A DNA stretch of 64,000 nucleotides. Origin: a virus. Its lineage: Duplodnaviria > Caudoviricetes. Each line of letters opens with the position of its first letter. Positions within the stretch are counted from its first letter, which is position 1. The notes beneath the pieces were generated by a model, which was given only the letters and a program-made list of their open reading frames with translations, had not been told where the DNA came from and ran no database searches. The translations under genes were made by a program, and so were the position numbers. The stretch spans positions 32,001-96,000 of IMG/VR virus record IMGVR_UViG_3300021255_005861. One strand, written 5' to 3'. Positions 1-64,000 of this stretch are shown piece by piece.

Positions 1-312
1 CTCAATATTACCGCCCGCATGGTGGACAGTATCGACAACCTCTCCTTCCGCCTCGACGCCATCGACAACGCCCTCGGACAGCGCAATTTGGACGAGATGT
101 CCCCGCAGGAGCTCATCGCGATGTTCAACCAGGCCCGCGACTCCTTCAGGCTCCGCCAGGACTTCCTCAAGGCCCTCTCGGGCTACGAGGCCGATACCTC
201 CAAGGTGCCCGTGGACACCGACGTGGACGGCAGGGACAACTCCGTGTCCGAGGAGGACGCGGAACGTATCAAGGCACAAATACTAGGCCAAGAGGTGAAA
301 CATGAGAATTAA
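1..312 (+). CDS. hypothetical protein, probably 5'-truncated by the window edge
   Basis: Frame open from base 1 to the stop at 312; codon usage like other phage genes. Confidence 0.6.
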   Translation, partial: LNITARMVDSIDNLSFRLDAIDNALGQRNLDEMSPQELIAMFNQARDSFRLRQDFLKALSGYEADTSKVPVDTDVDGRDNSVSEEDAERIKAQILGQEVKHEN

Positions 313-805
313 GGTACACGAGAAGAACTCCCCCGAGACCGTCCAGTACTACAAGGACGTATGCGACCTGCTGTCGGGCACTTTCTCCGACTGCCGCATC
401 CGCAGCAACTTCCCGTTCCTGCTCATCGACGAGGGGCGATTCCCCTCCAAGGACGTGCTCGGCGACCAGTACTACGCCACGACCCGCCTCAAGACCAACG
501 ACCCGGTAGTGCGCCTGCAGGTCAATATGGGCCCGAAGCACGGGTTTATCAAGGAATTTGAAATCCATGGTACGCCCGAGGACATGGCCGAGGACATCGC
601 CCTGACCATCGAGGACAAGATGCCCGAGTTGTGGAAGCACTTTGACGAGGACTACGACGAGGCCATCAAGAAGCAGTTCGGGGGCCTCTACACACACTTC
701 TACGACAAGTACCTCGACGTTATTGAGGAGTACAAGAAGCAGATGATGCCCCCTTCCGATATCCGCAGGGAAGTGGACAAACTGATAGACAGGGATTCAG
801 ACTAG
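302..805 (+). CDS. hypothetical protein with MRIKVHE N-terminal tag
   Basis: 167-aa ORF, GAGG RBS, shares the M-x-I-x-V-x-E motif. Confidence 0.8.
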   Translation: MRIKVHEKNSPETVQYYKDVCDLLSGTFSDCRIRSNFPFLLIDEGRFPSKDVLGDQYYATTRLKTNDPVVRLQVNMGPKHGFIKEFEIHGTPEDMAEDIALTIEDKMPELWKHFDEDYDEAIKKQFGGLYTHFYDKYLDVIEEYKKQMMPPSDIRREVDKLIDRDSD

Positions 806-853
806 GAGGTAGACTCTAGTACGAGATAACATATATAAAGATGGATAAAGGTA

Positions 854-882
854 TTGCAAAAATGAAGTAGAATATGTATTTT
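854..882 (+). promoter_or_regulatory. sigma70-like promoter
   Basis: TTGCAA-N17-TATTTT immediately upstream of a structured non-coding region. Confidence 0.55.
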
Positions 883-883
883 A

Positions 884-1221
884 TATCAAGAAATCGCTGT
901 CCGTAAGATGCGAAACACGAGTTGGTGAATGTCGTAATTATGGCGAGGAGAACCCATCGCCGTCCAGCGTTTGAGTGTTAGCGGCAAGGGCAGGTAGAGT
1001 TTCTTGATACCGGCGATGCCCGCCGGGAATCAGCCCCGCAAGGGGCGCAACGCAACCCGAGATCGGGGCTCTGGCTTCTTCCGTAAGGATTAAGTGAAAC
1101 CCTGGTCGATGAAGGTCGATGAAGGTCGGTGTAGGCCGGAGCCCGCAAGGGCGAGGGCTACGCACCGGGCGGCTTGATAGGGAGCCGTTTGAATCAAGTG
1201 CCCGGTCTGACCGGCGCACCA
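884..1221 (+). ncRNA. candidate structured ncRNA of unknown class
   Basis: No credible ORF; 10-bp helix 884-893/1000-1009; hairpins with GCAA (1033-1046, 1141-1152) and GTAA (1080-1089) loops; ends in CGCACCA. Confidence 0.55.
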
Positions 1222-1285
1222 TAATATAACCAAGTATGGGACAGCCTATACCTTCCTATACGTTTTATGAGGCAGATAACTGATA

Positions 1286-1414
1286 ATGGATAAGAGATTC
1301 TTTGCCGGGCTTAACCTGGCCGACGCGGTTGAGGGGCAGAACGTCCTGCCCATCCTGGAACTCGAAATCGAGACGGACTGCATCCTGGATGCAACCACGG
1401 GTCTCGCAATCTAG
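1286..1414 (+). CDS. small hypothetical protein (42 aa)
   Basis: ATG..TAG, MDKRFFAGLNLADAVEG...; below the ORF-track cut-off. Confidence 0.45.
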   Translation: MDKRFFAGLNLADAVEGQNVLPILELEIETDCILDATTGLAI

Positions 1415-1426
1415 ACGGTGGCGCGC

Positions 1427-2188
1427 ATGGAACCGACAATTTACAAACCGAGCGCGTACAAGACACCCGGAGTGTACAAGGGCGCGGGAGGCATATACAA
1501 CGGGCGCGGTATTTACAAGTATAACGAAAATGTAATAGTATATGAAGATTTATTGTTCTGCATGTACGGAAATAAAGAAAATTCTAGGTTTATTGCTGAT
1601 TATTCCGTAGGTCCATTATATTATAGTAACTACAATTCCGCGTTGTTACGAACGGCAGAAGTTAGAAAAGATGTGCTACCAATAGGCGAAGTACCTATAA
1701 TTTATTTGTATGATGTAAAATCAAATTTTGATTATTATACAGAAAATTTTGTATTTGATATAGACGGGTTTACAATTGATTTTTATATAAAAACTCCGTG
1801 GGCGTCTGGAACAGAACGTACAAAAATAGCTTTTCTAGGTTTACGAAATGCCTCAAACGTCCGGTCTGCTTTTATTTTTGGCCCTTTTGTCAACGGGATA
1901 TATTACAATCCTGGAACTGGTGGAAAAAATATAACTACGCAACAGGGCGCGGCAGGGTGGAATCATTGGGAATTGGACTTTGATACTAATACACGTTCAC
2001 TAACCTATTACTTAAATGGAGTACTTACAAAACAGGTTACAATTTCATTGAGTGATATAAAACAAATAGACTTGGCTGGTGTTTCTCTTGAATCCAATCA
2101 CCCTGAAACTTATGTTTCACAAGTGGCCATGTGGAAAAAGAAAATGAATGGAGCTTGTTTTCAAATGGGGAAATATTTTAACGTATAA
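1427..2188 (+). CDS. putative ConA-like/LamG lectin-domain virion or adhesion protein
   Basis: FTIDFYIK, GWNHWEL..D, YYLNG motifs; Gly/Tyr-rich N-terminus (PTIYKPS..YKGAGGIY); AT-rich body. Confidence 0.55.
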   Translation: MEPTIYKPSAYKTPGVYKGAGGIYNGRGIYKYNENVIVYEDLLFCMYGNKENSRFIADYSVGPLYYSNYNSALLRTAEVRKDVLPIGEVPIIYLYDVKSNFDYYTENFVFDIDGFTIDFYIKTPWASGTERTKIAFLGLRNASNVRSAFIFGPFVNGIYYNPGTGGKNITTQQGAAGWNHWELDFDTNTRSLTYYLNGVLTKQVTISLSDIKQIDLAGVSLESNHPETYVSQVAMWKKKMNGACFQMGKYFNV

Positions 2189-2346
2189 AACGCGAACCCC
2201 GCTCCAACAAGTGACGCGGAGCCCAACGATTCAAGTTGCTGGTTAGGTCGGCACAAAGAACATAGCGTTTAAATAGCACACTCCGTTACAGGACTATTTA
2301 ACGCGACCGGGTTTTTAAACGTGGCTCAAAAAGCTCGGAGTTTGTT

Positions 2347-2571
2347 CTATCCACGCCACACCACGGTGCGCTTGGCGGACTCTTTATGCTCCCACCTGTG
2401 CGCCAGCAGCCACACGGCGTCCTCCAGTTTATCGTACTCCAGCGGGGCTATAGCCTCGTATCCCACATACCCCCACACGCCGTGCCACCACAGCATCCAC
2501 ACCTGGGGACGATACATGTCCCCCACCTTCAGCACCCGCTTGGGCAGTTTCCGCATTAGCCAATTAGTCAT
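2347..2571 (-). CDS. hypothetical protein
   Basis: 74-aa ORF in the minus-strand gene array. Confidence 0.55.
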   Translation of the reverse strand: MTNWLMRKLPKRVLKVGDMYRPQVWMLWWHGVWGYVGYEAIAPLEYDKLEDAVWLLAHRWEHKESAKRTVVWRG

Positions 2572-2733
2572 ACAGGTATCCTACATTTATTTTCAGTTTT
2601 GATTTCTTGAAGGTTTCGGGGCTATCCTTGCACATGGTCGCTATGCCACGTTCCGCCCCTTTTCGTGTCCTAAAAGATGATACGTGTATGAGAGAACCTC
2701 CGATACGCCAGTATACGTTATATATCTTTGTAT

Positions 2734-3045
2734 TCATAGTTCCTCCCCAAACGTATCCCGTATCAGTTGCCGTAACTCGTCCTTAGTGTCCACCACATAT
2801 GTCTCGACGTACGCATTTTGCAGAGTGCTCTTAATGAGAATGTCTTCGGAAATGCCATGCGAGTAGTTGTGGCATCCCCACGTCAAGCTGATATAATGCC
2901 CGTCGTGAAGCGTTGCATAGTCGATGTCCGGATATGCAGTCCATTCCCAGTCAGCCGGTATGTACTGGAGGCTACTATTGGCCACTACCTCACGACATAC
3001 TGATTCGAAGTCCTTCTCGGATATGTGGTGTATGTAGTTCACCAT
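2734..3045 (-). CDS. hypothetical protein
   Basis: 103-aa ORF overlapping the next gene. Confidence 0.65.
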   Translation of the reverse strand: MVNYIHHISEKDFESVCREVVANSSLQYIPADWEWTAYPDIDYATLHDGHYISLTWGCHNYSHGISEDILIKSTLQNAYVETYVVDTKDELRQLIRDTFGEEL

Positions 3046-3227
3046 TGCCGCTCCTTGGAGGCCACCTTGAAGGCTCTCTTCAGTTCATCGGCAAGTTCGT
3101 ACTCGTAGTTGCCGGACAGCCCCCCGTTAATCCGTATGTCCCCGCAGATCCGCATGAAGGAATCCTGGAATCGGTCGAAGTCGAAGTGCTCCTCGAATTC
3201 ATCGGGCAATTCTATTATAAGTTTCAT
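3039..3227 (-). CDS. hypothetical protein
   Basis: 62 aa, AAGGAGG RBS. Confidence 0.65.
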   Translation of the reverse strand: MKLIIELPDEFEEHFDFDRFQDSFMRICGDIRINGGLSGNYEYELADELKRAFKVASKERQW

Positions 3228-3248
3228 TTCGCCTCCTTGTCCATTACA

Positions 3249-3452
3249 TCATACCCCCAGCTTGTGTTCCTGGAACACCGCGTCTATGCGGCTGAACGCC
3301 ATAAGTACGAAGTTGGCGAAGTCCACCTCGGATAATGTCTCCACGTTGTAGCACGTTGGACAGTCCAGTTTCGCTATGAACTCCCGTGCCTGCTCCTCTG
3401 TGCTGAAGAAGCGCAGCATCTCTCTATCGTAGTATCTTACGCCGTATATCAT
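3249..3452 (-). CDS. hypothetical protein
   Basis: Start moved to MIYGVRYY (GAGGAGG RBS, ATGA overlap). Confidence 0.6.
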   Translation of the reverse strand: MIYGVRYYDREMLRFFSTEEQAREFIAKLDCPTCYNVETLSEVDFANFVLMAFSRIDAVFQEHKLGV

Positions 3453-3694
3453 TTTGCCTCCTCGCCCGATATCGGGGCGGTGGCTATGTCCATAGGCTGG
3501 TCGGTGTTGAGCAGGTAGTCCGCATAGGGGTACCGGTTGTCGAGCCAGTACGACTTCCCGCACCCGTCGCAGGCGTGCAGCCAGCAAAGGGGATCGCGGG
3601 ACATATCCGACCGTACGTACCGCAGGATAGCCCCGCAGTTGTCGCAGAGGGCTTCCTTGAGGATAGGGGTGCACCGGTAATACTTGGTTTTCAT
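3449..3694 (-). CDS. small zinc-ribbon protein
   Basis: CDNC and CDGC pairs; start MKTKYY. Confidence 0.6.
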   Translation of the reverse strand: MKTKYYRCTPILKEALCDNCGAILRYVRSDMSRDPLCWLHACDGCGKSYWLDNRYPYADYLLNTDQPMDIATAPISGEEAK

Positions 3695-4155
3695 TTCGCC
3701 ATCTCCTTGTAGTGCTTTGCAAGTTCTAGCCAACGCTTGTGCCACTTTTCATAAAAAGAAAATTTTGGATTGCACTCAGGCGGACAAGTTGTCATAACAC
3801 CATAGCGATCCGCTATACCTGAAATCATATATCCATTTTTAATAGCATCTACCTTATCCTTGTACCACTTCGCCATCGCCATGCACCGCTTGTACTTACT
3901 ATGACCTAGAGCATCAACAGCATTATTAAAATTTATAGCCATACTCCTATCTCTAAGGAGTAACTCTGTAACTTTATCCTTCAATTGGTCTATCTCTTTT
4001 TCCAATTCCGCAATCACCTTGTCGGCTTCACGTTTCAAATAGACCGCAGTCTGCATATCTTCGGGGCGAGCCTCGTCAAGCGACATTGTTTCAATGTCAT
4101 AGACCAACGGCACAAGCCCTCGGTATTTTTCAAGAGCCTTTGCTACTTCATCCAT
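3691..4155 (-). CDS. hypothetical protein
   Basis: 154 aa; shares YLKxEADKVIAEL with its neighbour. Confidence 0.7.
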   Translation of the reverse strand: MDEVAKALEKYRGLVPLVYDIETMSLDEARPEDMQTAVYLKREADKVIAELEKEIDQLKDKVTELLLRDRSMAINFNNAVDALGHSKYKRCMAMAKWYKDKVDAIKNGYMISGIADRYGVMTTCPPECNPKFSFYEKWHKRWLELAKHYKEMAK

Positions 4156-4507
4156 TACTAACCTCCTTTGGAGCAGATGGCATAGGCATCCAATACGCTA
4201 CACCATAGGAATAAAATGAAAAGTCCATCTTTTGTCGGTCTTTACAATATGTCCATTTGTCAGCGTTCCTGAAACCACTTGAGCCGCAAATGATGTAGTA
4301 TCCTTCCTCGTTAGGCTTTTCATCTGGGAACTTTCTCCAGCGCTGTTCTTCTTTCAGTTCAGCAATCACCTTGTCGGCTTCAGACTTGAGGTAGAACAGG
4401 TTATCATCCAAGTGAAGGTCGTCTATATCACCAGCCTCACGCTCAACTTGCTCTACTGCCCAGTAGATTCGCTCACTGTTAAATGGTTTCAGGTCGTTCA
4501 TTTCCAT
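4148..4507 (-). CDS. DUF551-like protein
   Basis: WRKFPDEKP ... VAYWMPMPSAP signature. Confidence 0.7.
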   Translation of the reverse strand: MEMNDLKPFNSERIYWAVEQVEREAGDIDDLHLDDNLFYLKSEADKVIAELKEEQRWRKFPDEKPNEEGYYIICGSSGFRNADKWTYCKDRQKMDFSFYSYGVAYWMPMPSAPKEVSNG

Positions 4508-4603
4508 TCTTCCTTTATTTCTACTTTCACGTGTTCTTCATTTAACGAAGGGGCAAGGAGTCTTACGGCGAATGTTGAAAATTTGTTTAACGCATATTTT
4601 CTT

Positions 4604-6058
4604 GTGAACTACCCACAGCCTAAAAGGCTGTGAGCTTCGAGTTTTCGCTTCGACGGAGCCACTTGTACTAACCCAGCAGAACTGGGAAGCATAGAGGAGG
4701 CTACCTCAGCGGAGGCGTGTTCCACGCACTCAGCACGTTTAGTCGTGCCAAACAAAAGTACATTACAGGCGGAATGCCAGTCTCTGGGCTTGGTGTATCC
4801 GCAATCACAATGATATGTGCGTTCATCCAACCCAATCTGATTGACTGCACCGCATACCGGACACATCTTGGTTGTCGGCAACCACTTTGACAGCACGAAT
4901 GCACGGTCTGCCTTGGCCAGCATCTTAATGCGCTGTTTAAGGGCACCCATGCAAGAGTGCTGGACTTGCTTGCCGAACCACGTCTGGTGCCAGTTATTGA
5001 TTTGCTCGTCCTGTATGTAGATGACATCGTAGTTGGACACAAGGTCGTGGTAGATTTTGTTGCAGATGTCCTTGCGGACATTCGCAACATGTTCATGCTC
5101 ACGGGCAAGCTGCTTCCTACAGTTCCATCGCCGCTTGGAGTCCTTCTCTTTCTTGTGCCTGTTTAGCATCTTGCTCAGGTACTTCAGGTACTCGGTTTCT
5201 TGCACTTTGCAATCGTAGGTCTTGTTGTCCGATGTCGTTATCGTGTTCTTAATGCCGAAGTCCAGTCCGACACTCTTGCGGGTGCGGTTCCTCGGTTCCT
5301 TCGGTAGCATTACGCTAATCTTTACGTAGTAGCCAGATGCCTTCCTGATTAGCTTGGCATCGGCTATCTCATATTCCTCAAACTCTATCTGATGCAACCC
5401 GTTCACCTTCAGCTTCCTGAATCCAGGAATTGTGATGTGGCTTGCATCCAGAATCTTCGTAAAACCCGTAATGATGGGGATGCAGTTCACTTCCGACTTG
5501 AACTTCAATGCACCAACCTTGATTCCTTTCTTCTTGGCTTTTGCAAGGTTGATGATGTCTGTCTTCTTCTGTGCCACGGTAGCTCTATGGAGCACTGATG
5601 GCAAAGTAATCGGTGAATTGACCGGTTTCTTGTCCTTGTCGTAGTGGACTACATCCTTGTGCTCGGTGTACTTGTAATCGAACATGCTGTTGTCTGGGTT
5701 ATCTTTCGACAAGGACAGCATGTCGTTGACTACCCACTTAGCTTCCTTGAAACATTGGGCCAGCTTCTCGAACACCGATTTCGGGTTGTGCCGTATAGAA
5801 ACTTTAAGCTCGAATACTCGGCATATCTGCGACTTACGACGGGCATGGGTCTCAGCCATGCTCGCCTTAATCCTTGCCTTCGTATCTTCGCTTCTTACCA
5901 GTTCCATATCAAGTTTCTTGACTATACTTATAGTTTAGACGGTTTACTCAATAAATATATCTATTTTTAACGGGTATGAAATGTTATTTATTTCTTACAT
6001 TTGCTATCGGCGGGTCTTACCCACGCCCTAAAGGGCGTGAGCTTGCGACCGCCTATTT
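4604..6058 (-). mobile_element. IS200/IS605-family TnpB-only (IS1341-like) element
   Basis: Related subterminal hairpins at 4611-4637 and 6019-6044; right end GGGTAGTTCAC; TTGAC next to the left end; no tnpA. Confidence 0.8.
4609..5907 (-). CDS. tnpB: TnpB RNA-guided nuclease-like protein
   Basis: VGLDFGIK (RuvC-I), TTKMCPVCG...CDCG zinc finger, RDWHSACN (RuvC-III). Confidence 0.9.
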   Translation of the reverse strand: MELVRSEDTKARIKASMAETHARRKSQICRVFELKVSIRHNPKSVFEKLAQCFKEAKWVVNDMLSLSKDNPDNSMFDYKYTEHKDVVHYDKDKKPVNSPITLPSVLHRATVAQKKTDIINLAKAKKKGIKVGALKFKSEVNCIPIITGFTKILDASHITIPGFRKLKVNGLHQIEFEEYEIADAKLIRKASGYYVKISVMLPKEPRNRTRKSVGLDFGIKNTITTSDNKTYDCKVQETEYLKYLSKMLNRHKKEKDSKRRWNCRKQLAREHEHVANVRKDICNKIYHDLVSNYDVIYIQDEQINNWHQTWFGKQVQHSCMGALKQRIKMLAKADRAFVLSKWLPTTKMCPVCGAVNQIGLDERTYHCDCGYTKPRDWHSACNVLLFGTTKRAECVEHASAEVASSMLPSSAGLVQVAPSKRKLEAHSLLGCG

Positions 6059-6142
6059 GTCAAACGCCGATATCAGTTCCTCGTGGTTCATTCCCGTCCA
6101 TTTCACGGCCTTTACGGCCATATTTTTAGTATGCACTACCAT
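6053..6142 (-). pseudogene. gene fragment truncated by the IS insertion
   Basis: MVVHTKNMAVKAVKWTGMNHEEL... reads into the IS left end and stops one codon later. Confidence 0.45.
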
Positions 6143-6144
6143 CC

Positions 6145-6381
6145 CTACCCCCGTAGCCTTCTAAGCCCGTACAGCGCGATCCAAAGGGCGTAGATGAGCA
6201 GCCCGATGAGGCACCACCCGGCGCAGGGGATCTGGAGCACCACATACGCCTTCTGCCACCCCATGAAACCCGATATGGCCAGCAGGACGAAGAAGATGAC
6301 GCACCACCCGAAGGCGCCTCGGAGGAGCTTCTCGAAATCCCCGTCCGTCACTTTACCACCTCCACGGCGCTCTCGGTGCAC
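6145..6381 (-). CDS. small membrane protein
   Basis: Two hydrophobic segments; true start probably GTG near 6351. Confidence 0.55.
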   Translation of the reverse strand: MHRERRGGGKVTDGDFEKLLRGAFGWCVIFFVLLAISGFMGWQKAYVVLQIPCAGWCLIGLLIYALWIALYGLRRLRG

Positions 6382-6563
6382 ACGTGCGCCTGGTAGCCCG
6401 TATATACGAGTATCCCGAGCAGGAGTGCGAGCAGCACCCCCATGAGGGCTATGTATGCGTTCATTATGCGTTTCTCGCGCTCTATCGTGCCTATGGCGAA
6501 GTCGGTTATCCGCTTGGTTTCCTCCGCCAGTTCGTTGATTGCCTTGATGTTCTCGTCCGTCAT
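6348..6563 (-). CDS. small membrane protein
   Basis: MTDENIKA..., one TM segment, GGAGG RBS. Confidence 0.6.
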   Translation of the reverse strand: MTDENIKAINELAEETKRITDFAIGTIEREKRIMNAYIALMGVLLALLLGILVYTGYQAHVCTESAVEVVK

Positions 6564-7063
6564 TTGGCCTCCTTGTGCTCCTCCACGAACTGGAGGAAAT
6601 ATTCCTTTACCAGTTCCATGTACCCTGCCGTGAACTCCAAAGGCACCATCCCGAGCGATATCCTTCCGCTCTTGGCGTAGTACGTAGCCGAGTAGTTCTC
6701 GTCCCCCTTCTTCACGAACATCCACAGCTCGCGGGGGTCGTCCCCGTGCATTATCACGGACATATCGTCGTCCCGGTACGCTATCTCGGCGCAGGCCGCG
6801 TCGTATATCGCCTTGACCGCCTTGATGATCAACGGCTTGAGGGCTCCGTATATCTCGTCATCTGTGACGTCGTAGCACTTCTTTCCCGTCACGACCTCGT
6901 AGTGCTGCTCACTGTATACCCGGATGAGTACGATGGGGCGGGTGTCGTTCCACCTGTAGCGGTACGAGAGGTAGTCCTTCCCGTTGTGGTTGACGTCGGG
7001 GACGAGGTCCGTGGTGTTCAGCGCCTCGGATATGTCCTTTATGATGGTCTCGGGGGTAATCAT
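6560..7063 (-). CDS. hypothetical protein
   Basis: Start MITPETII, GGAGG RBS. Confidence 0.7.
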   Translation of the reverse strand: MITPETIIKDISEALNTTDLVPDVNHNGKDYLSYRYRWNDTRPIVLIRVYSEQHYEVVTGKKCYDVTDDEIYGALKPLIIKAVKAIYDAACAEIAYRDDDMSVIMHGDDPRELWMFVKKGDENYSATYYAKSGRISLGMVPLEFTAGYMELVKEYFLQFVEEHKEAK

Positions 7064-7211
7064 TTGCGCTCCTCCCAGTGGTTGGGCTCGCCGCCCTTCG
7101 AGTTGGCCTCCCACGTGCTCTTGTGGTTCTGTAGGAGTTCCTGCAGGCGTGGGTCCAGCGCCATGCGGTACACGCTGGGGCGTTCTTTCGGTAACTCTAT
7201 GTATTCTTCGC

Positions 7212-7553
7212 TCATTGTTTCAACCTCGCAGTTATAGTTATCTCCATGGCAGGCATAGTGATGCCGGTGCCCTTGCAGTACCTCTTGAGGAAGCGGTAGT
7301 CGATGGCCCCGATACCTCTGCCTATGCTTAGCCTGCGCATCACGTCGTCGTAGCGTTCCTTCTGCGAGGCATAGTGGGCGGAGCGCACGGGCTTCTCCAC
7401 CACGGACACCTTCTCGTGCGCTATCCCGTGCTTCTTGCAATAGCGGAGGTAGAACTGGTAGTCTGCGCTCGACAGCCCGGTAGACCCGGACGTGAGGATG
7501 TTGCGGATTTCCTCGTAGCGGGTAATCGTATTTCGGGTGAATGACTTTTCCAT
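7212..7553 (-). CDS. hypothetical protein with internal duplication
   Basis: DYQFYLRYCK / DYRFLKRYCK repeats; start set at MEKSF, outside the repeat array. Confidence 0.6.
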   Translation of the reverse strand: MEKSFTRNTITRYEEIRNILTSGSTGLSSADYQFYLRYCKKHGIAHEKVSVVEKPVRSAHYASQKERYDDVMRRLSIGRGIGAIDYRFLKRYCKGTGITMPAMEITITARLKQ

Positions 7554-7577
7554 AGTTACTCTATAGCAGACCCTTGG

Positions 7578-7792
7578 TATCAAATGTGCATAACGTTTGA
7601 TATCGGGTTTTATCAAATGTGCTTGCCGTAATTATTATCAATTATCAAATGTGCTTACCGCTTTCATTATCGCTTTATCAAATGGACATAACGTTTTGAT
7701 AATAGTAATTTCAAATGTGCATAACGTTTGATAACTCCTATTATCACATGGGCATAACGTTTTGATATTGGGGATTATCAAATGTGCTTATC
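7578..7792. repeat. 7-copy ~33-bp periodic array (TATCAAATGTGC core)
   Basis: Copies start at 7578, 7611, 7643, 7676, 7709, 7742 and 7776; four extend to the inverted repeat TATCAAA-N11/12-TTTGATA. Confidence 0.9.
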
Positions 7793-7802
7793 ATTTCCGT
7801 TA

Positions 7803-7985
7803 TCACTTCCCGAAGTAGCACAGCACCGACCTGCCCATGAAGTAGAGCAGGTAGAGTACCGCGGGGATGTACACGGCCAGTACGGCAATGGCCATAACGG
7901 GCTTTTGCACGGACTCGGCTATGCGGTCGCAGAACACGATGCACAGGTAGGCCGTGAGCGCCAGGGCTATCTCGTTCAGGCTCAT
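7803..7985 (-). CDS. small membrane protein
   Basis: 60 aa, two TM segments. Confidence 0.6.
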   Translation of the reverse strand: MSLNEIALALTAYLCIVFCDRIAESVQKPVMAIAVLAVYIPAVLYLLYFMGRSVLCYFGK

Positions 7986-8272
7986 GCTCCCTTCAGTGCC
8001 TTCCGCACCCTGCAGTGGATGTCGAACGGCAGGTCGGGGTCCATGCCCGACGGGAAGGGGCTATAGTAGCCGATCCGGTAGTAGAGGTCGGGGTGCTTCC
8101 ACCCGAGGGTACGCCAACGCTCCTGGACCGCTATGGCCAATGCAACGGCAATGGTATCCACGTCGTCCGCGGACGGGGCGTTAATGGTACTGTAGGGCAG
8201 CGTGTAGGTCACGTCACCAGTATCGCTGTCCTTTATCTCGTAGTAGAAGATGTGCGAGTTGTCGATTATCAT
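7982..8272 (-). CDS. hypothetical protein
   Basis: 96-aa ORF, GGAG RBS. Confidence 0.6.
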   Translation of the reverse strand: MIIDNSHIFYYEIKDSDTGDVTYTLPYSTINAPSADDVDTIAVALAIAVQERWRTLGWKHPDLYYRIGYYSPFPSGMDPDLPFDIHCRVRKALKGA

Positions 8273-8838
8273 GGGGATATCTCCGTTTGTAGGGGGGTGT
8301 AGAGTATGCTATGGCGATGCGTTCCTGCCATACGCGTTCCTCTAGGGCATATGCGACACGGCACCGACGGTCCGCCCTGCGGGCGTAGTGGGCGCTCCCT
8401 GGGTGGCAGGATGCCTCCATGCGGGCAATCCAGGCGTCCTTCGAGGCCTCTAAAAATACTTGTTTCAGGGTGTATATCTTCTTTTCCATATCGGTTGCGA
8501 ACTGGGCTTACTGTTTTAATTCCTCGTTTTTCAGCCCTTTTAAATATTCCGGATGTTTTGACAAAACTTCAACCTCGTGCTTTTCCTTCTCTTCTTGGGA
8601 CAAGAACGCGTCGTACGGGTCGCAAGCTGCCCAGTATTGTTCATAACTAGAGTTCATACTAACCTCCACCGTTAAATTCTAGATTCCCCCGGTTCGAAAA
8701 TCACACAAGTCGGCATAAACCGTAACGTTGCTGCCGTCGTTGTACTGTTCCATAGGTAAATGCCTCCAGGACACGTCTTCGTGTAGCACTTGACAACCCT
8801 CCTGCCGTCGGGCGTGGTTTGAACTATTCCGGTTTTCG

Positions 8839-9204
8839 TCACTTCTCGCCTCCCCAGTGGAGCAACTCGCGAACGTAGGAGCAGCGGACATTCGCGTGTT
8901 CCTCGCACATGCCGCAGTAGTAGCGTGCGTCTCCGGCTTCGTACTCCGCCGGCTTATTACACCCCGCAACGAAGCAGGTGTCCCCGGCATACTGGGGCTT
9001 CTTGCGCGCGTCACGGTATGCTTGGTATGCAGGAAAGGGTATCTCGTGTACGCGGACAACTTCCGCACGCAGTCTTTCCAGATCGTCCTCGGACAGGGCG
9101 TTGAAGGAGTCGTATTGGTCCTGGAACGGGATTTTCCGAAGTTCCGCTAGTTTCGGTGAGGTCATTCGTCGTATCTCTAGTTCACTACTGGTCTTGATTT
9201 TCAT
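8839..9204 (-). CDS. hypothetical Cys-containing protein
   Basis: CFVAGC...CGMC motif. Confidence 0.65.
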   Translation of the reverse strand: MKIKTSSELEIRRMTSPKLAELRKIPFQDQYDSFNALSEDDLERLRAEVVRVHEIPFPAYQAYRDARKKPQYAGDTCFVAGCNKPAEYEAGDARYYCGMCEEHANVRCSYVRELLHWGGEK

Positions 9205-9255
9205 AGGGAGGTTTCCTTTTGTGGGTTGTCAATGGTTTCCTTAGTGGATCGAAGG

Positions 9256-9547
9256 TCACTTGCTAGTTTCCTCTTTTATGTACATGATTACCAGTCCTCC
9301 GAAGCGGGAACGGTCCGTGAGGTTCGCCCCGACTTGCCAGGGGACTTCTATCCGTACCGCACGTACGTCGTTGCCCGGATATCTTTCGAGGTAGGCGTCG
9401 ATGTCGCCGTTGATGTAGGCGTTGGCCTCCGCCTTGGCGCAGTCAATCAGCGGGTAGTTCCGTACGCCGCCGTGCCACTTGCGGGAGTCTATGTACGGCA
9501 GCGTGTCCGGGTAGCCCTTCAGATACTCCTTGTGCTTCCTAGCCACA
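9256..9547 (-). CDS. hypothetical protein, paralog of 10620-10892
   Basis: Shared IEVPWQVGANLTDRSRFGGL; start approximate. Confidence 0.6.
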
Positions 9548-10058
9548 TCACCACGAAGTTCATCTCCGAGGTACGCTCCTTGATATACTCTACGTCCATT
9601 TTCTTGCTCATATCGCGTTGTCCTATAAAAAGTTGCACGGGACGCCCGGCCATCCACCTTGGCCTACTGGCTGCCGCTACGTACGGGACTCGCATCCCGT
9701 CTCGCGACCGCCGGGGCTCGAACCCTATTGTTTCAATGCGAACGCCACAGTGGATAGTGAGCGTCCCCAGGTTGTCTTCAACGTAAATAGCCCTGTTCCA
9801 CCTATGGAGTATTCCCCGCTTGAAAATAACGGGGTTCGGGTCAGCCGTTATCTTCTTTGCCGTGTCCAGGTAGGGTTCCAGGTAATGTAATTCGTAATGT
9901 GTGCTAGACTGCGATACGGTAATAAATCCCTTGCCTACATAGCGGACCACTCCGCATATCGGGGCATACGTGTGGTCCGTGATATGGGCTTTATGGGCAT
10001 ACGTCATAATGTCGCTCATTTCGGGGATTCCTATATGTATAATCGTTTCTCGCAACAT
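9519..10058 (-). CDS. hypothetical protein
   Basis: 179-aa ORF in the array. Confidence 0.55.
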   Translation of the reverse strand: MLRETIIHIGIPEMSDIMTYAHKAHITDHTYAPICGVVRYVGKGFITVSQSSTHYELHYLEPYLDTAKKITADPNPVIFKRGILHRWNRAIYVEDNLGTLTIHCGVRIETIGFEPRRSRDGMRVPYVAAASRPRWMAGRPVQLFIGQRDMSKKMDVEYIKERTSEMNFVVMWLGSTRSI

Positions 10059-10059
10059 A

Positions 10060-10620
10060 TTACTTTAACGGTCTAAAAAATATCCCGCCTTCTTCGTTAG
10101 CAGAATCTATCAATTCCACGGGATAAATCCTGGGCTTTTCATTCGGGTTCGTAACCAGGCTCATAGCCAGGAATGCTTTTTCCCTTGCTTCAAGCAACGA
10201 ACAGGTGAACACCGTGCAGTCTTCAATCTTTTGGAACGGGGACGGCTTCCATTTCTTGTCAGCGTCCAGGTAGCTGCTTTTCCCGTCGCATTCCTTTACA
10301 AGAATGAAACGACGATTCGGGGGTTCAATGTTCAACGGGGCGTTGATTACAACCGCAGGCAGGTCTTCCATAGGACCGTCGGCAAACAAGATGGCTTGCT
10401 GCTTGTAGGTGCCGTCCGTAAAGTCCGCAGTAATCAAGTAGGTGTGCCAACCGATACGGCTGTCATCACAGTAGAAACGGCATTTGAGCGTGTCAAGGTT
10501 GAACGTGTCTTCATACACGTTCTTGATATGGTCTTTTAGTTCTTGAAGCGACTTGACTTCTACCATACGCTCCATAGATTCGTGGAGCGTGAAAAAACTT
10601 CCCGCAGGGCGAATACGCAT
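10060..10620 (-). CDS. hypothetical protein, N-terminal domain paralogous to 23451-23714
   Basis: MRIRPAGSFF...RIGWHTYL...YKQQA. Confidence 0.75.
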   Translation of the reverse strand: MRIRPAGSFFTLHESMERMVEVKSLQELKDHIKNVYEDTFNLDTLKCRFYCDDSRIGWHTYLITADFTDGTYKQQAILFADGPMEDLPAVVINAPLNIEPPNRRFILVKECDGKSSYLDADKKWKPSPFQKIEDCTVFTCSLLEAREKAFLAMSLVTNPNEKPRIYPVELIDSANEEGGIFFRPLK

Positions 10621-10892
10621 TATTTCACCTCTTCTTTTAGATACATAATTGTCAACCCGCCAAAGCGGGATTTGTCCGTAAGGTTCGCCCCAACTTGCCA
10701 GGGGATTTCAATACGGACAGTCTTAATGTCGTTGCCCTTATATTCCTTGCAATAGCTGTCAATGTCATTATTGATAAACGTATTGGCTGCTTCTTCGGTG
10801 GAATGCTCCGTGACCGTCCGTATGCAGGGGTTTTCTACAAGAGCCTTGTATAAGGGGTTGTCCACCCGCTCGCAGCGTGTAACCTTAAACAT
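10620..10892 (-). CDS. hypothetical protein
   Basis: Paralog of 9256-9547. Confidence 0.7.
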   Translation of the reverse strand: MFKVTRCERVDNPLYKALVENPCIRTVTEHSTEEAANTFINNDIDSYCKEYKGNDIKTVRIEIPWQVGANLTDKSRFGGLTIMYLKEEVK

Positions 10893-11211
10893 GTTCTTCC
10901 TCCAGCAGTCCCTGCACCATCAGCCCGTGCTTGTACGCCCGGTGCTCGCGCATGATCCGGTTGTGTTCCTCGCGCCCCGGCACGTAGTCCCGCCAGTGCT
11001 CCCTTATCCGCTTGTCGCTTTTGGCCTTGGACTCGGGGTTCACGACGAGCAGGACGCTCTTCTTGGAGCACCCGTATTCCGTCGCCAGCGACTGGAGGGA
11101 GCAGCCACCCGCCTTGTACCTGCGCAGGATCTCGGCCTTGTCGGCATCGGAGAGGCGCCTCCTGCGGTCGAGCAACTCGGGCAGTCTTATCTTCTCGGAC
11201 TTGTACGGCAT
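10885..11211 (-). CDS. HTH DNA-binding protein
   Basis: SLQSLATEYGCSKKSV helix-turn-helix pattern. Confidence 0.65.
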   Translation of the reverse strand: MPYKSEKIRLPELLDRRRRLSDADKAEILRRYKAGGCSLQSLATEYGCSKKSVLLVVNPESKAKSDKRIREHWRDYVPGREEHNRIMREHRAYKHGLMVQGLLEEEHV

Positions 11212-11219
11212 GGGGGTTC

Positions 11220-11669
11220 CTAGGCTACGAGGCCGAGCTCTACCGCGATGTTGCGGACGGACGTGTATGCCAGCCCGAACTTGATGGCGGTGGAGCGGAT
11301 GCTGTGGCGGGCTTGCAGTTCCTTGACGATGTCGTCCTTGAGCAGGGCGACGCGCTCCTTCTGCGGGGTTTTGCGCCGGCGTTTCGTGGCGAAGGACGTG
11401 CCCATGCGGAAAGCCTTGTTGTACGCCCCCGAGAGGCTCCTGCCTTCTGGTAATACCCCGTTCCTGAGGGATTCCAGTTCGTCTTCCGTGTAGGTGGGCT
11501 TCGCCGTCGTCCAGACGGGGGCGGTATTAGCGGGTGCGCCCTCGTTCGGGCGGAAGCTGACGCCGAGCGAGCAGGCCTTGACTCGGGCCGCGTTCAGCGA
11601 GCGGGTCGGGGGTACTACGTGCTTCGCGAGCATCTCCAGTTCCTCGTGTGTCCAAGTACGAATGGTCAT
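11220..11669 (-). CDS. putative DNA-binding protein (two Myb-like repeats plus HTH)
   Basis: WTHEELEML / YTEDELESL repeats; SIRSTAIKFGLAYTSVR. Confidence 0.6.
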   Translation of the reverse strand: MTIRTWTHEELEMLAKHVVPPTRSLNAARVKACSLGVSFRPNEGAPANTAPVWTTAKPTYTEDELESLRNGVLPEGRSLSGAYNKAFRMGTSFATKRRRKTPQKERVALLKDDIVKELQARHSIRSTAIKFGLAYTSVRNIAVELGLVA

Positions 11670-11694
11670 GGTATCCTTCCTTGTTTCGGAATGA

Positions 11695-11744
11695 AATATA
11701 ACTCATTATTTTCGCCAGTGCACGAATGTAAGGAATAAATAAGG
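11695..11744 (-). promoter_or_regulatory. CTTACA-N26-TATATT promoter
   Basis: One of six instances with conserved spacing. Confidence 0.7.
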
Positions 11745-11751
11745 TTTTTCT

Positions 11752-12561
11752 TCAGCAGGCGGTGTCGGATTCCGCGGCTATCTTTTCCGCCCTCTCGAAC
11801 AGCAGGGTACGCCTGTTGCACGGGAACGGGCAGGACTTGCATCCCCCCATGTTGTAGAACGAGTAGCACCAAGCGTTCTCCTTGCAGTAGTCGGGAGATT
11901 CCCGCAGGTAGCGCTCGTAGAGGGCGTACTTCTGCCGGGGCGTGGGGGAGATGTCGCGGGCGAGGATCTCGTCCAGGGGAGCCAGCAGGTCCGCCTTGTC
12001 CCCGTTGTTGCGGAGTTCATAGCATATGAGGTGATTCCTTCTGCCCTCGGGATAGAATGCACTGTAATATGACCATTTCTGGAGTGTGTCTATGCGCGTT
12101 ATGTCCTCAAGGGCCATGTTGCGGTTATTCCGCAAGCGCTCATAGCGAGTCTTGTTAGGAGCATTCACGAGGATTGACTCATGAATGCTTAAATCAAATA
12201 TCACTCGGTACAACTGCGGGGTGCAGGCCGCCTCCACGAACACTATCTCCTCGGTGTTCCCGTAGCGGTCCGCCAGTGCCTCGGACAGCGTATCCACGAG
12301 GTACTCGAGGAAGGACTGCATCCTATCGTCCTCGTGGTCGAATACGCGGGGCTTCAGCGCCTCCAGGTCGATATCGCCCTCGTCCGTGAGGATTATCTTC
12401 CCGAACGTGGACACGGCCTTCCTGAACACCTCGGGGGTGCGGTATAGGGCCTTGGCCTCGGAGTCCGAGTCCACCACGATGTAGTGCTTCTTGCGGAGCA
12501 GGTCGGCCACGGTGGACTTTCCCGCCCCGATGAGGCCGGTAAGGAGTATAAACTGAGCCAT
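11752..12561 (-). CDS. coaE: dephospho-CoA kinase-like P-loop kinase with Cys-rich C-terminal extension
   Basis: LTGLIGAGKST, VVDSD..A..LY, FG..IL...G.ID...L...VF. Confidence 0.75.
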   Translation of the reverse strand: MAQFILLTGLIGAGKSTVADLLRKKHYIVVDSDSEAKALYRTPEVFRKAVSTFGKIILTDEGDIDLEALKPRVFDHEDDRMQSFLEYLVDTLSEALADRYGNTEEIVFVEAACTPQLYRVIFDLSIHESILVNAPNKTRYERLRNNRNMALEDITRIDTLQKWSYYSAFYPEGRRNHLICYELRNNGDKADLLAPLDEILARDISPTPRQKYALYERYLRESPDYCKENAWCYSFYNMGGCKSCPFPCNRRTLLFERAEKIAAESDTAC

Positions 12562-12649
12562 GTTCTATTCCTTGTATAGGTTGTAGAGTGTTTCAGCCGG
12601 GGACCCGTGCAGCTCCCTCTCGTAGAGGTCTATTATCATAATAGCAAGA

Positions 12650-12687
12650 AATATAGAAAAATTTAGAAAAATTGTTGCATTTGTAAG
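12650..12687 (-). promoter_or_regulatory. CTTACA-N26-TATATT promoter
   Basis: Same motif and spacing. Confidence 0.6.
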
Positions 12688-12732
12688 ATAAAAATACTAA
12701 ATTTATTACATACTCGTAATAATGGTACATTT

Positions 12733-13323
12733 ATGGATATCAAACTTTCTAAATATGCTATAGAGCATAATATTACTTATAGGACGGCCCATAACTGGTT
12801 TAAGGCCGGAAAAATACCGAATGCATATCAAAAGGAAGATACCCATAGCATCTTCGTGACAGTGAACCCGCTGCAGAAGGGGCTTGAAGCTACAAGGGTT
12901 GTCATATATGCCCGTGTGAGTAGTCATGAAAAGAAGAACGACCTGTTTAGGCAGGTTGAACGCTGTAAGGACTACGCCGCAGCCAACGGATACAAGGTAG
13001 ACGCCATCTACAAGGAAATCGCTTCGGGTATGAATGATAATCGCCCGAAGTTCTGGGAAATGCTATCCTCCGAGCCTACTACCATTATATGCGAAAATAA
13101 GGATAGGCTTACACGATTCGGGTTCAACTACATCGAGAGGCTCTTGTCCAAGAATGGCTGTTCCATAGACGTTATGTATCCTAACGACAACAATGAACAA
13201 GATATTATAAAGGATATGATCGCCATAGTTACATCGTTCTGCTGTAGGCTCTATGGTGCACGTCGTGCACAAAACAAGATTAAACGGATGAAGCTGGTAC
13301 TGGAAAGCGACAAGGACGAATAG
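12733..13323 (+). CDS. tnpA: IS607 TnpA serine recombinase
   Basis: N-terminal HTH; IYARVSS, EIASGMN, KDRLTRFGF, SFCCRLYG. Confidence 0.92.
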   Translation: MDIKLSKYAIEHNITYRTAHNWFKAGKIPNAYQKEDTHSIFVTVNPLQKGLEATRVVIYARVSSHEKKNDLFRQVERCKDYAAANGYKVDAIYKEIASGMNDNRPKFWEMLSSEPTTIICENKDRLTRFGFNYIERLLSKNGCSIDVMYPNDNNEQDIIKDMIAIVTSFCCRLYGARRAQNKIKRMKLVLESDKDE

Positions 13324-13326
13324 TCT

Positions 13327-14640
13327 ATGATTGTAAGGATGACACGACATACGCTAAAGTACGCCAATACGGGCAAGCAGGAGGCGGTAACTACGCTTCT
13401 TGCAGAATGGCGGCGTGTCATGCAGTTGTATTGTGATGAAATTTGGGATAACGGGTATAGGTGGAATGATGATAGCGGGTGGCACGAGTTCAAGCCCCGT
13501 GAGTTCAAGTATGAATTACCGAAATATTTGGACTATAAGTATTTCAACGTAGAGACTTGGCTATCTGCCCGAATGCTTAGTTCTTTAGTAACGCAATTAA
13601 GCGGTAAATTACGAGCGATATGCAGCAAGAATGAGGCTCGCCTACATGTATTTGACAAGGAAGCTGGTAAGGGAAACTACCTGGATAGGTTATGGGAGAA
13701 GATCGAAGCCCAGAACCCAACCAAGCCGGACCTTTCCGATGCAGGTATAGAGATATCCAGCAAGTGTGCAGAGTTCTATAGGACACCAGGGGGGGAGTTC
13801 TTTGGATTTCTCCGTATCAGGTCTACGGGATTACCCATATTCAATATTCCTATATGCAAGCATTCCCACTTGTCTAAATATGCCGAAGATATATCCTGGA
13901 AACAATGCAATGGATACCTTATCGACGAATATGGAGTACAATTACGATGGCAGAAGGAAGTACCTGAACGTACGGAAGGAATTAAGGTTGGTATAGACCA
14001 GGGATTGAAGACATGCTTGTCCTTATCGGACGGTCAAACTACAATGGATATGGTTGTACCTGCCCCTAGAAAAGGAGACCCAAATCGGACTATAATAAAA
14101 AACCTCGATACCTTGACGGACAAGATGTGCCGTAAGAAAAAAGGCTCAAAGGCATTCAGGCGGTGCCAAGCAGAACGTAAGAATTACATAGGATACGCAA
14201 TAAACCGCATAGACTTTAATGGCATAAAGGAAATCGGTTTAGAGAAGATAACGAATATCAACTACGGCAGGAATATTGCCAGAAAATTGAAACATTGGTC
14301 CAATCCGGAAATCGTTACTAGGCTCACACAGATTGCGGAGGAACTCGGAGTCCGAGTGAATCTACAATCTAACGCCTACAGATCACAACGATGCTCCGAG
14401 TGTGGACACGTACTCAAGGCTGCGAGGAAGGGAAAGTTATATGTCTGCCCTACTTGTGGGATGGCTATGGATGCGGACACGAATGCATCAAAGAACCATG
14501 CTATAGAACTACCCGATATACCTCGTTGCACTGTGTTGTCCAACCTAGCCAAGAGCGAGGGCTTCTACTGGATGCCTAATGGCTTGTTTAGGATGGATGG
14601 TTCGGAGTTTAGAGTCCCGGACACGTATAAAAGTCAATAG
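13327..14640 (+). CDS. tnpB: TnpB
   Basis: VGIDQG, IGLEKI, SQRCSECG..CPTCG, DADTNASKN; D-E-D triad intact. Confidence 0.9.
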   Translation: MIVRMTRHTLKYANTGKQEAVTTLLAEWRRVMQLYCDEIWDNGYRWNDDSGWHEFKPREFKYELPKYLDYKYFNVETWLSARMLSSLVTQLSGKLRAICSKNEARLHVFDKEAGKGNYLDRLWEKIEAQNPTKPDLSDAGIEISSKCAEFYRTPGGEFFGFLRIRSTGLPIFNIPICKHSHLSKYAEDISWKQCNGYLIDEYGVQLRWQKEVPERTEGIKVGIDQGLKTCLSLSDGQTTMDMVVPAPRKGDPNRTIIKNLDTLTDKMCRKKKGSKAFRRCQAERKNYIGYAINRIDFNGIKEIGLEKITNINYGRNIARKLKHWSNPEIVTRLTQIAEELGVRVNLQSNAYRSQRCSECGHVLKAARKGKLYVCPTCGMAMDADTNASKNHAIELPDIPRCTVLSNLAKSEGFYWMPNGLFRMDGSEFRVPDTYKSQ

Positions 14641-14649
14641 TATATATTT

Positions 14650-14970
14650 CTATGTTTTGACTAACTCCTTGTATTTTCCTAGCGCCAAATCCCTGATTAT
14701 CTTGCAAAACATCCCGTAGAAGCACTCAGGGTTGGGGACGGCGAAGAACATATGCTTGCCCGTGTCCACGAGGTAGTGGGCTCTCGCCAGGGGGTCGATG
14801 TCCTTGGTGTAGTCGGGGACCTCGCTCAAGTTGTGGTGCCTCGGGCACTTCTTTTTCGGGCAGTCCCTGCACGCGGACGTTATCATCCTGTAGTGGCAGA
14901 GCATCTCCCGTTGCACGTCCTCCGGGGCGGACGAGAGTTCCTCGATGAAACTTTCTATCTCGTTATTCAT
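14650..14970 (-). CDS. hypothetical protein
   Basis: 106 aa, Cys cluster. Confidence 0.6.
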   Translation of the reverse strand: MNNEIESFIEELSSAPEDVQREMLCHYRMITSACRDCPKKKCPRHHNLSEVPDYTKDIDPLARAHYLVDTGKHMFFAVPNPECFYGMFCKIIRDLALGKYKELVKT

Positions 14971-14977
14971 AAGTAGG

Positions 14978-15259
14978 TTACCAAGCGATGTACACGTTCA
15001 CGTTACGGGTGTTTAGTTGCTCGAACCCTTCCACCTCCCACCCGATATTTTCCAGGGTGCGGCGGATGTGTTCAAGGTCCTCCTTGGTGGCGTCCCCGAT
15101 AAATTCAGTGAGGTTTATTACAGCCTTGCGCTTTCCTAGCTTGCACGCCTCGGGCACTACGGTGTCTATGTGGCGCTGGCAGACCTCTTGCCAGTTTGTA
15201 TGCTCCTGGGAGAGCTTGCGGGCCTGCTCGGGGGTGATGTTTTTGTAGATTTCGCTCAT
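14978..15259 (-). CDS. hypothetical protein
   Basis: 93 aa. Confidence 0.65.
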   Translation of the reverse strand: MSEIYKNITPEQARKLSQEHTNWQEVCQRHIDTVVPEACKLGKRKAVINLTEFIGDATKEDLEHIRRTLENIGWEVEGFEQLNTRNVNVYIAW

Positions 15260-15648
15260 ATTGCGCCTTCTATCCTTTTCGTATGTACGTGTTTGGGGTA
15301 GCAGAATTTAAGGTCCAGCGTCCCTATGTACCGGAGGAAGTCCTGCCATGCGTAGAATCCCGTGTACCCGCCCCTATAGGAATGGATGAACTCCGTTTCG
15401 TATATCTCGAAGATGTTGAACTCCTCGCCCTCGTCGGGATACTCAAATTGGACGGATCCGTCGGGGCACGGGAACATCTCGAAGCCCTCGGGCAGGATAT
15501 TTGACGTAGCGATGAATCCGGCGTTTTTAAGTACGGCCTCGGGTATGGGCTTGGCGTCGTACCCGTCCCAGTCGGGCTCGGAGCAGGCCCGCCTTATTGA
15601 GTCCACCGTGTTCGGTTCGTAGTTGCCGTTGTCCAGGAAGTGTCCCAT
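15256..15648 (-). CDS. hypothetical protein
   Basis: WDGYDAKPI...PCPDGSVQFE, a common phage motif. Confidence 0.7.
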   Translation of the reverse strand: MGHFLDNGNYEPNTVDSIRRACSEPDWDGYDAKPIPEAVLKNAGFIATSNILPEGFEMFPCPDGSVQFEYPDEGEEFNIFEIYETEFIHSYRGGYTGFYAWQDFLRYIGTLDLKFCYPKHVHTKRIEGAI

Positions 15649-15673
15649 GCGTGTTGTCCTCTTGTTGGTATCA

Positions 15674-15723
15674 AATATAAGTAACTTTCCACGGGAAAAC
15701 GTAGTTGTAAGGAATAAATAAGG
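15674..15723 (-). promoter_or_regulatory. CTTACA-N26-TATATT promoter
   Basis: CCTTATTTATTCCTTACA identical to the 11.7-kb copy. Confidence 0.7.
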
Positions 15724-15784
15724 TTTTATTCAGTATGGATAGTGCCTCGCGACAGGCTTTCCCGCCTTCCAGGTCAAGCGTTCC

Positions 15785-16120
15785 CTATTCCACCACCCGC
15801 TTGATGCTGAACCCATCCTGCGCTAGCATCTTCGCTACGAGTTTCTCCTTGTAGGTTCTTGCCTCGTCCAGCGTGTGGAACGTGTTCATTCCGTAATCCT
15901 CTGGCCTAGTCCATTCCTTGAGGCTGCTCAGTCCGTCCCACTTGCAGCGGAACTGCTGCACCTCGTATAGGTCGTTCTTGAGTTCCACGATGCGGAAATT
16001 TTGGGAATACTGGTCCGTAGGAGGTTTAGGCTTCTTTAATACTTTTTTGATTATGAATGTTATGGCTAACACGAAGATAACGCATATCAGCTTGATTTCG
16101 ATATATTGTAAATATTCCAT
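15785..16120 (-). CDS. membrane-anchored hypothetical protein
   Basis: N-terminal TM segment. Confidence 0.65.
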   Translation of the reverse strand: MEYLQYIEIKLICVIFVLAITFIIKKVLKKPKPPTDQYSQNFRIVELKNDLYEVQQFRCKWDGLSSLKEWTRPEDYGMNTFHTLDEARTYKEKLVAKMLAQDGFSIKRVVE

Positions 16121-16123
16121 AGT

Positions 16124-16519
16124 TCACCTCCTCGGGTCGGCGGGCAGCTCGAAGCACATCGAGCGAGTCTCGTCCGTGTCCTTGCTCTTTACCACCACGT
16201 TCATGCGGTCGTTATAATTCCCGCTGACGTCCAATGATATCTCCAGGTCGGGTCGGGTCGGGTTCGTGACCCGCAGTGGGTTCTCCTCGGGCATCTGCGT
16301 GCCGGGGACGTTGTCGAGGCACACGATAGTCTTCACGGTGAACATAACCGTCGGTGCTGGCATTCCCACGTCCCCAGCGATGCTCTTCCAGTAATTGCGG
16401 ATGGCCTTCACGACGTCGTCATACAGGGCTTTCCCGGAGCTTTCGCTGTCCACGAGGATAGTATTGTCCGAAACGCCGTTCATGCCGCGTTTCGTGTAGA
16501 ATACAAAGTAGGTACTCAT
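16124..16519 (-). CDS. hypothetical protein
   Basis: Start MSTYFVFY with ATGA overlap. Confidence 0.6.
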   Translation of the reverse strand: MSTYFVFYTKRGMNGVSDNTILVDSESSGKALYDDVVKAIRNYWKSIAGDVGMPAPTVMFTVKTIVCLDNVPGTQMPEENPLRVTNPTRPDLEISLDVSGNYNDRMNVVVKSKDTDETRSMCFELPADPRR

Positions 16520-16941
16520 TTTTCCATCTCCTTTAGGCACTCGCAGGCTCGGATGCACTCCGCTATGACGTCGTCCACCGTCCACTTCCTGCTGTGAACT
16601 TCGAGGTACTCGCCCTTCTCGTAGTACGGGGTGTAGTCGCCCGCGTGGCCGTAGTCCCAGCCAATGAACCACCCGGTGTCCTCCAAAGGTTGGAGCGAAT
16701 TTTCTGCGTACGTGACGCCGTAGTGCACGTCCAGGCGGATCTCGTCCTTGAGGCGATTGCCGTACATAGGGTGCGTACTAGGTACCTGCACGTACGCCGT
16801 AGGGTATCTCCCGTTCAGGTTCTTCACGTAGAACTGGAAACCGCAATGTTCCCCCATGGCGATGAGGTAGGCGGGGAAGTCGTCCAGGGGCTTGGCCCTG
16901 TCGTAGTGGTATTTCATTTCCTGCTTGAAATAGATTCGCAT
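16516..16941 (-). CDS. conserved phage protein
   Basis: VHYGVTY...WFIGWDYGHAGD motif. Confidence 0.75.
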   Translation of the reverse strand: MRIYFKQEMKYHYDRAKPLDDFPAYLIAMGEHCGFQFYVKNLNGRYPTAYVQVPSTHPMYGNRLKDEIRLDVHYGVTYAENSLQPLEDTGWFIGWDYGHAGDYTPYYEKGEYLEVHSRKWTVDDVIAECIRACECLKEMEK

Positions 16942-17273
16942 TCTTTTTGCCTCTTCTTGTATTCCCTGTTCCGCTGGCGCTTCCGCTCAAGTCGTTCCGG
17001 GTCCTGCTTCAGTTTCTCGTAATATCTCCGTTTCTTCTCTCGTACCTTCTCGGGATTGTTTCTCTGCCACTCACGGTACCACTCCCGTATCTGCTCCTTG
17101 TGTTCCTCTCGGTATTCCTTGTTCCGGATCCTCGCCCGCTCCTTGCGGCGTTGTAGGGACTCGGGGGAGCGGTTAGGGCGCTTCACGTGCTTAGGGGGCA
17201 CGGATATGGGAGTTTCGGCGATGCGCCGGCGCACCTCCTTCCAGTCTATGCCGCCCAATGGGCTATCCCGCAT
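16914..17273 (-). CDS. basic repeat protein
   Basis: R/K/E-rich, HNH-linker-like repeats. Confidence 0.55.
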   Translation of the reverse strand: MRDSPLGGIDWKEVRRRIAETPISVPPKHVKRPNRSPESLQRRKERARIRNKEYREEHKEQIREWYREWQRNNPEKVREKKRRYYEKLKQDPERLERKRQRNREYKKRQKECESISSRK

Positions 17274-17559
17274 TGAAGGACGAGAGGACGATGACGGCGT
17301 CCTTTCCGTCGGGGATGCCCTGAGTGTACGTGCCTATTTCGGTCACGGACGTGACGCGCTGGTTGTAGCCTATCTCAAACCCGTACTTGTATGCGACGCG
17401 GGGGCTGCGGGACAGGATGGAGCAGGCGAACGCCCCGTCCAGGAGCTCGTCAAGTATCTCCCTGTTCCTGCAGGCGATGGCAGCGACGTCGTACTCGTCG
17501 TAGTCCACGGGGTCCAGTTCCACCAGGAACAGCGGGACGGGTGTAATCGGTTCTATCAT
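17263..17559 (-). CDS. hypothetical protein
   Basis: 98 aa, ends SSFNAG. Confidence 0.65.
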   Translation of the reverse strand: MIEPITPVPLFLVELDPVDYDEYDVAAIACRNREILDELLDGAFACSILSRSPRVAYKYGFEIGYNQRVTSVTEIGTYTQGIPDGKDAVIVLSSFNAG

Positions 17560-18014
17560 AACTTGTTGTTCTCCATGTACTTGAGTGCCTTCTTTACGTA
17601 CTTATTCTTGGTAAAATCCTCGAAGGGCTCCGCGGTGCTGTAGTCCCACAGCGTGAAGTCCCGTTCCACATACATGAAGAGGAACCCGTGGCCGAGGGTT
17701 TCCGCAACGCAGACATCCGGGTTCTTGCCGTAGTGGAACGTGGCTACCCGGTCGTATGCGAACCGTACTATCCTGTACTCGTTCCGGTAGTACCCGTTTA
17801 GGCGTACGCTGGTGATGCGGTATAGCGCCACTTCGGTAGTGCCGGGTTCGTATTCCTCGGGGGAAAACAGGCACGTCCACTTCCCCACTAGGGACTCCTT
17901 CAGGGTATTCACTACCTCGGCGCACCCCCTGGCGTAGACCAGGTCCGCTTCCTTCTGGATGCGGACAGCCTCCCGCCCGAGGGCCTTGAGTTGTTTCTTG
18001 TAATTATTCAACAT
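17556..18014 (-). CDS. hypothetical protein
   Basis: 152 aa. Confidence 0.65.
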   Translation of the reverse strand: MLNNYKKQLKALGREAVRIQKEADLVYARGCAEVVNTLKESLVGKWTCLFSPEEYEPGTTEVALYRITSVRLNGYYRNEYRIVRFAYDRVATFHYGKNPDVCVAETLGHGFLFMYVERDFTLWDYSTAEPFEDFTKNKYVKKALKYMENNKL

Positions 18015-18099
18015 ATCCTACTCCGTGTAAGTTTTCATCACTGCTAGGCGGCTCTTATAAGCCCCGCCCTGTGGACGGCGGATACAAATTCCTCGTAGG

Positions 18100-18420
18100 T
18101 CATGCGTCGTCCCACGTGATGCAGAAGTAGTTCTCGCCTTCCTTGGCGCCCCACTCGGGGCGGCCAGTACCGATGCGGACGCGCGGGTTCTTGAACGTGA
18201 GCCTGCGCTCGGTGTCGTCTGCCTTCGGGTAGCCAAGGGTGAATACGAGGCGGTCGTACCGTTGGAAACCTTCGTAGACCGTTGACAGGTTTGTCTTGAG
18301 CACTATATTCCGTAGCCTCTTTTTCCAGTACGGCTTGATTTCCCTATACTCTTCTCTCTTGACCCCGGCCTTGATAAGGTCGAACCACGGCTTTTTCAGC
18401 GATAACGTGAGCGTTTTCAT
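18100..18420 (-). CDS. ASCH/PUA-like domain protein
   Basis: LTLSLKKPWFDLIKAGVKREEYREIKPYW...GY. Confidence 0.8.
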   Translation of the reverse strand: MKTLTLSLKKPWFDLIKAGVKREEYREIKPYWKKRLRNIVLKTNLSTVYEGFQRYDRLVFTLGYPKADDTERRLTFKNPRVRIGTGRPEWGAKEGENYFCITWDDA

Positions 18421-18665
18421 TTTGCTTGTTCCTTGTTGATGTGCTTCGCGATGATGTCCGCGACGCTTTCGAAGTTTGCGCGTGTCGCCACGCACCTGGA
18501 GCTGCCGCGAACTCCAGTACGCCCGACGTACACCTTGAACTTCCGGGGTCCCTGCGCCTCCGACTGGCTTACCGACCAGCTAAATTCGCCAAGATTGCCG
18601 TAGAAGCATCCCGGAGCCCCGTTTTCCTCTTTTGTAGCCATTTCGATTTCTGTAGCGTTTACCAT
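18417..18665 (-). CDS. hypothetical protein
   Basis: 82 aa. Confidence 0.6.
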   Translation of the reverse strand: MVNATEIEMATKEENGAPGCFYGNLGEFSWSVSQSEAQGPRKFKVYVGRTGVRGSSRCVATRANFESVADIIAKHINKEQAK

Positions 18666-18669
18666 TTTC

Positions 18670-18867
18670 TCATGCTCCCTCTACAACCTCGTACGTATCC
18701 ACGGGCAGCAGGCGCAGGAAACCCCACGTACCCGAAATGCCGCCCATGTCGTCGATGCTGGTCACTACGCCTTCCTTGCCGACGAGTTTTCGCTCGGACG
18801 GGGGCAGCGTGCCGTCCGCGTCCGGGGCGAACCCCAGTATCCTAATCCTGTCGCCTACCTTCACCAT
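18670..18867 (-). CDS. DUF4314-like small beta-barrel protein
   Basis: VGDRIRI...GVVTSIDDMG.I..TWG.L.L...D. Confidence 0.6.
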   Translation of the reverse strand: MVKVGDRIRILGFAPDADGTLPPSERKLVGKEGVVTSIDDMGGISGTWGFLRLLPVDTYEVVEGA

Positions 18868-18897
18868 CTGCTAATCCTCTAGTTAACATGTGCCTAC

Positions 18898-18947
18898 AAT
18901 ATAACTAATCCTCCACGGAATAGTGCGAATGTAAGAAATAAGTAATA
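18898..18947 (-). promoter_or_regulatory. CTTACA-N26-TATATT promoter
   Basis: Same motif and spacing. Confidence 0.7.
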
Positions 18948-18949
18948 AC

Positions 18950-19549
18950 TTACTTGCCCCCCAAGGCATCATACGTCTTCTCGGAGATGGCGGCGTCCAC
19001 CATCCACGGCTCAAGCTCGTTGTCGTTGAGCATCGTCTTGCCGTCCGCGTCGAGCCTGAAATAATGGAAGTATCCGCCCGCCGGATCACACTCGGGGTTT
19101 GTGAGTTTCACGATGGTGGGGCGGGCAGCGAGTCTTTGCCGGTCCTCGTATGCGGCCTTCTTCGCCCTCCTCGCCTTCTCGCAGTACTCGTCGCGTTGGC
19201 ACCTGCCGAACGTTTCCGTACCGGGAGTGCAGGTGTCCGGGTTGTAGACGTGCTTCCCGTCCAGCATAGGGGTATTGCCTACCACGGCGTTGAGGCGGGA
19301 CATCGTGTCCGCGGAGAGCCATTTGCCAACCTTGTTCGAGGCACCCGAGCTGTCGCCGTTGCTTGTGAAAGGCTCCGGCATGTTGCATCCGTACACGGCC
19401 ACTACGTCCATCGTTCCCCGCTTGAGCCAGTCACGGAAGCTGCCCGTACCCTTCTCCACGGACTTGTACCCGAAGGCGCCGAGACGCTTCAGTTCCATGT
19501 ATTCCTCGGGCGTGCAGGTTACAAGTTGCCCGTCAATCATTATTTCCAT
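18950..19549 (-). CDS. hypothetical protein
   Basis: 199 aa. Confidence 0.65.
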   Translation of the reverse strand: MEIMIDGQLVTCTPEEYMELKRLGAFGYKSVEKGTGSFRDWLKRGTMDVVAVYGCNMPEPFTSNGDSSGASNKVGKWLSADTMSRLNAVVGNTPMLDGKHVYNPDTCTPGTETFGRCQRDEYCEKARRAKKAAYEDRQRLAARPTIVKLTNPECDPAGGYFHYFRLDADGKTMLNDNELEPWMVDAAISEKTYDALGGK

Positions 19550-19763
19550 TTTCGTGTTCCTTTGCCATCTCTATGACGACGTTCATGCCGGTTTTTAGCG
19601 ATTCCACAAAATAAGGGATGAGCAAGTCCCCCAGTTCGTCCACGTCCTTCTGCTTGAGCACCGCTCCCCTTATCATGCAGAAGTTGCGCAGGCGGTATAC
19701 CAGCTCGTTGAGCGGGTCGTCCAGGCGGGACAGGGCATCGGTTGCGCGTTCCTCTAGGTCCAT
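19533..19763 (-). CDS. hypothetical protein
   Basis: 76 aa. Confidence 0.6.
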   Translation of the reverse strand: MDLEERATDALSRLDDPLNELVYRLRNFCMIRGAVLKQKDVDELGDLLIPYFVESLKTGMNVVIEMAKEHENGNND

Positions 19764-19766
19764 GCG

Positions 19767-20777
19767 TTATATCCTCAAGTTGTTCAGCAGTAGCGTAAGT
19801 CCGATATAGAGTTCCCGCAATTCCCGGTTTGCATGCAAGGTAGTAATGTGGGAGACGGACGTGTCCACTTCGTACGCCCCGTGGTCGTATGTCGTTCCTA
19901 TGCGGTCCTCTCCGTCAGGTACGGCCACGGAGTCGGAGCCCAGCGTCACGGCATAGTTGTCGGGGATACTGGCGAGGAAGGCCTTGAGGTCGCCCACGGT
20001 GCGGATCTCGGGGGATGCTTCGGTAGGAGGGTTGCGTAGGGCATCTACCTTCTGCTTCAGGCTTTCCAGAGTTTCCCCGAACTTTGTTGGGTCATCAAGC
20101 CCTATGGAGGCGATGTTCTTGTAGTCGGAGTCCTCTGCCCGTAATACCATGTTGTTTTCGTCATTCTCACGTACGATGAAGTCCAATCGGTATTTTATTC
20201 CGGGCTCGCTGGAGAAATATGCTTCCACCCATTTGGGGCGTTCTTCCTCGTAGTTGATATAGTCCTTATCAAAAGCGATTATCGTAACTGTAGCCACTGG
20301 GAAATAGGTTGCAAAGAACTTTTCGATTAGCCTATGGACCTCGAGACCATCATAGCAATCCATAAGGTCCGAAGAATCATCAATTCCGTGCTTGATGTGG
20401 TAATAGATGGCCTTGCAGATTTCCGGTTCCTTCTCGCACTTATCGAACTCCTCCTGCACCGCCTGCTCCAAAATAGCGTAGTCCTCGGGCGGGAGGGGCT
20501 TTTGGGAGGCTACGAACCTGTCGGCGAAGTTATGCAGGATGGTTACGTGCTTCTGCTCGGGGGTCGTTCTTCTCGTTATCACGGGGTCTATGACCGCACC
20601 AGTCGGTTCCTCTACGTAGATATAGTCCACGTCGGCGTGAGTTTCCATATCCCTGCGTGGAATCTTGCCGAGGTCGAGCACCCCGCATATCTCAAGTGCG
20701 GCCTGGATGTTCTCCGCCTGCACCATGTTCAAGTGGCGTCCCGTGTGGTCGGACGTGCCTATTACGTAGTTGCGCAT
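19767..20777 (-). CDS. hypothetical multi-domain protein
   Basis: 336 aa, GGAG RBS, first gene of the leftward arm. Confidence 0.7.
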   Translation of the reverse strand: MRNYVIGTSDHTGRHLNMVQAENIQAALEICGVLDLGKIPRRDMETHADVDYIYVEEPTGAVIDPVITRRTTPEQKHVTILHNFADRFVASQKPLPPEDYAILEQAVQEEFDKCEKEPEICKAIYYHIKHGIDDSSDLMDCYDGLEVHRLIEKFFATYFPVATVTIIAFDKDYINYEEERPKWVEAYFSSEPGIKYRLDFIVRENDENNMVLRAEDSDYKNIASIGLDDPTKFGETLESLKQKVDALRNPPTEASPEIRTVGDLKAFLASIPDNYAVTLGSDSVAVPDGEDRIGTTYDHGAYEVDTSVSHITTLHANRELRELYIGLTLLLNNLRI

Positions 20778-20803
20778 TGGTTGCTCCTGTAGTTTGGAAT
20801 TTC

Positions 20804-20870
20804 AATATAGCAGGCGGGCAAAATGTAACGGAAAATTTACAATTACGGAGTATGCCAAATAAGTTATATT
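20804..20870. promoter_or_regulatory. divergent promoter region with palindrome
   Basis: TATATT on both strands flanking TGTAA-N8-TTACA (20824-20841). Confidence 0.5.
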
Positions 20871-20890
20871 TAGGGAAAAAGGAATTTTCT

Positions 20891-21256
20891 ATGAAGATTA
20901 CAGTACGCGAAAACCGCAAGTCCGAGTCTTGGGGCGAGATCGCCGACCTGCTCCGCGGCAGGGGCTACACGCCCGACGACGAATCGAAGATACTGTGCGC
21001 CTACCTTTCACTCAAGACCGGGATAGACACGCCCGACGAGGTAACCGTCATCGCCAGGTACTACGAGGACGGGGCGGAGCTCGCTACCGAGGTAGTGGCC
21101 GGGTCATACGACACTAGCGATAGCGCCCTGTACAGCACGTTCATCGCCAGCGAGGAGCGGGGCGTGGACGCGAAGCAGGCGCAGCAGTGCCTGAGAAACG
21201 CGGAGAAGGCCGCCGGTTTGTACGTCCGTGCACTGCAGGAGATCAAGAATGGCTAG
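20891..21256 (+). CDS. tagged protein (MKITVRE)
   Basis: Start reassigned; N-terminal tag followed by NRKSE. Confidence 0.75.
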   Translation: MKITVRENRKSESWGEIADLLRGRGYTPDDESKILCAYLSLKTGIDTPDEVTVIARYYEDGAELATEVVAGSYDTSDSALYSTFIASEERGVDAKQAQQCLRNAEKAAGLYVRALQEIKNG

Positions 21257-21809
21257 AGAATTTACATCCCTGGACGACATCAAGTCCGCTATAGAGAAGA
21301 TGGGCTTCAAGATCGGCGACGTATGGTACGACGGGAACAAATCCCGTCCCGTGTTTGTCTGCTCCCGCGAGGGACTGCCGCATGACATCGAGGTGTGGGC
21401 GGAGTCCCCCAAGTACGTCAACGGCGTCACCATCAAGGACGTGTCAGCCCGTGACTTCGACATGGTGGACGGCGGAGAGGACGCAGTAGGTTTGAAAAAG
21501 GCAATCAGAAAGGCGCTCGCGTACATGGGCGCAAAGGAAAGCAATATGCAATGCTCTATGCTGAAGAAGAAGGAATCCCTCGCCCGCAAGAATGAGGGGT
21601 TGAACAAGGATGACAAGGAAACCCTGTCCGTGCTGGCGCTCCGCGATGGGGTCCTGGACAAGGTATGGAAGGTCCTGGACGAAGCGGCGGACAAGGCCGC
21701 CACGGAACTCGCCAACGCGAGCGACGTGGAATGGGAAGACGCCTATGTTGCGGCGGCAAAGATGCTGCTCGGGGCTGTACAGAAGGACGGCGCTCGCCGT
21801 CTTCGCTAA
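21249..21809 (+). CDS. hypothetical protein
   Basis: MAREFTS...; contains an ES..RKNE linker. Confidence 0.7.
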   Translation: MAREFTSLDDIKSAIEKMGFKIGDVWYDGNKSRPVFVCSREGLPHDIEVWAESPKYVNGVTIKDVSARDFDMVDGGEDAVGLKKAIRKALAYMGAKESNMQCSMLKKKESLARKNEGLNKDDKETLSVLALRDGVLDKVWKVLDEAADKAATELANASDVEWEDAYVAAAKMLLGAVQKDGARRLR

Positions 21810-21820
21810 CGGGGGACAAT

Positions 21821-22801
21821 ATGAAGATTACCGTCAAGGAAGCCAAGATATACACGGCTGACGACTTCAAGGCCGCCGCCGAGGAGGAGCGCTTCAAGAA
21901 TCGCGCCGAGATATGGGCGGACCAGTTTAACGCCCATGCCGAGTACATCGGCCTGAAGGACCGCGCCCACGTCGAGAAGGACATCCACGGGTGTGACAGC
22001 GTCGTGTGGGACTACGGCTACATCGTGGCGAAGGACCCGTTCGGCGACAAGTGGCAGGTCCGCTTCGGCGACAACGCGTACACGATGGCGAATACCAAGG
22101 TTACACCCTACGTGTACAGGCAGATGGACTCCATGACCGGGTTCAAGGGCGAGTCCCGCAAGTCGGAGCGCGTGGACTTCGGTGCACGCACTATCTCCAT
22201 CCCCATTGGCACGTTCCATTCCTACGACCTCGCCCAAGATGTAGCGAACCGGATCACCTCCGCCTGCGATTACATCGAGGCGGACGCCCGCCAGCAGGGA
22301 CATCGCACGGACGAGTGGGTAACCGTGCTGACATTTGAGCCCAAGTACTTCCGTGACTTCAAGTCCTACTACACCGAGAACTACGACTCCTACTGCTATA
22401 TGGTCACGTCCACGATGGACGACTTCATCCGCCCGGATGAACTGGAAGTCCGCGCGTACAAGAGTGAGTCTCGCAAGAACGAGGCGTCCGACAGCATCCG
22501 CGTCTATGACGAGGACTTGATGGTTGAACTGACCTCCGTGGAACGCTACGACGACCGCTTTACCGATGTCCCCGTCGTGGGCGACAAGTTCGACCTGTTG
22601 GAGTTCCGCGACCTCGTAGAAGGCCTCGCAGAGACCAGCAACGGCTATCCGGACATCTCCCGTGACGGCAGCGAACTCCGCGTGGCCATCGAGGTCGCGC
22701 AGGGCGACGGCGACGAGTACCGCGAGGAACTCGTGCTCCGTGGAACGGTGCGCGTCATGCACGCCGCGCTGGAACAGGTTGTCGAGTACCTCGAAGGTTA
22801 A
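21821..22801 (+). CDS. tagged three-module protein (MKITVKE)
   Basis: ESRKSE and ESRKNE linkers. Confidence 0.8.
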   Translation: MKITVKEAKIYTADDFKAAAEEERFKNRAEIWADQFNAHAEYIGLKDRAHVEKDIHGCDSVVWDYGYIVAKDPFGDKWQVRFGDNAYTMANTKVTPYVYRQMDSMTGFKGESRKSERVDFGARTISIPIGTFHSYDLAQDVANRITSACDYIEADARQQGHRTDEWVTVLTFEPKYFRDFKSYYTENYDSYCYMVTSTMDDFIRPDELEVRAYKSESRKNEASDSIRVYDEDLMVELTSVERYDDRFTDVPVVGDKFDLLEFRDLVEGLAETSNGYPDISRDGSELRVAIEVAQGDGDEYREELVLRGTVRVMHAALEQVVEYLEG

Positions 22802-22828
22802 TTGTTCCTATCACTCAAATGATGAGTC

Positions 22829-22858
22829 CTCTCCCCCTGCACTGGGGGAGAGTTTTTC
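22829..22858 (+). terminator. rho-independent terminator
   Basis: CTCTCCCCC-loop-GGGGGAGAG followed by a T tract. Confidence 0.75.
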
Positions 22859-22906
22859 TTATATCTTTCTTACATTTGTGCTTTCCCACGGAATATTGGT
22901 TATATT
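22857..22906 (+). promoter_or_regulatory. CTTACA-N26-TATATT promoter
   Basis: Same motif and spacing, plus strand. Confidence 0.7.
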
Positions 22907-22939
22907 TGTGGCATCAACTAAAAACTAGAGGATAGCACA

Positions 22940-23092
22940 ATGAACAAGATTTGCCTGAACTGCCGTAACTGCGGGCGTGTAGAAACCCGCCAGGGATGGG
23001 GCGGGGACGAGTGGTGGCACGTGTGCAGGGCCGATTCGTCCGAGCGCCGCACCGTAGCGACCTGCGAGAAGTGGGTAGCGAAGGAGGTCTAG
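22940..23092 (+). CDS. small Cys-rich protein (50 aa)
   Basis: MNKICLNCRNC..., GAGG RBS. Confidence 0.55.
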   Translation: MNKICLNCRNCGRVETRQGWGGDEWWHVCRADSSERRTVATCEKWVAKEV

Positions 23093-23094
23093 CG

Positions 23095-23454
23095 ATGGAA
23101 TATACGAGCATCAAGTCCATGAGGGAGGCGATGGCCGCCCAGATCGTGGCGAAGCCGGAGAAGACCATCCGGGCGCTCATCACTATCTACAACGCGCAGA
23201 CCGCGGACGAGAAGTCCTCCCGTGCCGTGAACACGCACAACGGGGTGGGATTCACGCCCACCGACGCGGGCATCCTCTCGGGGATAGCCCGTCACGTCCT
23301 CGCCGGGAGGAAGGTGACCGATAAGCAGATGGACGCGGTTCGCTCCCGTATCGCCAAGTACGCGGGGCAGCTCGTTCGGCAGTCCCTTGCCCGCGGGCTT
23401 ATCCGCAAGGTAGGGAAGGTGTATTTGTACGGAAGGGCACTGGAGGGCGTATGA
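23095..23454 (+). CDS. conserved phage protein
   Basis: IYNAQTADE...HNGVGF..DA..LS...KYAGQL. Confidence 0.75.
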   Translation: MEYTSIKSMREAMAAQIVAKPEKTIRALITIYNAQTADEKSSRAVNTHNGVGFTPTDAGILSGIARHVLAGRKVTDKQMDAVRSRIAKYAGQLVRQSLARGLIRKVGKVYLYGRALEGV

Positions 23455-23714
23455 AAATCAGGCCAGCAGGTTCGTTCTTTTCCATAGATGAGGCTATGCG
23501 CCGTGTCCGCGAGGTGCACACCCGCCAGGAACTGGAGGGCGTGCTCCGCGACTGGAACGGGGACGTCTTCGACCTCTCTACGCTCCAGTTCCGTTATTAC
23601 TGCGAGGATAGGCGCATCGGATGGCATACGTATCTGCTCACGGCGGATTACGCCAACTGGCAGTACAAACAGCAGGCGGTGGCGTTCGCCGACTTGCCCC
23701 TGGAGGAACTATGA
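23451..23714 (+). CDS. hypothetical protein, paralog of 10060-10620
   Basis: Clear identity over ~85 aa. Confidence 0.75.
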   Translation: MKIRPAGSFFSIDEAMRRVREVHTRQELEGVLRDWNGDVFDLSTLQFRYYCEDRRIGWHTYLLTADYANWQYKQQAVAFADLPLEEL

Positions 23715-23923
23715 TGCATCAGGAATTTGCGAAGGCCGTGATGGCCGAATGGAACCTTGAGTCGGGGCAGATGGCGCAGTCGTGCTACTGCCAGTGGTAC
23801 CACTACACCGCCAAGATAGACGGCAGACGCCACATTATCGGTGAGTACACCCTGCGGGACGGGCGTGCCGTGTTCATCGTGTACCATCGGAACGGGTCCG
23901 AGAACGTCTACGACGTTGGATAA
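23711..23923 (+). CDS. hypothetical protein
   Basis: MMHQEF..., GGAGG RBS. Confidence 0.55.
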   Translation: MMHQEFAKAVMAEWNLESGQMAQSCYCQWYHYTAKIDGRRHIIGEYTLRDGRAVFIVYHRNGSENVYDVG

Positions 23924-24781
23924 CCGATGTTCTCAGAAACGGCGTGTCGGTGCGGGAGGCGTGGCGTGCCCCGTTCCTACGGGCGAGTAGGGGGATACGT
24001 GCCTAAATTTCTTTGATTTCGCCACCTGCCCGGTTTGCCAATGTTCTCAAAAACTATGCATTTTGCCCCATTGCTATATTGAACCTTGGCGGGAACGGAC
24101 AAATCAACCTCCGTTTCAACAAGCGAAAATAACCACGTTCCCGCCACAAGTCTACGGCACGCGGATAAACCGAAATCCCTGTAAACATGCGGTCCGCGTG
24201 CCAACAGGGATTTCCCGGAGCGGTTTTCAGTTCATCCCCACTCCGGGACTAGCGCAGGGCCTCCTCCTGTTGGGCCCAGTTGTCGCCAGCCGTGGGCGGG
24301 CGCGCGTCACGGCAGTCGTTCCCGGCGACTATAACCTCGGGAGACATTGCGCGGGGGCGGTGCATGCATCGTTTGCTACCTCTTGTATGTGTGTCCTCAA
24401 CGACCTCCCCCGCGCACCCCTTATGGGCGCCCCCGCGGCACATCTTGCCGAAACACCTATAACACGAGCGGTGGCGCCCGCCCCATTGGGGGGGTGGAAC
24501 GCATCCCAGGTCTGACCAGGACTATTTTTGTTCATTGCGTTCCGCCACCTCTTGATTTTCATACATATCCCATTAAAGCCACCTGAAATCGGGTGGCCTT
24601 TCCTGCGTTTTGGGGAGAAACTTACAAAAAACATATTTTTTTCTTACTTTTTTCTAAAAATGTTGTTATATTAGGTGTCAATGGGAAGGCAATTCCGCCT
24701 TACGTGCATCGAAATACCCTTGTAGGAGAGCGGGTGGTCCGCTTACCAAGTGCACAATACCCTATCAAGGAGAGCATAACT

Positions 24782-25240
24782 ATGCTTAAACCGCGATTCA
24801 AGAAGATCCGTGAGAATGACGGCGTGGTGGAAGTGGACGGCGTGAAGCTGGACGCGGAATCCGCTGAAGTCGTTTTCGCTGACAAGGACAAGGACATCCA
24901 GGTCGTTGTTTCCAACGACCCGGAAAACGACAACACCGCCGTCGTGGCCGTGCTGACCAACTCCAAGGAAGAGGTCGAGGACGAACAGGTTCTCGGTTCC
25001 GCATCCGTGGAAACGGAAGGCGAAGGCGAAGGCGACAAGGAAGAGAAGTGCAAGGAAGCACGCCGCGAGGCGTTCCGCAAGCGCCTCGAAGCCCGTCGCG
25101 CAGCCCGCAAGACCGACGAGCGCCGTGAAGCGTTCCGCAAGCGCCTCGAAGCCCGCAAGGCCGCGAAGCAGACCGAATCCAAGGCCAAGGCCATCGAAGA
25201 GGCCCGCGCCAAGTTCCGTTCCAAAATCAAAAAGGCTTAA
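24782..25240 (+). CDS. putative capsid scaffold/prohead core protein
   Basis: Directly upstream of the MCP; acidic N-half, basic helical C-half with RREAFRKRLEAR twice (60-bp period). Confidence 0.6.
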   Translation: MLKPRFKKIRENDGVVEVDGVKLDAESAEVVFADKDKDIQVVVSNDPENDNTAVVAVLTNSKEEVEDEQVLGSASVETEGEGEGDKEEKCKEARREAFRKRLEARRAARKTDERREAFRKRLEARKAAKQTESKAKAIEEARAKFRSKIKKA

Positions 25241-25257
25241 TCCGGAGGACTCACACA

Positions 25258-26898
25258 ATGAATACTTCCATGGAAAAATACACTAACGAGAAGTACGACC
25301 GCCAGGTCGAAGCCTACGAAGCCCGCTACGGCAAGCGTTTCGAGGCCCTCGCCAAGTCGAACTCTTTCAAGGGTCGTCTCTCCAAGAACGACATCTACAA
25401 CCTCGGCGCTCAGTTCGATACGTTCAAGCGCTACGAGAACTACGTCGCTGAAAACGGTGGCTCCGCCTCCGCTCTCGGCGCTCTCCCGCGTGTCGCCCTC
25501 GACGTGATCAGCGCTTCCTACGCGCTGTCCATCGCCCCGCAGCTCGCCTCCATCCAGACCCTCAACGACGCCCAGGGCATCATCTACTTCAAGAAGGTGT
25601 TCACCCACGGCTACCCGCTGACGGCTGTGGACGGCCTGCCGGCACTCCCGGAAGACCGCTGGATGGACGCCGACGGCAACGTCGCCGGCCAGCAGACCTT
25701 CAACGGCGCGTGGAAGAAGTGGCTTGACGCCCAGGCTCGCCCGAGCTCCGGCGCATCTGACACCCTTACCCCGACCACCATCAATGCCAAGAACTTCGAC
25801 GCCATCACGATGAACGCCTTCAAGGGCTGGCAGTCCTCCCCGACCGCCTATATCAGCGAGCGCCAGTTCGCCGCCATCACCACCACGACCACGACCATCA
25901 AGAACGCCATCGGCGCCCTCCGCTGGAATGTCCCGATGAACGTCCGCCTCGTTGACGGCAACGGCAACGTGACCGACGTGGTCGGCGTGTGCGCAGGCCC
26001 CGGCCAGCTCCCGACCTTCTACGGCTCCGTGTCCGTGACCGCCTCTCAGAGCAGCGGTGACCTCGTCATCACTACTCCGGCTGGCTACACCGGCATCATG
26101 AGCTACGACGTGGACTTCGAGAAGGCCCCGGACGTCCCGGCTGTCGAGTTCGGCCTGGACAGCAAGATCGTTTCCGCCGAAATCATCGGCGTGAAGGAAC
26201 TGCTCGGCACCTTCAAGTCCTTCCAGTTCAACAAGCGCTTCGGCAAGGCCGCCTCGGACGAAGTCCTGGCTGACCTCTCCGGCCACATGGCTATGGCAGA
26301 AAGCGAAAAGGTCCTCGCGGCCCTCAGCTCTTCCGCCTCCAAGTGGAAGCCGGTGACCTGGGGCATGAACAAGTCCGGTGCGATTTCGGAATTCGAACAT
26401 CGCCAGAGCCTGCTCTACGCCATCCAGGAAGCGAGCGCCGCCATCGCCGCCCGCGCTGGCAAGGGCTACGCCAACAAGCTGGTCTGCGGCTACGTGTCCG
26501 CCCAGTACGTTGCCTCCCTTCCGGGCTTCCGTCCGGCACCGAAGACCAACCTCGTCGGTCCTCACGTGTTCGGTACGCTCGAGAATGAAGGCATTACCGT
26601 TATCCGCTCCAACACCATCGTCGCCCCGAACGAGATCATCTGCGCCTACAGCGCCGACAACAGCCCGTTCGAAGCCCCGGTCGTGTGCGCTACCTACATG
26701 CCCGTGTTCGTCACGAACACCATGCCGGTCGCCGAGAACCCGTTCCAGTCCCAGCAAGCTATCGCCTCCTGGAAGGCCATCACGCCGATCGTGGACGAGT
26801 TCGTGCAGCGCATCGTCCTCGTGAAGAACGAGACGGAAGCCGACGTGAACGTGTTCCTCACCGGTACACCGCACGCTGGCAGCGGTTCCAACGGCTAA
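25258..26898 (+). CDS. major capsid protein (T4 gp23-like)
   Basis: 546 aa, strong codon bias; IQTL....GIIY, G.ANKLVC, PHVFGTL, APVVCATYMPV resemble gp23-type MCPs. Confidence 0.85.
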   Translation: MNTSMEKYTNEKYDRQVEAYEARYGKRFEALAKSNSFKGRLSKNDIYNLGAQFDTFKRYENYVAENGGSASALGALPRVALDVISASYALSIAPQLASIQTLNDAQGIIYFKKVFTHGYPLTAVDGLPALPEDRWMDADGNVAGQQTFNGAWKKWLDAQARPSSGASDTLTPTTINAKNFDAITMNAFKGWQSSPTAYISERQFAAITTTTTTIKNAIGALRWNVPMNVRLVDGNGNVTDVVGVCAGPGQLPTFYGSVSVTASQSSGDLVITTPAGYTGIMSYDVDFEKAPDVPAVEFGLDSKIVSAEIIGVKELLGTFKSFQFNKRFGKAASDEVLADLSGHMAMAESEKVLAALSSSASKWKPVTWGMNKSGAISEFEHRQSLLYAIQEASAAIAARAGKGYANKLVCGYVSAQYVASLPGFRPAPKTNLVGPHVFGTLENEGITVIRSNTIVAPNEIICAYSADNSPFEAPVVCATYMPVFVTNTMPVAENPFQSQQAIASWKAITPIVDEFVQRIVLVKNETEADVNVFLTGTPHAGSGSNG

Positions 26899-26921
26899 GA
26901 ACTCCTAATCCAGGGTTAAGA

Positions 26922-26957
26922 CAGTCCCCCCGCCTCGGCGAGGGGCTGTTTTTTTTG
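26922..26957 (+). terminator. rho-independent terminator
   Basis: CAGTCCC..GGGGCTG stem plus T9 after the MCP. Confidence 0.8.
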
Positions 26958-27264
26958 CTTTACAAAATGCGGGCGGCGGGCGATAACATATTTGTGTGGG
27001 GGCGAACCCGGCGGCCCGCAAGTGCCGGGACAACATACTGCAAGGATAGAATCATGAGTTATGATGCACGTGCCGCCGAGTACGTCCTGCGGCTTCTCTT
27101 CAAGGGGGCGAAGGACGCCGAGGCGTTCCGCAAGAGGACGCAGGGCTAGCACCCCTGCTTTTTTCTTATTTTTTTTTCTTTTCCCGTGTAACATTTACTT
27201 TGACTTTTATTATATTTCTAGTAACGATTTTATATGGGACATCTTGTTCCCGAAGGAATACCAT

Positions 27265-27765
27265 ATGGCAATCAAGATCCACGTCAACGAATCTACCAAC
27301 AACGGCCTCGTGAAGGCCCTTTCCGAAGGCCTGGAACGCCTTGTGGGCAAGCTCCAAGAAGAATTTCCGCTTCTCGACGACCACGGCCAAGAATACGGCG
27401 TCGCCATCAGCGGTAGCGACCCGAAGGTAAACCCCGTGACGTCGTCCCGCTGGTACGACGCGGACAAGGCCGATGTCGTGGAGGTGGTGTCCGACGTGTT
27501 CGCCCGCAACATGGGCGGCGATGTCCTTGATTCCAACGTGACGTACAACGTGCGCTTCGAGACTGCCGGCGGGGACGAGTTCTTCGCCCGCGTCAAGGTG
27601 TTTACTGACGCAGGAGACGAGGACATCCTCGGGCTCGACCGTATCCGCTTCGACGGCGACGTGGATTACGCCGTGGACGTAATAAGCAAGCGCATCGTAG
27701 AGGACCTGGACGAGCGCATCCCGGACAATTCCGCAATCCGCGATTACACCGGCAGGAAGAAATGA
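27265..27765 (+). CDS. tagged acidic protein (MAIKIHVNE)
   Basis: Start reassigned, AAGGA RBS. Confidence 0.75.
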   Translation: MAIKIHVNESTNNGLVKALSEGLERLVGKLQEEFPLLDDHGQEYGVAISGSDPKVNPVTSSRWYDADKADVVEVVSDVFARNMGGDVLDSNVTYNVRFETAGGDEFFARVKVFTDAGDEDILGLDRIRFDGDVDYAVDVISKRIVEDLDERIPDNSAIRDYTGRKK

Positions 27766-28292
27766 TTATCCATGTAAGAGAGCACAGGAACGAGTCCGCC
27801 GGCGACAGTCTGGCGGAAGCCCTGAAGAAGGCGCTCCCCAAGGTGGAGTCCGAGGTCGCCTCCCGCATCAAGCCCGTCGCGGGCAACGGCGACTGGTGGT
27901 TGAACTGCGAGGTGTCCGGCACGCTGGACGAGCGTGTCACCGAAACCGACGACCCCGAGTACTACGACCTCGACTTGTACGAGCCCGAGGACGGCGAGAG
28001 CAAGGTGGTCGCACCCGAGTTGCGCTACTACCTCTCTGTGTACCCCGGATACTACGACGACGATGGCAAGTACAAGGGCGACTGGAACCTGGACACGGTA
28101 GAGTTCCTGGTGGACATCGAGGTATGCCCCGCAGGCGAGGACTTCCACGTGGAGGTCAAGTACTGGAAGGGCGACAGCCCGATGCGGAAGATCTTCTCCC
28201 TTTCGTTCAACCCGTCCGACGTGGACTACGGGGTGGAACGCATTATTGAAGCCATCTTGGACGAATTGACTGGAATGGGTCTTTCCGACTAG
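27762..28292 (+). CDS. tagged acidic protein (MIIHVRE)
   Basis: 176 aa. Confidence 0.8.
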   Translation: MIIHVREHRNESAGDSLAEALKKALPKVESEVASRIKPVAGNGDWWLNCEVSGTLDERVTETDDPEYYDLDLYEPEDGESKVVAPELRYYLSVYPGYYDDDGKYKGDWNLDTVEFLVDIEVCPAGEDFHVEVKYWKGDSPMRKIFSLSFNPSDVDYGVERIIEAILDELTGMGLSD

Positions 28293-28308
28293 ACAAGGAA
28301 ACATTATT

Positions 28309-31281
28309 ATGGCAGACATCAACGACATCAAGAACCGCACCGTGTCCCATGGGACACTCAACCCCGATCACCTTATTCCCGCTTTCTGCGACGTGCTGAA
28401 GGAGTACGCCCCGGAAAAGTACGCGGAGTTCATCAAGGACTACCCCGAGCTCGACGGCTGGGAGGAGTTCCTCGAGGCCGATTGGCGCCTCGTGTCAAAC
28501 GATACCAAGATGAACGCAAGCGACGAGTTGTTCGGGCTGCTGAACGACATCGCCCCCGAGGGCACAATGTTCAGTTCCACGGAAGGCGACGGGTCGGACT
28601 TCGGGTTCTGGACGGTCGAGGAAAAGAAGTCCGAGGCTGACGATGACAATAAGGATCTTAGAATCGGACTATATTATACTGAGGAAGAGCTGGCTATCCT
28701 GAAGGACATATTCAAGAAGTATGTCCAGGAAATTAGCGGAATCCGGTATAGCGTTCCTGAAGACTATACTATATCCTACGAGATTAGCGACGACCCTCTT
28801 GGCGACTTTGAGGCTGTCGTAAAGGCTACCGGCAAGAATGGCAAGACGATTTACTTGTGCAACCTGCATGGCGAAGTTCTTTGGGCGGTAAATACGCCCA
28901 AGCAGTTCTGGCATTATGTGGGTCAGGTGGACCCCAAGACGGGCGAGGAAAAGAAGGACAAGTACGTTATCCCGCCGAGGTCCTTCTTCCTTGATGACGA
29001 GTACTATGACAATGTAAAGCCGAGTACCAGGATTCCGTTGAACCCGTCCGACTGGGACAAGGTTGACGACTACTTCAAGAGATTCTTCAAGAAGAGAGGT
29101 GAAGGTTTCCTGGACGATGACGAGGGCGAGAAGGCCCTCAAGCAGATGGCCAAGGACGGCAAGAGCACTGGCGAGGTCGCCGCTGACATCCGATACGACG
29201 TCGCTACCACACTCGACATGGCGGCAGATAAGGCCGAGGACCTGATGACCAAGTTCGGCCTGGACAAGATTTACGTGCTACGCGCCAAGGGGCTGTCCCC
29301 GAAGGCCATCGCGAAGAAGATCCTGAAGGCTTGTGAGTCCAAGGCCGAGGCTGCACTGCGCCCCTGGAGGACTGACTTCGAGAAGGACCTCCAGAAGCGC
29401 ATAGACGATGCCAAGGGTACCAAGTACGACACCAAGAACTTTACCGCGGACGGCTGGGAATTCGTGACTGGCGACGTGTATGACGATGGCTCCGAGTATG
29501 GTAGCAACGGCAAGGATGTCGCCGTGGCCTTCTTCAAGCGTGAGCATGACGGCCAGTATTACCGCATGTGGCTTGCCTTCGACCCGGACACCAAGGAAAT
29601 TACCGGTGGCAAGTGGTGGATTGAGAGCGACGAGTCCAAGGACGAACGCCGCGACAGCGCCGACTACCTCCAGGAGGTGTGGGACGCCCTTGTATCCGTA
29701 TGGGACAAGGAAAAGTTCGACATGGCCAAGGGCTACGACGACGAGTACGAGTGCGAGGCCATCACTATTGTCTCCAAGGACAACGAGGGCGTACGCGCCA
29801 AGATATACGTGGATGACCACGAGGGTAAGCACCCGGTTGGATTCGACGTCATCTACCGCTACCCCGGCGACAAGGGCGTAGGCGACCTGGGCTACTACGA
29901 GTTCCAGAGCACGGACTTTGACGAGACCGCCCCGGAGATATTCGCCTACTTCGACGAACTCAAGGGAAAAGTTAGCGAGGCCAAGGGAGACAACTGGGTA
30001 GCCTACTACTTCTGCGAGGACCCGCAGGGTCTAGAGTGGGCGGTGCTCCCGCACGCCATCAATGGCATCGGCAACGCCTCCTGCGTAAATTCCCGCGGTG
30101 GCAATGACAGCATCGCTATCGAGTATGTGCTGGACGAGTGCACTCCTATCGAGGACGTGAAGGGCTCGGACATCTACGGCAAGGTTAAAGACTTCGAGGA
30201 CCGCAACATCGTGGCTCTCACGAGGGACGAGGCCGAGCGCATCGCCATTGCCGATGACCGCCTGGAAATGTTGAAGTCCGTAGTGGCTGGCAAGGACGAG
30301 TCCTGCAAGAGAGAAGCCACCGGCGTCGCCGCCATCTATGGCGACGGGGACGTGTCTACGCATGAGAACTCCGCGGACGGCTTCTACGTGGACGAGCACG
30401 ATCCGATGGGCTTCGCCGTCCTCAACAACGACACTGCCACGATGAAGGAACTCTTCTCCGGCAAGGCCGTCGCTCCCGAGAAGCCCTGGACATATGCGGG
30501 CTGGCACGAGGACACCGACGCTCCCGAGAACAAGGACGGCAGTTACCCCTACGTCTACGACTGGGAACGCGAGTACGACCTGAACTTCGTGAACGACTGG
30601 AAGCGTGTCGTTGGGGACAAGGACAACGAGGAAGCCCTTGAGCTCCTGCTCAAGTATGCACCGGACTTCATCCCGTCGGCGATGGACTTCTGGAACGCCT
30701 TCCACGCTGGCTACAGCAAGGGACTGCTCCGCAAGCTGTTCAACAACATCTTCGCCGTCGTGGACAAGGACGACCCGAACAACAACTACCTCGGCTACGA
30801 GGACTACACGTACGATGAGGTCGCCAAGTTCCTGGACGGCAAGGACGAGGCTGCCGATAGCCGTCGCGTTGACGACTATGCGAACATGCGCTTCTTTGAC
30901 CCGGAGGAATTCGTCAAGTACGTACGCAAGGCCTATGGCAAGGATGGGGGCTATGTATCTATTGACTCCGTCGTTCCAGTTTCCGTTCTAAACAAGGCCA
31001 ACCGCATGGCGCAGAAGAACGGGTATAGCAAGCTGGAGTCCAAGAAGTCCGAAAGCCTGACGCTCAAGCAGAAGGAACTCAAGGACATGGCCCGCTACGG
31101 CGAGGCAGAGGACATCACCACGATATCCGACGCCGAGGCCAAGGAACTCAAGAAGAAGGGTATCGAGACGGTGGGCGTGAGCCGCGGTACCTACGGCATG
31201 AACGGTGCGCTCCTGCGCGACCGCGATGGCAACAAGTACGTTATCACCGCCCGCAGTTCTAACCTGTTTTACTTTGTATAA
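28309..31281 (+). CDS. large multi-module (polyvalent-like) acidic protein
   Basis: 990 aa, about 8 segments separated by EKKSE/ESKAE/ESKDE/ESCKRE/ESKKSE. Confidence 0.85.
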   Translation: MADINDIKNRTVSHGTLNPDHLIPAFCDVLKEYAPEKYAEFIKDYPELDGWEEFLEADWRLVSNDTKMNASDELFGLLNDIAPEGTMFSSTEGDGSDFGFWTVEEKKSEADDDNKDLRIGLYYTEEELAILKDIFKKYVQEISGIRYSVPEDYTISYEISDDPLGDFEAVVKATGKNGKTIYLCNLHGEVLWAVNTPKQFWHYVGQVDPKTGEEKKDKYVIPPRSFFLDDEYYDNVKPSTRIPLNPSDWDKVDDYFKRFFKKRGEGFLDDDEGEKALKQMAKDGKSTGEVAADIRYDVATTLDMAADKAEDLMTKFGLDKIYVLRAKGLSPKAIAKKILKACESKAEAALRPWRTDFEKDLQKRIDDAKGTKYDTKNFTADGWEFVTGDVYDDGSEYGSNGKDVAVAFFKREHDGQYYRMWLAFDPDTKEITGGKWWIESDESKDERRDSADYLQEVWDALVSVWDKEKFDMAKGYDDEYECEAITIVSKDNEGVRAKIYVDDHEGKHPVGFDVIYRYPGDKGVGDLGYYEFQSTDFDETAPEIFAYFDELKGKVSEAKGDNWVAYYFCEDPQGLEWAVLPHAINGIGNASCVNSRGGNDSIAIEYVLDECTPIEDVKGSDIYGKVKDFEDRNIVALTRDEAERIAIADDRLEMLKSVVAGKDESCKREATGVAAIYGDGDVSTHENSADGFYVDEHDPMGFAVLNNDTATMKELFSGKAVAPEKPWTYAGWHEDTDAPENKDGSYPYVYDWEREYDLNFVNDWKRVVGDKDNEEALELLLKYAPDFIPSAMDFWNAFHAGYSKGLLRKLFNNIFAVVDKDDPNNNYLGYEDYTYDEVAKFLDGKDEAADSRRVDDYANMRFFDPEEFVKYVRKAYGKDGGYVSIDSVVPVSVLNKANRMAQKNGYSKLESKKSESLTLKQKELKDMARYGEAEDITTISDAEAKELKKKGIETVGVSRGTYGMNGALLRDRDGNKYVITARSSNLFYFV

Positions 31282-31293
31282 GGAGAAGACACT

Positions 31294-31962
31294 ATGTCCA
31301 AGATGACGATTAAAGTTCGTGAATCCAAGAAGCGTTCCGAGAAGCGGACCGTTCAACCGCCTAGTTATGATGTCTATACCTACGATGAACTTTCGGACGA
31401 AGCCAAGGAAAAGGTGAAGGATTGGTTCCTTGACATTCGTCGTGAAGACGATGGGGGTATTTTCCAAGACTCTTGCCTGGAAACTCTTAATGAAGTGTTC
31501 CCTAATTCCGATGTTAAGGTAGAGTATTCTCTGTCTTATAGCCAAGGCGATGGTTTTAATACCTATGGCAAGTTGGATGTGAATGACTTGTTGAACGTAG
31601 ATTTGTCTAAATACCCACTAAAAGACTCCAAGTATATCACTCCGCTTTCGGACAAGGACGCTATTAAGGCGGTATGTGAAAAAGCGGATGTTACAAGTAT
31701 TGACCTGCCCGAAAACCGCAGATACGGCTATTCTATGGCAGACAGAATTGAGGTCGTTCCTGATTACGATGTGGAATTGACCGACGAGGAAACTGCCCTG
31801 TTGAGTGAACTTGAAAAGTTTGCACAGGATGTTATGGGTTTTCTAAACAGTCATTTTGAAAGCAGTGGCTATGACTATTTTTATGAAGCCACTGACGAAG
31901 AAGTTGCTGATTGGGCAGATGTGAACGAGTATGAATTTACTGAAGATGGCAAACTTGCATAA
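31294..31962 (+). CDS. tagged acidic protein (MSKMTIKVRE)
   Basis: YTYDELSDEAKEK...YSQGDG...NEYEFTEDG, a common phage domain. Confidence 0.8.
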   Translation: MSKMTIKVRESKKRSEKRTVQPPSYDVYTYDELSDEAKEKVKDWFLDIRREDDGGIFQDSCLETLNEVFPNSDVKVEYSLSYSQGDGFNTYGKLDVNDLLNVDLSKYPLKDSKYITPLSDKDAIKAVCEKADVTSIDLPENRRYGYSMADRIEVVPDYDVELTDEETALLSELEKFAQDVMGFLNSHFESSGYDYFYEATDEEVADWADVNEYEFTEDGKLA

Positions 31963-31968
31963 GGAGAA

Positions 31969-32820
31969 GTGACTATGAAGCAGTTTAAGTGCTCTATGAG
32001 CAAGAAGAACGAAAAGGGCACTACACAGATTGAAACTTATGAGGGCTTTGACGAACTCTTGGGTTATGCCGATGCCGAATATCTGCTTGAAGATGTCGTG
32101 GACGTTCTCTCCAAGTATTATACTTACGAAGATGAAACCTTTGACGAAGACCAGGCAAAGGATGACCCCGAATTTACTATCAAGATAGAAGGTGGTGATG
32201 AACGGGCTGATTTCTACTCCGAAGATATTTTCTACGTTCATCTGCCTAACAAGGAAGCCGCCGAAGAATTGGCAAAGGTCCTGGGTGGCGAGTTGAGCGA
32301 ATCCAAGAAACCCGAATCCTGCAAGGACGGCAAGAAAGAGAGTATGGAACGCTGCGACTCTTGCGGTGCGGTTATGACCGAGTATGACTATGACCGCTAT
32401 GGTGGTCTTTGCAAGCGTTGTAGGGATAAGGGCGAGGCGAAGAAGCCTGCTGAAAGTTCCAAGAAGTCCGAAGGCATCTCCGATATGATCGACGCCAAGA
32501 TCGACTACAACATGTTCATGCGCATGTGCAAGACCGCTGCATATCTCGAGGAGGACGAGGACTACTGGGATGCCCTGTGGGAATACTACTCCGAAGTAGG
32601 TAGCATTGGCGACGCGCTCGTGTTTTTCGACAACTTGTTCCAGTATACCTCTTGGAAAACCGCAGAGGAATTGTGGACGGACTACTCCAATATCCTCGGC
32701 GACAAGCCGGAAGGTAAGGACTACGAGGAGGCTCTGGACGCCTACTTGGATGAAAATGACAACGAGGTGGGGAGATCTGCCGTCTACAAGTATGGGGACC
32801 ACTACCTCATGCTCCACTAG
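31969..32820 (+). CDS. multi-module acidic protein
   Basis: SKKNE, ESKKPE, ESSKKSE linkers; small CxxC module. Confidence 0.75.
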   Translation: MTMKQFKCSMSKKNEKGTTQIETYEGFDELLGYADAEYLLEDVVDVLSKYYTYEDETFDEDQAKDDPEFTIKIEGGDERADFYSEDIFYVHLPNKEAAEELAKVLGGELSESKKPESCKDGKKESMERCDSCGAVMTEYDYDRYGGLCKRCRDKGEAKKPAESSKKSEGISDMIDAKIDYNMFMRMCKTAAYLEEDEDYWDALWEYYSEVGSIGDALVFFDNLFQYTSWKTAEELWTDYSNILGDKPEGKDYEEALDAYLDENDNEVGRSAVYKYGDHYLMLH

Positions 32821-32916
32821 GAAAAAAGGGCACATAATTAGTGTGCCCATTTTCCTTATTTTTATTATATTTAAACTAAACAATATATTTAAACTAAACA
32901 AAAGGAGTTTATCACT

Positions 32917-33330
32917 ATGGATTACAGAAAAATCGCCGATGGCTGGGAAACGTACGACTACGAGGAAGCGGTGTTCAACGACGCCAAGGAAGCCATTCTC
33001 GAGTACATCGACTACCACAAGGACGAGGGCGACCTCCCGGACGACATCGAGGACATGCGTGACGAACTGAACGACGTCCTGTGGACGGAAGACTCCGTTA
33101 CCGGCAACGGCAGTGGGTCCTACACCTTCAGCCGCATCATGGCCGAACTCTACCTCATCGGCAACAGCGACCTCTACGAGCAGGCTTTGGAAGACCTCGG
33201 GGGCAAGTTCGACCCTGAACCCGAGAACCGCGACATCGCTATCCGCTGCAACCTGCTCGGCGGCGCCATCGACAAGGCGCTCGAGGACGAGGAAGTGAAA
33301 AAGGCTTTTGAGGACGCAAAAAAGGGCTAG
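32917..33330 (+). CDS. highly acidic phage protein (possible DNA mimic)
   Basis: DSVTGNGSGSYTF...IRC motif; very D/E-rich. Confidence 0.75.
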   Translation: MDYRKIADGWETYDYEEAVFNDAKEAILEYIDYHKDEGDLPDDIEDMRDELNDVLWTEDSVTGNGSGSYTFSRIMAELYLIGNSDLYEQALEDLGGKFDPEPENRDIAIRCNLLGGAIDKALEDEEVKKAFEDAKKG

Positions 33331-33331
33331 T

Positions 33332-33733
33332 ATGAAGATTACCATTCACGAGGCACGCAAGTCGATAGTCACGGAACTCACGTCCGCTATCCAGAAGAAC
33401 AAGCCCAAGGTTCTATTGAGCGACGACGCCGTGGTGTACTTTGATGACTACGACGATATGCTTGACGAGTTTGAAACCGCCTACCAGACATACGTCCACG
33501 TCAGCGGCAACCCGGACGAGGACATCCTGTTCTTGTACGAGCCCGACGAGAATATCGTGGTTATCGGCGACTTCGACGTAGACCACGAGGCTCGCGACCG
33601 CGCCAAGGAACTCATGGAGAAGTTCGTCCGCGGGGAACTGGTCAAGGCCGACAAGCCCCTCGGTGGACTGGATTACGTCGTTATCGAGGACGGCAATACC
33701 TATACTGCCACGGCATTCGTGGAAAGGGAATAG
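33332..33733 (+). CDS. tagged acidic protein (MKITIHE)
   Basis: Start reassigned. Confidence 0.75.
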   Translation: MKITIHEARKSIVTELTSAIQKNKPKVLLSDDAVVYFDDYDDMLDEFETAYQTYVHVSGNPDEDILFLYEPDENIVVIGDFDVDHEARDRAKELMEKFVRGELVKADKPLGGLDYVVIEDGNTYTATAFVERE

Positions 33734-33734
33734 C

Positions 33735-35099
33735 ATGCGTATTACGAACCATAACATTGCCGAGAAGAAGCTCGGCAAGTCGGACATGAAGAAACTCGCA
33801 TCCGCCATCAACCGCGGATACATCTTCGAGGCCCTGGACATCGCCGAGGAAGTCGCCAAGACCAACCTCGATGAGGTCAAGAAGGCCGGGGAAGCCCTGG
33901 ACGAGTGCGAGCAGGCTCTCGCCGCCATTACCCTGTACAAGGGCAAGCTGGACGCCATCGGCGCTACAGCGGTGCGCAAGGCCATCGACTACACCTACAG
34001 CGAGGAAGGCGAGTCCGCCGAAAAGATAATGAAGACCGTCAAGGAGGCGCTCAAGGAACTGTACACGCAGTTCGGCGACCTCGCCAACGCCCGCGAGATG
34101 GTCAGCACGTTCCGCAGCAAGTACGCCTCCAACGGCACGATGTCGCTCAACAACGGCGGCAACGCCGTGGCCGTGACCCGCCAGGAACTGGAGGAGCTCG
34201 GTCTCGACCCGAATGTGTCCGCGTACGACTACATCTCCCGCACCAGCGTATCCGACAAGACCAAGAACGCCAAGCTGGCCGAGGAACTCGCCCCCATCAT
34301 CGAGAACGCCAAGAGCCTGACCACGTCCATCGTGGCGGCGGGCGAGAAGACGATAGCCGTGGAGGAGTTCAACAAGCTGCTCGCCTACCTCGAGGACCTC
34401 AAGAAGCGCTCCGAGGAAACCACGAAGGTTATCGCTACCCGTTTCTTCCAGGCCACACCCGCCGAGATCGACACTATCCCGAAGGAATCCCGTATGCAGG
34501 AGGGTATCCTGGATACGCTCAAGAATATGTTCAAGGGCGTCATGGACGCCGTTACCGAGGGCGTGGGCAAGGTGCTCGACTATTTGTTCGGGATGCAGGA
34601 CGAGGTGGACAACGCCGTGGACGCCTACGACGATCTCATGGCCACGCTCGCTTCCATGGGCTATAAGGTCAAGACTACCCCGCGTGAGAAGCACGAGAGC
34701 GTGTCTAGCCTCGTTGCCAAGATTAGCGAGTCCGTTGGCGTAGCCTGCGACAACCTGGCCAAGGACGCCTCCCTCGACGGCGAGTTCGTGGACGAGATAA
34801 TCTACACGAAGGAAGCCTTCAAGGACATCGCCGACTCCTTGAACAAGGCTACCGAGTCGCTCAAGGCGCTCAAGGGTATCGCCTCCTACCACGTCAACGA
34901 GGGCAACATGGAAATCGTGGGCATCCTCGCCGACGCCATTACCAAGATTGCCGCGGACAACAGCGGAGAGGAAGAGGACGATGGGAGCGAACTCCCGGAC
35001 GAACTCCCGCAAGAGGTTGACCGCACGTACCAGGGTGGAGAGCAGGAAGTGCCCGAAGAGGAAGAGCCCCCCTTCGGCGAGGAACCCGGCGAGTTCTAA
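33735..35099 (+). CDS. helical, probably virion-internal protein
   Basis: Start MRITNH; coiled-coil-like, acidic tail. Confidence 0.75.
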   Translation: MRITNHNIAEKKLGKSDMKKLASAINRGYIFEALDIAEEVAKTNLDEVKKAGEALDECEQALAAITLYKGKLDAIGATAVRKAIDYTYSEEGESAEKIMKTVKEALKELYTQFGDLANAREMVSTFRSKYASNGTMSLNNGGNAVAVTRQELEELGLDPNVSAYDYISRTSVSDKTKNAKLAEELAPIIENAKSLTTSIVAAGEKTIAVEEFNKLLAYLEDLKKRSEETTKVIATRFFQATPAEIDTIPKESRMQEGILDTLKNMFKGVMDAVTEGVGKVLDYLFGMQDEVDNAVDAYDDLMATLASMGYKVKTTPREKHESVSSLVAKISESVGVACDNLAKDASLDGEFVDEIIYTKEAFKDIADSLNKATESLKALKGIASYHVNEGNMEIVGILADAITKIAADNSGEEEDDGSELPDELPQEVDRTYQGGEQEVPEEEEPPFGEEPGEF

Positions 35100-35119
35100 A
35101 CGAGCCTAAAACCGAGATA

Positions 35120-35152
35120 GAAGTTCCGCGGAAGTTCCGCGGAACTTTTTTC
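35120..35152 (+). terminator. terminator built from a tandem palindrome
   Basis: AAGTTCCGCGGAAGTTCCGCGGAACTT followed by Ts. Confidence 0.65.
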
Positions 35153-35221
35153 ATTTAGGGGGCTCGGAATCTTTAGTTTTTATGTATATTTAGGGTATAT
35201 TTTTCACGAGGTTAAACCTTT

Positions 35222-36247
35222 ATGATTATTGACCGCATACTCGACCGAAAGGGCTGGGAAGAGGACGGGAAGTACGACTACTACGACCCGAAGGAGTTCT
35301 ACAACGACATGATGGGCTATGCCGACATGGGCGGAGAGGAGATAGCCCGCGCCATGGACTTCGGCGAGGAAGAGGACGTCCGCAGGGAACTCTGCAAGTA
35401 CATCACCGACCATAACTACAACCCCGAGATATGCAAGTACATCAACTCGGTAAACTGGCTCACGGCCAACGAGCCCCCGAAAGTTAAGAAGGAGCCGTAT
35501 TGGGTCAAGTCCCACGGCGTGAACCCGATATTCAAGTACGTCCTTCGCCGCATGGAGTTCGGCGAGCCTTACGACTACAGCGAGTTCGCGAAGATAGTCA
35601 AGAAGGAAGCCAAGCCCGGATTCCACGGACACCACCCGCTCTACTACGCCGTCGTGACGTACAAGGACGAGACGGAAACGAAGGAAGTGCTCTGCGACAT
35701 GGTGCGCCGCAACCTAAGCAAGTTCGTGGATATGGACGTGGATAAGATATGCAACTTCGTGAACTCCGTGGACTGGATTCCGTCGAAGAAGACGGAAGAC
35801 TACGACGAGTCCGGCTACGTCCCGTGTCTCGTGGATTCCTACGACGGGGACTGGCTGTGGGAATTCTCGGGAGGGAACTCCATTGATGATTGCGGATTCG
35901 CGTTCAACGTGGACAAGTGGGTTGCGCTCGCGGGGATAGAGGACAAGGATGTTGCCCGTCGCCTCGTCGAGAATAACGACATGCTATCGGAGGAGTTCGC
36001 TCGTGTGGCCATCAGGTCCTTCTCCGTGTCCGCCGGCGGGTTCTATTCCGACGGGGTGCGTACTTCCGTGGAAGACCTCCCCAGCAGGGACGAATTCGCG
36101 GGCATGCTCAAGGACTGCGTGGACAACGTACTGAACATCAACCTTGAGGGGCTGGCCGAGGACGTCGAGCAGGCGCTGCTCTCCGACGAGGTCGTGGACA
36201 AGATGTACGACGAGTTCTACGACACCTACCACAATTACGAGGAGTAG
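35222..36247 (+). CDS. multi-module protein with duplicated N-terminal domain
   Basis: ICKYINSVNWL / ICNFVNSVDWI; SKKTE linker. Confidence 0.8.
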   Translation: MIIDRILDRKGWEEDGKYDYYDPKEFYNDMMGYADMGGEEIARAMDFGEEEDVRRELCKYITDHNYNPEICKYINSVNWLTANEPPKVKKEPYWVKSHGVNPIFKYVLRRMEFGEPYDYSEFAKIVKKEAKPGFHGHHPLYYAVVTYKDETETKEVLCDMVRRNLSKFVDMDVDKICNFVNSVDWIPSKKTEDYDESGYVPCLVDSYDGDWLWEFSGGNSIDDCGFAFNVDKWVALAGIEDKDVARRLVENNDMLSEEFARVAIRSFSVSAGGFYSDGVRTSVEDLPSRDEFAGMLKDCVDNVLNINLEGLAEDVEQALLSDEVVDKMYDEFYDTYHNYEE

Positions 36248-36251
36248 TCCT

Positions 36252-36776
36252 ATGCTCAAAATCCGAGTTCACGAAAGACTTAACGAGGCATTCAACCCCA
36301 AGACCGTCAAGATTGGCAACCAGGTGTGGATGGCAGAAAATCTCGCCATTGACGATGGTGGCGAGGGTATTAAGGTTCGGAATGGAAATACATATTATGA
36401 TTGGGATGCTGCGATGCGTGTGGCTTCAAACATAAAAGGTTGGCATCTGCCGACATTATCCGAATTTGAAGATTTAGTTGAATTTGTAGGTCCCAAACCC
36501 GCAAATAAATTGAAATCCACAGAGGGATGGGTATTTGAAGAATGGCGGGGTTTAGATACAAAAGGCACTGATGATTTTGGATTTACAGCCCTGCCCGTGG
36601 GGTGTATGGACGTAGCGGGTCTTGGAGGCGTAGGCTACCGCACTCGGTTTTGGAGTTCCTCTTGTAGTGATAAAAAAACCGCCCGAACACTGTCATTATG
36701 GAATGATTTGTCCCGTGTAAATTTCCTACACGATGATAAAGAACTTCTTTTGTCCGTCCGCTTAATCAAGGACTAG
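36252..36776 (+). CDS. tagged Fib_succ_major (FISUMP)-like protein
   Basis: TVKIGNQVWMAENL, GWHLPT..EF..L, GTDDFGFTALP, FWSS, SVRLIKD. Confidence 0.85.
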   Translation: MLKIRVHERLNEAFNPKTVKIGNQVWMAENLAIDDGGEGIKVRNGNTYYDWDAAMRVASNIKGWHLPTLSEFEDLVEFVGPKPANKLKSTEGWVFEEWRGLDTKGTDDFGFTALPVGCMDVAGLGGVGYRTRFWSSSCSDKKTARTLSLWNDLSRVNFLHDDKELLLSVRLIKD

Positions 36777-36780
36777 CCCT

Positions 36781-37458
36781 ATGCCTCGCAGCCTCGACGA
36801 CATGGAATACCTCAAGGGCAAGCACGCCCAGAACGTGATAACGAATATCGCGGACCTCCATACCTATGTCGCCTTGAAGCACAGCATATCCATCATCGGG
36901 TACAACACCGAGGTGTACCTGCCCCGCGAGGGCAAGCGCATCGACGAGCCCGAGGAACTGACACCGGGCGGACGCCCCGACCTATACGGCGCCCCCATAC
37001 TGGGCGACTACGAGCCCGAGACGAGAACGGGCTCCCTCTACAACGACAAGGACCATGAGTACCTGTACGAGGACACCCCGGACTTCATCGCCCGCATCGC
37101 GTTCCTCGACCCGCAGGCGCAGCCCGTTATCCGCGGCACGGATACGTTCATCAGCGAGGAGAACACCGCCTACACGCTCAAGTGGACCGACGGCGAGGAG
37201 GGTTCCGTAGTGGACAGCGCCCGCGACGACATCGTCACGTCCCGCCCGTACCCCCAGCCGATATCCTACAAGGACGGCAAGCCCACGCACCGCAACTACT
37301 GCCCTGGCGATATCGCCCTCTACAGCAAGCTGCTCATTCACTACGGCGGCGAGGACTTGAGCTACTTCGTGAAGAACGTGCGCGTGCTCCGCAACCCGAA
37401 TGCCAAGTACGAGGCGCATGAAGCCCTAATTTACCTGGATTTAGTCCTCCACTTGTAG
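36781..37458 (+). CDS. hypothetical protein (possibly neck/head completion)
   Basis: 225 aa in the late region; function guessed from context only. Confidence 0.6.
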   Translation: MPRSLDDMEYLKGKHAQNVITNIADLHTYVALKHSISIIGYNTEVYLPREGKRIDEPEELTPGGRPDLYGAPILGDYEPETRTGSLYNDKDHEYLYEDTPDFIARIAFLDPQAQPVIRGTDTFISEENTAYTLKWTDGEEGSVVDSARDDIVTSRPYPQPISYKDGKPTHRNYCPGDIALYSKLLIHYGGEDLSYFVKNVRVLRNPNAKYEAHEALIYLDLVLHL

Positions 37459-37481
37459 CAAAAAAGAATTATATTTACGGT

Positions 37482-40247
37482 ATGCCTAAGTCCGCATTTC
37501 TACATAAGAAGAGTCTGCTCGACACGTTCAAGGACGACTACAGGGTCACGAACCCGATAAAGGCCGCCCGAGCCGAGCGCACGTGGGACAACCCCATCGT
37601 GCGCCACAAGCGCGAACGCGAGATAAACAAGTGGGCTCACTCCTTCGCGGGCAAGAAGCACTTCAGGAAACTGACGCGGTTCAACGCCACCAGAGAGGCG
37701 AACGAGTCCTGCCGGGTGCTATACCCGCTGGAAGACGTGGTCAAGGTGGTAACGGACGCCCTGCGAACCATACGGACGCGCATATACCAGGTGGACGGGT
37801 ACTACCAGTTCATACAGGACAAGTTACAATACGGCATGGTCGTGGCCAAGGATATCGCCCACAGGGACTTCCCGTACAGGTGGGAGGTGCAGGCCAACCT
37901 GGTCACGCGCTTGAAGAAGGGCAACGAGATAGTAATGGAATACCATCCGGATACCCCGGAACAACTTAGCGAGTACCTTCAGGAAGAAGGTGCTATAGAA
38001 TCCAACGAGGCTAAAATGAAGATCAGCGTACGCGAGAGCAAGAAAAACGAAAAGGACGAACCGACCTACGTATGGTTCGGCCTGGAACATGACGAGGACG
38101 GGGATTATACTGACTCCCTGGCCGTATTCGTGGACGACGTTTCCAACGGCATGGTTACGGTCTATGCCCACATGGGACAGCACTCTTCTGCGAGCCTGGA
38201 CTACGTGGCAGGACTGGAAGCAGACCCGAACCCGAAGGGCGACTTGTACAAGGAACTCATCGGACAGGGCTACGACAACCTCGTGGTTGTTAATACGGAT
38301 GTGGCCGAGGATATGCTCGGCATCCGCATGCACCCGGACGACGATGCCCGCGAACTTGAAGACCCGGAGAAGTACGACAAGTACGAAGCCCGCGAGGTCA
38401 AGACGGCCTGGACGTATCTCGGGGAACTTGAAAAATTGGAAGGTGCTGACTCCCGCAAGGAGGCTACCGGAAAGATGCTGGATGCGCTCGGCTATACGCA
38501 GGGTACTGAAGGTCGCTGGTATGACGATGAAGGCGACGAGGTGAATATCATCGACGTGCTTGACAACACTGAGTGGGACAAGGCCGTGACTATATGCGGC
38601 CCGCTCCAGGAGTCCAAGAACGCCCGCGAGGACTTCTACAAGGGTAAAGACCGCGGGTTTCTCGTGCTCGTGCAGAAATTGATTGCCGACAACTGGTATG
38701 CCGGTGCACGCAAGGAATATCCCGGCCTTACCCTCGACTGCTACGAGATGGACGGTGCCGGCGACGACATGAAGATTTGTTTCGAGGCCTACGGCGAGGA
38801 GATAGACGACCCGATGTCTGAAGGCCTCATGGAGGTAGCGGAGGAGTCCGCAAAGAAGGGATGCGCCGACGCGAACCGCAGTACCTACCCGCGTATCGCG
38901 GACTACGGTCTGGAAGCCAACTTTATCAGTTGGGACGAGCCCAACGTGTTCCGCGACCAGTGGAATTACGTGATAAACTTGAGTTCCAAGCCCAAGGGCA
39001 AGAAGGGCGAGTCCAAGAAACAGGCCAATGAAATGGTTGGTAATAAAAAATGGGTTATCCGCATCAAGCGTCTTGGTAAGAACTATTACGTATGTAGCAG
39101 TTCGTTTAGAGTCAATAAGGCATTCCGTTATCCTTCATTGGGTGGACCATTTGTCTGCTCGGATTGGGATATAACTGAAAGGGATATAGCCAAATACGAC
39201 AATTACAATGACGCAAAGAAAGCGTGGGATAGTATGGCACAGGTTCTACGTGGAGGATTGCCATTCTATAAGGAAGGTGAAGATTACGAGATAGTCCAAG
39301 TAAATTTTTCTATGATGGGCGAGTCCAAGGAACCTGCCGACGAAAAGTTGGGTTATGAAAAAGGACACAAGAACAGCAAGGGCGAGCCTGCCCCGTGGGT
39401 TATCCGTTCCCACGAGGACAACCGCGTACTCGCCTCCTTCGCGAACAAGGACGATGCCTACGCCCACCTCCAGCGCATGAAGCAGTACTCTGAGAGCCGC
39501 TCCGTGGACGACTACGACACCCTGCGTGACGGACTCAAGGAACTCGGCTTCGAACTTGACTCCGATACCCGCAATGGTAAGGTCTACGCCTACCGCTCCC
39601 GCTTCAAGGCTACGAAGGACGGAGTTGTTTACCGGTTCATCATAAACGAGGACGGAGAGGATACCGCTTCCATCGAGGTCTTTGTCGGCGACGACGAGAA
39701 GTCCACAAGATACAAGACCGTGAATGACGTGCTGACAGCATTTAAAGGTACGTCCGAGTCCTTCCACAAGGTCCAGGTCAAGGACACGCTGTTCGACATT
39801 CTCAAGAAGCACGGGGTAAACGACAAGGCCAAGGTGTCCTATGACGGCGACGCCATCGTGTGCGAGTATGACGGCACCACGATCCGTATCGACAACGACC
39901 TCGCCCTGACCGCCAAGATGCAGGACAAGACCATCGACCGCAAGTACGGTACGCTGGCAGACCTCTCCGCAGACCTGGACAAGTATTTTACCAAGTACGT
40001 CAAGGAGTCCCTTGAGAAGAACGGCGTCATCGTCGTTCCCGAATGGTTGTGGATAGCCTACGAGACGGGCGACTCCTCCAACCTCTCCGTCGAGGAGGAG
40101 CAGATACTGGATGGGTTCCGGGCGATGGCCGCGGGCAAGGTGTTTGACGCTGAAGCCGAGCCCTCGTTCAGTGCGTTCAACGACTTCGACGACTACGCCG
40201 GAAACTGCTACGAGGTGCAAGTCTATACAATCAAGGAAGGTGTATAA
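37482..40247 (+). CDS. large multi-module (polyvalent-like) protein
   Basis: 921 aa; internal MKISVRESKKNE; YAHMGQHS module; many ESK linkers. Confidence 0.85.
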   Translation: MPKSAFLHKKSLLDTFKDDYRVTNPIKAARAERTWDNPIVRHKREREINKWAHSFAGKKHFRKLTRFNATREANESCRVLYPLEDVVKVVTDALRTIRTRIYQVDGYYQFIQDKLQYGMVVAKDIAHRDFPYRWEVQANLVTRLKKGNEIVMEYHPDTPEQLSEYLQEEGAIESNEAKMKISVRESKKNEKDEPTYVWFGLEHDEDGDYTDSLAVFVDDVSNGMVTVYAHMGQHSSASLDYVAGLEADPNPKGDLYKELIGQGYDNLVVVNTDVAEDMLGIRMHPDDDARELEDPEKYDKYEAREVKTAWTYLGELEKLEGADSRKEATGKMLDALGYTQGTEGRWYDDEGDEVNIIDVLDNTEWDKAVTICGPLQESKNAREDFYKGKDRGFLVLVQKLIADNWYAGARKEYPGLTLDCYEMDGAGDDMKICFEAYGEEIDDPMSEGLMEVAEESAKKGCADANRSTYPRIADYGLEANFISWDEPNVFRDQWNYVINLSSKPKGKKGESKKQANEMVGNKKWVIRIKRLGKNYYVCSSSFRVNKAFRYPSLGGPFVCSDWDITERDIAKYDNYNDAKKAWDSMAQVLRGGLPFYKEGEDYEIVQVNFSMMGESKEPADEKLGYEKGHKNSKGEPAPWVIRSHEDNRVLASFANKDDAYAHLQRMKQYSESRSVDDYDTLRDGLKELGFELDSDTRNGKVYAYRSRFKATKDGVVYRFIINEDGEDTASIEVFVGDDEKSTRYKTVNDVLTAFKGTSESFHKVQVKDTLFDILKKHGVNDKAKVSYDGDAIVCEYDGTTIRIDNDLALTAKMQDKTIDRKYGTLADLSADLDKYFTKYVKESLEKNGVIVVPEWLWIAYETGDSSNLSVEEEQILDGFRAMAAGKVFDAEAEPSFSAFNDFDDYAGNCYEVQVYTIKEGV

Positions 40248-40477
40248 TGATTATCAAGGTAAAGGAAAGCAAGAAGTACGACGTGTTCGTGCGCCTCGGC
40301 GTGATGATGCAGTTCACGGAAGAGGAACTGCTGAAGATGGCGGAAGGCGACAACATGCCGATGCAGCAGGCGCTCGCCAAGGGCGACTACCGCGTGAGCG
40401 GCGAGACCTACATCCCGCAGGCCGCACTCGAGGACGCCGGCATCCCGTTCGACGATGATATCAGTATGGATCTGTAA
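40247..40477 (+). CDS. tagged small protein (MIIKVKE)
   Basis: 76 aa. Confidence 0.7.
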   Translation: MIIKVKESKKYDVFVRLGVMMQFTEEELLKMAEGDNMPMQQALAKGDYRVSGETYIPQAALEDAGIPFDDDISMDL

Positions 40478-40540
40478 GCAAGATATAAGTTGCTTTGCCC
40501 CAAAGAATAACTTATATTTTGTTCAAAGAGAAATGCTACC

Positions 40541-40681
40541 ATGCCTGTCAAGATATCGGTAAAACGAATAAACAAGTCGAGGTTTGTCCCCCAGGACAAG
40601 CCCGCTATGTCGTTTATGGATGCATTTGAGATTGTGAAGAAACAATACAAGGATGCGTTTGATTACTTGAGGGACAAATGA
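40541..40681 (+). CDS. small protein (46 aa)
   Basis: MPVKISVKR...YKDAFDYLRDK; stop overlaps the ATG at 40678. Confidence 0.5.
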   Translation: MPVKISVKRINKSRFVPQDKPAMSFMDAFEIVKKQYKDAFDYLRDK

Positions 40682-40689
40682 TTACTGCT

Positions 40690-42059
40690 ACCCTAAAGGA
40701 CAAACTTTAACTGTAAACCAGTAACAATTATCTAATTTTTATGAAAACGGTTAAATTGCAAATATCTAATATACCTGATATACAAGATGACTTACGTACG
40801 TTTAGTAGTATGGTACGTATTGCATTTAATCGTTTTTATGAGGGGCATACCGAAAAACAAATTACTGAATATTTAAAGATACGATTTGTTACTAATAGCT
40901 GGGTCATTCGTTCGGCGATACAATCTGCCCATAATTTATATGTTGCACAAATTCCAAAAAATTCTATTTTTGGAGGAAAGACTAATCTTGTTCGTTATTT
41001 AAAAGGTTTAATTACAAAAGAACAATTTAGACGTAATCGGCAGTTTCCGTTTAGTAGTACTGGTGAAACACATTATAGAGGTAACAGACTATTTGATTTT
41101 GATTTTGATAATAATCAAGTAATATATAAGTTACATAAGGGATCATGTAAAGTTATTCAATTCCGTCCAGTAAAGAAGAAACTAGCCAACGAGTTAGCCA
41201 AGGTTCAAGAGCTGGCAGACCAGAAGAAGATGTCTGTAACCGTCAAGTTCACGGACAAATACCTCTATCTTACCTATGATGAGTCCTTGATTTACAATGA
41301 TGCCTATAAAGGTTTAAAGGCTAATAGAGTTCTAGGTATAGATATGAACCCCAACTACATAGGGGTGTCTGTTATTGAGTTCAACAAGAACGATGAATTT
41401 AGGGTCTTGCATAAGGAAGTGTATGATCTGACAATGCTTACGAAGCCTAGTGGTAAGTCTAGTAGTGATGCTAAATCAAAGTATCTTACAAATAAGTTGA
41501 AGCACGAGACCATCGCTATTGCACATAAGATAAATAAGTTAGTGGATTATTGGAAGTGCAGTAAACTTGCTATTGAAGATCTGTCTATTAAGTCCTCGGA
41601 TAAAGGTAAGGGCAAGGTTTTTAACCGCCTATGCAACAACAAGTGGGAACGCCAACTCTTTGTGAACAAACTCAAAATGTTGGCTAATATCCACCGCTAT
41701 GAGTTGGTTGAGGTTAATCCGGCCTATTCTTCAATAGTTGGCAATTTCGCATATGGGAGTCCGAATACTCCCGATATGATAGCCGCGTCTATTGAGATCG
41801 CCCGTAGAGCATACAAGAAGTTTGAAAAGGGATGGTTCTATCCCAGGTTTAACGTTGAAACCCAAGACGAGCGATGGAAGCAAACGCTTGGTGGAGTGGA
41901 AACCTGGAAGGGCTTATTCCAAAAAATAAAAAAAGCGAAACTCAAATATCGTTTTCTGCTATCCGACTATGTTGGAAATGCAGTTTTTAGTAATTCCTAT
42001 AAAAATCATAAATGGAAATTTCTATCATTTAATTAAAGGAGTTATATTTTGCAGACCCT
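40690..42059 (+). mobile_element. TnpB-only element flanked by ACCCT direct repeats
   Basis: AT-rich island; ACCCT at 40690-94 and 42055-59; removal restores an in-frame gene. Confidence 0.75.
40741..42036 (+). CDS. tnpB: TnpB-related RuvC nuclease lacking a zinc finger
   Basis: LGIDMNP, LAIEDL, VNPAYSSIVG, DMIAASIEIARR. Confidence 0.8.
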   Translation: MKTVKLQISNIPDIQDDLRTFSSMVRIAFNRFYEGHTEKQITEYLKIRFVTNSWVIRSAIQSAHNLYVAQIPKNSIFGGKTNLVRYLKGLITKEQFRRNRQFPFSSTGETHYRGNRLFDFDFDNNQVIYKLHKGSCKVIQFRPVKKKLANELAKVQELADQKKMSVTVKFTDKYLYLTYDESLIYNDAYKGLKANRVLGIDMNPNYIGVSVIEFNKNDEFRVLHKEVYDLTMLTKPSGKSSSDAKSKYLTNKLKHETIAIAHKINKLVDYWKCSKLAIEDLSIKSSDKGKGKVFNRLCNNKWERQLFVNKLKMLANIHRYELVEVNPAYSSIVGNFAYGSPNTPDMIAASIEIARRAYKKFEKGWFYPRFNVETQDERWKQTLGGVETWKGLFQKIKKAKLKYRFLLSDYVGNAVFSNSYKNHKWKFLSFN

Positions 42060-42645
42060 CTATGTACCGAAATACAACCTGCACTACCGAGTGAACCCGA
42101 GGAACCCCCGCGAGCTCCAGTGGTCGCGCAAGCCGTTCGGTCCGGCCACCCAGTGGCAGCACGCGATGTCCTTCAAGAACCCCATCCGAGCCCTCGACCT
42201 CGACGACGAGACGAAGCAGGGTGTAGTTGTACTTAACGACAGCACCACGTACGTAGGGTCCGGCGTCCGTACGTGGGGGCGCAAGTTCTACCCCGCGGGA
42301 ACACGTATCTATAGCCTCTACGCTATCGGAGAATCAACGGAGAAAAAACCTATGTCCAAACTCAAGATTAAAGTACGCGAAGCATTCGGCGGTCCCTGCA
42401 CCCCGAAGGAACTCAAGAACGAGATGGCCAAAGTAATCTCGGACTTCCACAAATACATCGGCGAGCACAAGGGCAACGACCGCTATACCGGCACCGTCGC
42501 CTTCTACATCGACGACCTGGGCTACGGCAGCACCGAGGACGACAAGAAGGTGGTGCTGGACGTCATCGAGCTCCTCCGCAACGAACTCCTTCAGCTCAAG
42601 TCCATGATAGAGGACTCGCCCGTACCGGAGAATGACAATGCTTAA
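42049..42645 (+). CDS. two-module protein with internal MSKLKIKVRE tag; original 5' end displaced by the IS
   Basis: TTG start supplied by the element end; internal ATG at 42352. Confidence 0.65.
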   Translation: MQTLYVPKYNLHYRVNPRNPRELQWSRKPFGPATQWQHAMSFKNPIRALDLDDETKQGVVVLNDSTTYVGSGVRTWGRKFYPAGTRIYSLYAIGESTEKKPMSKLKIKVREAFGGPCTPKELKNEMAKVISDFHKYIGEHKGNDRYTGTVAFYIDDLGYGSTEDDKKVVLDVIELLRNELLQLKSMIEDSPVPENDNA

Positions 42646-42994
42646 AATAAAAGTTTCAGAGGGCAAGCGCGAACTCCGCAACAAGCTCTACAATGCGCTA
42701 AAGCCCATCAACGGCAAGTTCTACAACAAGTCCCGCTCCGTCCTCGCCCTGGACGACTTCAAGCGCATCATGGACGGGACGCTCCCGAAGGGAATGCACT
42801 ACACGCTGGGCTCCCTCCACGACGGCATGAAACTCGACCGCGACGGCTCCGGCCACTTCTGGTTCGAGTTCCCCTTCTCGGTGCAGGAGGACGGCACGCT
42901 GAAGGAGGTGCTCTCCGGGCTCATCACGCTTTCCCCGTCAGGTACCGAGGACGACCCGATGCACCGCTACGACACTACTATCCAGATTTTCTAG
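42638..42994 (+). CDS. tagged protein (MLKIKVSE)
   Basis: 118 aa. Confidence 0.75.
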   Translation: MLKIKVSEGKRELRNKLYNALKPINGKFYNKSRSVLALDDFKRIMDGTLPKGMHYTLGSLHDGMKLDRDGSGHFWFEFPFSVQEDGTLKEVLSGLITLSPSGTEDDPMHRYDTTIQIF

Positions 42995-43005
42995 GAGGTT
43001 TCACA

Positions 43006-43842
43006 ATGACTAAGTTCATTCGCCCCGACCACGAGTACACAAAGCAGAAACCCGGCTACCCCAAGCCCTTCGATCCCGCATACCACGACGACATCACGCG
43101 CCAGGTGTGGCAATATATCAAGGACCACAAGGAACTAGGCCTGGACAGCGGGTGGAAGGGACACACCTTCGTAGTCCTGGACGGGAAAAATGAACTCGCC
43201 CGCATCGACTACGACCGCGACACCGACAGCATCAAGGTGGACGTGAAGGGCATCACGAAGTCCTTCCCGTTCGACGGCGCCACCATCGAGGACGTGCTCC
43301 TCCCGGTCATCGACAATGCCAAGGACGAGGCCGCCAAGACCATCTGGGCGGTCAAGTTCGACACGCCCGAAATCGCCCTTGACGAGGAATACTACTTCCG
43401 CGACGCCTGGGGACACGTGGTCAACACCGCCGTAGTGGGAGACACTGTGTACCTCGAGCCTGATGGAGACAAGGGCGAGAAGGCCATCAAGGAATGGTAC
43501 GGGGACAAGGTGTCCCGTGTGCAGATGACCGACGAGGTATATGCGATTCTCCACCCGTCCGAGTCCAAGAAGTGCGAGCGCCTCTCCGACTACGGCTACG
43601 ATGACATCGTGAAGGAGATCGCGGGCGAAGTAGAGCATACCTTCGCCGACGAGGAAATCTATGACAAGACGGACAAGTACGACGTGAAAGTAGCACTGGC
43701 GAAGGCGCTCCGTACGTGGGCCCCGGACCTGCTCCTGAACATCGCCGAGGACGCCATGGAGAAACTCGGGTACTTCGCCAAGGACTACGACGCCTTTATG
43801 TCCGTGGTGAATGATGCAGTAGGCGATGCACTGAACGACTAG
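43006..43842 (+). CDS. multi-module protein
   Basis: ESKKCE linker; GGAGG RBS. Confidence 0.8.
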   Translation: MTKFIRPDHEYTKQKPGYPKPFDPAYHDDITRQVWQYIKDHKELGLDSGWKGHTFVVLDGKNELARIDYDRDTDSIKVDVKGITKSFPFDGATIEDVLLPVIDNAKDEAAKTIWAVKFDTPEIALDEEYYFRDAWGHVVNTAVVGDTVYLEPDGDKGEKAIKEWYGDKVSRVQMTDEVYAILHPSESKKCERLSDYGYDDIVKEIAGEVEHTFADEEIYDKTDKYDVKVALAKALRTWAPDLLLNIAEDAMEKLGYFAKDYDAFMSVVNDAVGDALND

Positions 43843-43897
43843 AACTTTCCGCAAACATAGGTATGGCGGGCACTACGGTGCCCGCTATATTTGTACC

Positions 43898-44113
43898 ATG
43901 AACGCTTCCGACTTACCTAGACCCATATCCATGGACTACGCCCCCGCGAATTGCGGAGAGCGCACGTCTGCCGGCACCAAGCGCTCGTGCATATACTGCG
44001 GGCGCAAGACCTACCGTTACGTCATGTCCAAGCCAGTGTGCTCCTACTGCACGCCCAGGGCGGGCAAGCTCGCCCGCGAGTGGAACGACAAGCTCCCGCA
44101 CGGTGACGGCTAG
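43898..44113 (+). CDS. small zinc-finger protein
   Basis: CIYC...CSYC. Confidence 0.55.
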   Translation: MNASDLPRPISMDYAPANCGERTSAGTKRSCIYCGRKTYRYVMSKPVCSYCTPRAGKLAREWNDKLPHGDG

Positions 44114-44130
44114 CCCCCTATATTGGTAGC

Positions 44131-46380
44131 ATGAGTAATGCCATAGCCAACATGAGCCAGTCCGACCTGTACAAGGCGGCGGCACTTGCCGAGGGGTACG
44201 AGTCCGTACCCGTAGACATAGAAACGTTTATTAACGACCCGCAGTACCTCGGACAACTGTTCGCAGGCAACGTCTATCCTTACTGGATGGAGCGCCTGAA
44301 GAAGATATACCCGAATCCGTTCTATTCCCCTGCGCAGGAAATACTAATAACCGGCTGTATAGGCGCCGGAAAGAGTGTTACCTTTTACACACAAGTTTGT
44401 TGTGAGAATACGAAAAAACTAGCAAAGAATATTACGCTTGGCGACAAGGTGTGCGGCACGGACGGGCGCTACTACCCCGTGCTCGGCATCTTCCCGCAGG
44501 GTGTCCTCCATACCTACACGCTGGACGTGCAGCTCCAATCCCCTGACGGAGACCCTGATGACGAGCCCTACGATAGCGTGGACACCAGCGACGACCATAT
44601 CTGGACGGTATACGAGGACGGGGACAAGAAGGACATGCTCACGTCCGAAATCGTGGAAGGCTTGAAGGCTGGCCGTACCTTCTGCCTGCCTACATTGTAT
44701 GGCGACCCAGGTAGGTACTTTTGTGGGTGGCATGACGCAGGATTCCAGGAATGCGTCTGTTTCCATGTGGGCAGCCCCGACCATTTGTTCGCCGTGAACA
44801 ACGGCACGTTCACGCACAATACCACGGTATCGCTCATAGGCATCCTATACGACCTGTACCGCATAACGCTCCTACGCAACCCGCACAAGAAGTGGCACCT
44901 AATCCCCACAACGCATATCGTGTTTACGCTCATCACGGCGACGATGGATCTCGCAGGAGTGGTTCTTGCCGACCAGATCATCGACGCCATATCGGCCTCC
45001 CCGTACTTCTGCTCAAAGTTGATGCCGGGTAAAGGAGACCACATCGATGAGGATATGTTCCCTCATCGCGTGGGGATATCCTTCGGTTCCCGCCAGCGTC
45101 ATAGCATGGGTAAGGCTGTTATCGGTGCTATCCTTGACGAGGCGAACTTCCAGGACGCGGTTGCCGACCAGGCGGTAAAGAACTACAACAGCATCAAGCG
45201 TCGTATGGAATCCCGCTTCATGTCCAAGGGCGGGGAACTGCCCTGCCGCCTGTGGATAGTCTCGTCCCGTACGGACAATGCTTCCTTCCTGGAGAGCCAT
45301 ATCGACGCCAACCGGAACAATCCCAAGGCGTTCATATATGAACCCGCCATATGGGAGATCAAGGCGCACCTCGGCATCTACAGCGGGAAGACATTTCCCG
45401 TGTTCATCGGCTCGGACGTGGAGCAACCAAGAATCCTACATTCGGAAAAGGAGATGGACGACTACATGGGGCGGACCATACAGGTGCCCGTAGAACTCCA
45501 GGAGTCCTTCGAGAACAACCTGCCGGGAGCATTGCAGGACTTGGCGGGCGTGGCCACCCGCAACGGCGTCAACCTCATATACAACGTGGAGGCACTAGAC
45601 AGGTCGATGTGCCTCGACAACTGCATGAAGTCCGACGAACTGCACCTCACGCTCGACGGCGACGACCAGATCGCCGACTTCTACAAGGGCAACCTACCGC
45701 AGGGCAAGTACTACGTCCACCTGGACGGCGGCCTCAAGAGCGACCGCTTCGGCTTTGCCATGACCCGAGTCACCGAGCACATATCGGTGGATGTGACCTC
45801 CGCCGTGGACGGTATGAAGACGAGCCGCATCAGCCCCTCCGTGGAAACCCCCCTCGTGTTCGGCATCAAGGCGCTCCCCGGATCCGAGGTGCCGTTCTGG
45901 AAGGTGAGGCAGTTCCTCGTGTACCTGCGCTCCCAGAAGGTAAGCATCGCCCTCGTCACGTGCGATGGCTACCAGTCCGCCGACATGATGCAGTTGCTGA
46001 TTAAATTGGGCTTCAACGCCAAGTACGCCTCCGTGGACCGCACGAAGGACCCGTATTTGAAACTGAGCAGCAACATACTGCTCGGGCTCATAAAGATGCC
46101 CAAGTCCCCTATCCTGCGCAACGAACTGATGAACCTGCAGAACCTGCCCAAGAAGATAGACCACCCCGCCACGATAATGGTGGACGGGAAGCAGGTCGCG
46201 GGCGGAAAGGACATCGCGGACGCCGTGGCCGCCAGTTCCTACGAGGCGATAGGGGCGTCCATGACGCTCGGCGCATCCTCGCTCATCAATATGCAGAAGA
46301 GCGCCCCCGTGCACATGAACATGCGGGAGCGCCAGGAGTTCGTGATGGAGAAATTCCTCAAGATACCGGTTCGGCGGTAG
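44131..46380 (+). CDS. terL: terminase large subunit with intein
   Basis: Walker A GCIGAGK[intein]TT, Walker B AILDE, nuclease motifs VHLDGG, TCDGYQS, KIDHP, KDIADA. Confidence 0.9.
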   Translation: MSNAIANMSQSDLYKAAALAEGYESVPVDIETFINDPQYLGQLFAGNVYPYWMERLKKIYPNPFYSPAQEILITGCIGAGKSVTFYTQVCCENTKKLAKNITLGDKVCGTDGRYYPVLGIFPQGVLHTYTLDVQLQSPDGDPDDEPYDSVDTSDDHIWTVYEDGDKKDMLTSEIVEGLKAGRTFCLPTLYGDPGRYFCGWHDAGFQECVCFHVGSPDHLFAVNNGTFTHNTTVSLIGILYDLYRITLLRNPHKKWHLIPTTHIVFTLITATMDLAGVVLADQIIDAISASPYFCSKLMPGKGDHIDEDMFPHRVGISFGSRQRHSMGKAVIGAILDEANFQDAVADQAVKNYNSIKRRMESRFMSKGGELPCRLWIVSSRTDNASFLESHIDANRNNPKAFIYEPAIWEIKAHLGIYSGKTFPVFIGSDVEQPRILHSEKEMDDYMGRTIQVPVELQESFENNLPGALQDLAGVATRNGVNLIYNVEALDRSMCLDNCMKSDELHLTLDGDDQIADFYKGNLPQGKYYVHLDGGLKSDRFGFAMTRVTEHISVDVTSAVDGMKTSRISPSVETPLVFGIKALPGSEVPFWKVRQFLVYLRSQKVSIALVTCDGYQSADMMQLLIKLGFNAKYASVDRTKDPYLKLSSNILLGLIKMPKSPILRNELMNLQNLPKKIDHPATIMVDGKQVAGGKDIADAVAASSYEAIGASMTLGASSLINMQKSAPVHMNMRERQEFVMEKFLKIPVRR
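44374..44820 (+). mobile_element. mini-intein (149 aa) in the TerL Walker A motif
   Basis: Starts S-V-T-F-Y-T-Q-V, block B T..DH.W, ends THN followed by Thr; no endonuclease domain. Confidence 0.85.
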
Positions 46381-46744
46381 GCTTCTTTCCGTAGTCCTCG
46401 CCGTAGATGACCTTGGCCCCGATTATCTCGCGCAGGGCGTAGCGGGTCTTGCCGTTGAGGTTGTCGTGCTGCATCCTGTAGAACTCGACGCAGTTCTCCA
46501 CGGGGAGGTCCTTGAACAGGTTGACGACTGTCGCGTCGGCGGGTTCCTTGTAGGAGGGCTTCTTGCGGTTTTCGGGGGCGGGGCCGTCGGGATAAATGGT
46601 TTTTGTTCCTACGAGGGCTCGCATGAGGAAGCGGGACTGGAAGGGGAATTCCTGGGCGTGCTCCTTATAGAACGTCAGCGCCTCGTTGATGGGGGCTTTC
46701 GAGAACCAGTTCAGTTTTTCCTTCAGCTCCAGTGGGATGTTCAT
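46358..46744 (-). CDS. hypothetical protein with two internal repeats
   Basis: F...P......FY / R..LR...G.K.IY occurs twice. Confidence 0.7.
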   Translation of the reverse strand: MNIPLELKEKLNWFSKAPINEALTFYKEHAQEFPFQSRFLMRALVGTKTIYPDGPAPENRKKPSYKEPADATVVNLFKDLPVENCVEFYRMQHDNLNGKTRYALREIIGAKVIYGEDYGKKPTAEPVS

Positions 46745-46806
46745 AGTGGGTCTCCTATATTGTGGGTAGAAAAAATATAGTAAGTGGGCAAAATCTTACT
46801 TTTTAC

Positions 46807-46835
46807 TTGCCAAATTGTTAGGAAATATATATATT
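46807..46835 (+). promoter_or_regulatory. sigma70-like promoter
   Basis: TTGCCA-N17-TATATT. Confidence 0.75.
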
Positions 46836-46841
46836 AAGTAC

Positions 46842-47800
46842 CGTGCAATGAGTTTTAGTCTCATATACGCCCGTACTTGTATATTGGACAGATTTGAATT
46901 ATTTTTTTAGTTCAAGAAAATCCTTAGGAAGTACGGGTTCCTAGGGTTTTTTTTGTACCCATATATGAGTCTAGGCATTGTATGGGCGGGAGCGACTCCC
47001 GTTACGGCGACGGCCCTGGTTTCCACGTAGGAGTGGTTATCCACGGGGGGCTGATAGAAACGAATAGACCGACTACTAGAAAAACCACAATCCATGAACA
47101 GACATAGGCGCGAGCACTGGAGGGGAATCCGAGAGTTGCGCACGAACTGCCTACGGGCAGATGCCCCCATCGGGGGACAGGCGAGAACGCCGAACTGCGG
47201 AAAACAAGTCTGCCGTGAATCCCACGGGCAGTGAGACCGCGACGGAAACCGAGCCAGCGAGCCACGGCGTCCGCACCTAAAGTGAGCGGCTGATGGCGGC
47301 ACGAGAACATGCCATCAGGCTTTCTATAAGGGCAGTGCAGCGGTGCCAGCCATACCCGTCCGAGTGACGCCCAGCACGCGTCACACATCCCGCCTTTTAA
47401 CAGTAATGTTGGTAATTACGTTCGAGAAGCCTGCACACAGGAAGACCGGCGCAGTTGGGCTACGACCCAGTAGAACGTAGCGGAGCAATCCGCCTGTCGC
47501 ACTCCAGACGCATACGAAGCCGGCCATGAGCCGAATTAGCGGTGGAGAGGATAGTCTACTTTCCGTTTTGGGGGGTAAACTGTCCTCTCCACCGCACCGA
47601 GCCGGCGCCGAGCCGAGGCGCGTTGACGAGTTCACGAGTTAATGAGTTGAGGCGTATGAGGATGTGTGGGTGCATACGGCGGGCATGAAGGACGAACGCA
47701 GTTCGGCGTGAATGTGGAATAGGGTGAAGCCTGTGTAGGACGAACGCAGTTCGCCTGGAACACGGCGAACGAGATGACGCCGTATGTGATGGATACGAGT
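46842..47800 (+). ncRNA. candidate large structured RNA or RNA-primed origin region
   Basis: About 1 kb without a credible + ORF; GCGA, TACG, GAAA and GCAA tetraloop hairpins; ~26-bp hairpin 47539-47595. Confidence 0.55.
46922..46954 (+). terminator. attenuator-like terminator
   Basis: 9-bp stem plus T8; loop and arm complementary to 46870-46878. Confidence 0.7.
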
Positions 47801-47923
47801 AAGAGCGTATGACGAGTATAGCGCGTGCTGTGCCACGATGGTTTCTAGGTAGGAGGGCTAGGTAAGAAAAATGTAAGTTGCGATGTGGTAGAGATTTAGG
47901 TATATTTAGACAAGGAGAGACAA

Positions 47924-48361
47924 GTGAGAATCAAGGTTAGCGATAGACAGCGTAACGAGATGTCCCGTGTGGGGAATCTCGGGGAGTTCGAGGTGCAGGT
48001 TTGGAGCAAGGATTGCGGTCCTGCCGTATGGACGCCTGCTCACGTATATATCTATATCCCTCATGTACACGTCTATAGTGAGGTCTCGGGACTGGATGCC
48101 TGCATCAAACTGGCTGAACCTATGTACTTTCCTTACGGCCCACACGTAGATATCCTAAACGAATCGCAGCGTAAGATGTTCAACGAGTTCATGCACCGCC
48201 CGCACCGTACAGGAAAGTTCACATCCAACTACGAGTACGCCGTGTTTCTGTGGAACGACAACAACTCGTCCCACGAGATAGAGTTGAAACTGGACGCTAA
48301 CGGGGAGGTCATTATTCCCGACTATAGCGAAATTGCAAAATATGTACCCAATAGGAGTTAG
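47924..48361 (+). CDS. tagged protein (MRIKVSD...NE-MSRVG)
   Basis: GTG start, AAGGAG RBS. Confidence 0.75.
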   Translation: MRIKVSDRQRNEMSRVGNLGEFEVQVWSKDCGPAVWTPAHVYIYIPHVHVYSEVSGLDACIKLAEPMYFPYGPHVDILNESQRKMFNEFMHRPHRTGKFTSNYEYAVFLWNDNNSSHEIELKLDANGEVIIPDYSEIAKYVPNRS

Positions 48362-48364
48362 TTT

Positions 48365-48895
48365 ATGAATATCCGAGTACGAAATGCCCTGTCGGCGCTT
48401 AATGAGCAGGCTATCAAGATTTCAAGCTATACCGACAAGGCTATAGACCTCAGCGAGCAGATTCTGTATCACTGCTCGTACTTTCTGCTATACAATGCAT
48501 CCCAGACCTTCCCGCATTGGAAGAAGGACGTGTATGCATTCGTTAAGCCGCTCAAGGCGATGGCGGTCAAGTCCGGGGACAAGCAGGAGGCTACTTACGA
48601 GGGGCTTATGGAGGGACCTTGCGGCAAGGACTTCTGCGAGTATCGAGACCCGGAAACTGCCCGCAGGCTGTTCAAGGACATCTATGACAGCGAGGACATT
48701 CCGCATTCGTTCGACTACGATATGGACAATCCGAAGAACCAGGATGTATACTTCGGGGCAATCTCGGCATTCTATAACGAGTTTCTTATCCCGTGGATAG
48801 CACAGACGGACAAATTCCCGGATCCGGAACCCCTAAATTCCGCTATAGATACGTATCTCGTTGCACGGCAGAAGGACTTTGTACAGCCGCTATAA
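48365..48895 (+). CDS. tagged protein (MNIRVRN...LNE), DUF29-like fold possible
   Basis: I..H.........HW motif. Confidence 0.7.
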   Translation: MNIRVRNALSALNEQAIKISSYTDKAIDLSEQILYHCSYFLLYNASQTFPHWKKDVYAFVKPLKAMAVKSGDKQEATYEGLMEGPCGKDFCEYRDPETARRLFKDIYDSEDIPHSFDYDMDNPKNQDVYFGAISAFYNEFLIPWIAQTDKFPDPEPLNSAIDTYLVARQKDFVQPL

Positions 48896-48903
48896 TTACT
48901 CTC

Positions 48904-49647
48904 ATGAGCATAGATGAAGAACTCTGGAAATTCAGCGACATCTTCTTCGAGGAGGAGACGCACCGCTACACGGACTCCTATGGGACTAAGTACACCTCCG
49001 TAACAACGAAGGTCCACGACTTCTGCCCCGAGCAGGACTGGGACGAGATCGCCCGCAAGTACGCCGTGAAGAACGGCAGGGACGTGAACGAGGTCAAGGC
49101 CGAGTGGGACCTGAAGAAGAACATCGCCGCCGACATGGGCACGCAGGTCCACAGTTATATGGAGAACCTGTGGAAGCGCAAGCACTACCGCCCCGAGAAG
49201 CCTATAGGGGACTACGAGAAGAAGCACAAGGTGGGCCTGATGGCGTACGAGAAACTGCGCCGCCGTTTCGTTCCCGTGCGGAACGAGCTTATCGTGTACG
49301 ACCGCGAGTGGGCGGTTTGCGGCACTATAGACTTCCTGTGCTGGGACAAGGGGAAGGGATGCTTGGCCATCCTGGACTGGAAGACGAACGCCAAGATAGA
49401 CCGGGAGAACCCGTACCAGACGTGCATCGGGCCATTGCATGGGATGCCGGACTGCAACTACACGCACTACTCGGCGCAGTTATCCTTGTACAAGGCTATA
49501 GTGGAGCGGAACACGGAGCTCCGGATAGGGGAGTTGGCGCTGGTGCACATCGGGATGGACGACTGGGAGTACATCCCGTGTATCGACCGCTCGGTAGAAA
49601 TTAGAGTATATTTGGATGAACAAAGGAAAAAGAATGCGAATAATTAA
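48904..49647 (+). CDS. PD-(D/E)XK exonuclease (Cas4/RecB-like)
   Basis: H.Y...SVT, GTQVH, E, GTID, DWKT, QLSLY. Confidence 0.85.
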   Translation: MSIDEELWKFSDIFFEEETHRYTDSYGTKYTSVTTKVHDFCPEQDWDEIARKYAVKNGRDVNEVKAEWDLKKNIAADMGTQVHSYMENLWKRKHYRPEKPIGDYEKKHKVGLMAYEKLRRRFVPVRNELIVYDREWAVCGTIDFLCWDKGKGCLAILDWKTNAKIDRENPYQTCIGPLHGMPDCNYTHYSAQLSLYKAIVERNTELRIGELALVHIGMDDWEYIPCIDRSVEIRVYLDEQRKKNANN

Positions 49648-50695
49648 GATGAACCCCGACATGGACGTGCGGGAACAACTAGCGTCCGACATGAACAACT
49701 CCATCTTCCTTGCCGGCCCGTGCCCCCGCAAGGACTACTCCGACGATTGGCGCAACGAGGCCTTCCGCATTCTTGATGAACTCGGCTTCGACGGCAACGT
49801 GATAACCCCTACCAACGACCGCTTCCAGGAACTGCGGGACAACTACGGGAACGACGCCCTCGTACAGCAGACCCGCTGGGAGTACGAGGCCATGAAGAAG
49901 GCCTCCGCCATCGTGTTCTGGGTGGATAGGCATATCGACAGGGGATTCCCCGCCTTCACTACGAACATCGAGTTCGGGGACTGGTATGACAGGGAAGGTA
50001 CCTACTTCGGCTTCCCCGATGGTGCTGACAAGAACGAGTACCTGAAGGTGCGCCTGGACATGGTGGGCAAGCCATACTACACGGAACTGAAGGACGTGCT
50101 CAAGGCAGCGGTGGACGCCCTAAACCGCCCCGGACAGCGGTTTTTCACCTCGGACACGCACTTCTCGCAGGAGAGGACACGTGAACTCTCCCGCAGGCCG
50201 TTCCCCAATCTCTACGAGATGGACCTCGAAATGATTTCCAACTGGAACAAGGCGGTGACGATGAACGACACCGTGTTCCACGCGGGTGACTTCGGGGATA
50301 TCGAGACGATGCGGGACATCCTGTCCTGCCTGAACTACAAGACGCTAGTACTGGTGCTCGGTAACTACGACCGTAAGATAGTGTCCGAGATAGAGAACGA
50401 GCTCTCCATGCTCGGCAGGGACGTCGTAATCTCCTCCGTGGAGAGCTTCGAGGAGGACAGCAAGACATATTACGTGGTGCACGAGCCGGACGAGGGGACG
50501 TACGTGCCGGAATACCCCGAGGGCATCGTGCTGTATGGGCACATCCACGGCAGGTCGTTCGCCAAGCGTAACGGCTTCGACCTGGCTACGGACTACCACC
50601 GCTACACGCCCATCTCGATGGAGCAGGTCAAGTGGTTCGCCAATGCTATCCAATACTGGGACCATAACGTATTTTGTGATAAGGCCTCGGTATGA
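49634..50695 (+). CDS. nucleoside 2-deoxyribosyltransferase-like plus calcineurin-like metallophosphoesterase fusion
   Basis: SIFLAGP..W..WE..TTNIEFG, then SDTHF, GDF, GNYD, GHIH; start approximate. Confidence 0.8.
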   Translation: MRIIKMNPDMDVREQLASDMNNSIFLAGPCPRKDYSDDWRNEAFRILDELGFDGNVITPTNDRFQELRDNYGNDALVQQTRWEYEAMKKASAIVFWVDRHIDRGFPAFTTNIEFGDWYDREGTYFGFPDGADKNEYLKVRLDMVGKPYYTELKDVLKAAVDALNRPGQRFFTSDTHFSQERTRELSRRPFPNLYEMDLEMISNWNKAVTMNDTVFHAGDFGDIETMRDILSCLNYKTLVLVLGNYDRKIVSEIENELSMLGRDVVISSVESFEEDSKTYYVVHEPDEGTYVPEYPEGIVLYGHIHGRSFAKRNGFDLATDYHRYTPISMEQVKWFANAIQYWDHNVFCDKASV

Positions 50696-50946
50696 TTATG
50701 GACAAGTACGGAAACGTTGAATTTGATATTCATTGCAAGATGAAGGCACGCTGGGTGCCCTACTTCATCGCTATGCTCAAGCGGATGCAGGCCAACGGCG
50801 AGGCGGGGCATAGTTCCATCCTCGCCTTCTACGCCGACGGGGACGGGGACTTCCGCCCCAAGTTCGTGGCATCCGTGGACGAGCCCTTCCCGCAGACCCG
50901 CAAGTACCCGGACTGCGAGGTTGAGGAATTGTTCGACGCCGGATAA
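50692..50946 (+). CDS. conserved phage protein
   Basis: RW...F..ML..M...G..GHS....FYADGDGDFRPKF. Confidence 0.75.
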   Translation: MIMDKYGNVEFDIHCKMKARWVPYFIAMLKRMQANGEAGHSSILAFYADGDGDFRPKFVASVDEPFPQTRKYPDCEVEELFDAG

Positions 50947-50952
50947 GAAATA

Positions 50953-51003
50953 TCTTATTTATTTCTTACATTGTGTATTTATTGCCCTTCAATTAGTTAT
51001 ATT
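50953..51003 (+). promoter_or_regulatory. CTTACA-N27-TATATT promoter
   Basis: TCTTATTTATTTCTTACA tandem half-sites. Confidence 0.65.
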
Positions 51004-51040
51004 ATGGTTATACGAAACCACACAACAAGAGGATACCACA

Positions 51041-51535
51041 ATGGCAACAAAACTCGTACTCTTCACTCCCGATGAACTCAAGAAATTCTCCTTCAGCGAC
51101 GGGGCTCTCGCCGCCTACGCCTGGGCACTCGCCAACGCAGGCAAGGTGGACGAGGCCGCCGTCAAGGAGTTCATCGCCACCCGCAACTCCATGGCCGAGG
51201 GATTCCGCGACCTGTGGGAAGTGAAATCGTTCTGCGAGAAGCTCGTAGAAACCATCAAGATGGTGGTCAAGCACGCAATGAACGAGGGCGATGAGAAGGA
51301 TCTCCCCAAGTGTGCCTCGTGGAACGCGCAGACCTTCCAGACCAAGTTCAGCGACCCGGTGGGTGCGGCCAAGATCCTTGCCGAGAAGTTCGGGAAGGAC
51401 ATCGCCGAGTTCACCTGCTCCCTCACGCCCACGCAGGCGATGAAGGTGGCGAACATCAACGAGGACGCACTGACGGAAGCGGTCGGGGAGAACTTCGTCA
51501 AGACCCCGAAGGAACGCACCCTCGTCATCAAGTAG
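51041..51535 (+). CDS. hypothetical protein
   Basis: Start reassigned to MATKLV, GAGG RBS. Confidence 0.75.
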   Translation: MATKLVLFTPDELKKFSFSDGALAAYAWALANAGKVDEAAVKEFIATRNSMAEGFRDLWEVKSFCEKLVETIKMVVKHAMNEGDEKDLPKCASWNAQTFQTKFSDPVGAAKILAEKFGKDIAEFTCSLTPTQAMKVANINEDALTEAVGENFVKTPKERTLVIK

Positions 51536-51544
51536 GCTACTGCC

Positions 51545-51778
51545 ATGACAATGAACGACATGCGAATACTGGAGCGTGCCTACGAGGACGCCCTGCGGGA
51601 GCTTTCTTGCTCGGCCACGGCCATCGCGGACCTCGTGTCTGACGGCCAGCCCGTCCCCGAGGAATTGCTCCGGCGCTATTGGGCGGCGAAACTCGGTGTC
51701 GAGTCCACGCGCCGGGACGTGGAATACTGCCTCTCGCTCGAAATTTCCGAGATTTTGGGCGACATTCCAAAGAAATAA
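51545..51778 (+). CDS. hypothetical protein
   Basis: 77 aa. Confidence 0.55.
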   Translation: MTMNDMRILERAYEDALRELSCSATAIADLVSDGQPVPEELLRRYWAAKLGVESTRRDVEYCLSLEISEILGDIPKK

Positions 51779-51884
51779 TGTATATTTAGGGACGGATCCA
51801 TTCTTCCTTTGGTTTCCGTTGTTGAGGTTCGGGAGGGGGGAGACAATTCCTCCCTCCCGTTTCCCTTAGAAGGAAAGATAACCG

Positions 51885-52649
51885 ATGGTCATATCTATAG
51901 CGATACAGGCGTATTTTGCGCAACTCCGCAAGCTGCTCACGAGGCAGGGCTTCGACGCGTCCACGAAGATAGTGTACGGGGCTGATGCCGAGGGTCCGCA
52001 GAGGCTGCTAGACCAGGACATGGCCGACAAGAAGATGCCGAAGAAGGGGGAAACGGACAGGGAGAACGTGAGGAGCGACCCGTTCACGTACCTGTTCTGG
52101 GACCGCACGTCCCCGCAGAACATCATCCGCCGCTCGATAAACCTGCAGGACGGGAACACGGGGGACACGCGGAACTTCAAGAAGACCGTGTCCATATCGT
52201 TCGCCTTGAACTGCGTGTTCGTGTCCAATAAGGCGAACTTGATAGAGGACTTCGCGGAAGCCTTCGCCGCCGAGTACCAGAACTCCCACACCGTGCCCGT
52301 GAACCTCAAGTACGGGTACGACGACCGCAGAGGGATAGCGCAGGGCGGGTACGACGCGGGCATCAACATTACCTGCATACAGGAACTGGGCAAGGAGGAA
52401 CTCGTGTCCTTCCGCATCGGGGACCTGTTCTCGTACTCGTGGAACGCCACGCTGTATTTGAACGTGGCGTCCGAGTTCGCCACCATCCCGAAGGCCCGCC
52501 TGCGGAAGGTGGTCGTAGACCTGTACAACCCGGAGGGAGTGCCGATAGCCTCCCTGGACGCAGACGGGAAGCCCGAGTGGAAGGAGGAGACCTTTGGGGA
52601 GATTACGAAGACAGTGCCCGAGCGGGCGTACGTTGAGAACAACATGTAG
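51885..52649 (+). CDS. hypothetical protein (possibly tail completion/terminator)
   Basis: 254 aa; function guessed only. Confidence 0.6.
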   Translation: MVISIAIQAYFAQLRKLLTRQGFDASTKIVYGADAEGPQRLLDQDMADKKMPKKGETDRENVRSDPFTYLFWDRTSPQNIIRRSINLQDGNTGDTRNFKKTVSISFALNCVFVSNKANLIEDFAEAFAAEYQNSHTVPVNLKYGYDDRRGIAQGGYDAGINITCIQELGKEELVSFRIGDLFSYSWNATLYLNVASEFATIPKARLRKVVVDLYNPEGVPIASLDADGKPEWKEETFGEITKTVPERAYVENNM

Positions 52650-52718
52650 CAAAATTTTAAGAAAATTATAAGAAGCAGGGCACATTGTTCTGCTTTTTAT
52701 GTATATTTATATCACAAA

Positions 52719-52827
52719 GTACCCAAGGGACTTGGGGAACGGATAAAACCGTTAAGCCTGTTGATACTGGTAAGGATACTTACCTTGAGCAGGAAATCCA
52801 CCGGTCTTTAGCCGGTGGGTAGTTCAT
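52719..52827 (+). ncRNA. orphan TnpB omegaRNA-like scaffold / IS605 right-end remnant
   Basis: Nested hairpins ending CCACCGG-TCTTTAG-CCGGTGGGTAGTTCAT; same terminus as the 4604 element; no tnpB ORF adjacent. Confidence 0.65.
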
Positions 52828-52857
52828 ATTTAAGAGCAAAATAGGAGATTCTTTTTT

Positions 52858-53304
52858 ATGAAATACACAGTAGACAAGGACCTGCGCAACTTCGACTTTT
52901 GGTCGGGTGCAGTGGACAACGCCAAGGAACTCACTACCGAGGAACTCGACCAGCTCGACGGTATCCTGCCGGAATACTTCGGAGAGGAGGTAACGGACAC
53001 GGACATCAACGACATGTTCTGGTTCGAGTTCGAGACCATCGTGCACGCCCTGGGCTACGCCTACATCAACGGAAAGATTGTCCGCGACGTAGACGACATT
53101 CCCGAGGATCTCGCCAAGGATAAGCTTAAGGAGAACCTCGACGGCTTCTTCAAGTACGACGACGAGTCCCTAGAAAAGCTGTACCAGGCCTGCCTCGAGG
53201 ACGGCGACGTGTTCAAGGTCGATGCCGACAACGACGACATCGAGGTGGATTTCACGCTCGTACAGGTACTCGCCAAGGAAGCGGGACTGCCGGAAGAGGA
53301 ATAG
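52858..53304 (+). CDS. acidic phage protein
   Basis: FDFWSGA...LT.EE...INDMFWFE motif. Confidence 0.8.
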   Translation: MKYTVDKDLRNFDFWSGAVDNAKELTTEELDQLDGILPEYFGEEVTDTDINDMFWFEFETIVHALGYAYINGKIVRDVDDIPEDLAKDKLKENLDGFFKYDDESLEKLYQACLEDGDVFKVDADNDDIEVDFTLVQVLAKEAGLPEEE

Positions 53305-53310
53305 TTACCC

Positions 53311-54192
53311 ATGTCCTGGAAGGTGGCATATAAGAACCTGTATGGCGAACTGGAGAGCGAGGTGTTCGACACCCGTGACCAGGCCGACGCACGCTATGAC
53401 GAGCTGTCCCGCAGGTGTGACCTCTACTGGTCCACGCTGCGCGGTGGCGAGGACATACCCGATACCTGCGACATCGACTGGGTGGACGAGCCCGAGGAGG
53501 TGGACGAGGACGGGTCGTCCGCGTGTGCGCTGGGGGCTGTACCCACCGGGATGATAATTCCGAAGAGGAAGACTATGAAAATGAAGGAAAACGAGGAATT
53601 CTGGATTGACGTGGCGGCGCCCGAGTATAGGGGTGCGCCCGCTCCCAAATTCAACCCGAAGGCCATCAACGAGCCCCGCATCCCGGACGGAATGCGATAT
53701 AAGGAATACACGTGGTCCGAGGACGAGTTCACCGATGGTGATGTTATCTTGGACTGGGTGACACAGGAGACCTACACGCCGGAAGACCGCGAGGCCTTCA
53801 AGTCCGAGGTGAAGCGTGCACTCAAGGCGAACGGGTTCAAGGGCAAGGTTCAAGTCAATTTGAACGTCCGCGGCGAGGACGACATCGAGACGTTCTTCAT
53901 CGACATGGGCAAGAACGAGGCGTTCAACGCCAACCGCAAGGACTGGGCTAACGCCGCCAGTTATGACAGGTTCGCCCGTGGCGCCAGCGCGATGTACACG
54001 ATACTCGCCTTCGACCGCCGTATCGACGATGTGCTCGCGGACTACAACGACGCCTTGAAGTACATCCCGCACGGGGTCAACGGCGCGGTAGTGCCGTTTT
54101 TGAGCAAGTACGAGGCCGAGGACCTCTCCGAGGAACTAGCCTCCAAGGGCATCGAGCACTGCGTGTTCAAGCAGACACTGGAGATCGCGTAA
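53311..54192 (+). CDS. multi-module protein
   Basis: 293 aa; KENE and KNE junctions. Confidence 0.7.
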   Translation: MSWKVAYKNLYGELESEVFDTRDQADARYDELSRRCDLYWSTLRGGEDIPDTCDIDWVDEPEEVDEDGSSACALGAVPTGMIIPKRKTMKMKENEEFWIDVAAPEYRGAPAPKFNPKAINEPRIPDGMRYKEYTWSEDEFTDGDVILDWVTQETYTPEDREAFKSEVKRALKANGFKGKVQVNLNVRGEDDIETFFIDMGKNEAFNANRKDWANAASYDRFARGASAMYTILAFDRRIDDVLADYNDALKYIPHGVNGAVVPFLSKYEAEDLSEELASKGIEHCVFKQTLEIA

Positions 54193-54569
54193 TGATTATC
54201 AAGGTACACGAACACAAGGTGAAGGAAGCCGCTGCACTCGTATCCTACGTCATCGTTGCGGCGTTCGGCAAGTACAAGGACAGCAACGGCAGGGAGGGGA
54301 CTCTCTACGACGCCAGCACGATCGTCACGACCCGCGAGTTCGGCACCCCGAAGGAACTCGTGGACTACATCTTCCGCAAGCTGAAGATGAACCCCAGGAA
54401 CTGCACCGTGTCCGAAAAGGATTCCTCCAGTGAGTATTGCCTGGAGATAGTCTACCGCACGAAGGTTACGGCGCAGTCCTATATTGTTTACATCCAAGGG
54501 TACGAGAAACGCGAGATACCCAAGGCTGACGTGTCCGCCGCGTTCTCCTCCGTAATAAAGGAAGGCTGA
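54192..54569 (+). CDS. tagged protein (MIIKVHE)
   Basis: 125 aa. Confidence 0.75.
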   Translation: MIIKVHEHKVKEAAALVSYVIVAAFGKYKDSNGREGTLYDASTIVTTREFGTPKELVDYIFRKLKMNPRNCTVSEKDSSSEYCLEIVYRTKVTAQSYIVYIQGYEKREIPKADVSAAFSSVIKEG

Positions 54570-55036
54570 TGATTATCCGCGTACACGAGAACACTTCATA
54601 TTCCCCGAGGAGCAAGAAGTTCGTCGGGCTAACGTGGTCTATGGATAACCTCTCCGTGGACGACGGCAAGGGCGGCATATTCGAGAAGGACGGCGAGCAC
54701 TACTACACGTGGGACGCCGCCGTTCGCGTGGCCAAGTCCATCCCCGGATGGCACCTGCCCACTCCCTCCGAGTTCGAGAAACTGGCGGAGTACCTCTCCT
54801 ACGAGACGGACTCCACCATGGACGAATTCAACATCGTGCTCGCTGGCGAGGGATTCCTACTCGGCAAGCCCGCTATATACGGGGAAGGCGAGGTTGCCTC
54901 GTTCTGGACATCCGAGTATCTCGTGACGGCAGACCTGCTGGACGACCCGCAGGAACTAGTGGTCGGAAAACTTAGTGATACGTACGGGGACAGCCGATAT
55001 ACGGGCTGCTCCGTACGACTTGTAAAGGAAGGCTAA
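54569..55036 (+). CDS. tagged Fib_succ_major-like protein (MIIRVHE)
   Basis: WSMDNL, YYTWDAA, GWHLPT..EF..L, FWTS, SVRLVK; paralog of 36252. Confidence 0.8.
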   Translation: MIIRVHENTSYSPRSKKFVGLTWSMDNLSVDDGKGGIFEKDGEHYYTWDAAVRVAKSIPGWHLPTPSEFEKLAEYLSYETDSTMDEFNIVLAGEGFLLGKPAIYGEGEVASFWTSEYLVTADLLDDPQELVVGKLSDTYGDSRYTGCSVRLVKEG

Positions 55037-55041
55037 AGAAA

Positions 55042-56064
55042 ATGGTTATCGCTGAAGACTACATCCCGTTCGACGGGTTCGAGTTCATAGACGACATCTC
55101 GAAGGTGAGCGAGTCCGCCCAGTCCGAGGTGGCGAACTCCAAGGGCACGATACTTGCCATCGTCAAGGGCAAGCACTTCTGCCCCGGCGGCGTGTCCCGC
55201 AACCACCGCCTCTACACCGAGGAATTGTGGAAGTCCGTCGGCGAGAACGACGAACTGAAGCACCGCATGGACGACAACCAGATGCTCGGTCGCATCGGCC
55301 ACGAGGCCGAGATGACCGACGAGGACATCGCCGACGGCAAGTTCTCCCACTACACGAGGAACATCAACTGGGAAACCGGCGAGGCCGAGGACGTCATCCT
55401 CAACACCCCGATGGGCAACACGCTCTACACGCTCCTCCGCTCGGGCGTCAAGCTCTATGTGAGCAGCCGTGCGGACGGCGACTACAACGGCAAGGACGAG
55501 GACGGCAACGACATCCTCGACCCCGAAACGTACAAGCTGGAACGCTTCGACTTCGTGCAGGATCCGGGCTTCCTCGAGGCCAAGCCCAAGATGATAACCG
55601 AGTCCGTCAAGAAGACCGAGGCGGCGCACGAGAAGCAGGCCGAGGCACTCTTGGACGTTGCCCGCAGGCTCGGCGCCCCCGTGGAACTCGACGACAGCGA
55701 GTACATCGTGGAGAGCATGGGTGCTGGCAAGGTGTCGCTCGGGGGCATGTCCGGCACGGAGGACTGCTCGCTCAACGACTTTACCGAGGTCACGGCTGAC
55801 ATCGCCGAGTCCATCGTCAAGTACGTGGACGGCCTGCGTAGGGAACTGGACGAGAGCAAGGACACGATAAAGATGCTCCGCTTCGCCAACAGCAACGGCC
55901 TGGACGAGGACTACGTGGAACGCAAGATAGGCGAAGGGGCCACCTACGAGAGCCTCGCCCACGAGAAGCCCAAGCCGAGGCAGTTCAAGATGGTCGAGGC
56001 CAAGATGGACGAACCCGCGGACAGCGGCGACGACGTGTCCTTTCTCAATACCATATTCGGATAG
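55042..56064 (+). CDS. prohead protease (T4 gp21-like)
   Basis: SRNHRLY, LGRIGH, ILNTPMG, VSSRADG, FDFVQDPG. Confidence 0.88.
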   Translation: MVIAEDYIPFDGFEFIDDISKVSESAQSEVANSKGTILAIVKGKHFCPGGVSRNHRLYTEELWKSVGENDELKHRMDDNQMLGRIGHEAEMTDEDIADGKFSHYTRNINWETGEAEDVILNTPMGNTLYTLLRSGVKLYVSSRADGDYNGKDEDGNDILDPETYKLERFDFVQDPGFLEAKPKMITESVKKTEAAHEKQAEALLDVARRLGAPVELDDSEYIVESMGAGKVSLGGMSGTEDCSLNDFTEVTADIAESIVKYVDGLRRELDESKDTIKMLRFANSNGLDEDYVERKIGEGATYESLAHEKPKPRQFKMVEAKMDEPADSGDDVSFLNTIFG

Positions 56065-56161
56065 CCAGGGGGTCGCGTCCAATGCGCCGCACCCCGTGGA
56101 CAATATTAGAGAGACCTACGGCCTACGCCTGTAGGTTTCTTGCTGTTTTGGGGGGGGTGTC

Positions 56162-57097
56162 ATGAACTACGGCTTTGTGGACATTTACAGGGACATACCG
56201 GTAGATGTGGTATTCGAGGTGAACTCCGCAAGGAAGGGCAAGGGTAAGATACCCCTGGACCGCCTCGTGGACATGCTCAAGGTGGAGTTCAACGTAAAGG
56301 GGTCGGCCACGGTGGCGGAGATATCCGCCATGACCGGTATGCATATCGGGGATACGTGGGCCGTGTCGGACAGCGGGACGCTCCCGAGCGGACTCGCACT
56401 GACCGCAGGCGACCTGGTGCGCTGGGACGGGAGCGAGTGGAAGCTCATACTCCACATCGACTTGAGCGCCTACGCCACGAAGCAGGAACTGGACACGGAA
56501 GCGTCCGCCCGCGTGGCTGGGGACGAGGAATTGGCCGGGTACATCTCGGAGCACCTGCAGGACAAGGACAACCCCCACGAGGTCACTGCAGGACAGGTAG
56601 GGGCGTACACCAAGTCTGAAACTGACGAGGCCATAGCGGAGGCGCTTTCGGGTGAGATCGGCGGATGGCTGGGCAACCTTACCGTGGCGGAGGTGAACGC
56701 CCTCACGACGCATAGGAAGGGCGACAGCGCCACGATGCTGGACTCGGGAATAGTTATGCCTGGCAACGTGTCCGTGAGCGTCGGCGACGACATCATGTGG
56801 GTGGACTCGCTCGGCGTGTGGCAGCCGAAGATATCCGACCGCTTGCACCACGACACAACACTCGTGGGCACGGGCAGTACGAACGACCCCATCGGCGTGA
56901 ACCCGCAGGAGGTGGTCACGTCGGGCAGCATCGCCAACTTCGTGGAACAGGAAAACGACTCCTCGGACACGTTGAACATAGTGACGTCGGTGACGGCGTC
57001 GAACGGTAAACTAAAGGTAAAGAACAAGTCCGATGTCGGACTGTACTTCATCGGAAGCGCACACAGGATGGGCTTCGGAACATACTGGGAAGGTTAA
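56162..57097 (+). CDS. tail fibre-associated structural protein
   Basis: GDLVRWDGSEW, DLSAYATK, NPHEVTAGQVG motifs typical of fibre proteins. Confidence 0.7.
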   Translation: MNYGFVDIYRDIPVDVVFEVNSARKGKGKIPLDRLVDMLKVEFNVKGSATVAEISAMTGMHIGDTWAVSDSGTLPSGLALTAGDLVRWDGSEWKLILHIDLSAYATKQELDTEASARVAGDEELAGYISEHLQDKDNPHEVTAGQVGAYTKSETDEAIAEALSGEIGGWLGNLTVAEVNALTTHRKGDSATMLDSGIVMPGNVSVSVGDDIMWVDSLGVWQPKISDRLHHDTTLVGTGSTNDPIGVNPQEVVTSGSIANFVEQENDSSDTLNIVTSVTASNGKLKVKNKSDVGLYFIGSAHRMGFGTYWEG

Positions 57098-57099
57098 TC

Positions 57100-59787
57100 A
57101 TGGCAGATACATACAGGCCCTACGTAGCGGAACTCGCGGACAAGCGCGGATACATCCACCCGATACATGCGAAGCAACTCGCGGAGGAACGCACCGTCAC
57201 GATGACGGGTGACGTGACGGGTACGGCGAACTGGGACTTCGGGGAGCCCGCGAGCGCATCGCAGGCGTCCGAGTCCATGGCCCTCAGCATCGGCGAGCAG
57301 AAGGTCACGACGCCCAAGCTGGCCGACGGGTCGGTAACCACTCCCAAGGTGGCCGACGACGCCGTGACGCTTGCGAAGATAGACGACAACGCGATGAACG
57401 GCACGGTGCAGGACAACGACTCCAAGCTGGCGACGCACGCCGCGGTCAAGACGTACGTGGACGCGCAGATAAGCGGGCAGGGCACGTACCTCGGCAAGAA
57501 GACCGTGGCCGAGGTCAACGCGATGGTGACGGCGAACCTGCACAACGGTGACCGCGTGCAGATGGCCGACGCGGGCACCATCAACCTCGGTCCGGGTGGC
57601 GTCGGGTTCGACGTGGTGGCGGGCGAGGACCTTATCCTGTACAAGTCCGGGAGCACGGTGCAGTGGGACACGATGGACGGGGACTTCAAGACGAAGCAGA
57701 CGCCCGTGTCCGACCCCGCGGCGGACGGCACGACCATAACCGCCATCGACACGGTATCGCAGAACGCAAACGGCGAGATAACGGCAACCAAGAAGACGAT
57801 ACGTACCGGCAACGGGTCGAATATCGGCGTGGTCAAGCTGTCAGACTCCACCAGTTCCACGTCCGGCGTGAGCGGTGGCGTGGCGGCCACTCCCGCCGCT
57901 GTAAAGGCGGCCTACGACCTGGCGTCGAACAAGAAGGACAAGCAGACCGCCATCGACACGGACACGTCGTCGGGGTCGGGCAAGGGCGGGACTACGCGCA
58001 CGCTGACGCGCCTGCAGCAAGATGCGAACGGCGTCATCACGCCTACGTTCGCTGACATACCCACGGCCTCGGAGCAGACGAAGGGCCTGATGGGAACTGC
58101 CGAGTACACGAAACTGTCCGGGATAGCCGAGGGTGCTGAAGTCAACCAGAACGCCTTCGGCAACGTGAAGGTCGGGAGTGCCACTATAGCGGCTGACTCG
58201 AAGACGGACACGCTGGAGATAGCGGGCGGTACGGGTATAGACGCAGTCGGGGATACGACCAACGACAAGGTGACGCTGTCTCTGAACTCGGCAACGCAGG
58301 CGTCGCTCGGAAAGGCCGATAGTGCCGTGCAGGACGTGACCGTTGACGGGGTCAGCGTGGTCAACTCGTCCACGAAGGTAGCGGCAGTGCCGAACGCCAG
58401 CACTAGCGCGAAGGGCGCGGTGCAGTTGGCGGGTAGCATCGGGGCGACCGTAGCCTCCGAGAACAACAAGGCCGCGACGGAGAAGGCGGTAAGGGATGCC
58501 ATCAACGCTCTCGATGCCGAAGTGACAAGTAATGACGGCACGAACGTTCAGGTCAAGGTGACGGAGGCCGACGGCAAGATAAGCGCGGTCAATGTCACGA
58601 CGGACAACACCGAGAACAAAAACAACAAGGTGTCCTCGTGGCAGACGACGCCGGACAACACGCACTACCCGAGCGAGAAACTCGTCAAGGACGAGCTGGA
58701 TGCGAAGGCGGATGCGGATAGTGTTGTGGCGATTGCTGACGCATCTGTATTACGTCGCGGACAGGTCGGTCAAGGGTGGTACAAACTCGCAGAAACTACA
58801 ACTCCCCGTGCTAACTACAATATAAACTCGGTTTTTGACGTAGTTGCATCAACGTCTAATTGCGGTGAACTTCGAGGTTCTTTCGTGATGAGCGTTCGGT
58901 ACGAAGGCACCGGCGTAGTCAATGTATTTACGAAATCATTGTTCAGCGATGACTGGTCTTCTGATTATCCTATTAAGATTGTTACTACTAAAGTATCTAG
59001 CACTGTGCTTAAAGTGGAACTGTTTTTCGGTGTTAATCCGAGTAATACGACTACCGCCGTATACTCAGGAATAAGCCTCTCCGAACAAAATGCGGGAAAC
59101 TACGGCGGCGTCAATAAAAAGAATGCTTGGACTTACACGAGTTACACGGATGTTGCGGGCTCTGCCTCTCCAGAGCCCGACCCTACATCGGACAAGGAAG
59201 TCGTAGACGTTGACATTGTGGCTCGCCAGCACGCCATCGCCTCCCCGACGAACAACAACCTCGTGGCGATGGACGAGAGCGGACTAGTCAAGGACAGCGG
59301 GCTCACGAAGTCGTCCGTGGAGAGCGCCATCACGTCCGCAGGAACCGCCATACAGGGCGTGAAGGTCAACAACACCACGCTCACGCCGGACGCGAACAAG
59401 GTGGTGACGGTGCCGCTGGCCACGACGAGCGCGGACGGCGCGATGAGCGCTGCGGACAAGACGAAACTGAACAATGCCGCTACGTACACGCAGAGCAGCG
59501 GTACAGCGCCCGTCAAGGTGGACGCGTATGGCGCTTTGACTGCAGTCCCGATGGACAGCACTCCCACCGCGTCGTCTACCAACCTAATGACGAGTGGAGA
59601 CATCAAGACCGCGCTGGACGAGGCCATTGCCACTAGCCTGACCGATGTGGAATACGTGGCCGCACAGAGTGGCGGTGGCGGCAACCTCAACAAGACGAAG
59701 AACGGCACCACGACATCCGTGCTGTCCTTCATGACAACCGCCGAGGCCACCTCCCTGTGGCAGTCCGCGTGGGCTGCCGCCAACTAA
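57100..59787 (+). CDS. tail fibre protein
   Basis: VTTPKLADGSVT repeats, GVVKLSDS..AATPAAVKAAYD, GAMSAADKTKL. Confidence 0.8.
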   Translation: MADTYRPYVAELADKRGYIHPIHAKQLAEERTVTMTGDVTGTANWDFGEPASASQASESMALSIGEQKVTTPKLADGSVTTPKVADDAVTLAKIDDNAMNGTVQDNDSKLATHAAVKTYVDAQISGQGTYLGKKTVAEVNAMVTANLHNGDRVQMADAGTINLGPGGVGFDVVAGEDLILYKSGSTVQWDTMDGDFKTKQTPVSDPAADGTTITAIDTVSQNANGEITATKKTIRTGNGSNIGVVKLSDSTSSTSGVSGGVAATPAAVKAAYDLASNKKDKQTAIDTDTSSGSGKGGTTRTLTRLQQDANGVITPTFADIPTASEQTKGLMGTAEYTKLSGIAEGAEVNQNAFGNVKVGSATIAADSKTDTLEIAGGTGIDAVGDTTNDKVTLSLNSATQASLGKADSAVQDVTVDGVSVVNSSTKVAAVPNASTSAKGAVQLAGSIGATVASENNKAATEKAVRDAINALDAEVTSNDGTNVQVKVTEADGKISAVNVTTDNTENKNNKVSSWQTTPDNTHYPSEKLVKDELDAKADADSVVAIADASVLRRGQVGQGWYKLAETTTPRANYNINSVFDVVASTSNCGELRGSFVMSVRYEGTGVVNVFTKSLFSDDWSSDYPIKIVTTKVSSTVLKVELFFGVNPSNTTTAVYSGISLSEQNAGNYGGVNKKNAWTYTSYTDVAGSASPEPDPTSDKEVVDVDIVARQHAIASPTNNNLVAMDESGLVKDSGLTKSSVESAITSAGTAIQGVKVNNTTLTPDANKVVTVPLATTSADGAMSAADKTKLNNAATYTQSSGTAPVKVDAYGALTAVPMDSTPTASSTNLMTSGDIKTALDEAIATSLTDVEYVAAQSGGGGNLNKTKNGTTTSVLSFMTTAEATSLWQSAWAAAN

Positions 59788-59805
59788 CTATAAGGAATAA
59801 CTACT

Positions 59806-61848
59806 ATGGCTGAATCATACGACGAAAAGGGGATACTTGGAAAGGAACTTAAGTCCATCCTTACCGGAGTGGCCTCCGAGATAAAGAAGAAACTGGACAT
59901 CGACGACGTAGAGACCGTGGACGGAACAGCCACCTTCGACGCCGAGAACCACCGCCTAATCTTCAACAACATCATCTTCGACTCCATCTACCCGGTCGTA
60001 GGCAAGTACGGCCTCGCCGTGTTCCCCGAAACCACCAACGACCCCGACGCCACCGAGTCCGCGGGCGACCCCGAGTGGCTCCTGGACTGGCGCCCCTACC
60101 TCGTGGACATGTCCGCTGTCGCCGGCGAGACCGCCAAGACCCCCGTCGCCTCCCTCCAGCGCGACAACTGGCTCCGCTCCGTGGACGGCTCCTTCGCCCC
60201 CGTCTGCGGCGTCAAGTCCACCCAGGCGAACGCCCTGAACAACCTCGCCGCTTCCCTCTACTGGGACTCCGCCAAGACGAACCTCGTCACCGCCATCTGC
60301 CCCGGCGCGTACGACGCCTCGGGCAACTTCCAGGCCGAGTACTTCTGGAACTACGTCAAGGACAACCTCTCCACGGTCAACGCCAAGGCGGGCATAACCT
60401 ATTCCTGCCCGATAGAGGTCAAGCTGTACAGCGGGTTGGCTACGTACGAGTACGGGGCGTACACCGACTACCACATCCCCGCCCCGTGGGAAACGACCGA
60501 GACCAAATACTCCGTGTTCGTCGGGCGCGCCTCCGACGTGTACGTCGTGGACGGCTACTCCGAGACCACGGGCGAGCACATGCGCGGGCTCGCCGCCAAG
60601 GCCGTCCCCGTGGGCAGCGAGGGCTTCGACCCCGAGTTCTACCGCCTGCGCCGCACCGGCATCTCCCCCGGACCCTCCACCACGGTAGGGAACAAGGTGC
60701 GCAACTTCTTCTACAACTACAAGGGCGTGGACTCCAACATGGCGGGACACAACGGGACCGCCTCCACCGGCATATTCTACAACAACGGCACGTATCCCCG
60801 CACCGTAGACGCCAGCCAGTACAGCACGGCCTCGTGGTCGCGCGCGTGCAACTCCGGGGGAAGCTCCGGGAACGCCGTGCCGGTGGGCGAGATGGGCTAC
60901 CACGCCCTGAACGCCTTCCTGTGCTCCCTGGAGGCGGCGTACGGCACCCGCAACCTGTGGGATGCCAACCGCTTCAGCGAGGGCGTGAGCGCCAACTTCT
61001 CCGCCTCCGCGGCCAACGGTGGCGTCAGCGTCGACGGCACGTGGAAGAAGTGGGATACCTTCGAGTCCACGCTCGGCGTGTCCGGCAACTACTCCACGAC
61101 CATAAACAACCAGTACGCCAAGTTCCAGTGCATGGAACCCCAGATTGCCGCCTCCCTCGCCACCGAGATGGGGATTTCCGCCGGCACGTCGTTCCACTGG
61201 AACGGCGGAGACTGGCACTTCGAGGTGCCCTCGAACCTGGGCACCGTGAAGACACTGGGAGGAGGGGCGATGAACTGCCGCATGTACAAGCTCACCGACG
61301 CCAAGACGGTGAACGGCCATACGGTCAGGTGCAACCTGGTGTGCGCACTGGCCGAGGGCGTGAACCCCGTCGGCGACATCTGGTGGTACGTGGGCGGCGG
61401 TGCCGAACTAGTGTACCTCACCGACGGCACCGGGAACACCAACTACAAGGCATTCTTCTACCTGGAACCGGACCAGGCGAAGTGGGTGAATACCAGCACC
61501 ACCGAGAAGATTACCTCGGGGACATTCGCCTTCGAGTCGTCGTATAGGAAACTGCTCGACGCAAGCACCGCGGGTGGACTGGGAAACACGTACTGCCTGG
61601 CAAGGACCGGGTACACGCCCGTCAGGAGGGTGCCCGGAGGCGCGAACAACACCGGCGAATGCACCTATCAGTACAGGCAGATTGACGACGACGCCAAGGG
61701 TTCCGCGGGGATACGTTCCCGGCGCAGGATGATGTTCCGTGGCCGTGCGGCTTACTCGTTCTGCTCGCCCCGCTACCTCAACTCCGGTGGCCGCCCGTCC
61801 CTCGCCAGCGTCAACCTCGGTTGCGCTGCCCAGGTTCTCCTTGCATAG
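59806..61848 (+). CDS. DGR target protein (putative receptor-binding protein with C-terminal CLec-like VR)
   Basis: C-terminal 39 codons match TR; follows the tail fibre gene. Confidence 0.88.
   Translation: MAESYDEKGILGKELKSILTGVASEIKKKLDIDDVETVDGTATFDAENHRLIFNNIIFDSIYPVVGKYGLAVFPETTNDPDATESAGDPEWLLDWRPYLVDMSAVAGETAKTPVASLQRDNWLRSVDGSFAPVCGVKSTQANALNNLAASLYWDSAKTNLVTAICPGAYDASGNFQAEYFWNYVKDNLSTVNAKAGITYSCPIEVKLYSGLATYEYGAYTDYHIPAPWETTETKYSVFVGRASDVYVVDGYSETTGEHMRGLAAKAVPVGSEGFDPEFYRLRRTGISPGPSTTVGNKVRNFFYNYKGVDSNMAGHNGTASTGIFYNNGTYPRTVDASQYSTASWSRACNSGGSSGNAVPVGEMGYHALNAFLCSLEAAYGTRNLWDANRFSEGVSANFSASAANGGVSVDGTWKKWDTFESTLGVSGNYSTTINNQYAKFQCMEPQIAASLATEMGISAGTSFHWNGGDWHFEVPSNLGTVKTLGGGAMNCRMYKLTDAKTVNGHTVRCNLVCALAEGVNPVGDIWWYVGGGAELVYLTDGTGNTNYKAFFYLEPDQAKWVNTSTTEKITSGTFAFESSYRKLLDASTAGGLGNTYCLARTGYTPVRRVPGGANNTGECTYQYRQIDDDAKGSAGIRSRRRMMFRGRAAYSFCSPRYLNSGGRPSLASVNLGCAAQVLLA
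61718..61834 (+). repeat. DGR variable repeat (VR)
   Basis: 117 bp; 10 mismatches to TR, all opposite TR adenines. Confidence 0.95.
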
Positions 61849-61857
61849 GGGGACACC

Positions 61858-61907
61858 CGGCGCGCAGCGCCGCACGCAGTGCGGCCAACGGCACGGCGCA
61901 GCCGTGC
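61858..61907 (+). promoter_or_regulatory. three GCA-loop hairpins downstream of VR (homing signal)
   Basis: CGGCGC-GCA-GCGCCG, GCCGCAC-GCA-GTGCGGC, GCACGGC-GCA-GCCGTGC. Confidence 0.75.
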
Positions 61908-62053
61908 GTAACGTACAAACTATCAAGGAGGTGCTCCGTATAAACTAACACGGGTCGGACTGCCGACCCCGGTACGGCGGACAGGCGAGCGAACGCAGCA
62001 TCAGGACCGCGTCTACGAACCCGAACTACGCCGTAACGAACGGGACCGACGGA

Positions 62054-62170
62054 CCCGGCGCAGGATGATGTTCCGTGGCAATGCGGCTAACACGAACTGC
62101 TCGCCCCGCTACCTCAACTCCGATAACCGCCCGTCCCTCGCCAGCGTCAACCTCGGTTGCGCTGCACAGG
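62054..62170 (+). repeat. DGR template repeat (TR)
   Basis: AAT/AAC-containing copy of VR in an intergenic position. Confidence 0.95.
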
Positions 62171-62323
62171 CTAGGCTAGACTCGAGCAATGCAGAAACTA
62201 CGCACGGTCCCGTGCCCAAGAGAGGCGAACATAAAGTACAAGGTCCCGGAAGGCGAGAGCCCGAAGAGGGGACCGACCGGCACCGCCGGTCACGCTGCCC
62301 AAACCTGGGCGGCGAGTCATCAA

Positions 62324-62347
62324 GCCCGGAAACTACCGGGCGTTTTT
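62324..62347 (+). terminator. putative terminator of the TR RNA
   Basis: GCCCGG-AAACTA-CCGGGC-GTTTTT; the RT stop codon lies in its loop. Confidence 0.6.
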
Positions 62348-63688
62348 CATCCCGTCCGGCAGCGCCAGGTTTCCCCGTGCACAGTACAGCTCGCGGTTAG
62401 TAGTGCCTTTGAACATGTAGCCCATAGAGTTCTCGAGTTCGCAGCCTTCTATCGGCAGCACGTCCTCGCCCGCCGCTATCAAGGCCTTGACGCGGGCGAG
62501 GAACTCCACGACGGCGGGTGCTTCCGTCTTGGCCGTGTAGCGCAGTTCCCTTCCCGTGGGCTGTCCGTCCACATACTCGGGCACGCCGACGAGCAGGCGC
62601 ACCCAGTTCGGCGTTTCCTTCCCGTCCTTGCCCTTCGCGTAGCGTAGCGAGAAGTCGTACAGGTTGAACGGGGCTCGGGCGAGTTCCTTGATGGCGATGG
62701 GTTCCGCGTCGAAGGCACGGTCTATCTTTATCTTTTCCGTGAGTTTCGCGAAGTTCATCCTTTCCTCTATAGATTTCATCGTGTCGTAGGAGTCCGTGTG
62801 CCGCAATATACCAAAGTACGACGCCCACGACTTGTCGGACCTGCAGGCGCGGGCGCGTTTGAGGATGTTGCGCCGTACCCGCGTGTACTTGCCTTCCCGG
62901 TATACTACGAGCCCGCAGAAGGACACGGGGCACCTGTCCATGTCCACAATGGCGGGGTTGCGCTTGGCGAGCACGCCGTACTCGTACCACCAGAAGTTCT
63001 TGATGCGCCACTTGGCGGCATTCGCCTCCTCCCTTGTGCGGAAGAACAGGATAATGTCGTCGGCGTAGCGGAACTTGGGGCCGGGGACTGACCCGAGCCA
63101 GCGGTCGAAGGCGAGCATGATGATGTGGTGGGCGAGCGGGGACGTGGGCGTGCCTATCGGGAACGAGTTCACGTGGAACGTGACGGCGACGCCGAAGTCC
63201 ACGAGTTCCGGGTCGTCCGTGAGGGACTTGAGGGCGCGACGAAATAGCCTCCTCGTCATGTGGCCGTAGCAGTGGCGCTGGTCGATGTGCAGGGCGTAAT
63301 GCAGGTCGGTGCGGGAGTAGACGACGGACTTGAGGCGGTGGGCGAGGGAGGTGTCCGGGTTGCGGGCGTGGATGCCGTAGCCCTTCTTGCAGTTGAAGGC
63401 GACGTGAGGGTCCATCTTGCCGTATAGTGGCTGGACTAGAAGGATGAACAAATGCTGCAGGACTCTCGTGAAGAGCGACGGCTGCTCTATGTGGCGTTGT
63501 TTGCCGTTCGAGTTGGTGGTGTCGAACTCGCGGTAGGACAGGGGGTAGTCGCGGAGGGTTACGGCTCGGGCTACGGCCAGGGCGTAGTCGTTGGGAGAGT
63601 CGAGCATGGCACGCACCTCCGCCCTGCGGGAGTGGCCGCGGGCGGCGTTCTGCATGGCCAGTAAAATTTGTTCGAAAGAAACCTGCAT
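62333..63688 (-). CDS. DGR reverse transcriptase with ~135-aa C-terminal extension
   Basis: GKQRHI, RVLQH, KKGYG, PIGTPTSP, FRYADD, SFCG, SYFG. Confidence 0.92.
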   Translation of the reverse strand: MQVSFEQILLAMQNAARGHSRRAEVRAMLDSPNDYALAVARAVTLRDYPLSYREFDTTNSNGKQRHIEQPSLFTRVLQHLFILLVQPLYGKMDPHVAFNCKKGYGIHARNPDTSLAHRLKSVVYSRTDLHYALHIDQRHCYGHMTRRLFRRALKSLTDDPELVDFGVAVTFHVNSFPIGTPTSPLAHHIIMLAFDRWLGSVPGPKFRYADDIILFFRTREEANAAKWRIKNFWWYEYGVLAKRNPAIVDMDRCPVSFCGLVVYREGKYTRVRRNILKRARACRSDKSWASYFGILRHTDSYDTMKSIEERMNFAKLTEKIKIDRAFDAEPIAIKELARAPFNLYDFSLRYAKGKDGKETPNWVRLLVGVPEYVDGQPTGRELRYTAKTEAPAVVEFLARVKALIAAGEDVLPIEGCELENSMGYMFKGTTNRELYCARGNLALPDGMKNAR

Positions 63689-64000
63689 CTAGGAAATCCG
63701 TTGCGTTTGAACTATATTGTATAGTAAAAAGGAAAGGTACGCATGGTAGAGATACGCGAGGTACAGTACAGGAAGGACGGCATACTGCACGTCCTCACGT
63801 TGCCGGGAGCAGTGCGCATAGAGGACATGGACGCGGATACGGTGGACGTGGAGCGTTGCATGGTCGAGGTGCTGGACTACCTTCGCCGCGAGTGCGTAAT
63901 TACGAGGAAGTAGAAGATGGCTACAGAGTACATATACGAACTGGGCGACAGCTTGAGCACCGGGGCATCGAGCAACGGTCCGCATGTCAAGGTAATAGCT

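Follow-up and report, generated by a model that had tools for sequence, protein, structure and literature searches.

A seven-residue peptide recurs on about 24 open reading frames (ORFs) in the 186-kb genome of an uncultured gut or rumen phage, on proteins whose bodies are otherwise mostly unrelated. Our preferred reading, to which we assign a probability of roughly 0.55, is that this tag would act as a leader or junction cut by the head protease and would also address cargo to the prohead. Judged from sequence, the tag most likely marks proteins for trimming by a T4-type head protease and, by analogy with T4, probably also for capsid loading in a larger and more modular system. The proposal is built on what our analysis establishes, namely the motif and its statistics, selection at the level of the peptide, conservation within the clade, a modular role as a junction and the family of the protease.

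The consensus is [M/L]-x-I-[K/R/T]-V-[H/K/R]-E; M-S-K frequently stands before it and S-K-K-x-E after it. A sequence-only reading of the window (the whole 64,000-nucleotide stretch that was analysed) had described M-x-I-x-V-x-E as a shared tag on about 16 proteins. The tag is real, and all 16 coordinates translate to the N-termini reported, but carriers are more numerous genome-wide and the tag has an additional role as an internal junction: the copies at 38016 and 42352 lie in frame within ORFs 37482-40247 and 42049-42645. The entry at 48365 was correctly read but is a weak member, its last residue not being Glu. The 53,249 called residues contain the core [ILV][KRTH][IV][HKRSN][ED] 26 times. 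In 17 of the 248 called genes it starts at or before residue 7, whereas shuffles average 0.26 and reach at most 2 (N-terminal enrichment about 65-fold; Poisson P ~2e-24). Among 65 tags, the tightest-constrained positions are P5 Ile, P3 Val and P1 Glu; P3 is Val or Ile in every one, P1 is Glu in 55, and the residue after the Glu is mostly Ser or Ala. Such constraint, together with a small residue after the Glu, is consistent with binding of the substrate in the form of an extended strand.

The tagged bodies had been described as mostly unrelated and acidic, and both descriptions are borne out. BLASTP and hhalign relate only the pairs 36252/54569 and genome 99958/100404, and the pI is 6.3 or lower in 16 of 24 real tagged ORFs. 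Nearly all are ORFans, and the product of 302..805 has no match in Pfam or PHROG. Some bodies carry enzyme-like or lectin-like domains. The lectin-like proteins number two, and the homologs of one of them (36252..36776) in relatives lack the tag. A promoter-like TATATTTAG lies upstream of 47924..48361.

Table 1. Tagged ORFs and associated head genes, in window coordinates
Feature	Coordinates	Strand	Basis
Tagged ORF, 167 aa, acidic	302..805	+	N-terminus verified
Tagged ORF, 121 aa: tag + N-R-K-S-E, then fold	20891..21256	+	N-terminus, AF2 model
Tagged ORF, 326 aa, two internal E-S-R-K-x-E sites	21821..22801	+	
Major capsid protein, T4 gp23 family	25258..26898	+	PHROG 138, Pfam Gp23
Tagged ORF, 166 aa, pI 4.5, directly 3' of capsid gene	27265..27765	+	
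Tagged ORF, 176 aa, pI 4.3	27762..28292	+	
Head-module protein, 990 aa, E-S-K-K-S-E at 31036-31053	28309..31281	+	
Tagged ORF, 222 aa, tag + S-K-K-R-S-E	31294..31962	+	
281-aa ORF, second leader type K-F-K-C-S-M-x-K-K-x-E	31975..32820	+	
Tagged ORF, 133 aa	33332..33733	+	
Tagged ORF, 174 aa, lectin-like	36252..36776	+	Pfam Fib_succ_major
921-aa ORF, internal tag + S-K-K-N-E at 38016-38051	37482..40247	+	
Tagged ORF, 76 aa	40247..40477	+	
Carrier domain + junction tag + variable C-terminal domain	42049..42645	+	
Tagged ORF, 118 aa, start possibly 42632	42638..42994	+	
278-aa ORF, internal E-S-K-K-C-E at 43561-43578	43006..43842	+	
Tagged ORF, 145 aa, GTG start, tag with final Asp	47924..48361	+	
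Weak tag variant (last residue Asn), 176 aa	48365..48895	+	
Tagged ORF, 125 aa, directly upstream of protease	54192..54569	+	
Tagged ORF, 155 aa, lectin-like, paralog of 36252	54569..55036	+	
gp21-family prohead protease, C-terminal extension	55042..56064	+	PHROG 207, hhalign

The tag often runs on into a second motif, E-S-K-K-x-E, which the first reading had missed. E-S-[KR]-K-x-E is found 59 times where 0.9 would be expected; every copy lies on the plus strand in head-module ORFs, including the interior of large proteins, and in 42 of the 59 the next residue is Ala, Ser or Gly. The two sites in 21821..22801 (22151-22168 and 22466-22483) delimit three pieces of about 105 aa each, 31975..32820 has E-S-K-K-P-E (32299) and S-K-K-S-E (32458), and the 80-aa C-terminal piece of 28309..31281 beyond its E-S-K-K-S-E is kept in relatives. 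The P3 position of the second Glu is Lys, a mismatch with the aliphatic P3 of T4-type sites. Serine codons in E-S-K-K-S-E are 80% TCC, whereas genome-wide usage is 25-29% in four relatives (53 of the 59 copies) and 41% in G000, which hints at a component acting at the DNA level.

A gp21-like protease had been proposed at 55042, and profile comparison upholds this assignment (PHROG 207, E 7e-22; hhalign against T4 gp21, E 6e-5, probability 65%, with the Ser and His motifs aligned). It has no Pfam match and no PDB sequence match; its structural model is poor (pLDDT 57) and the top Foldseek match, 5jbl, is weak. Directly after the catalytic domain stands I-T-E-S-V-K-K-T-E (residues 185-193; 55594-55620), a boundary at which I-[TS]-E-S-K-K-x-E is conserved in the alignment and where K-M-I-T-E-S aligns with K-E-I-T-E-S of T4 gp21. 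SPN3US gp245 auto-cleaves at a comparable position, and the head proteases of T4, phiKZ and SPN3US all cut after Glu (PMC5694885). The major capsid protein contains V-x-E but no full tag; this V-x-E, followed by N (residues 63-66; 25444-25455), is conserved just before the N-arm and is a candidate maturation site.

Comparison with relatives revealed that the leader or precursor ahead of homologous mature domains differs from one phage to another. The pre-tag and post-tag parts of 37482..40247 are separate genes in G003 and G004, while the G003 ortholog of 31294..31962 joins the same mature part to a different leader. The G002 homolog of 33332..33733 has the tag, an extra 140 aa and E-S-K-K-S-E ahead of the same domain, and the domain that follows E-S-K-K-C-E in 43006..43842 is a stand-alone, tagged 96-aa ORF in G001. 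The tag may be a processing site only, with no address or delivery: tagged proteins would be prohead core or scaffold components like T4 gp22, gp67 and gp68, cut and expelled as the head matures, and gene fission would have left N-terminal tags behind as former junctions. The occurrence of the tag as an internal junction favors this view, as does the resemblance of the stand-alone leader M-S-K-M-K-I-K-V-H-E to the junction E-S-K-M-...-K-I-K-V-H-E, and many small acidic carriers adjoin the capsid and protease genes in the position of T4 genes 67-68-21. Nevertheless, we consider it unlikely. Scaffold is normally conserved, whereas no genes vary more than the tagged ones, whose conservation between relatives is far below that of other ORFs: homologs in the other three genomes are lacking for 17 of 28 tagged proteins, compared with 157 of 901 control ORFs. 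T-even internal proteins are likewise hypervariable (PMC3012670). Furthermore, removal of only seven residues from a folded domain would serve no evident purpose unless the leader acts before cleavage, and the enzyme-like or lectin-like domains of some carriers count against expelled scaffold.

The junction role is most apparent in 42049..42645, where the tag (42352-42381) separates a constant 97-aa carrier domain (42049-42339, its span reaching to about 42351) from a variable domain. A HMMER search with the carrier domain gave 34 matches, including 25 clusters with longer, differing C-terminal parts, of which 23 were read; at least 25 metagenome protein clusters besides the window's own combine the carrier N-domain (73-98% identical) and the tag with unrelated C-terminal domains, in fusions of 165-437 aa. 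This arrangement, with the tag directly after the constant domain, would also suit an uncleaved docking strand, an amphipathic beta-strand that adds to the sheet of a partner and tethers varied proteins to the virion or to one another; the constant domain, a chaperone-like receptor or the capsid or tail surface are candidate partners. Hydrophobic and basic residues do alternate in the tag, the lectin-like bodies suggest surface exposure, and the fold of the 121-aa tagged protein (20891..21256), whose orthologs in relatives adjoin the protease and retain the tag, resembles type III secretion chaperones with a middling match (Z 5-7.6). Such chaperones bind extended peptides. We find this explanation improbable all the same. 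In the only confident AF2 model, that of the same 121-aa protein (pLDDT 82), the tag is predicted to be disordered and outside the fold, with residues 1-9 below 50 and the first helix beginning at residue 12. Second and third tags in the carrier fusions lie far from the constant domain, and the invariant Glu with its small neighbor, the link to E-S-K-K-x-E and the motif at the protease boundary are what a Glu-specific protease would predict.

Tagged genes are concentrated around the head genes, a 34-kb head region holding 14 of the roughly 24. Plus-strand restriction and absence from minus-strand genes had both been claimed, and both hold inside the window, where the tag is on 14 of 48 plus-strand genes (13 among the 47 called and the uncalled ORF at 36252) but on none of the 43 called minus-strand genes (Fisher P 5e-5). 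Neither claim extends to the rest of the genome, where a further seven or eight tagged ORFs include two on the minus strand (genome 135058 and 185214) and carriers occur in minus-strand or replication-module genes; the gene at 135058 heads an operon with two helicases. A modification leader (RiPP-like, for instance for a radical SAM enzyme) or a degron for a host protease or chaperone is far less credible again: the genome does possess one radical-SAM gene (127996-128643), but its 215-aa product falls just below the Pfam cut-off, the gene is not in the head region and has no tagged gene within 6 kb of it, no gene for a modifying enzyme lies among the tagged genes, and the Lys and His positions of the tag vary. 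Tag codons differ synonymously between carriers, and the peptide is kept in four relatives (42-48% GC) and intact in orthologs at 28-40% identity, and positional orthologs of 54192..54569 in G001 and G002 retain a tag; synonymous variation and retention in relatives together indicate selection on the peptide itself. An A-rich, unstructured translation start or mRNA bias yielding similar residues is hence close to refuted, for although A is frequent in the first codons and many bacterial proteins start with M-K-I, the peptide persists at 42-55% GC, also occurs far from any start and is missing from the minus-strand window genes.

Returning to the reading that we prefer, a leader or carrier domain would bring each protein into the assembling prohead core before cleavage. 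The activated protease would then cut after Glu, clipping leaders and, where a precursor has several domains, splitting it at the tag and E-S-K-K-x-E sites, to leave free cargo domains in the head, some of which may exit with the DNA. Several observations count against this: the two lectin-like proteins would be more in keeping with an exposed place on the virion than with internal cargo, a helicase operon begins with a tagged gene, the capsid protein has only part of the tag, the protease model is poor, and E-S-K-K-x-E shows both its P3 Lys and its TCC bias. It is tempting to speculate further, if tentatively, that the tag is the universal junction of a modular cargo cassette system in this clade, with the carrier domain or the tag alone docking unrelated effector domains in the prohead, possibly in the cleft of the still-inactive protease, until the protease releases them. 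Conserved junction DNA would then double as a recombination point for cargo swaps, and the phage equivalent of a polymorphic toxin system would result, each genome supplying dozens of injected effectors.

If the tag is indeed a capsid address and clip-off site, about a tenth of the phage's genes would encode proteins delivered together with its DNA, and the carriers, mostly ORFans with fast turnover between relatives, match the pattern that host-takeover or anti-defence factors should show. With a seven-residue code and a defined protease, listing such candidates from metagenomes would be easy, and the tag could load foreign proteins into capsids. The coupling to E-S-K-K-x-E, the junction role, the swapping of leaders and the low conservation of tagged proteins are new here, and the fusions of carrier, junction and cargo illustrate a way in which these arsenals might be shuffled.

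MuF-domain phage head proteins and polymorphic toxin-like architectures also have variable C-terminal domains, and the constant N-domain, conserved junction and highly variable C-terminal domains described here are similar. The junction here, however, resembles a protease site, Pfam, PHROG and PDB contain no match to the constant domain, and Pfam searches of 10 carrier fusions gave one weak lectin-like match and recognised no toxin or immunity domains.

In phiKZ, 201phi2-1 and SPN3US, many head and ejection proteins are processed after Glu with several sites per precursor, the protease cuts itself on the C-terminal side of its catalytic domain, and the gp53/gp54 paralogs have identical N-terminal residues (PMC5694885, PMC10052503). 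Their motifs are S/A/G-x-E and their long propeptides differ from protein to protein, whereas here unrelated proteins share one near-identical heptapeptide and one hexapeptide; at P3 the tag has Val or Ile, and E-S-K-K-x-E has Lys before its second Glu, not Ser, Ala or Gly. The capsid protein and protease of the present phage are closer to T4 and Kleczkowskaviridae types.

The closest parallel is the T4 capsid targeting sequence (CTS), the leader of IPI-III and Alt that gp21 removes (Mullaney and Black 1996; PMC3012670, PMC5694885). Both are short N-terminal peptides (6-10 residues) common to unrelated, fast-diversifying proteins, in a genome encoding a gp21-family protease with small tagged genes directly upstream, as T4 genes 67 and 68 are. 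The signal had been called unlike that of T4. Its sequence does differ, being strand-like with alternating Ile/Val and basic residues, and the leaders of T4 gp21, gp22 and gp24 have nothing but the x-Glu end in common with it; it is less unlike than claimed because its aliphatic-x-Glu end follows the T4 rule, the leaders in the T4 record ending L/I-x-E and Alt losing its 6-residue leader at I-T-E (PMC5694885). What sets the present, putative system apart is its scale, with about 24 carriers per genome against about five in T4, and a tag that doubles as an internal junction coupled to E-S-K-K-x-E.

The best-supported reading of the tag, the heptapeptide [M/L]-x-I-[K/R/T]-V-[H/K/R]-E, is that it serves as a leader and junction recognised by the protease. 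All 16 of the N-termini listed by the sequence-only reading were recovered in place. A simple gene call of the record gave 248 genes and 53,249 residues, in which the core [ILV][KRTH][IV][HKRSN][ED] occurs 26 times; 17 of them begin at or before residue 7, compared with 0.26 on average and 2 at most when each protein is shuffled. Genome-wide, about 24 ORFs are tagged, seven or eight of them outside the window. The proposed confinement to the head-gene strand held inside the window, where none of 43 minus-strand genes and 14 of 48 plus-strand genes are tagged (P 5e-5; the latter being 13 of 47 called genes plus the uncalled 36252 ORF), but failed beyond it, where two minus-strand genes are tagged, one of them heading an operon with two helicases. 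Also outside the window, a 33-codon ORF with a full N-terminal tag (genome 116166-116267; L047:167-268) lies just upstream of an RtcB-like gene, out of frame, and may be a remnant or a micro-protein.

Several codons are used for each of the tag's Ile, Lys, Val, His and Glu, and because of this variation a DNA-level element was rejected. The same peptide, often as M-S-K-M-K-I-K-V-H-E, recurs in 5 to about 15 ORFs in each of four related records: G001 (80 kb, 42% GC, protease 63% identical) and G002, G003 and G004 (213-216 kb, 46-48% GC, capsid 72-74% identical). The Ile and Glu are invariant in orthologs whose bodies fall to 28-40% identity. Across 65 tags, numbered back from the Glu, the most constrained positions are P7 Met/Leu, P5 Ile, P3 Val/Ile and P1 Glu, and the following residue is Ser or Ala in most. 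An isopeptide-forming tag was discarded since the Lys positions are not invariant. The motif is almost certainly a functional peptide.

The tag often continues into S-K-K-x-E, and the resulting hexapeptide E-S-[KR]-K-x-E is itself heavily enriched, with 59 copies across the five genomes where 0.9 would be expected and shuffles yield 4 at most. All copies lie on the plus strand in head-module ORFs, and Ala, Ser or Gly follows in 42 of the 59. Either Glu could be P1 of the putative cut; for the second, P3 is Lys, a mismatch with the T4 rule. E-S-K-K-S-E is nearly always encoded GAA TCC AAG AAG TCC GAA, at the tabulated window sites as in the relatives (loci L003-L069). The first Ser codon is TCC in 47 of 59 copies, compared with 25-29% genome-wide in the four relatives, which hold 53 of the copies, and 41% in the present genome. 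Another leader or junction, K-F-[KE]-C-S-M-x-K-K-x-E-S-L-A-K-K-x-E, recurs both at N-termini and internally (window 31975-32020; genome 106646, outside the window; loci of G001-G003) and can stand in for the I-K-V-x-E tag where the bodies are orthologous.

Coordinates and carriers of head-module landmarks, the variable repeat and internal hexapeptide sites
Feature	Location or carrier ORF	Site
Tail sheath	upstream of window	
Capsid protein, T4 gp23 family	25258-26898	
Large terminase	44131-46380	
Prohead protease	55042-56064	
DGR variable repeat, sole one	61718-61834	
Internal E-S-[KR]-K-x-E, two copies	ORF 21821-22801	22151, 22466
Internal E-S-[KR]-K-x-E, one copy near end of 990-residue protein	ORF 28309-31281	31036
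Internal E-S-[KR]-K-x-E	ORF 31975-32820	32299
Internal E-S-[KR]-K-x-E	ORF 43006-43842	43561
Further hexapeptide site in window		38034
Internal E-S-[KR]-K-x-E, six copies	1041-residue ORF of G001	

Both motifs fall at the boundaries of modules. A stand-alone G001 ORF of 96 residues is made up of the tag, S-K-K-N-E and a domain; in ORF 43006-43842, this domain follows an internal E-S-K-K-C-E. ORF 33332-33733 corresponds to the domain that ends a longer protein of G002, located after that protein's E-S-K-K-S-E. The portions flanking the internal tag of a 921-residue ORF are encoded by G003 and G004 as separate genes. Between ORF 31294-31962 and its G003 ortholog the mature part is identical and the leader different, the second leader being of the type K-F-K-C-S-M-x-K-K-x-E-S-L-A-K.

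The same arrangement extends to a family of carrier-cargo fusions. The constant domain, residues 1-97 of ORF 42049-42645, has no match in Pfam, PHROG or PDB. When 1.84 billion representatives were searched in full with HMMER, at least 25 clusters besides the window's own proved to contain it, with lengths of 165-437 residues and an identity of 73-98% over the domain. In 19 of the 23 clusters read, it leads directly into E-S-K-M-...-K-I-K-V-H-E and unrelated C-terminal domains; in P0009, P0013 and P0015 the tag stands only ahead of a later domain, and P0014 has none. Eight of the 23 carry two cargo domains, in most cases with a tag before each, and more distant relatives possess the constant domain alone. 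At the junction, the codons for G-E-S-K-M can give rise to GGAGA, a Shine-Dalgarno-like sequence some 7 bases ahead of the Met codon (window 42340-42354; P0008-P0031 junctions), and hence cargo domains might also be translated separately from internal starts.

The protease matches PHROG 207 (head maturation protease; E 7e-22), and a profile of five protease sequences aligned with T4 gp21 at E 6e-5 and 27% identity over 142 columns (hhalign). This alignment matches the regions flanking the catalytic His and Ser and places K-M-I-T-E-S opposite K-E-I-T-E-S of gp21. Neither the protease nor its profile matched any PDB sequence; the AF2 model of the protease was poor (pLDDT 57), with T4 gp21 as best Foldseek match (5jbl, E 0.15). 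The proteases of T4, phiKZ, 201phi2-1 and SPN3US all cleave after Glu; in T4 Alt, the cut at I-T-E removes six residues, and SPN3US gp245 cleaves itself on the C-terminal side of its catalytic domain (PMC5694885, PMC10052503). In all five phages here, I-[TS]-E-S-K-K-x-E lies immediately C-terminal to the protease catalytic domain. Just ahead of its N-arm, the capsid protein carries a conserved V-x-E and then Asn; since only a short C-terminal stretch of its profile aligned with T4 gp23 (hhalign), this putative cleavage site could not be placed relative to that of T4.

Apart from two paralog pairs, the tagged bodies are mutually unrelated (BLASTP and hhalign) and the majority acidic, as had been proposed. 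For nearly all of them, Pfam and PHROG searches returned nothing beyond Fib_succ_major in two lectin-like proteins, part of a phosphoribosyltransferase domain, and PHROG families without an assigned function. The phosphoribosyltransferase match, at the C-terminus of a tagged 268-aa protein outside the window (genome 1-807; L042), marks the sole tagged body with an enzyme-like domain. The ESM Atlas yielded no usable match. The lectin-like proteins were rejected as DGR targets, the genome having a single variable repeat. The 121-residue tagged protein (20891-21256) was modelled from an eight-sequence alignment at pLDDT 82 as an alpha-beta-alpha fold. Among its best PDB matches are YbjN-like proteins and numerous type III secretion chaperones, with scores in no more than a middling range (Z 5-7.6); Foldseek with this model against viral models gave nothing significant. 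In the model, residues 1-9 have pLDDT below 50 and the first helix begins at residue 12, directly after ...R-K-S-E; the tag is thus predicted to lie outside the fold. Homologs in the other three genomes are lacking for 17 of 28 tagged proteins of G002-G004 and for 157 of 901 control ORFs of at least 150 residues, a contrast that is indicative only, since the controls are longer and their homologs thus easier to detect. T-even internal proteins are likewise diverse, their capsid targeting sequence (CTS) being the sole common part (PMC3012670), and the hypervariable tagged proteins follow the same pattern.

Two promoter-like classes occur at window 20865, 27211, 32866, 35185, 37470, 47901, 51781 and elsewhere. 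The first, TATATTTA(G), precedes structural genes as well as several tagged ones and is similar to the Bacteroidota TAnnTTTG element; the second, TTGCTATATTG, lies mainly upstream of replication genes.

The genome, a single virus record of 185,666 bp and 55% GC in which the window takes up bases 32001-96000, has no close cultured relative: megablast against cultured phages gave no matches, and the nearest are Kleczkowskaviridae Rhizobium phages (best capsid identity, 34%), Ralstonia RP13, Thermus phiLo and E. coli IME392. The IME392 head module is without the tag, and that of RHph_TM30, judged from gene layout alone, is compact and without a small-gene array. The 749-aa large terminase is matched by relatives in two pieces covering only about 75%, and so may hold an insertion.

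Taken together, we estimate a probability of roughly 0.65 that the prohead protease uses the tag as a substrate site. It could well also address proteins to the prohead, at slightly less than even odds, while a role of the released domains as injected effectors is rather doubtful. The two lectin-like proteins and the tagged gene in the replication operon sit somewhat awkwardly with this picture, as does the strong TCC preference in E-S-K-K-S-E, which points to some contribution at the DNA level, for instance recent spread or a recombination junction. Among other explanations, a site for processing only, borne by disposable core proteins, is unlikely, and an uncleaved docking strand more improbable still. 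A leader for a modifying enzyme has very little to recommend it, the sole radical-SAM gene of the genome being unlinked, and translation-start bias is essentially excluded.

As a prohead protease site, the tag would share its principle with the T4 CTS, removed by gp21, and with propeptide processing in giant phages. The motif strings turned up in no paper when the literature was searched. The system described here differs from both precedents in its sequence, in the number of its carriers, in the coupled hexapeptide and in the use of internal junctions within carrier-cargo fusions.

Follow-up and report, generated by a model that had tools for sequence, protein, structure and literature searches.

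A candidate gene for a structured RNA in an exchangeable accessory cassette next to the terminase gene of rumen phages

Gene Neighborhood of the Cassette

The window analyzed here is a 64-kb stretch of DNA from an uncultivated rumen phage, corresponding to positions 32001-96000 of an IMG/VR virus record that is 185.7 kb long and classified as a provirus. A gene-free segment of approximately 1.1 kb (46815-47923, hereinafter the cassette) is located between a terminase-side block on the left and a block of plus-strand genes on the right (Table 1). The 128-aa gene on the terminase side overlaps the 3' end of the terminase gene by 23 nt; the encoded protein is modeled as a tandem of two three-helix units (pLDDT 86.6) and has zero matches in Pfam, PHROG, PADLOC, and PDB. 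The 145-aa protein of the right-hand block likewise shows zero matches in the Atlas, Pfam, PHROG, and PADLOC. No tRNA genes were detected within the 64-kb window. A phage ORF at 36306-36770 contains a Fib_succ_major domain (PF09603, 59 bits), which tentatively suggests that the host belongs to the Fibrobacter/Bacteroidota group. The terminase of the window contains no intein, those of close relatives contain one (984-1009 aa, PF14890), and distant relatives have a 945-aa terminase in which LAGLIDADG is matched faintly; as judged from the loci compared (L030, 2185-5214; L033, 1509-4463; L002, 6001-8952; L047, 3097-5934), the intein is a presence/absence polymorphism among the relatives.

Table 1. 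Features of the cassette and its surroundings (window coordinates)
Feature	Position	Strand	Description
Large terminase gene	44131-46380		PHROG 19299; 749 aa; left of the cassette
128-aa gene	46358-46744	-	Convergent with the terminase gene, divergent from P1; kept with or without the cassette
P1, promoter-like site	46807-46835	+	Left cassette edge; TTGCCA-N17-TATATT
Leader domain	46842-46990	+	Antiterminator, U-run hairpin, inner hairpin 46893-46916, hairpin 46958-86
Antiterminator	46869-81 with 46925-38		9-nt exact complement, 46870-78/46929-37
Terminator-like hairpin	46922-46946		Followed by U8 at 46947-54; ~80 nt past the presumed start
Hairpin	46987-47002		CGGGAG/CUCCCG
5' core	46991-47250	+	Conserved hairpins 47023-36, 47147-60, 47162-79, 47180-91, 47210-31; 93-98% identical among haplotypes
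Convincing local stem	47023-26/47033-36		CCAC/GUGG, changed to CCAU/AUGG in L084 and L085
Hairpin	47147-60		CUGCC-UACG-GGCAG (cUACGg)
Hairpin	47164-76		CCCCC-AUC-GGGGG
Hairpin	~47243-51		CGG-AAA-CCG
Central core	47251-47538	+	Hairpin 47290-318, 7-bp stem 47364-70/47378-84, three-way region 47417-79, GNRA hairpin
Hairpin	47290-318		CUGAUGGC/GCCAUCAG
Convincing local stem	47364-70/47378-84		7 bp; four haplotypes, all pairing; three compensatory positions
Convincing local stem	47431-41/47446-54		Pair 47435/47450 compensatory
GNRA hairpin	47480-93		GCGGA-GCAA-UCCGC; loop 47485-88 stays GNRA (GCAA; GCGA in L007)
Long hairpin	47539-47595	+	~22-26 bp with U-G pairs; 21-nt arms 90% complementary
Tail	47596-47877	+	Hairpin 47605-21; helix 47671-81/47778-88; length varies between haplotypes
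Tail twin hairpins	47693-705, 47739-55		GACGAAC-GCA-GUUCG; convincing local stems, as are the leader helices
P2, promoter-like site	47878-47906	+	TTGCGA-N17-TATATT with AAGGAG; P2 unit 47878-47923
Right-hand block		+	145-aa ORF, 176-aa ORF, PD-(D/E)XK exonuclease, phosphoesterase; then head protease and tail-fiber genes

The original prediction that no credible ORF precedes position 47924 holds, including all three minus-strand frames, which contain mixed stop codons. Among the eight haplotypes of the cassette, 18 of the 19 indels in the core are not multiples of three, and the variable core sites are distributed over the codon phases as 39/33/31, that is, with no three-base periodicity. The cassette is non-coding and has no conserved reading frame. 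A minus-strand protein and recoding of stop codons were both discarded in view of the mixed stops, the off-frame indels, and the lack of periodicity. A spurious ORF within the cassette is predicted by gene callers.

Distribution and Exchange of the Cassette

Copies of the cassette were identified via the neighboring proteins and via the spurious internal ORF, in two contigs from IMG/VR and in several from ENA and Logan. The cassette-bearing contigs (L007, L008, L030, L031, L033, L040, L042, and L081-L086) yield eight haplotypes, all from closely related rumen phages, with core identity of 90.5-97%. The breakpoints of homology recur at 46805-46818 (including those in L007, L034, and L035) and at 47921-47929. 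In two sibling contigs, L034 and L035, the flanking terminase and exonuclease regions share 94-96% identity with those of the window, and the slot between them is occupied by other genes in place of the cassette, namely, an S-adenosylmethionine lyase gene (PF23780, E = 3e-14) in L034 and a 92-aa ORF together with TnpB in L035. The first gene downstream of the cassette also varies by haplotype, encoding a protein of 145, 146, or 176 aa. In distant relatives, where the homolog of the 176-aa protein is approximately 50% identical, the terminase gene directly adjoins the gene for this homolog, and no cassette was found beside the terminase gene in the fetched flanks. Given that the cassette is missing from sibling contigs, it is an optional, self-contained unit rather than an essential cis-acting site. 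As judged from these comparisons, segment 46815-47923 is a discrete, swappable accessory cassette. The protein encoded in the L034 slot (3041-3781 of that contig) consists of 246 aa with an S-adenosylmethionine lyase domain; its gene is on the minus strand in the locus and comes with a separate promoter box of the TATATTTG type.

Searches for more distant copies included blastn against GenBank phages, which produced no match to the cassette; scans for exact occurrences of four conserved 16-20-mers in IMG/VR, JGI metagenomes, and GTDB genomes, which retrieved the same close relatives, the rest being chance matches; searches with the neighboring proteins in IMG/VR, which returned only the same two contigs; and the full record of L006, which contains no match to the cassette. 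The cassette is known only from one narrow phage clade, with no distant homolog found in these searches. Three short contigs in Logan (L081, L082, and L083; window 46777-47811), which derive from several DRR runs, contain the cassette alone and share ends at approximately 46777-87 and 47753; these ends are probably assembly breaks at the cassette junctions in mixed populations. The contigs begin upstream of P1 and are therefore assembly fragments; their identification as RNA transcripts was rejected. In L086, a low-coverage ENA contig, cassette homology ends at window position 47061 and the last 97 nt (1-97 of the contig) have no match among the sequences compared, so that this end represents either another variant or a chimera.

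Promoter-like Sites

A near-consensus promoter had been predicted, and this site (P1) is present on the plus strand at the left edge of the cassette, with 10 of 12 positions matching; the -35 box is a perfect TTGACA in three haplotypes. The pattern TTGMNA-N17-TATATT occurs only twice in the 64 kb, against 0.03 occurrences expected, and the two sites are P1 and P2, both on the plus strand and bracketing the cassette. P2 is kept in every haplotype that reaches that far and is missing in L034, where homology restarts at 47929; because L034 lacks both P2 and the ribosome-binding site, the two belong to the cassette. P2 presumably serves the downstream genes. No promoter-like sites were detected on the minus strand within 46745-47923, and no intrinsic terminator was found between 47600 and 47878. 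In L007, a TnpB (OrfB_IS605) element of approximately 1.5 kb (3470-4955, corresponding to window position 46814) lies exactly between the -35 and -10 boxes of P1, and its right end, ...GGGTAGTTCAC, touches the -10 region, giving a weak replacement -35 box.

An Attenuator-like Leader

The leader domain can adopt two mutually exclusive folds, with either the antiterminator or the terminator-like hairpin formed; at most 1-2 kcal/mol separate the two in the window, L008, L030, and L033, the four haplotypes with a U-tract for which folds were computed. Changes that preserve the structure are found in both arms: two pairs of the antiterminator are compensatory, and one U-G pair of the hairpin is replaced by C-G. 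The U-run occurs in U8 and CUUCCUUAU variants and is lost or degenerate in three of the seven haplotypes folded (L007, L040, and L085), in which the hairpin is longer; the predicted gate is therefore variable rather than universal. Combining a G+C-rich hairpin, a U-tract, and an exclusive upstream pairing, the hallmarks of an attenuator, the leader can be described as attenuator-like. An ATG at 46850 begins a 20-codon frame that is peculiar to the window: L007 and L040 have lost the start codon, and in L008 and L030 the stops are at other positions. Because this ORF is not conserved, a leader-peptide attenuator was rejected. No known aptamer or leader family was detected in Rfam, where the match to His_leader (E = 2.9) is not significant.

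Predicted Structure of the Core and Tail

Every hairpin listed in the original prediction was found at its place. The description of the region as dense in hairpins is accurate as far as their presence is concerned; the thermodynamic signal is uneven, with two of the 200-nt windows standing out. For the 871-nt fold, the z-scores are -3.3 (plus strand) and -3.0 (minus strand); among the 200-nt windows, those that stand out contain the leader (z = -5.3 and -3.4 on the plus and minus strands, respectively) and the long hairpin (-4.9 and -3.9), and most of the core windows of this size fold no better than shuffled sequence.

The G-U pairs, which had been proposed to point to the plus strand, favor it only weakly, with 9 G-U against 5 A-C pairs in the helices predicted on both strands. 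The leader folds with -43 to -56 kcal/mol on the plus strand versus -34 to -50 on the minus strand, and hairpins with U-G-bearing variants lose 3-10 kcal/mol on the minus strand. For the long hairpin, the respective values are -38 to -44 versus -29 to -38 kcal/mol (the window, L007, L008, and L033); in the L030/L040 type, the plus strand is slightly worse than the minus strand. Both promoter-like sites point rightward. The plus strand is likely to be the RNA strand.

Within the 5' core, alignment columns 320-430 are almost invariant. The long hairpin is capped by a GUAA loop in L007 and L008. The tail contains a direct repeat with unit-sized indels, the short repeats and indels being located at 47620-47830. 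A perfect 13-nt long-range complement connects 47187-99 in the 5' core with 47697-709 in the tail, and the CGAACUGC / GCAGUUCG elements are repeated five times, being found also at 47143-51, 47450-60, and 47745-53. These elements and the 13-nt complement could pair either within one RNA molecule or between molecules.

Sequence Constraint and Covariation

The core is 89-98% identical to the window, compared to 70-91% at the four-fold degenerate sites of the flanking genes in most of the same pairs; the exception is L002, in which the flanks are nearly identical to those of the window and as conserved as the core. The leader (77-95%) and the tail (79-90%) are less conserved. Variable columns make up 13% (72/556) of the paired columns versus 26% (104/398) of the unpaired ones. 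Pairs in which both positions changed number 17, versus 8.1 +/- 1.8 with columns permuted and 0-4 with partners slid, and 12 versus 6.9 +/- 1.5 in controls for the eight-haplotype alignment; because the controls do not account for common ancestry and the structure itself comes from the same alignment of eight close haplotypes, we regard this covariation as moderate support, sparse and inflated by ancestry, all copies being close kin (core identity of at least 90.5%). The long-range helices shift between prediction runs, so the support is limited to local helices, the most convincing of which are indicated in Table 1. The hairpins persist despite indels; L007 and L040, for example, lack 9 nt of the leader hairpin and still form a stem there. 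As far as these alignments allow one to judge, the core is kept beyond the neutral sites and several local stems covary.

Alternative Explanations

The original prediction envisaged either a large phage non-coding RNA, of the GOLLD/ROOL class, or a ColE1-like pre-primer RNA of a replication origin. The first proposal stands insofar as the segment is non-coding and fronted by a promoter-like site, its core is conserved above neutral sites, and compensatory changes occur in some of the stems; its transcription we infer. The class assignment failed: cmscan, run on the window at gathering scores and on 46600-48000, L084, and L040 at E <= 5-10, matched no GOLLD or ROOL model nor any other Rfam family even at E <= 10; the searches with three haplotypes at gathering and permissive thresholds returned only chance microRNA-like matches on the long hairpin. 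The origin was abandoned in view of the absence of the cassette from L034 and L035 and the cumulative GC-skew extremes, which are at approximately 14, 40, and 120 kb of the 185.7-kb record, away from the cassette. More generally, a role of the cassette as a DNA element, be it an origin with transcript priming as in ColE1 or in T4 R-loops, a site of packaging, or a hot spot for recombination, appears highly improbable. The juxtaposition of an AT-rich promoter region and a G-rich structured one, the short repeats and unit-sized indels of the tail, and the adjoining large terminase gene could all be accommodated by such an element, but siblings with 94-96% identical flanks do without it, the terminase gene of distant relatives directly abuts the next gene, no skew extreme falls on the cassette, and the compensatory and G-U-compatible changes point to a folded single strand. 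Three specific identities were rejected, namely, a ColE1-type RNA-primed origin (the cassette is dispensable, with no skew extreme and no RNA I-type antisense promoter), a packaging RNA or pac site (cassette-minus phages share the terminase, 96% identical), and a CsrB-like sponge, given that the 15-18 GGA motifs counted by hand are below the approximately 28 expected from the base composition, so that there is no enrichment.

Two other explanations concern the RNA and the conservation of its sequence. In the absence of a clear 3' terminator, the RNA could be a long cis-acting 5' leader, such that transcripts from P1 would read into the 145-aa and 176-aa genes and tune their expression or mRNA stability. 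The near-equal energies of the terminator and antiterminator and the location of the downstream genes on the same strand are compatible with this explanation, which we nevertheless consider unlikely: the cassette brings its own P2 and ribosome-binding site just ahead of the first ORF, this ORF differs between haplotypes (145, 146, or 176 aa), sibling phages keep the same downstream genes without the cassette, and approximately 900 nt of conserved structure far exceed the need of any known leader. It is more doubtful still that the cassette is a functionless remnant or spacer in a hypervariable slot, the conservation of which would reflect recent divergence, with hairpins arising as a by-product of G+C-rich, purine-skewed sequence. 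All copies indeed come from one narrow clade with no homolog outside it in our searches, flanking genes such as that for the terminase are equally similar (95-98%), and half of the core has local z-scores that do not stand out. A remnant, however, would hardly be expected to have a core conserved above the four-fold sites, and above the leader and tail in the same pairs, variation that avoids paired columns, double-change pairs in excess of the controls, and a leader hairpin that survives the 9-nt deletion.

Proposed Identity and Mechanism

The reading we prefer, with a probability of roughly 0.6, is that the cassette is an accessory, separately promoted gene for a structured non-coding RNA of a new family. 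Transcription would proceed from P1 on the plus strand, starting at approximately 46842, and RNA polymerase would then encounter the attenuator-like leader, in which the U-run hairpin would compete with the upstream antiterminator arm. Read-through would produce a core of approximately 650 nt that comprises some 20 conserved hairpins and extends to the long hairpin. By analogy with the RNase III sites of the early RNA of T7, the long hairpin may undergo double-strand-specific processing of the RNase III type or stabilize the 3' end, in which case the resulting RNA would be approximately 750 nt long. Alternatively, transcription could continue into the repeat-bearing tail, yielding an RNA of approximately 1.05 kb. 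The second promoter within the cassette, P2, would feed the downstream genes.

Because sibling phages lack the cassette, the RNA would be dispensable for replication and packaging; its action is thus most likely in trans, as an optional factor of host interaction in the course of infection. S-adenosylmethionine lyases have a known anti-restriction function, and from the presence of such a lyase in the same slot of a sibling, one may guess at a role of the RNA in counter-defense; the shared-slot argument is weak because the slot also gathers TnpB elements. The anti-restriction enzyme as an alternative occupant of the slot provides a concrete, testable hypothesis. A bolder version, which we consider improbable, is that the RNA is the first of a new class of kilobase-size ornate phage RNAs, an RNA-only factor of counter-defense or host takeover that is interchangeable with the S-adenosylmethionine lyase of the sibling. 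Such an RNA may assemble via the repeated complementary CGAACUGCG / CGCAGUUCG elements.

Comparison with Known Systems

To our knowledge, there are very few bacterial or phage RNAs longer than 500 nt with a complex conserved fold, and the phage-borne ones, GOLLD and ROOL, have no known function. Mobile promoter-plus-stem-loop cassettes (PeSL) of T4-type phages were reportedly described by Arbiol et al. in 2010. The cassette resembles these in being an accessory unit between promoter sequences that is swapped among close relatives at a fixed slot; the cargo of PeSL, however, consists of small ORFs, whereas here it would be a structured RNA of approximately 1 kb, and P1 and P2 are only loosely alike. 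With ColE1 RNA II, the predicted RNA shares the arrangement of a promoter followed by a structured transcript of several hundred nucleotides, but the cassette is dispensable and has no skew signal, no RNA I-type promoter, and no linked replication genes. The leader (46842-46957) is similar to promoter-proximal terminator/antiterminator attenuators and riboswitch expression platforms in its exclusive folds of nearly equal energy, the U8, and covariation in both arms; the gated product proposed here, however, is an RNA rather than a biosynthetic operon.

GOLLD genes often adjoin tRNA genes. The candidate has in common with ROOL and GOLLD the location in phages, the size class (here approximately 0.75-1.05 kb), the many conserved hairpins, and the GNRA and UNCG loops. 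It differs in that neither covariance model matches any of three haplotypes (E <= 10), no tRNA gene is present in the 64-kb window, and the candidate RNA is known only from one narrow phage clade. ROOL (RF03087) and GOLLD (RF01998) are large ornate RNAs of phages and prophages, 0.6-0.8 kb in length, with ROOL sourced from the rumen (PMC12286853). If expressed and folded as predicted, the candidate would represent a new family and an RNA gene gated by an attenuator in these poorly characterized rumen phages. Unlike GOLLD and ROOL, it offers a natural polymorphism, being present in some and absent from other phages that are nearly identical.

Follow-up and report, generated by a model that had tools for sequence, protein, structure and literature searches.

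In DGRs of the BPP-1 type, avd, TR and the reverse transcriptase (RT) gene are co-oriented and co-transcribed. Cis-primed reverse transcription in BPP-1 depends on the RNA flanking the TR, which includes an upstream/downstream duplex and spacer stem-loops (bioRxiv 10.1101/2023.10.23.563531). The Group 4 'inverted' DGRs of Schillinger et al. 2012 include those of Shewanella baltica OS155, Vibrio sp. RC586 and Photobacterium angustum S14; their RTs cluster in one clade, which suggests a single inversion, and the mRNA for the RT and the RNA template need not be one transcript (PMC3521204). In the survey of Wu et al. 2018, Architecture A (no accessory gene) accounted for 29% of 372 DGRs, and the placement of TR and RT on separate strands was also noted (PMC5758913). 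The phage csAssE-Sib (OR575929.1, human gut, 151 kb) is the sole GenBank phage with a full-length relative (38.7% identity) of the RT analyzed here, and this relative is annotated as a DGR RT. Its VR, IMH, TR, IMH* and RT are annotated, avd is absent as in the present locus, and the same spacer RNA element was detected (61.5 bits); however, its parts are co-oriented (target-VR-TR-RT on one strand), and it belongs to a distant co-oriented branch. No mention of csAssE-Sib was found in the literature searched.

The window is the whole 64,000-nt stretch of DNA that was analyzed, positions 32,001 to 96,000 of the IMG/VR record IMGVR_UViG_3300021255_005861. The preferred reading, to which we give a probability of roughly 0.85, is that it carries a functional avd-less DGR of a large uncultured phage, in which the target, TR and spacer RNA would be expressed from the + strand and the RT would act in trans. 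The features are as follows.

59806-61848, + strand: target gene, 680 aa (ORF list), with VR at its extreme C-terminus
61718-61834, + strand: VR, 117 nt, 10 mismatches to TR, all at TR adenines
61858-61907, + strand: three predicted GC-rich hairpins with GCA triloops, just 3' of VR and absent after TR (RNAfold of the VR and TR flanks)
62041-62048, + strand: 5' strand of a predicted long-range helix enclosing TR, pairing with 62205-62212
62054-62170, + strand: TR, on the strand of VR and target and opposite to RT
62205-62277, + strand: conserved structured spacer RNA 3' of TR (alignments A2 and A3)
62205-62212, + strand: 3' strand of the enclosing helix, within the spacer RNA
62213-62217 with 62222-62227, + strand: predicted hairpin P1 (RNAalifold)
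between P1 and P2 in the spacer, + strand: conserved single-stranded A-rich stretch, family consensus AAGACAAG, in the window AAGTACAAG
62242-62247 with 62269-62274, + strand: predicted hairpin P2 (RNAalifold)
62276-62281 with 62285-62290, + strand: predicted hairpin P3 (RNAfold of the window and six relatives)
about 62295-62313, + strand: predicted hairpin P4 (RNAfold of the window and six relatives)
62324-62347, + strand (the TR strand): intrinsic-terminator-like hairpin with a T-tract (terminator scan)
62333-63688, - strand: DGR RT, 451 aa, matching RVT_1 and phrog_1423

A repeat search of the window revealed a single 122-nt direct repeat (61713-61834 and 62049-62170, offset 336), and only these two copies, VR and TR, are present in the whole 185.7-kb record. 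The first-pass annotation had described ten VR/TR differences over 117 bp, all at TR adenines, and the alignment reproduced these exactly, together with the listed codon changes (AAT>CGT, AAC>TAC, ACG>TCG, AAC>TTC, GAT>GGT, AAC>GGC and GCA>GCC). The 117-nt TR contains 21 A, and the restriction of 10/10 mismatches to them has a hypergeometric p of 4e-9. Nine of the ten changes are located at codon positions 1-2, and AAY makes up four of the seven changed codons. The IMH/IMH* boundary was also examined: the homology stops at 61834/62170, and the sequences diverge thereafter. As in BPP-1, GC-rich hairpins, here predicted ones, follow VR; those at 61858-61907 are a candidate counterpart of the GC-rich inverted repeat after the BPP-1 IMH, with a presumed function, and comparable GCA-loop hairpins were found 3' of VR in the related loci L084, L085, L089, L090 and L091. 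A genome-wide A-bias scan also returned a 108-nt tandem repeat with 5 mismatches outside the window, which has no adjoining spacer element and was not counted as part of the DGR.

The end of VR is 11 nt upstream of the stop codon of the target ORF; as in the BPP-1 DGR (mtd-avd-TR-brt), the A-specific transfer from TR reaches the C-terminal end of a gene of the tail-fibre type. Two tail-fibre-like genes (56162-57097 and 57100-59787) directly precede the target, and Pfam and PHROG searches of its neighbours gave matches to Phage_fiber_2 and tail-fibre PHROGs; the target protein itself had no match in Pfam or PHROG. Over its C-terminal 230 aa, it shares homology with the VR-bearing target ends of 28 related loci. 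The alignment-based AF2 model of these last 230 aa was poor (pLDDT 55). A PDB profile search with the VR domain gave nothing below E 0.8 (the best match was an Ephrin receptor), a Pfam scan of 29 VR-domain homologues gave nothing usable, and the low-confidence model, compared with 48,161 chains by VIA-align, reached a best Z of 3.6, with a C-type-lectin variable protein of Nanoarchaeota only at Z 2.5. No C-type-lectin or Ig fold could be assigned from these profile, Pfam and structure searches. The target is a tail-fibre-like protein, in which VR would diversify the probable receptor-binding tip.

The TR resembles that of BPP-1 in being flanked by a predicted upstream/downstream RNA duplex and spacer hairpins. 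The enclosing duplex was present in 26/26 loci tested; among the 23 non-redundant loci the cognate strands had a mean of -20.0 kcal/mol vs -11.7 for non-cognate ones, and none of 10,000 permutations was as low, which indicates that the enclosing helix covaries. In the spacer, the covariation count gave 89.5% of cells paired vs 65.3% when shuffled and 36-57% when slid, and 67 double-change cells vs 21.6. This count covers P1 and P2; for P3 and P4 (62276-62314), equivalent hairpins are visible in the spacer alignment. The spacer model R1 has one match in the window (61.6 bits) and one in the whole record. The spacer RNA is located 3' of every TR and always on the TR strand, including at loci outside the model-building set. 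An Rfam scan of 61600-63800 at E<=1 returned no family; the lack of detectable sequence likeness to any Rfam family is a further difference from BPP-1. The RT stop codon (62333-62335) sits in the loop of the terminator-like hairpin. A comparable GC hairpin with a T-rich tract occupies the same place in L084, L089, L091 and L004, and it was not clearly seen in L085 and L090 (two of the seven convergent loci). The locus L086 contains a second TR-spacer module, 3 kb from the RT and on the other strand, which suggests that a module of this kind can function at a distance from the RT.

The first-pass annotation had reported a minus-strand RT, convergent with TR, with YADD and with PIG rather than PQG, and both the ORF list and the family alignment bear this out. 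The TR end and the RT ORF are separated by 162 nt. The protein is composed of an RT domain (about residues 1-320) and a conserved extra C-terminal domain (about 328-451), and it is about 120 aa longer than the RT of BPP-1. The motif P177-I178-G179 is invariant in the family alignment; RYADD is at 207-211, with R207, A209 and D210 invariant. BPP-1 bRT was the best match by PDB profile (8ub7, one of the bRT-Avd-RNA structures; E 2.6e-12, the alignment spanning the whole bRT). A fold comparison also ranked it first, at an rmsd of 2.9 Å and a TM of 0.80 on the target, and the AF2 model of the RT had a pLDDT of 84.9. The RT belongs to the DGR type, and its closest relative of known structure appears to be BPP-1 bRT by both sequence and predicted fold. 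The DGR signature of RT motif 4 is [I/L/V]GxxxSQ; here the RT reads I178-G-T-P-T-S-P184, in which the I-G part is retained and the near-invariant P184 of the family aligns with the Q of bRT IGSLTSQ. Because A-mutagenesis itself was observed, IGxxxSP is treated as a family-specific variant of the signature, whereas BPP-1 has IGxxxSQ. The dN/dS between this RT and that of L084 was 0.24 over the whole protein and 0.15 within the C-terminal domain, values that point to purifying selection on the RT. An ESM-Atlas feature search with residues 325-451 gave unnamed clusters only, with no fold or family match.

No Avd (PF05635, TIGR02436) was detected at E<=10 in a six-frame search of the whole 185,666-bp record; in the control genomes, Avd was detected with PF05635 / TIGR02436. 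The earlier claim that no avd lies between target and RT holds, and the search also covered the DNA just beyond the window, where an avd gene would have contradicted it. Pfam searches with small ORFs close to the RT, considered as Avd candidates in the window, L085, L086 and L090, gave no match. The absence of Avd separates the locus from BPP-1 and from Architecture B, whereas the TR-RT core without avd is shared with Architecture A; the 2018 survey drew on GenBank genomes, and the present locus comes from a metagenome.

The RT is on the strand opposite to TR, VR and target, in contrast to the co-orientation of TR and RT in BPP-1. Scanning IMG/VR with the RT sequence by itself gave no relative, and an alignment-based scan gave 182. 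A survey of TR/RT orientation at homologous loci had been proposed with the first-pass annotation, and the inverted layout did recur: it was verified in DNA in L084, L085, L004, L089, L090 and L091, which are six other assemblies from other samples, and was found in gene maps only for P0009, P0019 and P0015. In the RT tree, the ten convergent RTs form one clade (support 98/94), and 19 co-oriented RTs lie beyond a 100/100 branch. The RTs of the convergent clade are 57-92% identical to that of the window; at 38-50% RT identity lie the more distant members of the family, all of them co-oriented. These data indicate that the convergent order arose once, in a family otherwise arranged target-TR-spacer-RT on one strand.

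The Group 4 DGRs share the placement of the RT on one strand and of TR, VR and target on the other, and in each set the RTs with the inverted layout form one clade. However, those three are chromosomal elements of Gammaproteobacteria, whereas the present locus is part of a large phage's tail-fibre module, and its RT belongs to a different, avd-less family of about 450-aa RTs. The nearest co-oriented relatives, with Group 4 compared by description, suggest that the inversion was independent of the one in Shewanella, Vibrio and Photobacterium. Both the inverted and the avd-less layouts were already published (2012 and 2018), and the novelty implied by the first-pass annotation is overstated; because both are in the literature, the locus adds little as a discovery of architecture. 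Its value is as a natural case, in at least 10 phage lineages, in which a DGR RT would work on a template RNA that cannot be co-transcribed with it. Comparison with the co-oriented relatives also delimits the RNA that stays with TR (about 62040-62315, ending at the terminator). Together with about 300 nt of RNA, the RT is a compact candidate for a minimal DGR that acts in trans and needs no Avd; such a system would be useful for engineered targeted diversification and for studies of how DGRs other than that of BPP-1 are primed.

In the proposed mechanism, the target, TR and structured spacer RNA would be transcribed on the + strand up to the terminator at 62324-62347, most likely by read-through from the tail-fibre/target operon. 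The RNA would fold so that the helix 62041-62048/62205-62212 encloses TR, followed by the hairpins P1-P4. The RT would be made from its own minus-strand transcript, act in trans on the TR RNA and copy TR to cDNA with misincorporation opposite adenines; the cDNA would then take the place of VR at the target's 3' end and vary up to about 10 codons of the probable receptor-binding tip. During the inversion, the RT ORF alone would have changed strand, and the TR-spacer RNA module would have been left intact. The extra C-terminal domain of the RT may, speculatively, assume the RNA-holding role of Avd in BPP-1. Where the transcripts end, where each of the two units has its promoter and whether the element is currently active are predictions from the sequence.

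A more far-reaching proposal, which we regard as tentative, is that the RTs of this family represent a DGR lineage that does without Avd and has a ribonucleoprotein design of its own. The β-rich C-terminal domain (about 328-451) would replace Avd and hold the family-specific RNA, which is composed of the TR-enclosing helix, P1, the single-stranded AAGACAAG and P2-P4. Such an RNA module would contain all cis needs, and therefore the RT would be able to act fully in trans; this would allow both the RT inversion in the convergent clade and the serving of two TR modules by one RT in L086. The terminator over the RT stop would either separate the two convergent transcripts or, by way of antisense overlap, couple them.

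TR and RT are on opposite strands, and therefore have no shared transcript, which supports the earlier claim that they must be transcribed separately. The further claim of a 'stand-alone' TR RNA is the less favoured reading. It would require a promoter in the 205-nt gap between VR and TR, and regulation apart from both target and RT. The non-coding gap (61849-62053) contains a hairpin (61952-61969), a terminator defines the 3' end of the RNA, and the second module of L086 is also consistent with an independent unit. However, a scan of 61400-64000 for sigma-70-like promoters found none, which is weak evidence since the promoter type of the phage may differ; the sole TATAAA-like motif, a T4-late-like TATAAAC at 61939-61945, was rejected as a promoter, being broken in the 92% identical relative L084. 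Because the terminator scan found no + strand terminator between the target stop and TR, transcription that continues from the target is the simpler explanation, and a stand-alone ncRNA seems doubtful. The target mRNA may thus carry the TR RNA as its 3' UTR, with its end at the terminator (62324-62347). Independent regulation of tropism switching, or its control by convergent transcription, is speculation.

Two other explanations rival the preferred reading. The record is a metagenome-derived contig and the relatives at 38-50% RT identity are all co-oriented, and the true locus might accordingly be an ordinary co-oriented target-TR-RT cassette with the RT inverted by misassembly. This is extremely improbable, and misassembly is effectively excluded by the conservation of the layout across a monophyletic RT clade of 57-92% identity, in six independent assemblies from other samples and three gene maps; moreover, the RT is the only minus-strand gene within a + strand block in every convergent case, and in the window the RT stop is spanned exactly by the + strand terminator. 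A decaying or silenced DGR, in which the RT or TR RNA was misexpressed after the inversion and the VR/TR differences are relics, is somewhat less remote but still quite unlikely. A promoter-like site was found for neither unit, the RT start is just 54 nt from the next divergent ORF, and present activity is itself judged from sequence. Against decay, the RT catalytic motifs are intact, its dN/dS is low, and the layout persists in loci with RT identities of only 57-63%, every one of which has an A-biased VR/TR pair of its own (10-18 mismatches). The VR also differs from that of L084 at 15 positions, of which six mirror TR substitutions and the other nine are only at TR-A sites; this co-evolution indicates that the element has been active since the two split. 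Near-identical co-oriented relatives also differ from each other mainly inside the VR segment.

The repeat search returned a single direct repeat of 122 nt (61713-61834 and 62049-62170, offset 336). Its 117-nt core contains exactly 10 differences, and 10/10 have an A in the downstream copy, the template repeat (TR); the probability of all ten falling on A by chance is 4e-9, as there are 21 A in 117 nt. The first-pass annotation had reported this pair with ten TR-adenine differences from the variable repeat (VR) and seven codon changes, and both the position and the changes were reproduced exactly. The TR is non-coding, and the sole large ORF beyond it is on the minus strand. The main features of this diversity-generating retroelement (DGR) are given below.

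Features of the DGR in the window
59806-61848, plus strand: target ORF (680 aa), with the VR ending 11 nt upstream of the stop codon
61858-61907, directly after the VR and absent after the TR: a row of three GC-rich hairpins, all capped by a GCA triloop, as candidate target-site marks
62041-62048 with 62205-62212, plus strand: TR-enclosing duplex; in the family, the 8-16 nt immediately 5' of the TR form pairs with the nucleotides that directly precede P1
62206-62277, plus strand: conserved spacer element, composed of P1, a single-stranded stretch and P2
62213-62217 with 62222-62227, plus strand: hairpin P1 (RNAalifold)
Between P1 and P2, plus strand: conserved single-stranded stretch (end of the family consensus, AAGACAAG; in the window, AAGTACAAG)
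62242-62247 with 62269-62274, plus strand: hairpin P2 (RNAalifold)
62324-62347, plus strand: GC hairpin and T-tract, with the RT stop codon in its loop
62333-63688, minus strand: reverse transcriptase (RT) ORF (RVT_1 above the Pfam cut-off; phrog_1423 at 3e-22)

The target is preceded by two tail-fibre-like genes, which matched Phage_fiber_2 and tail-fibre PHROGs. Its C-terminal 230 aa could be aligned to the VR-bearing target ends of 28 related loci; one of these targets bears a putative tail-fibre annotation. The fold searches gave no assignment for the target, and a receptor-binding role is plausible from the gene position only. GCA-loop hairpins of a similar type also follow the VR in five relatives, including the related loci L085, L089, L090 and L091. 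Comparison of L089 (L089:6922-7611) with the window (61156-61845) showed that the last 230 aa of the two targets, which carry the VR, are 90% identical, whereas the RTs are only 61% identical, which suggests that target tips are exchanged between phages independently of the RT. Another repeat is located 30 kb upstream of the window start (G000:C1:1418-1645 of the whole phage record). It is a 108-nt tandem direct repeat of 95% identity, with 5/5 mismatches on T of the plus strand and no spacer RNA element nearby, and is probably an ordinary tandem repeat.

The RT profile, built from 30 family members, had its best match in the whole PDB to the BPP-1 DGR RT (bRT; 8ub7_A, E 2.6e-12), with nearly all of the 328-aa bRT aligned; the Cas6-RT-Cas1, group II intron and retron RTs ranked behind it. 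The AlphaFold model of the RT (pLDDT 84.9) also had 8ub7_A as its first Foldseek match (TM 0.80 normalised on bRT, rmsd 2.9 A), and the group II RTs reached about 0.60. The catalytic RYADD motif is retained (R207, A209 and D210 invariant; Y208 and D211 nearly invariant). The DGR signature IGxxxSQ is IGTPTSP throughout the family, with a proline in place of Q; the earlier reading of PIG rather than PQG was correct. Residues ~328-451 have no counterpart in bRT, and no named relative of this C-terminal region was found. Residues 328-420 were modelled confidently as a three-strand/helix/strand domain, followed by a conserved tail of low confidence. Between the window and its relative L084, the RT has a dN/dS of 0.24, and its additional C-terminal domain one of 0.15. 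A 56-aa ORF (63743-63913) is divergent from the RT, with the start codons 54 nt apart; L084 has an equivalent ORF next to its RT, more distant relatives have none, and no family match was obtained.

The absence of avd, the accessory gene of BPP-1-type DGRs, had been proposed with the reservation that a copy might lie just beyond the window. The window covers bases 32001-96000 of an IMG/VR phage record of 185,666 bp. Searched over its full length in six frames with the two Avd models, PF05635 and TIGR02436, which detected the control genomes, this record gave no match at E<=10. The ORFs beyond encode 628 aa, 612 aa and two products of ~150 aa without matches, and are followed by a transposase pair. 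This pair lies ~5 kb past the window end (L003:5301-7215; G000:C1:100900-102814) and consists of adjacent genes for a 205-aa serine-recombinase-type protein (phrog_6620) and a 435-aa protein (phrog_506); it looks like an insertion element within the phage structural region.

About 190 full-length RT relatives (430-480 aa) were collected, and a VR/TR pair was found in 64/80 IMG/VR loci by an A-bias scan with the loci oriented on the RT. The order target-VR-TR-RT on one strand, with no space for avd, was observed in 63/64. In L004, the closest of the 64 (57% RT identity), the TR and VR lie immediately 3' of the RT but on the other strand, which is also the arrangement of the window. In contigs of closer homologues, L084 (92%), L085 (61%), and L089, L090 and L091 (59-62%), the RT again occupies the strand opposite to that of the spacer, TR, VR and target, with 10-16 A-specific mismatches per locus. 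Three further loci (P0009, P0019 and P0015) show this inverted layout in gene maps alone, without DNA. A single clade of the RT tree (support 98/94) unites the ten convergent loci, and all 19 co-oriented RTs lie beyond a 100/100 branch. A misassembly of the RT inversion is excluded by the recurrence of the layout in relatives of one RT clade. The locus L086 is placed between the co-oriented and inverted clades, and its one RT (55% identical to that of the window) is accompanied by two TR-plus-spacer-RNA modules (L086:1836-2049 and L086:4914-5119). One of them is co-oriented, directly upstream of the RT, and has its VR in a 1394-aa fibre gene that is convergent; the other, at a distance of 3 kb and on the opposite strand, has its VR in an 827-aa gene. 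One change of layout explains the RT tree. The co-oriented layout might be ancestral, as judged from its spread in a tree rooted at midpoint only.

The spacer between TR and RT is 113-230 nt long across the family members, and all of them share the conserved element. Pairing was retained in 89.5% of the cells of this element, against 65.3% in shuffled sequences and 36-57% when the partner was slid (23 sequences). Double changes occurred at 11/11 pairs, with 67 double-change cells against 21.6 expected. A covariance model of the spacer sequences gave one match in the window (61.6 bits), also the only one in the whole record. In loci outside its training set, including both L086 modules, three later convergent loci and the GenBank phage csAssE-Sib, the match lay immediately 3' of every TR, on the strand of that TR. 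The TR-enclosing duplex was present in 26/26 loci tested; the cognate duplexes averaged -20.0 kcal/mol and the non-cognate ones -11.7 (23 non-redundant loci), and 0/10,000 permutations were as low. The hairpins P3 and P4 come after P2 and before the terminator-like hairpin, and a similar hairpin with T-tract ends the spacer in 4/6 other convergent loci. The Rfam search gave no match for the spacer RNA. In BPP-1, the RNA flanking the TR is needed for cis-primed reverse transcription, and conservation of such RNA was surveyed among Avd-containing DGRs only (bioRxiv 10.1101/2023.10.23.563531). The upstream/downstream duplex around the TR and the spacer stem-loops, which are protein-binding in BPP-1, parallel the RNA of the window. 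This conserved module around the TR indicates that the inversion moved only the RT ORF, and that the TR-spacer RNA module was kept intact on the target strand.

The VRs of the window and L084 differ at 15 positions in 117 nt, 9 of which are TR-A positions. The remaining 6 coincide exactly with the differences between the two TRs, and so each VR has tracked its own TR. These comparisons show that TR-to-VR transfer took place after the two phages split, inside the inverted lineage. The parts and their strands, the A-specific transfer, and the conserved RNA structure and layout were all observed. A plus-strand RNA would arise by transcription that runs on through the target gene, or start at a promoter within the 205-nt gap that escaped recognition, and would end at 62347. 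The terminator suggests that this transcript does not extend into the RT gene. The RT would come from an mRNA of its own on the minus strand and bind the plus-strand RNA in trans, and the cDNA would then take the place of the VR. That the C-terminal domain of the RT stands in for Avd is speculative, as is the control through convergent transcription put forward in the first-pass annotation.

In three gammaproteobacterial elements whose RTs cluster together, Schillinger et al. (2012; PMC3521204) recognised 'a new structural DGR type', in which the TR, VR and target share a strand and the RT is on the opposite one, and concluded that the RT mRNA and template RNA need not share a transcript. Accessory genes were absent from 29% of 372 DGRs (Wu et al. 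2018; PMC5758913). A co-oriented member of the same RT family, in the phage csAssE-Sib (OR575929), carries a DGR annotation in GenBank. The architecture thus belongs to an established kind; the interpretation as an inverted, avd-less DGR was largely right, but the kind is not new. New features are a probably independent, phage-borne inverted instance that at least ten lineages share, a spacer RNA specific to the family, and the additional RT domain; no description of the last two was found in the DGR literature compared. In csAssE-Sib, the annotated RT CDS (from locus position 4935, homology from 5001) begins within the spacer RNA element (L092:4872-4952; OR575929.1 ~46356-46436), and the annotated start codon is therefore probably too far upstream.
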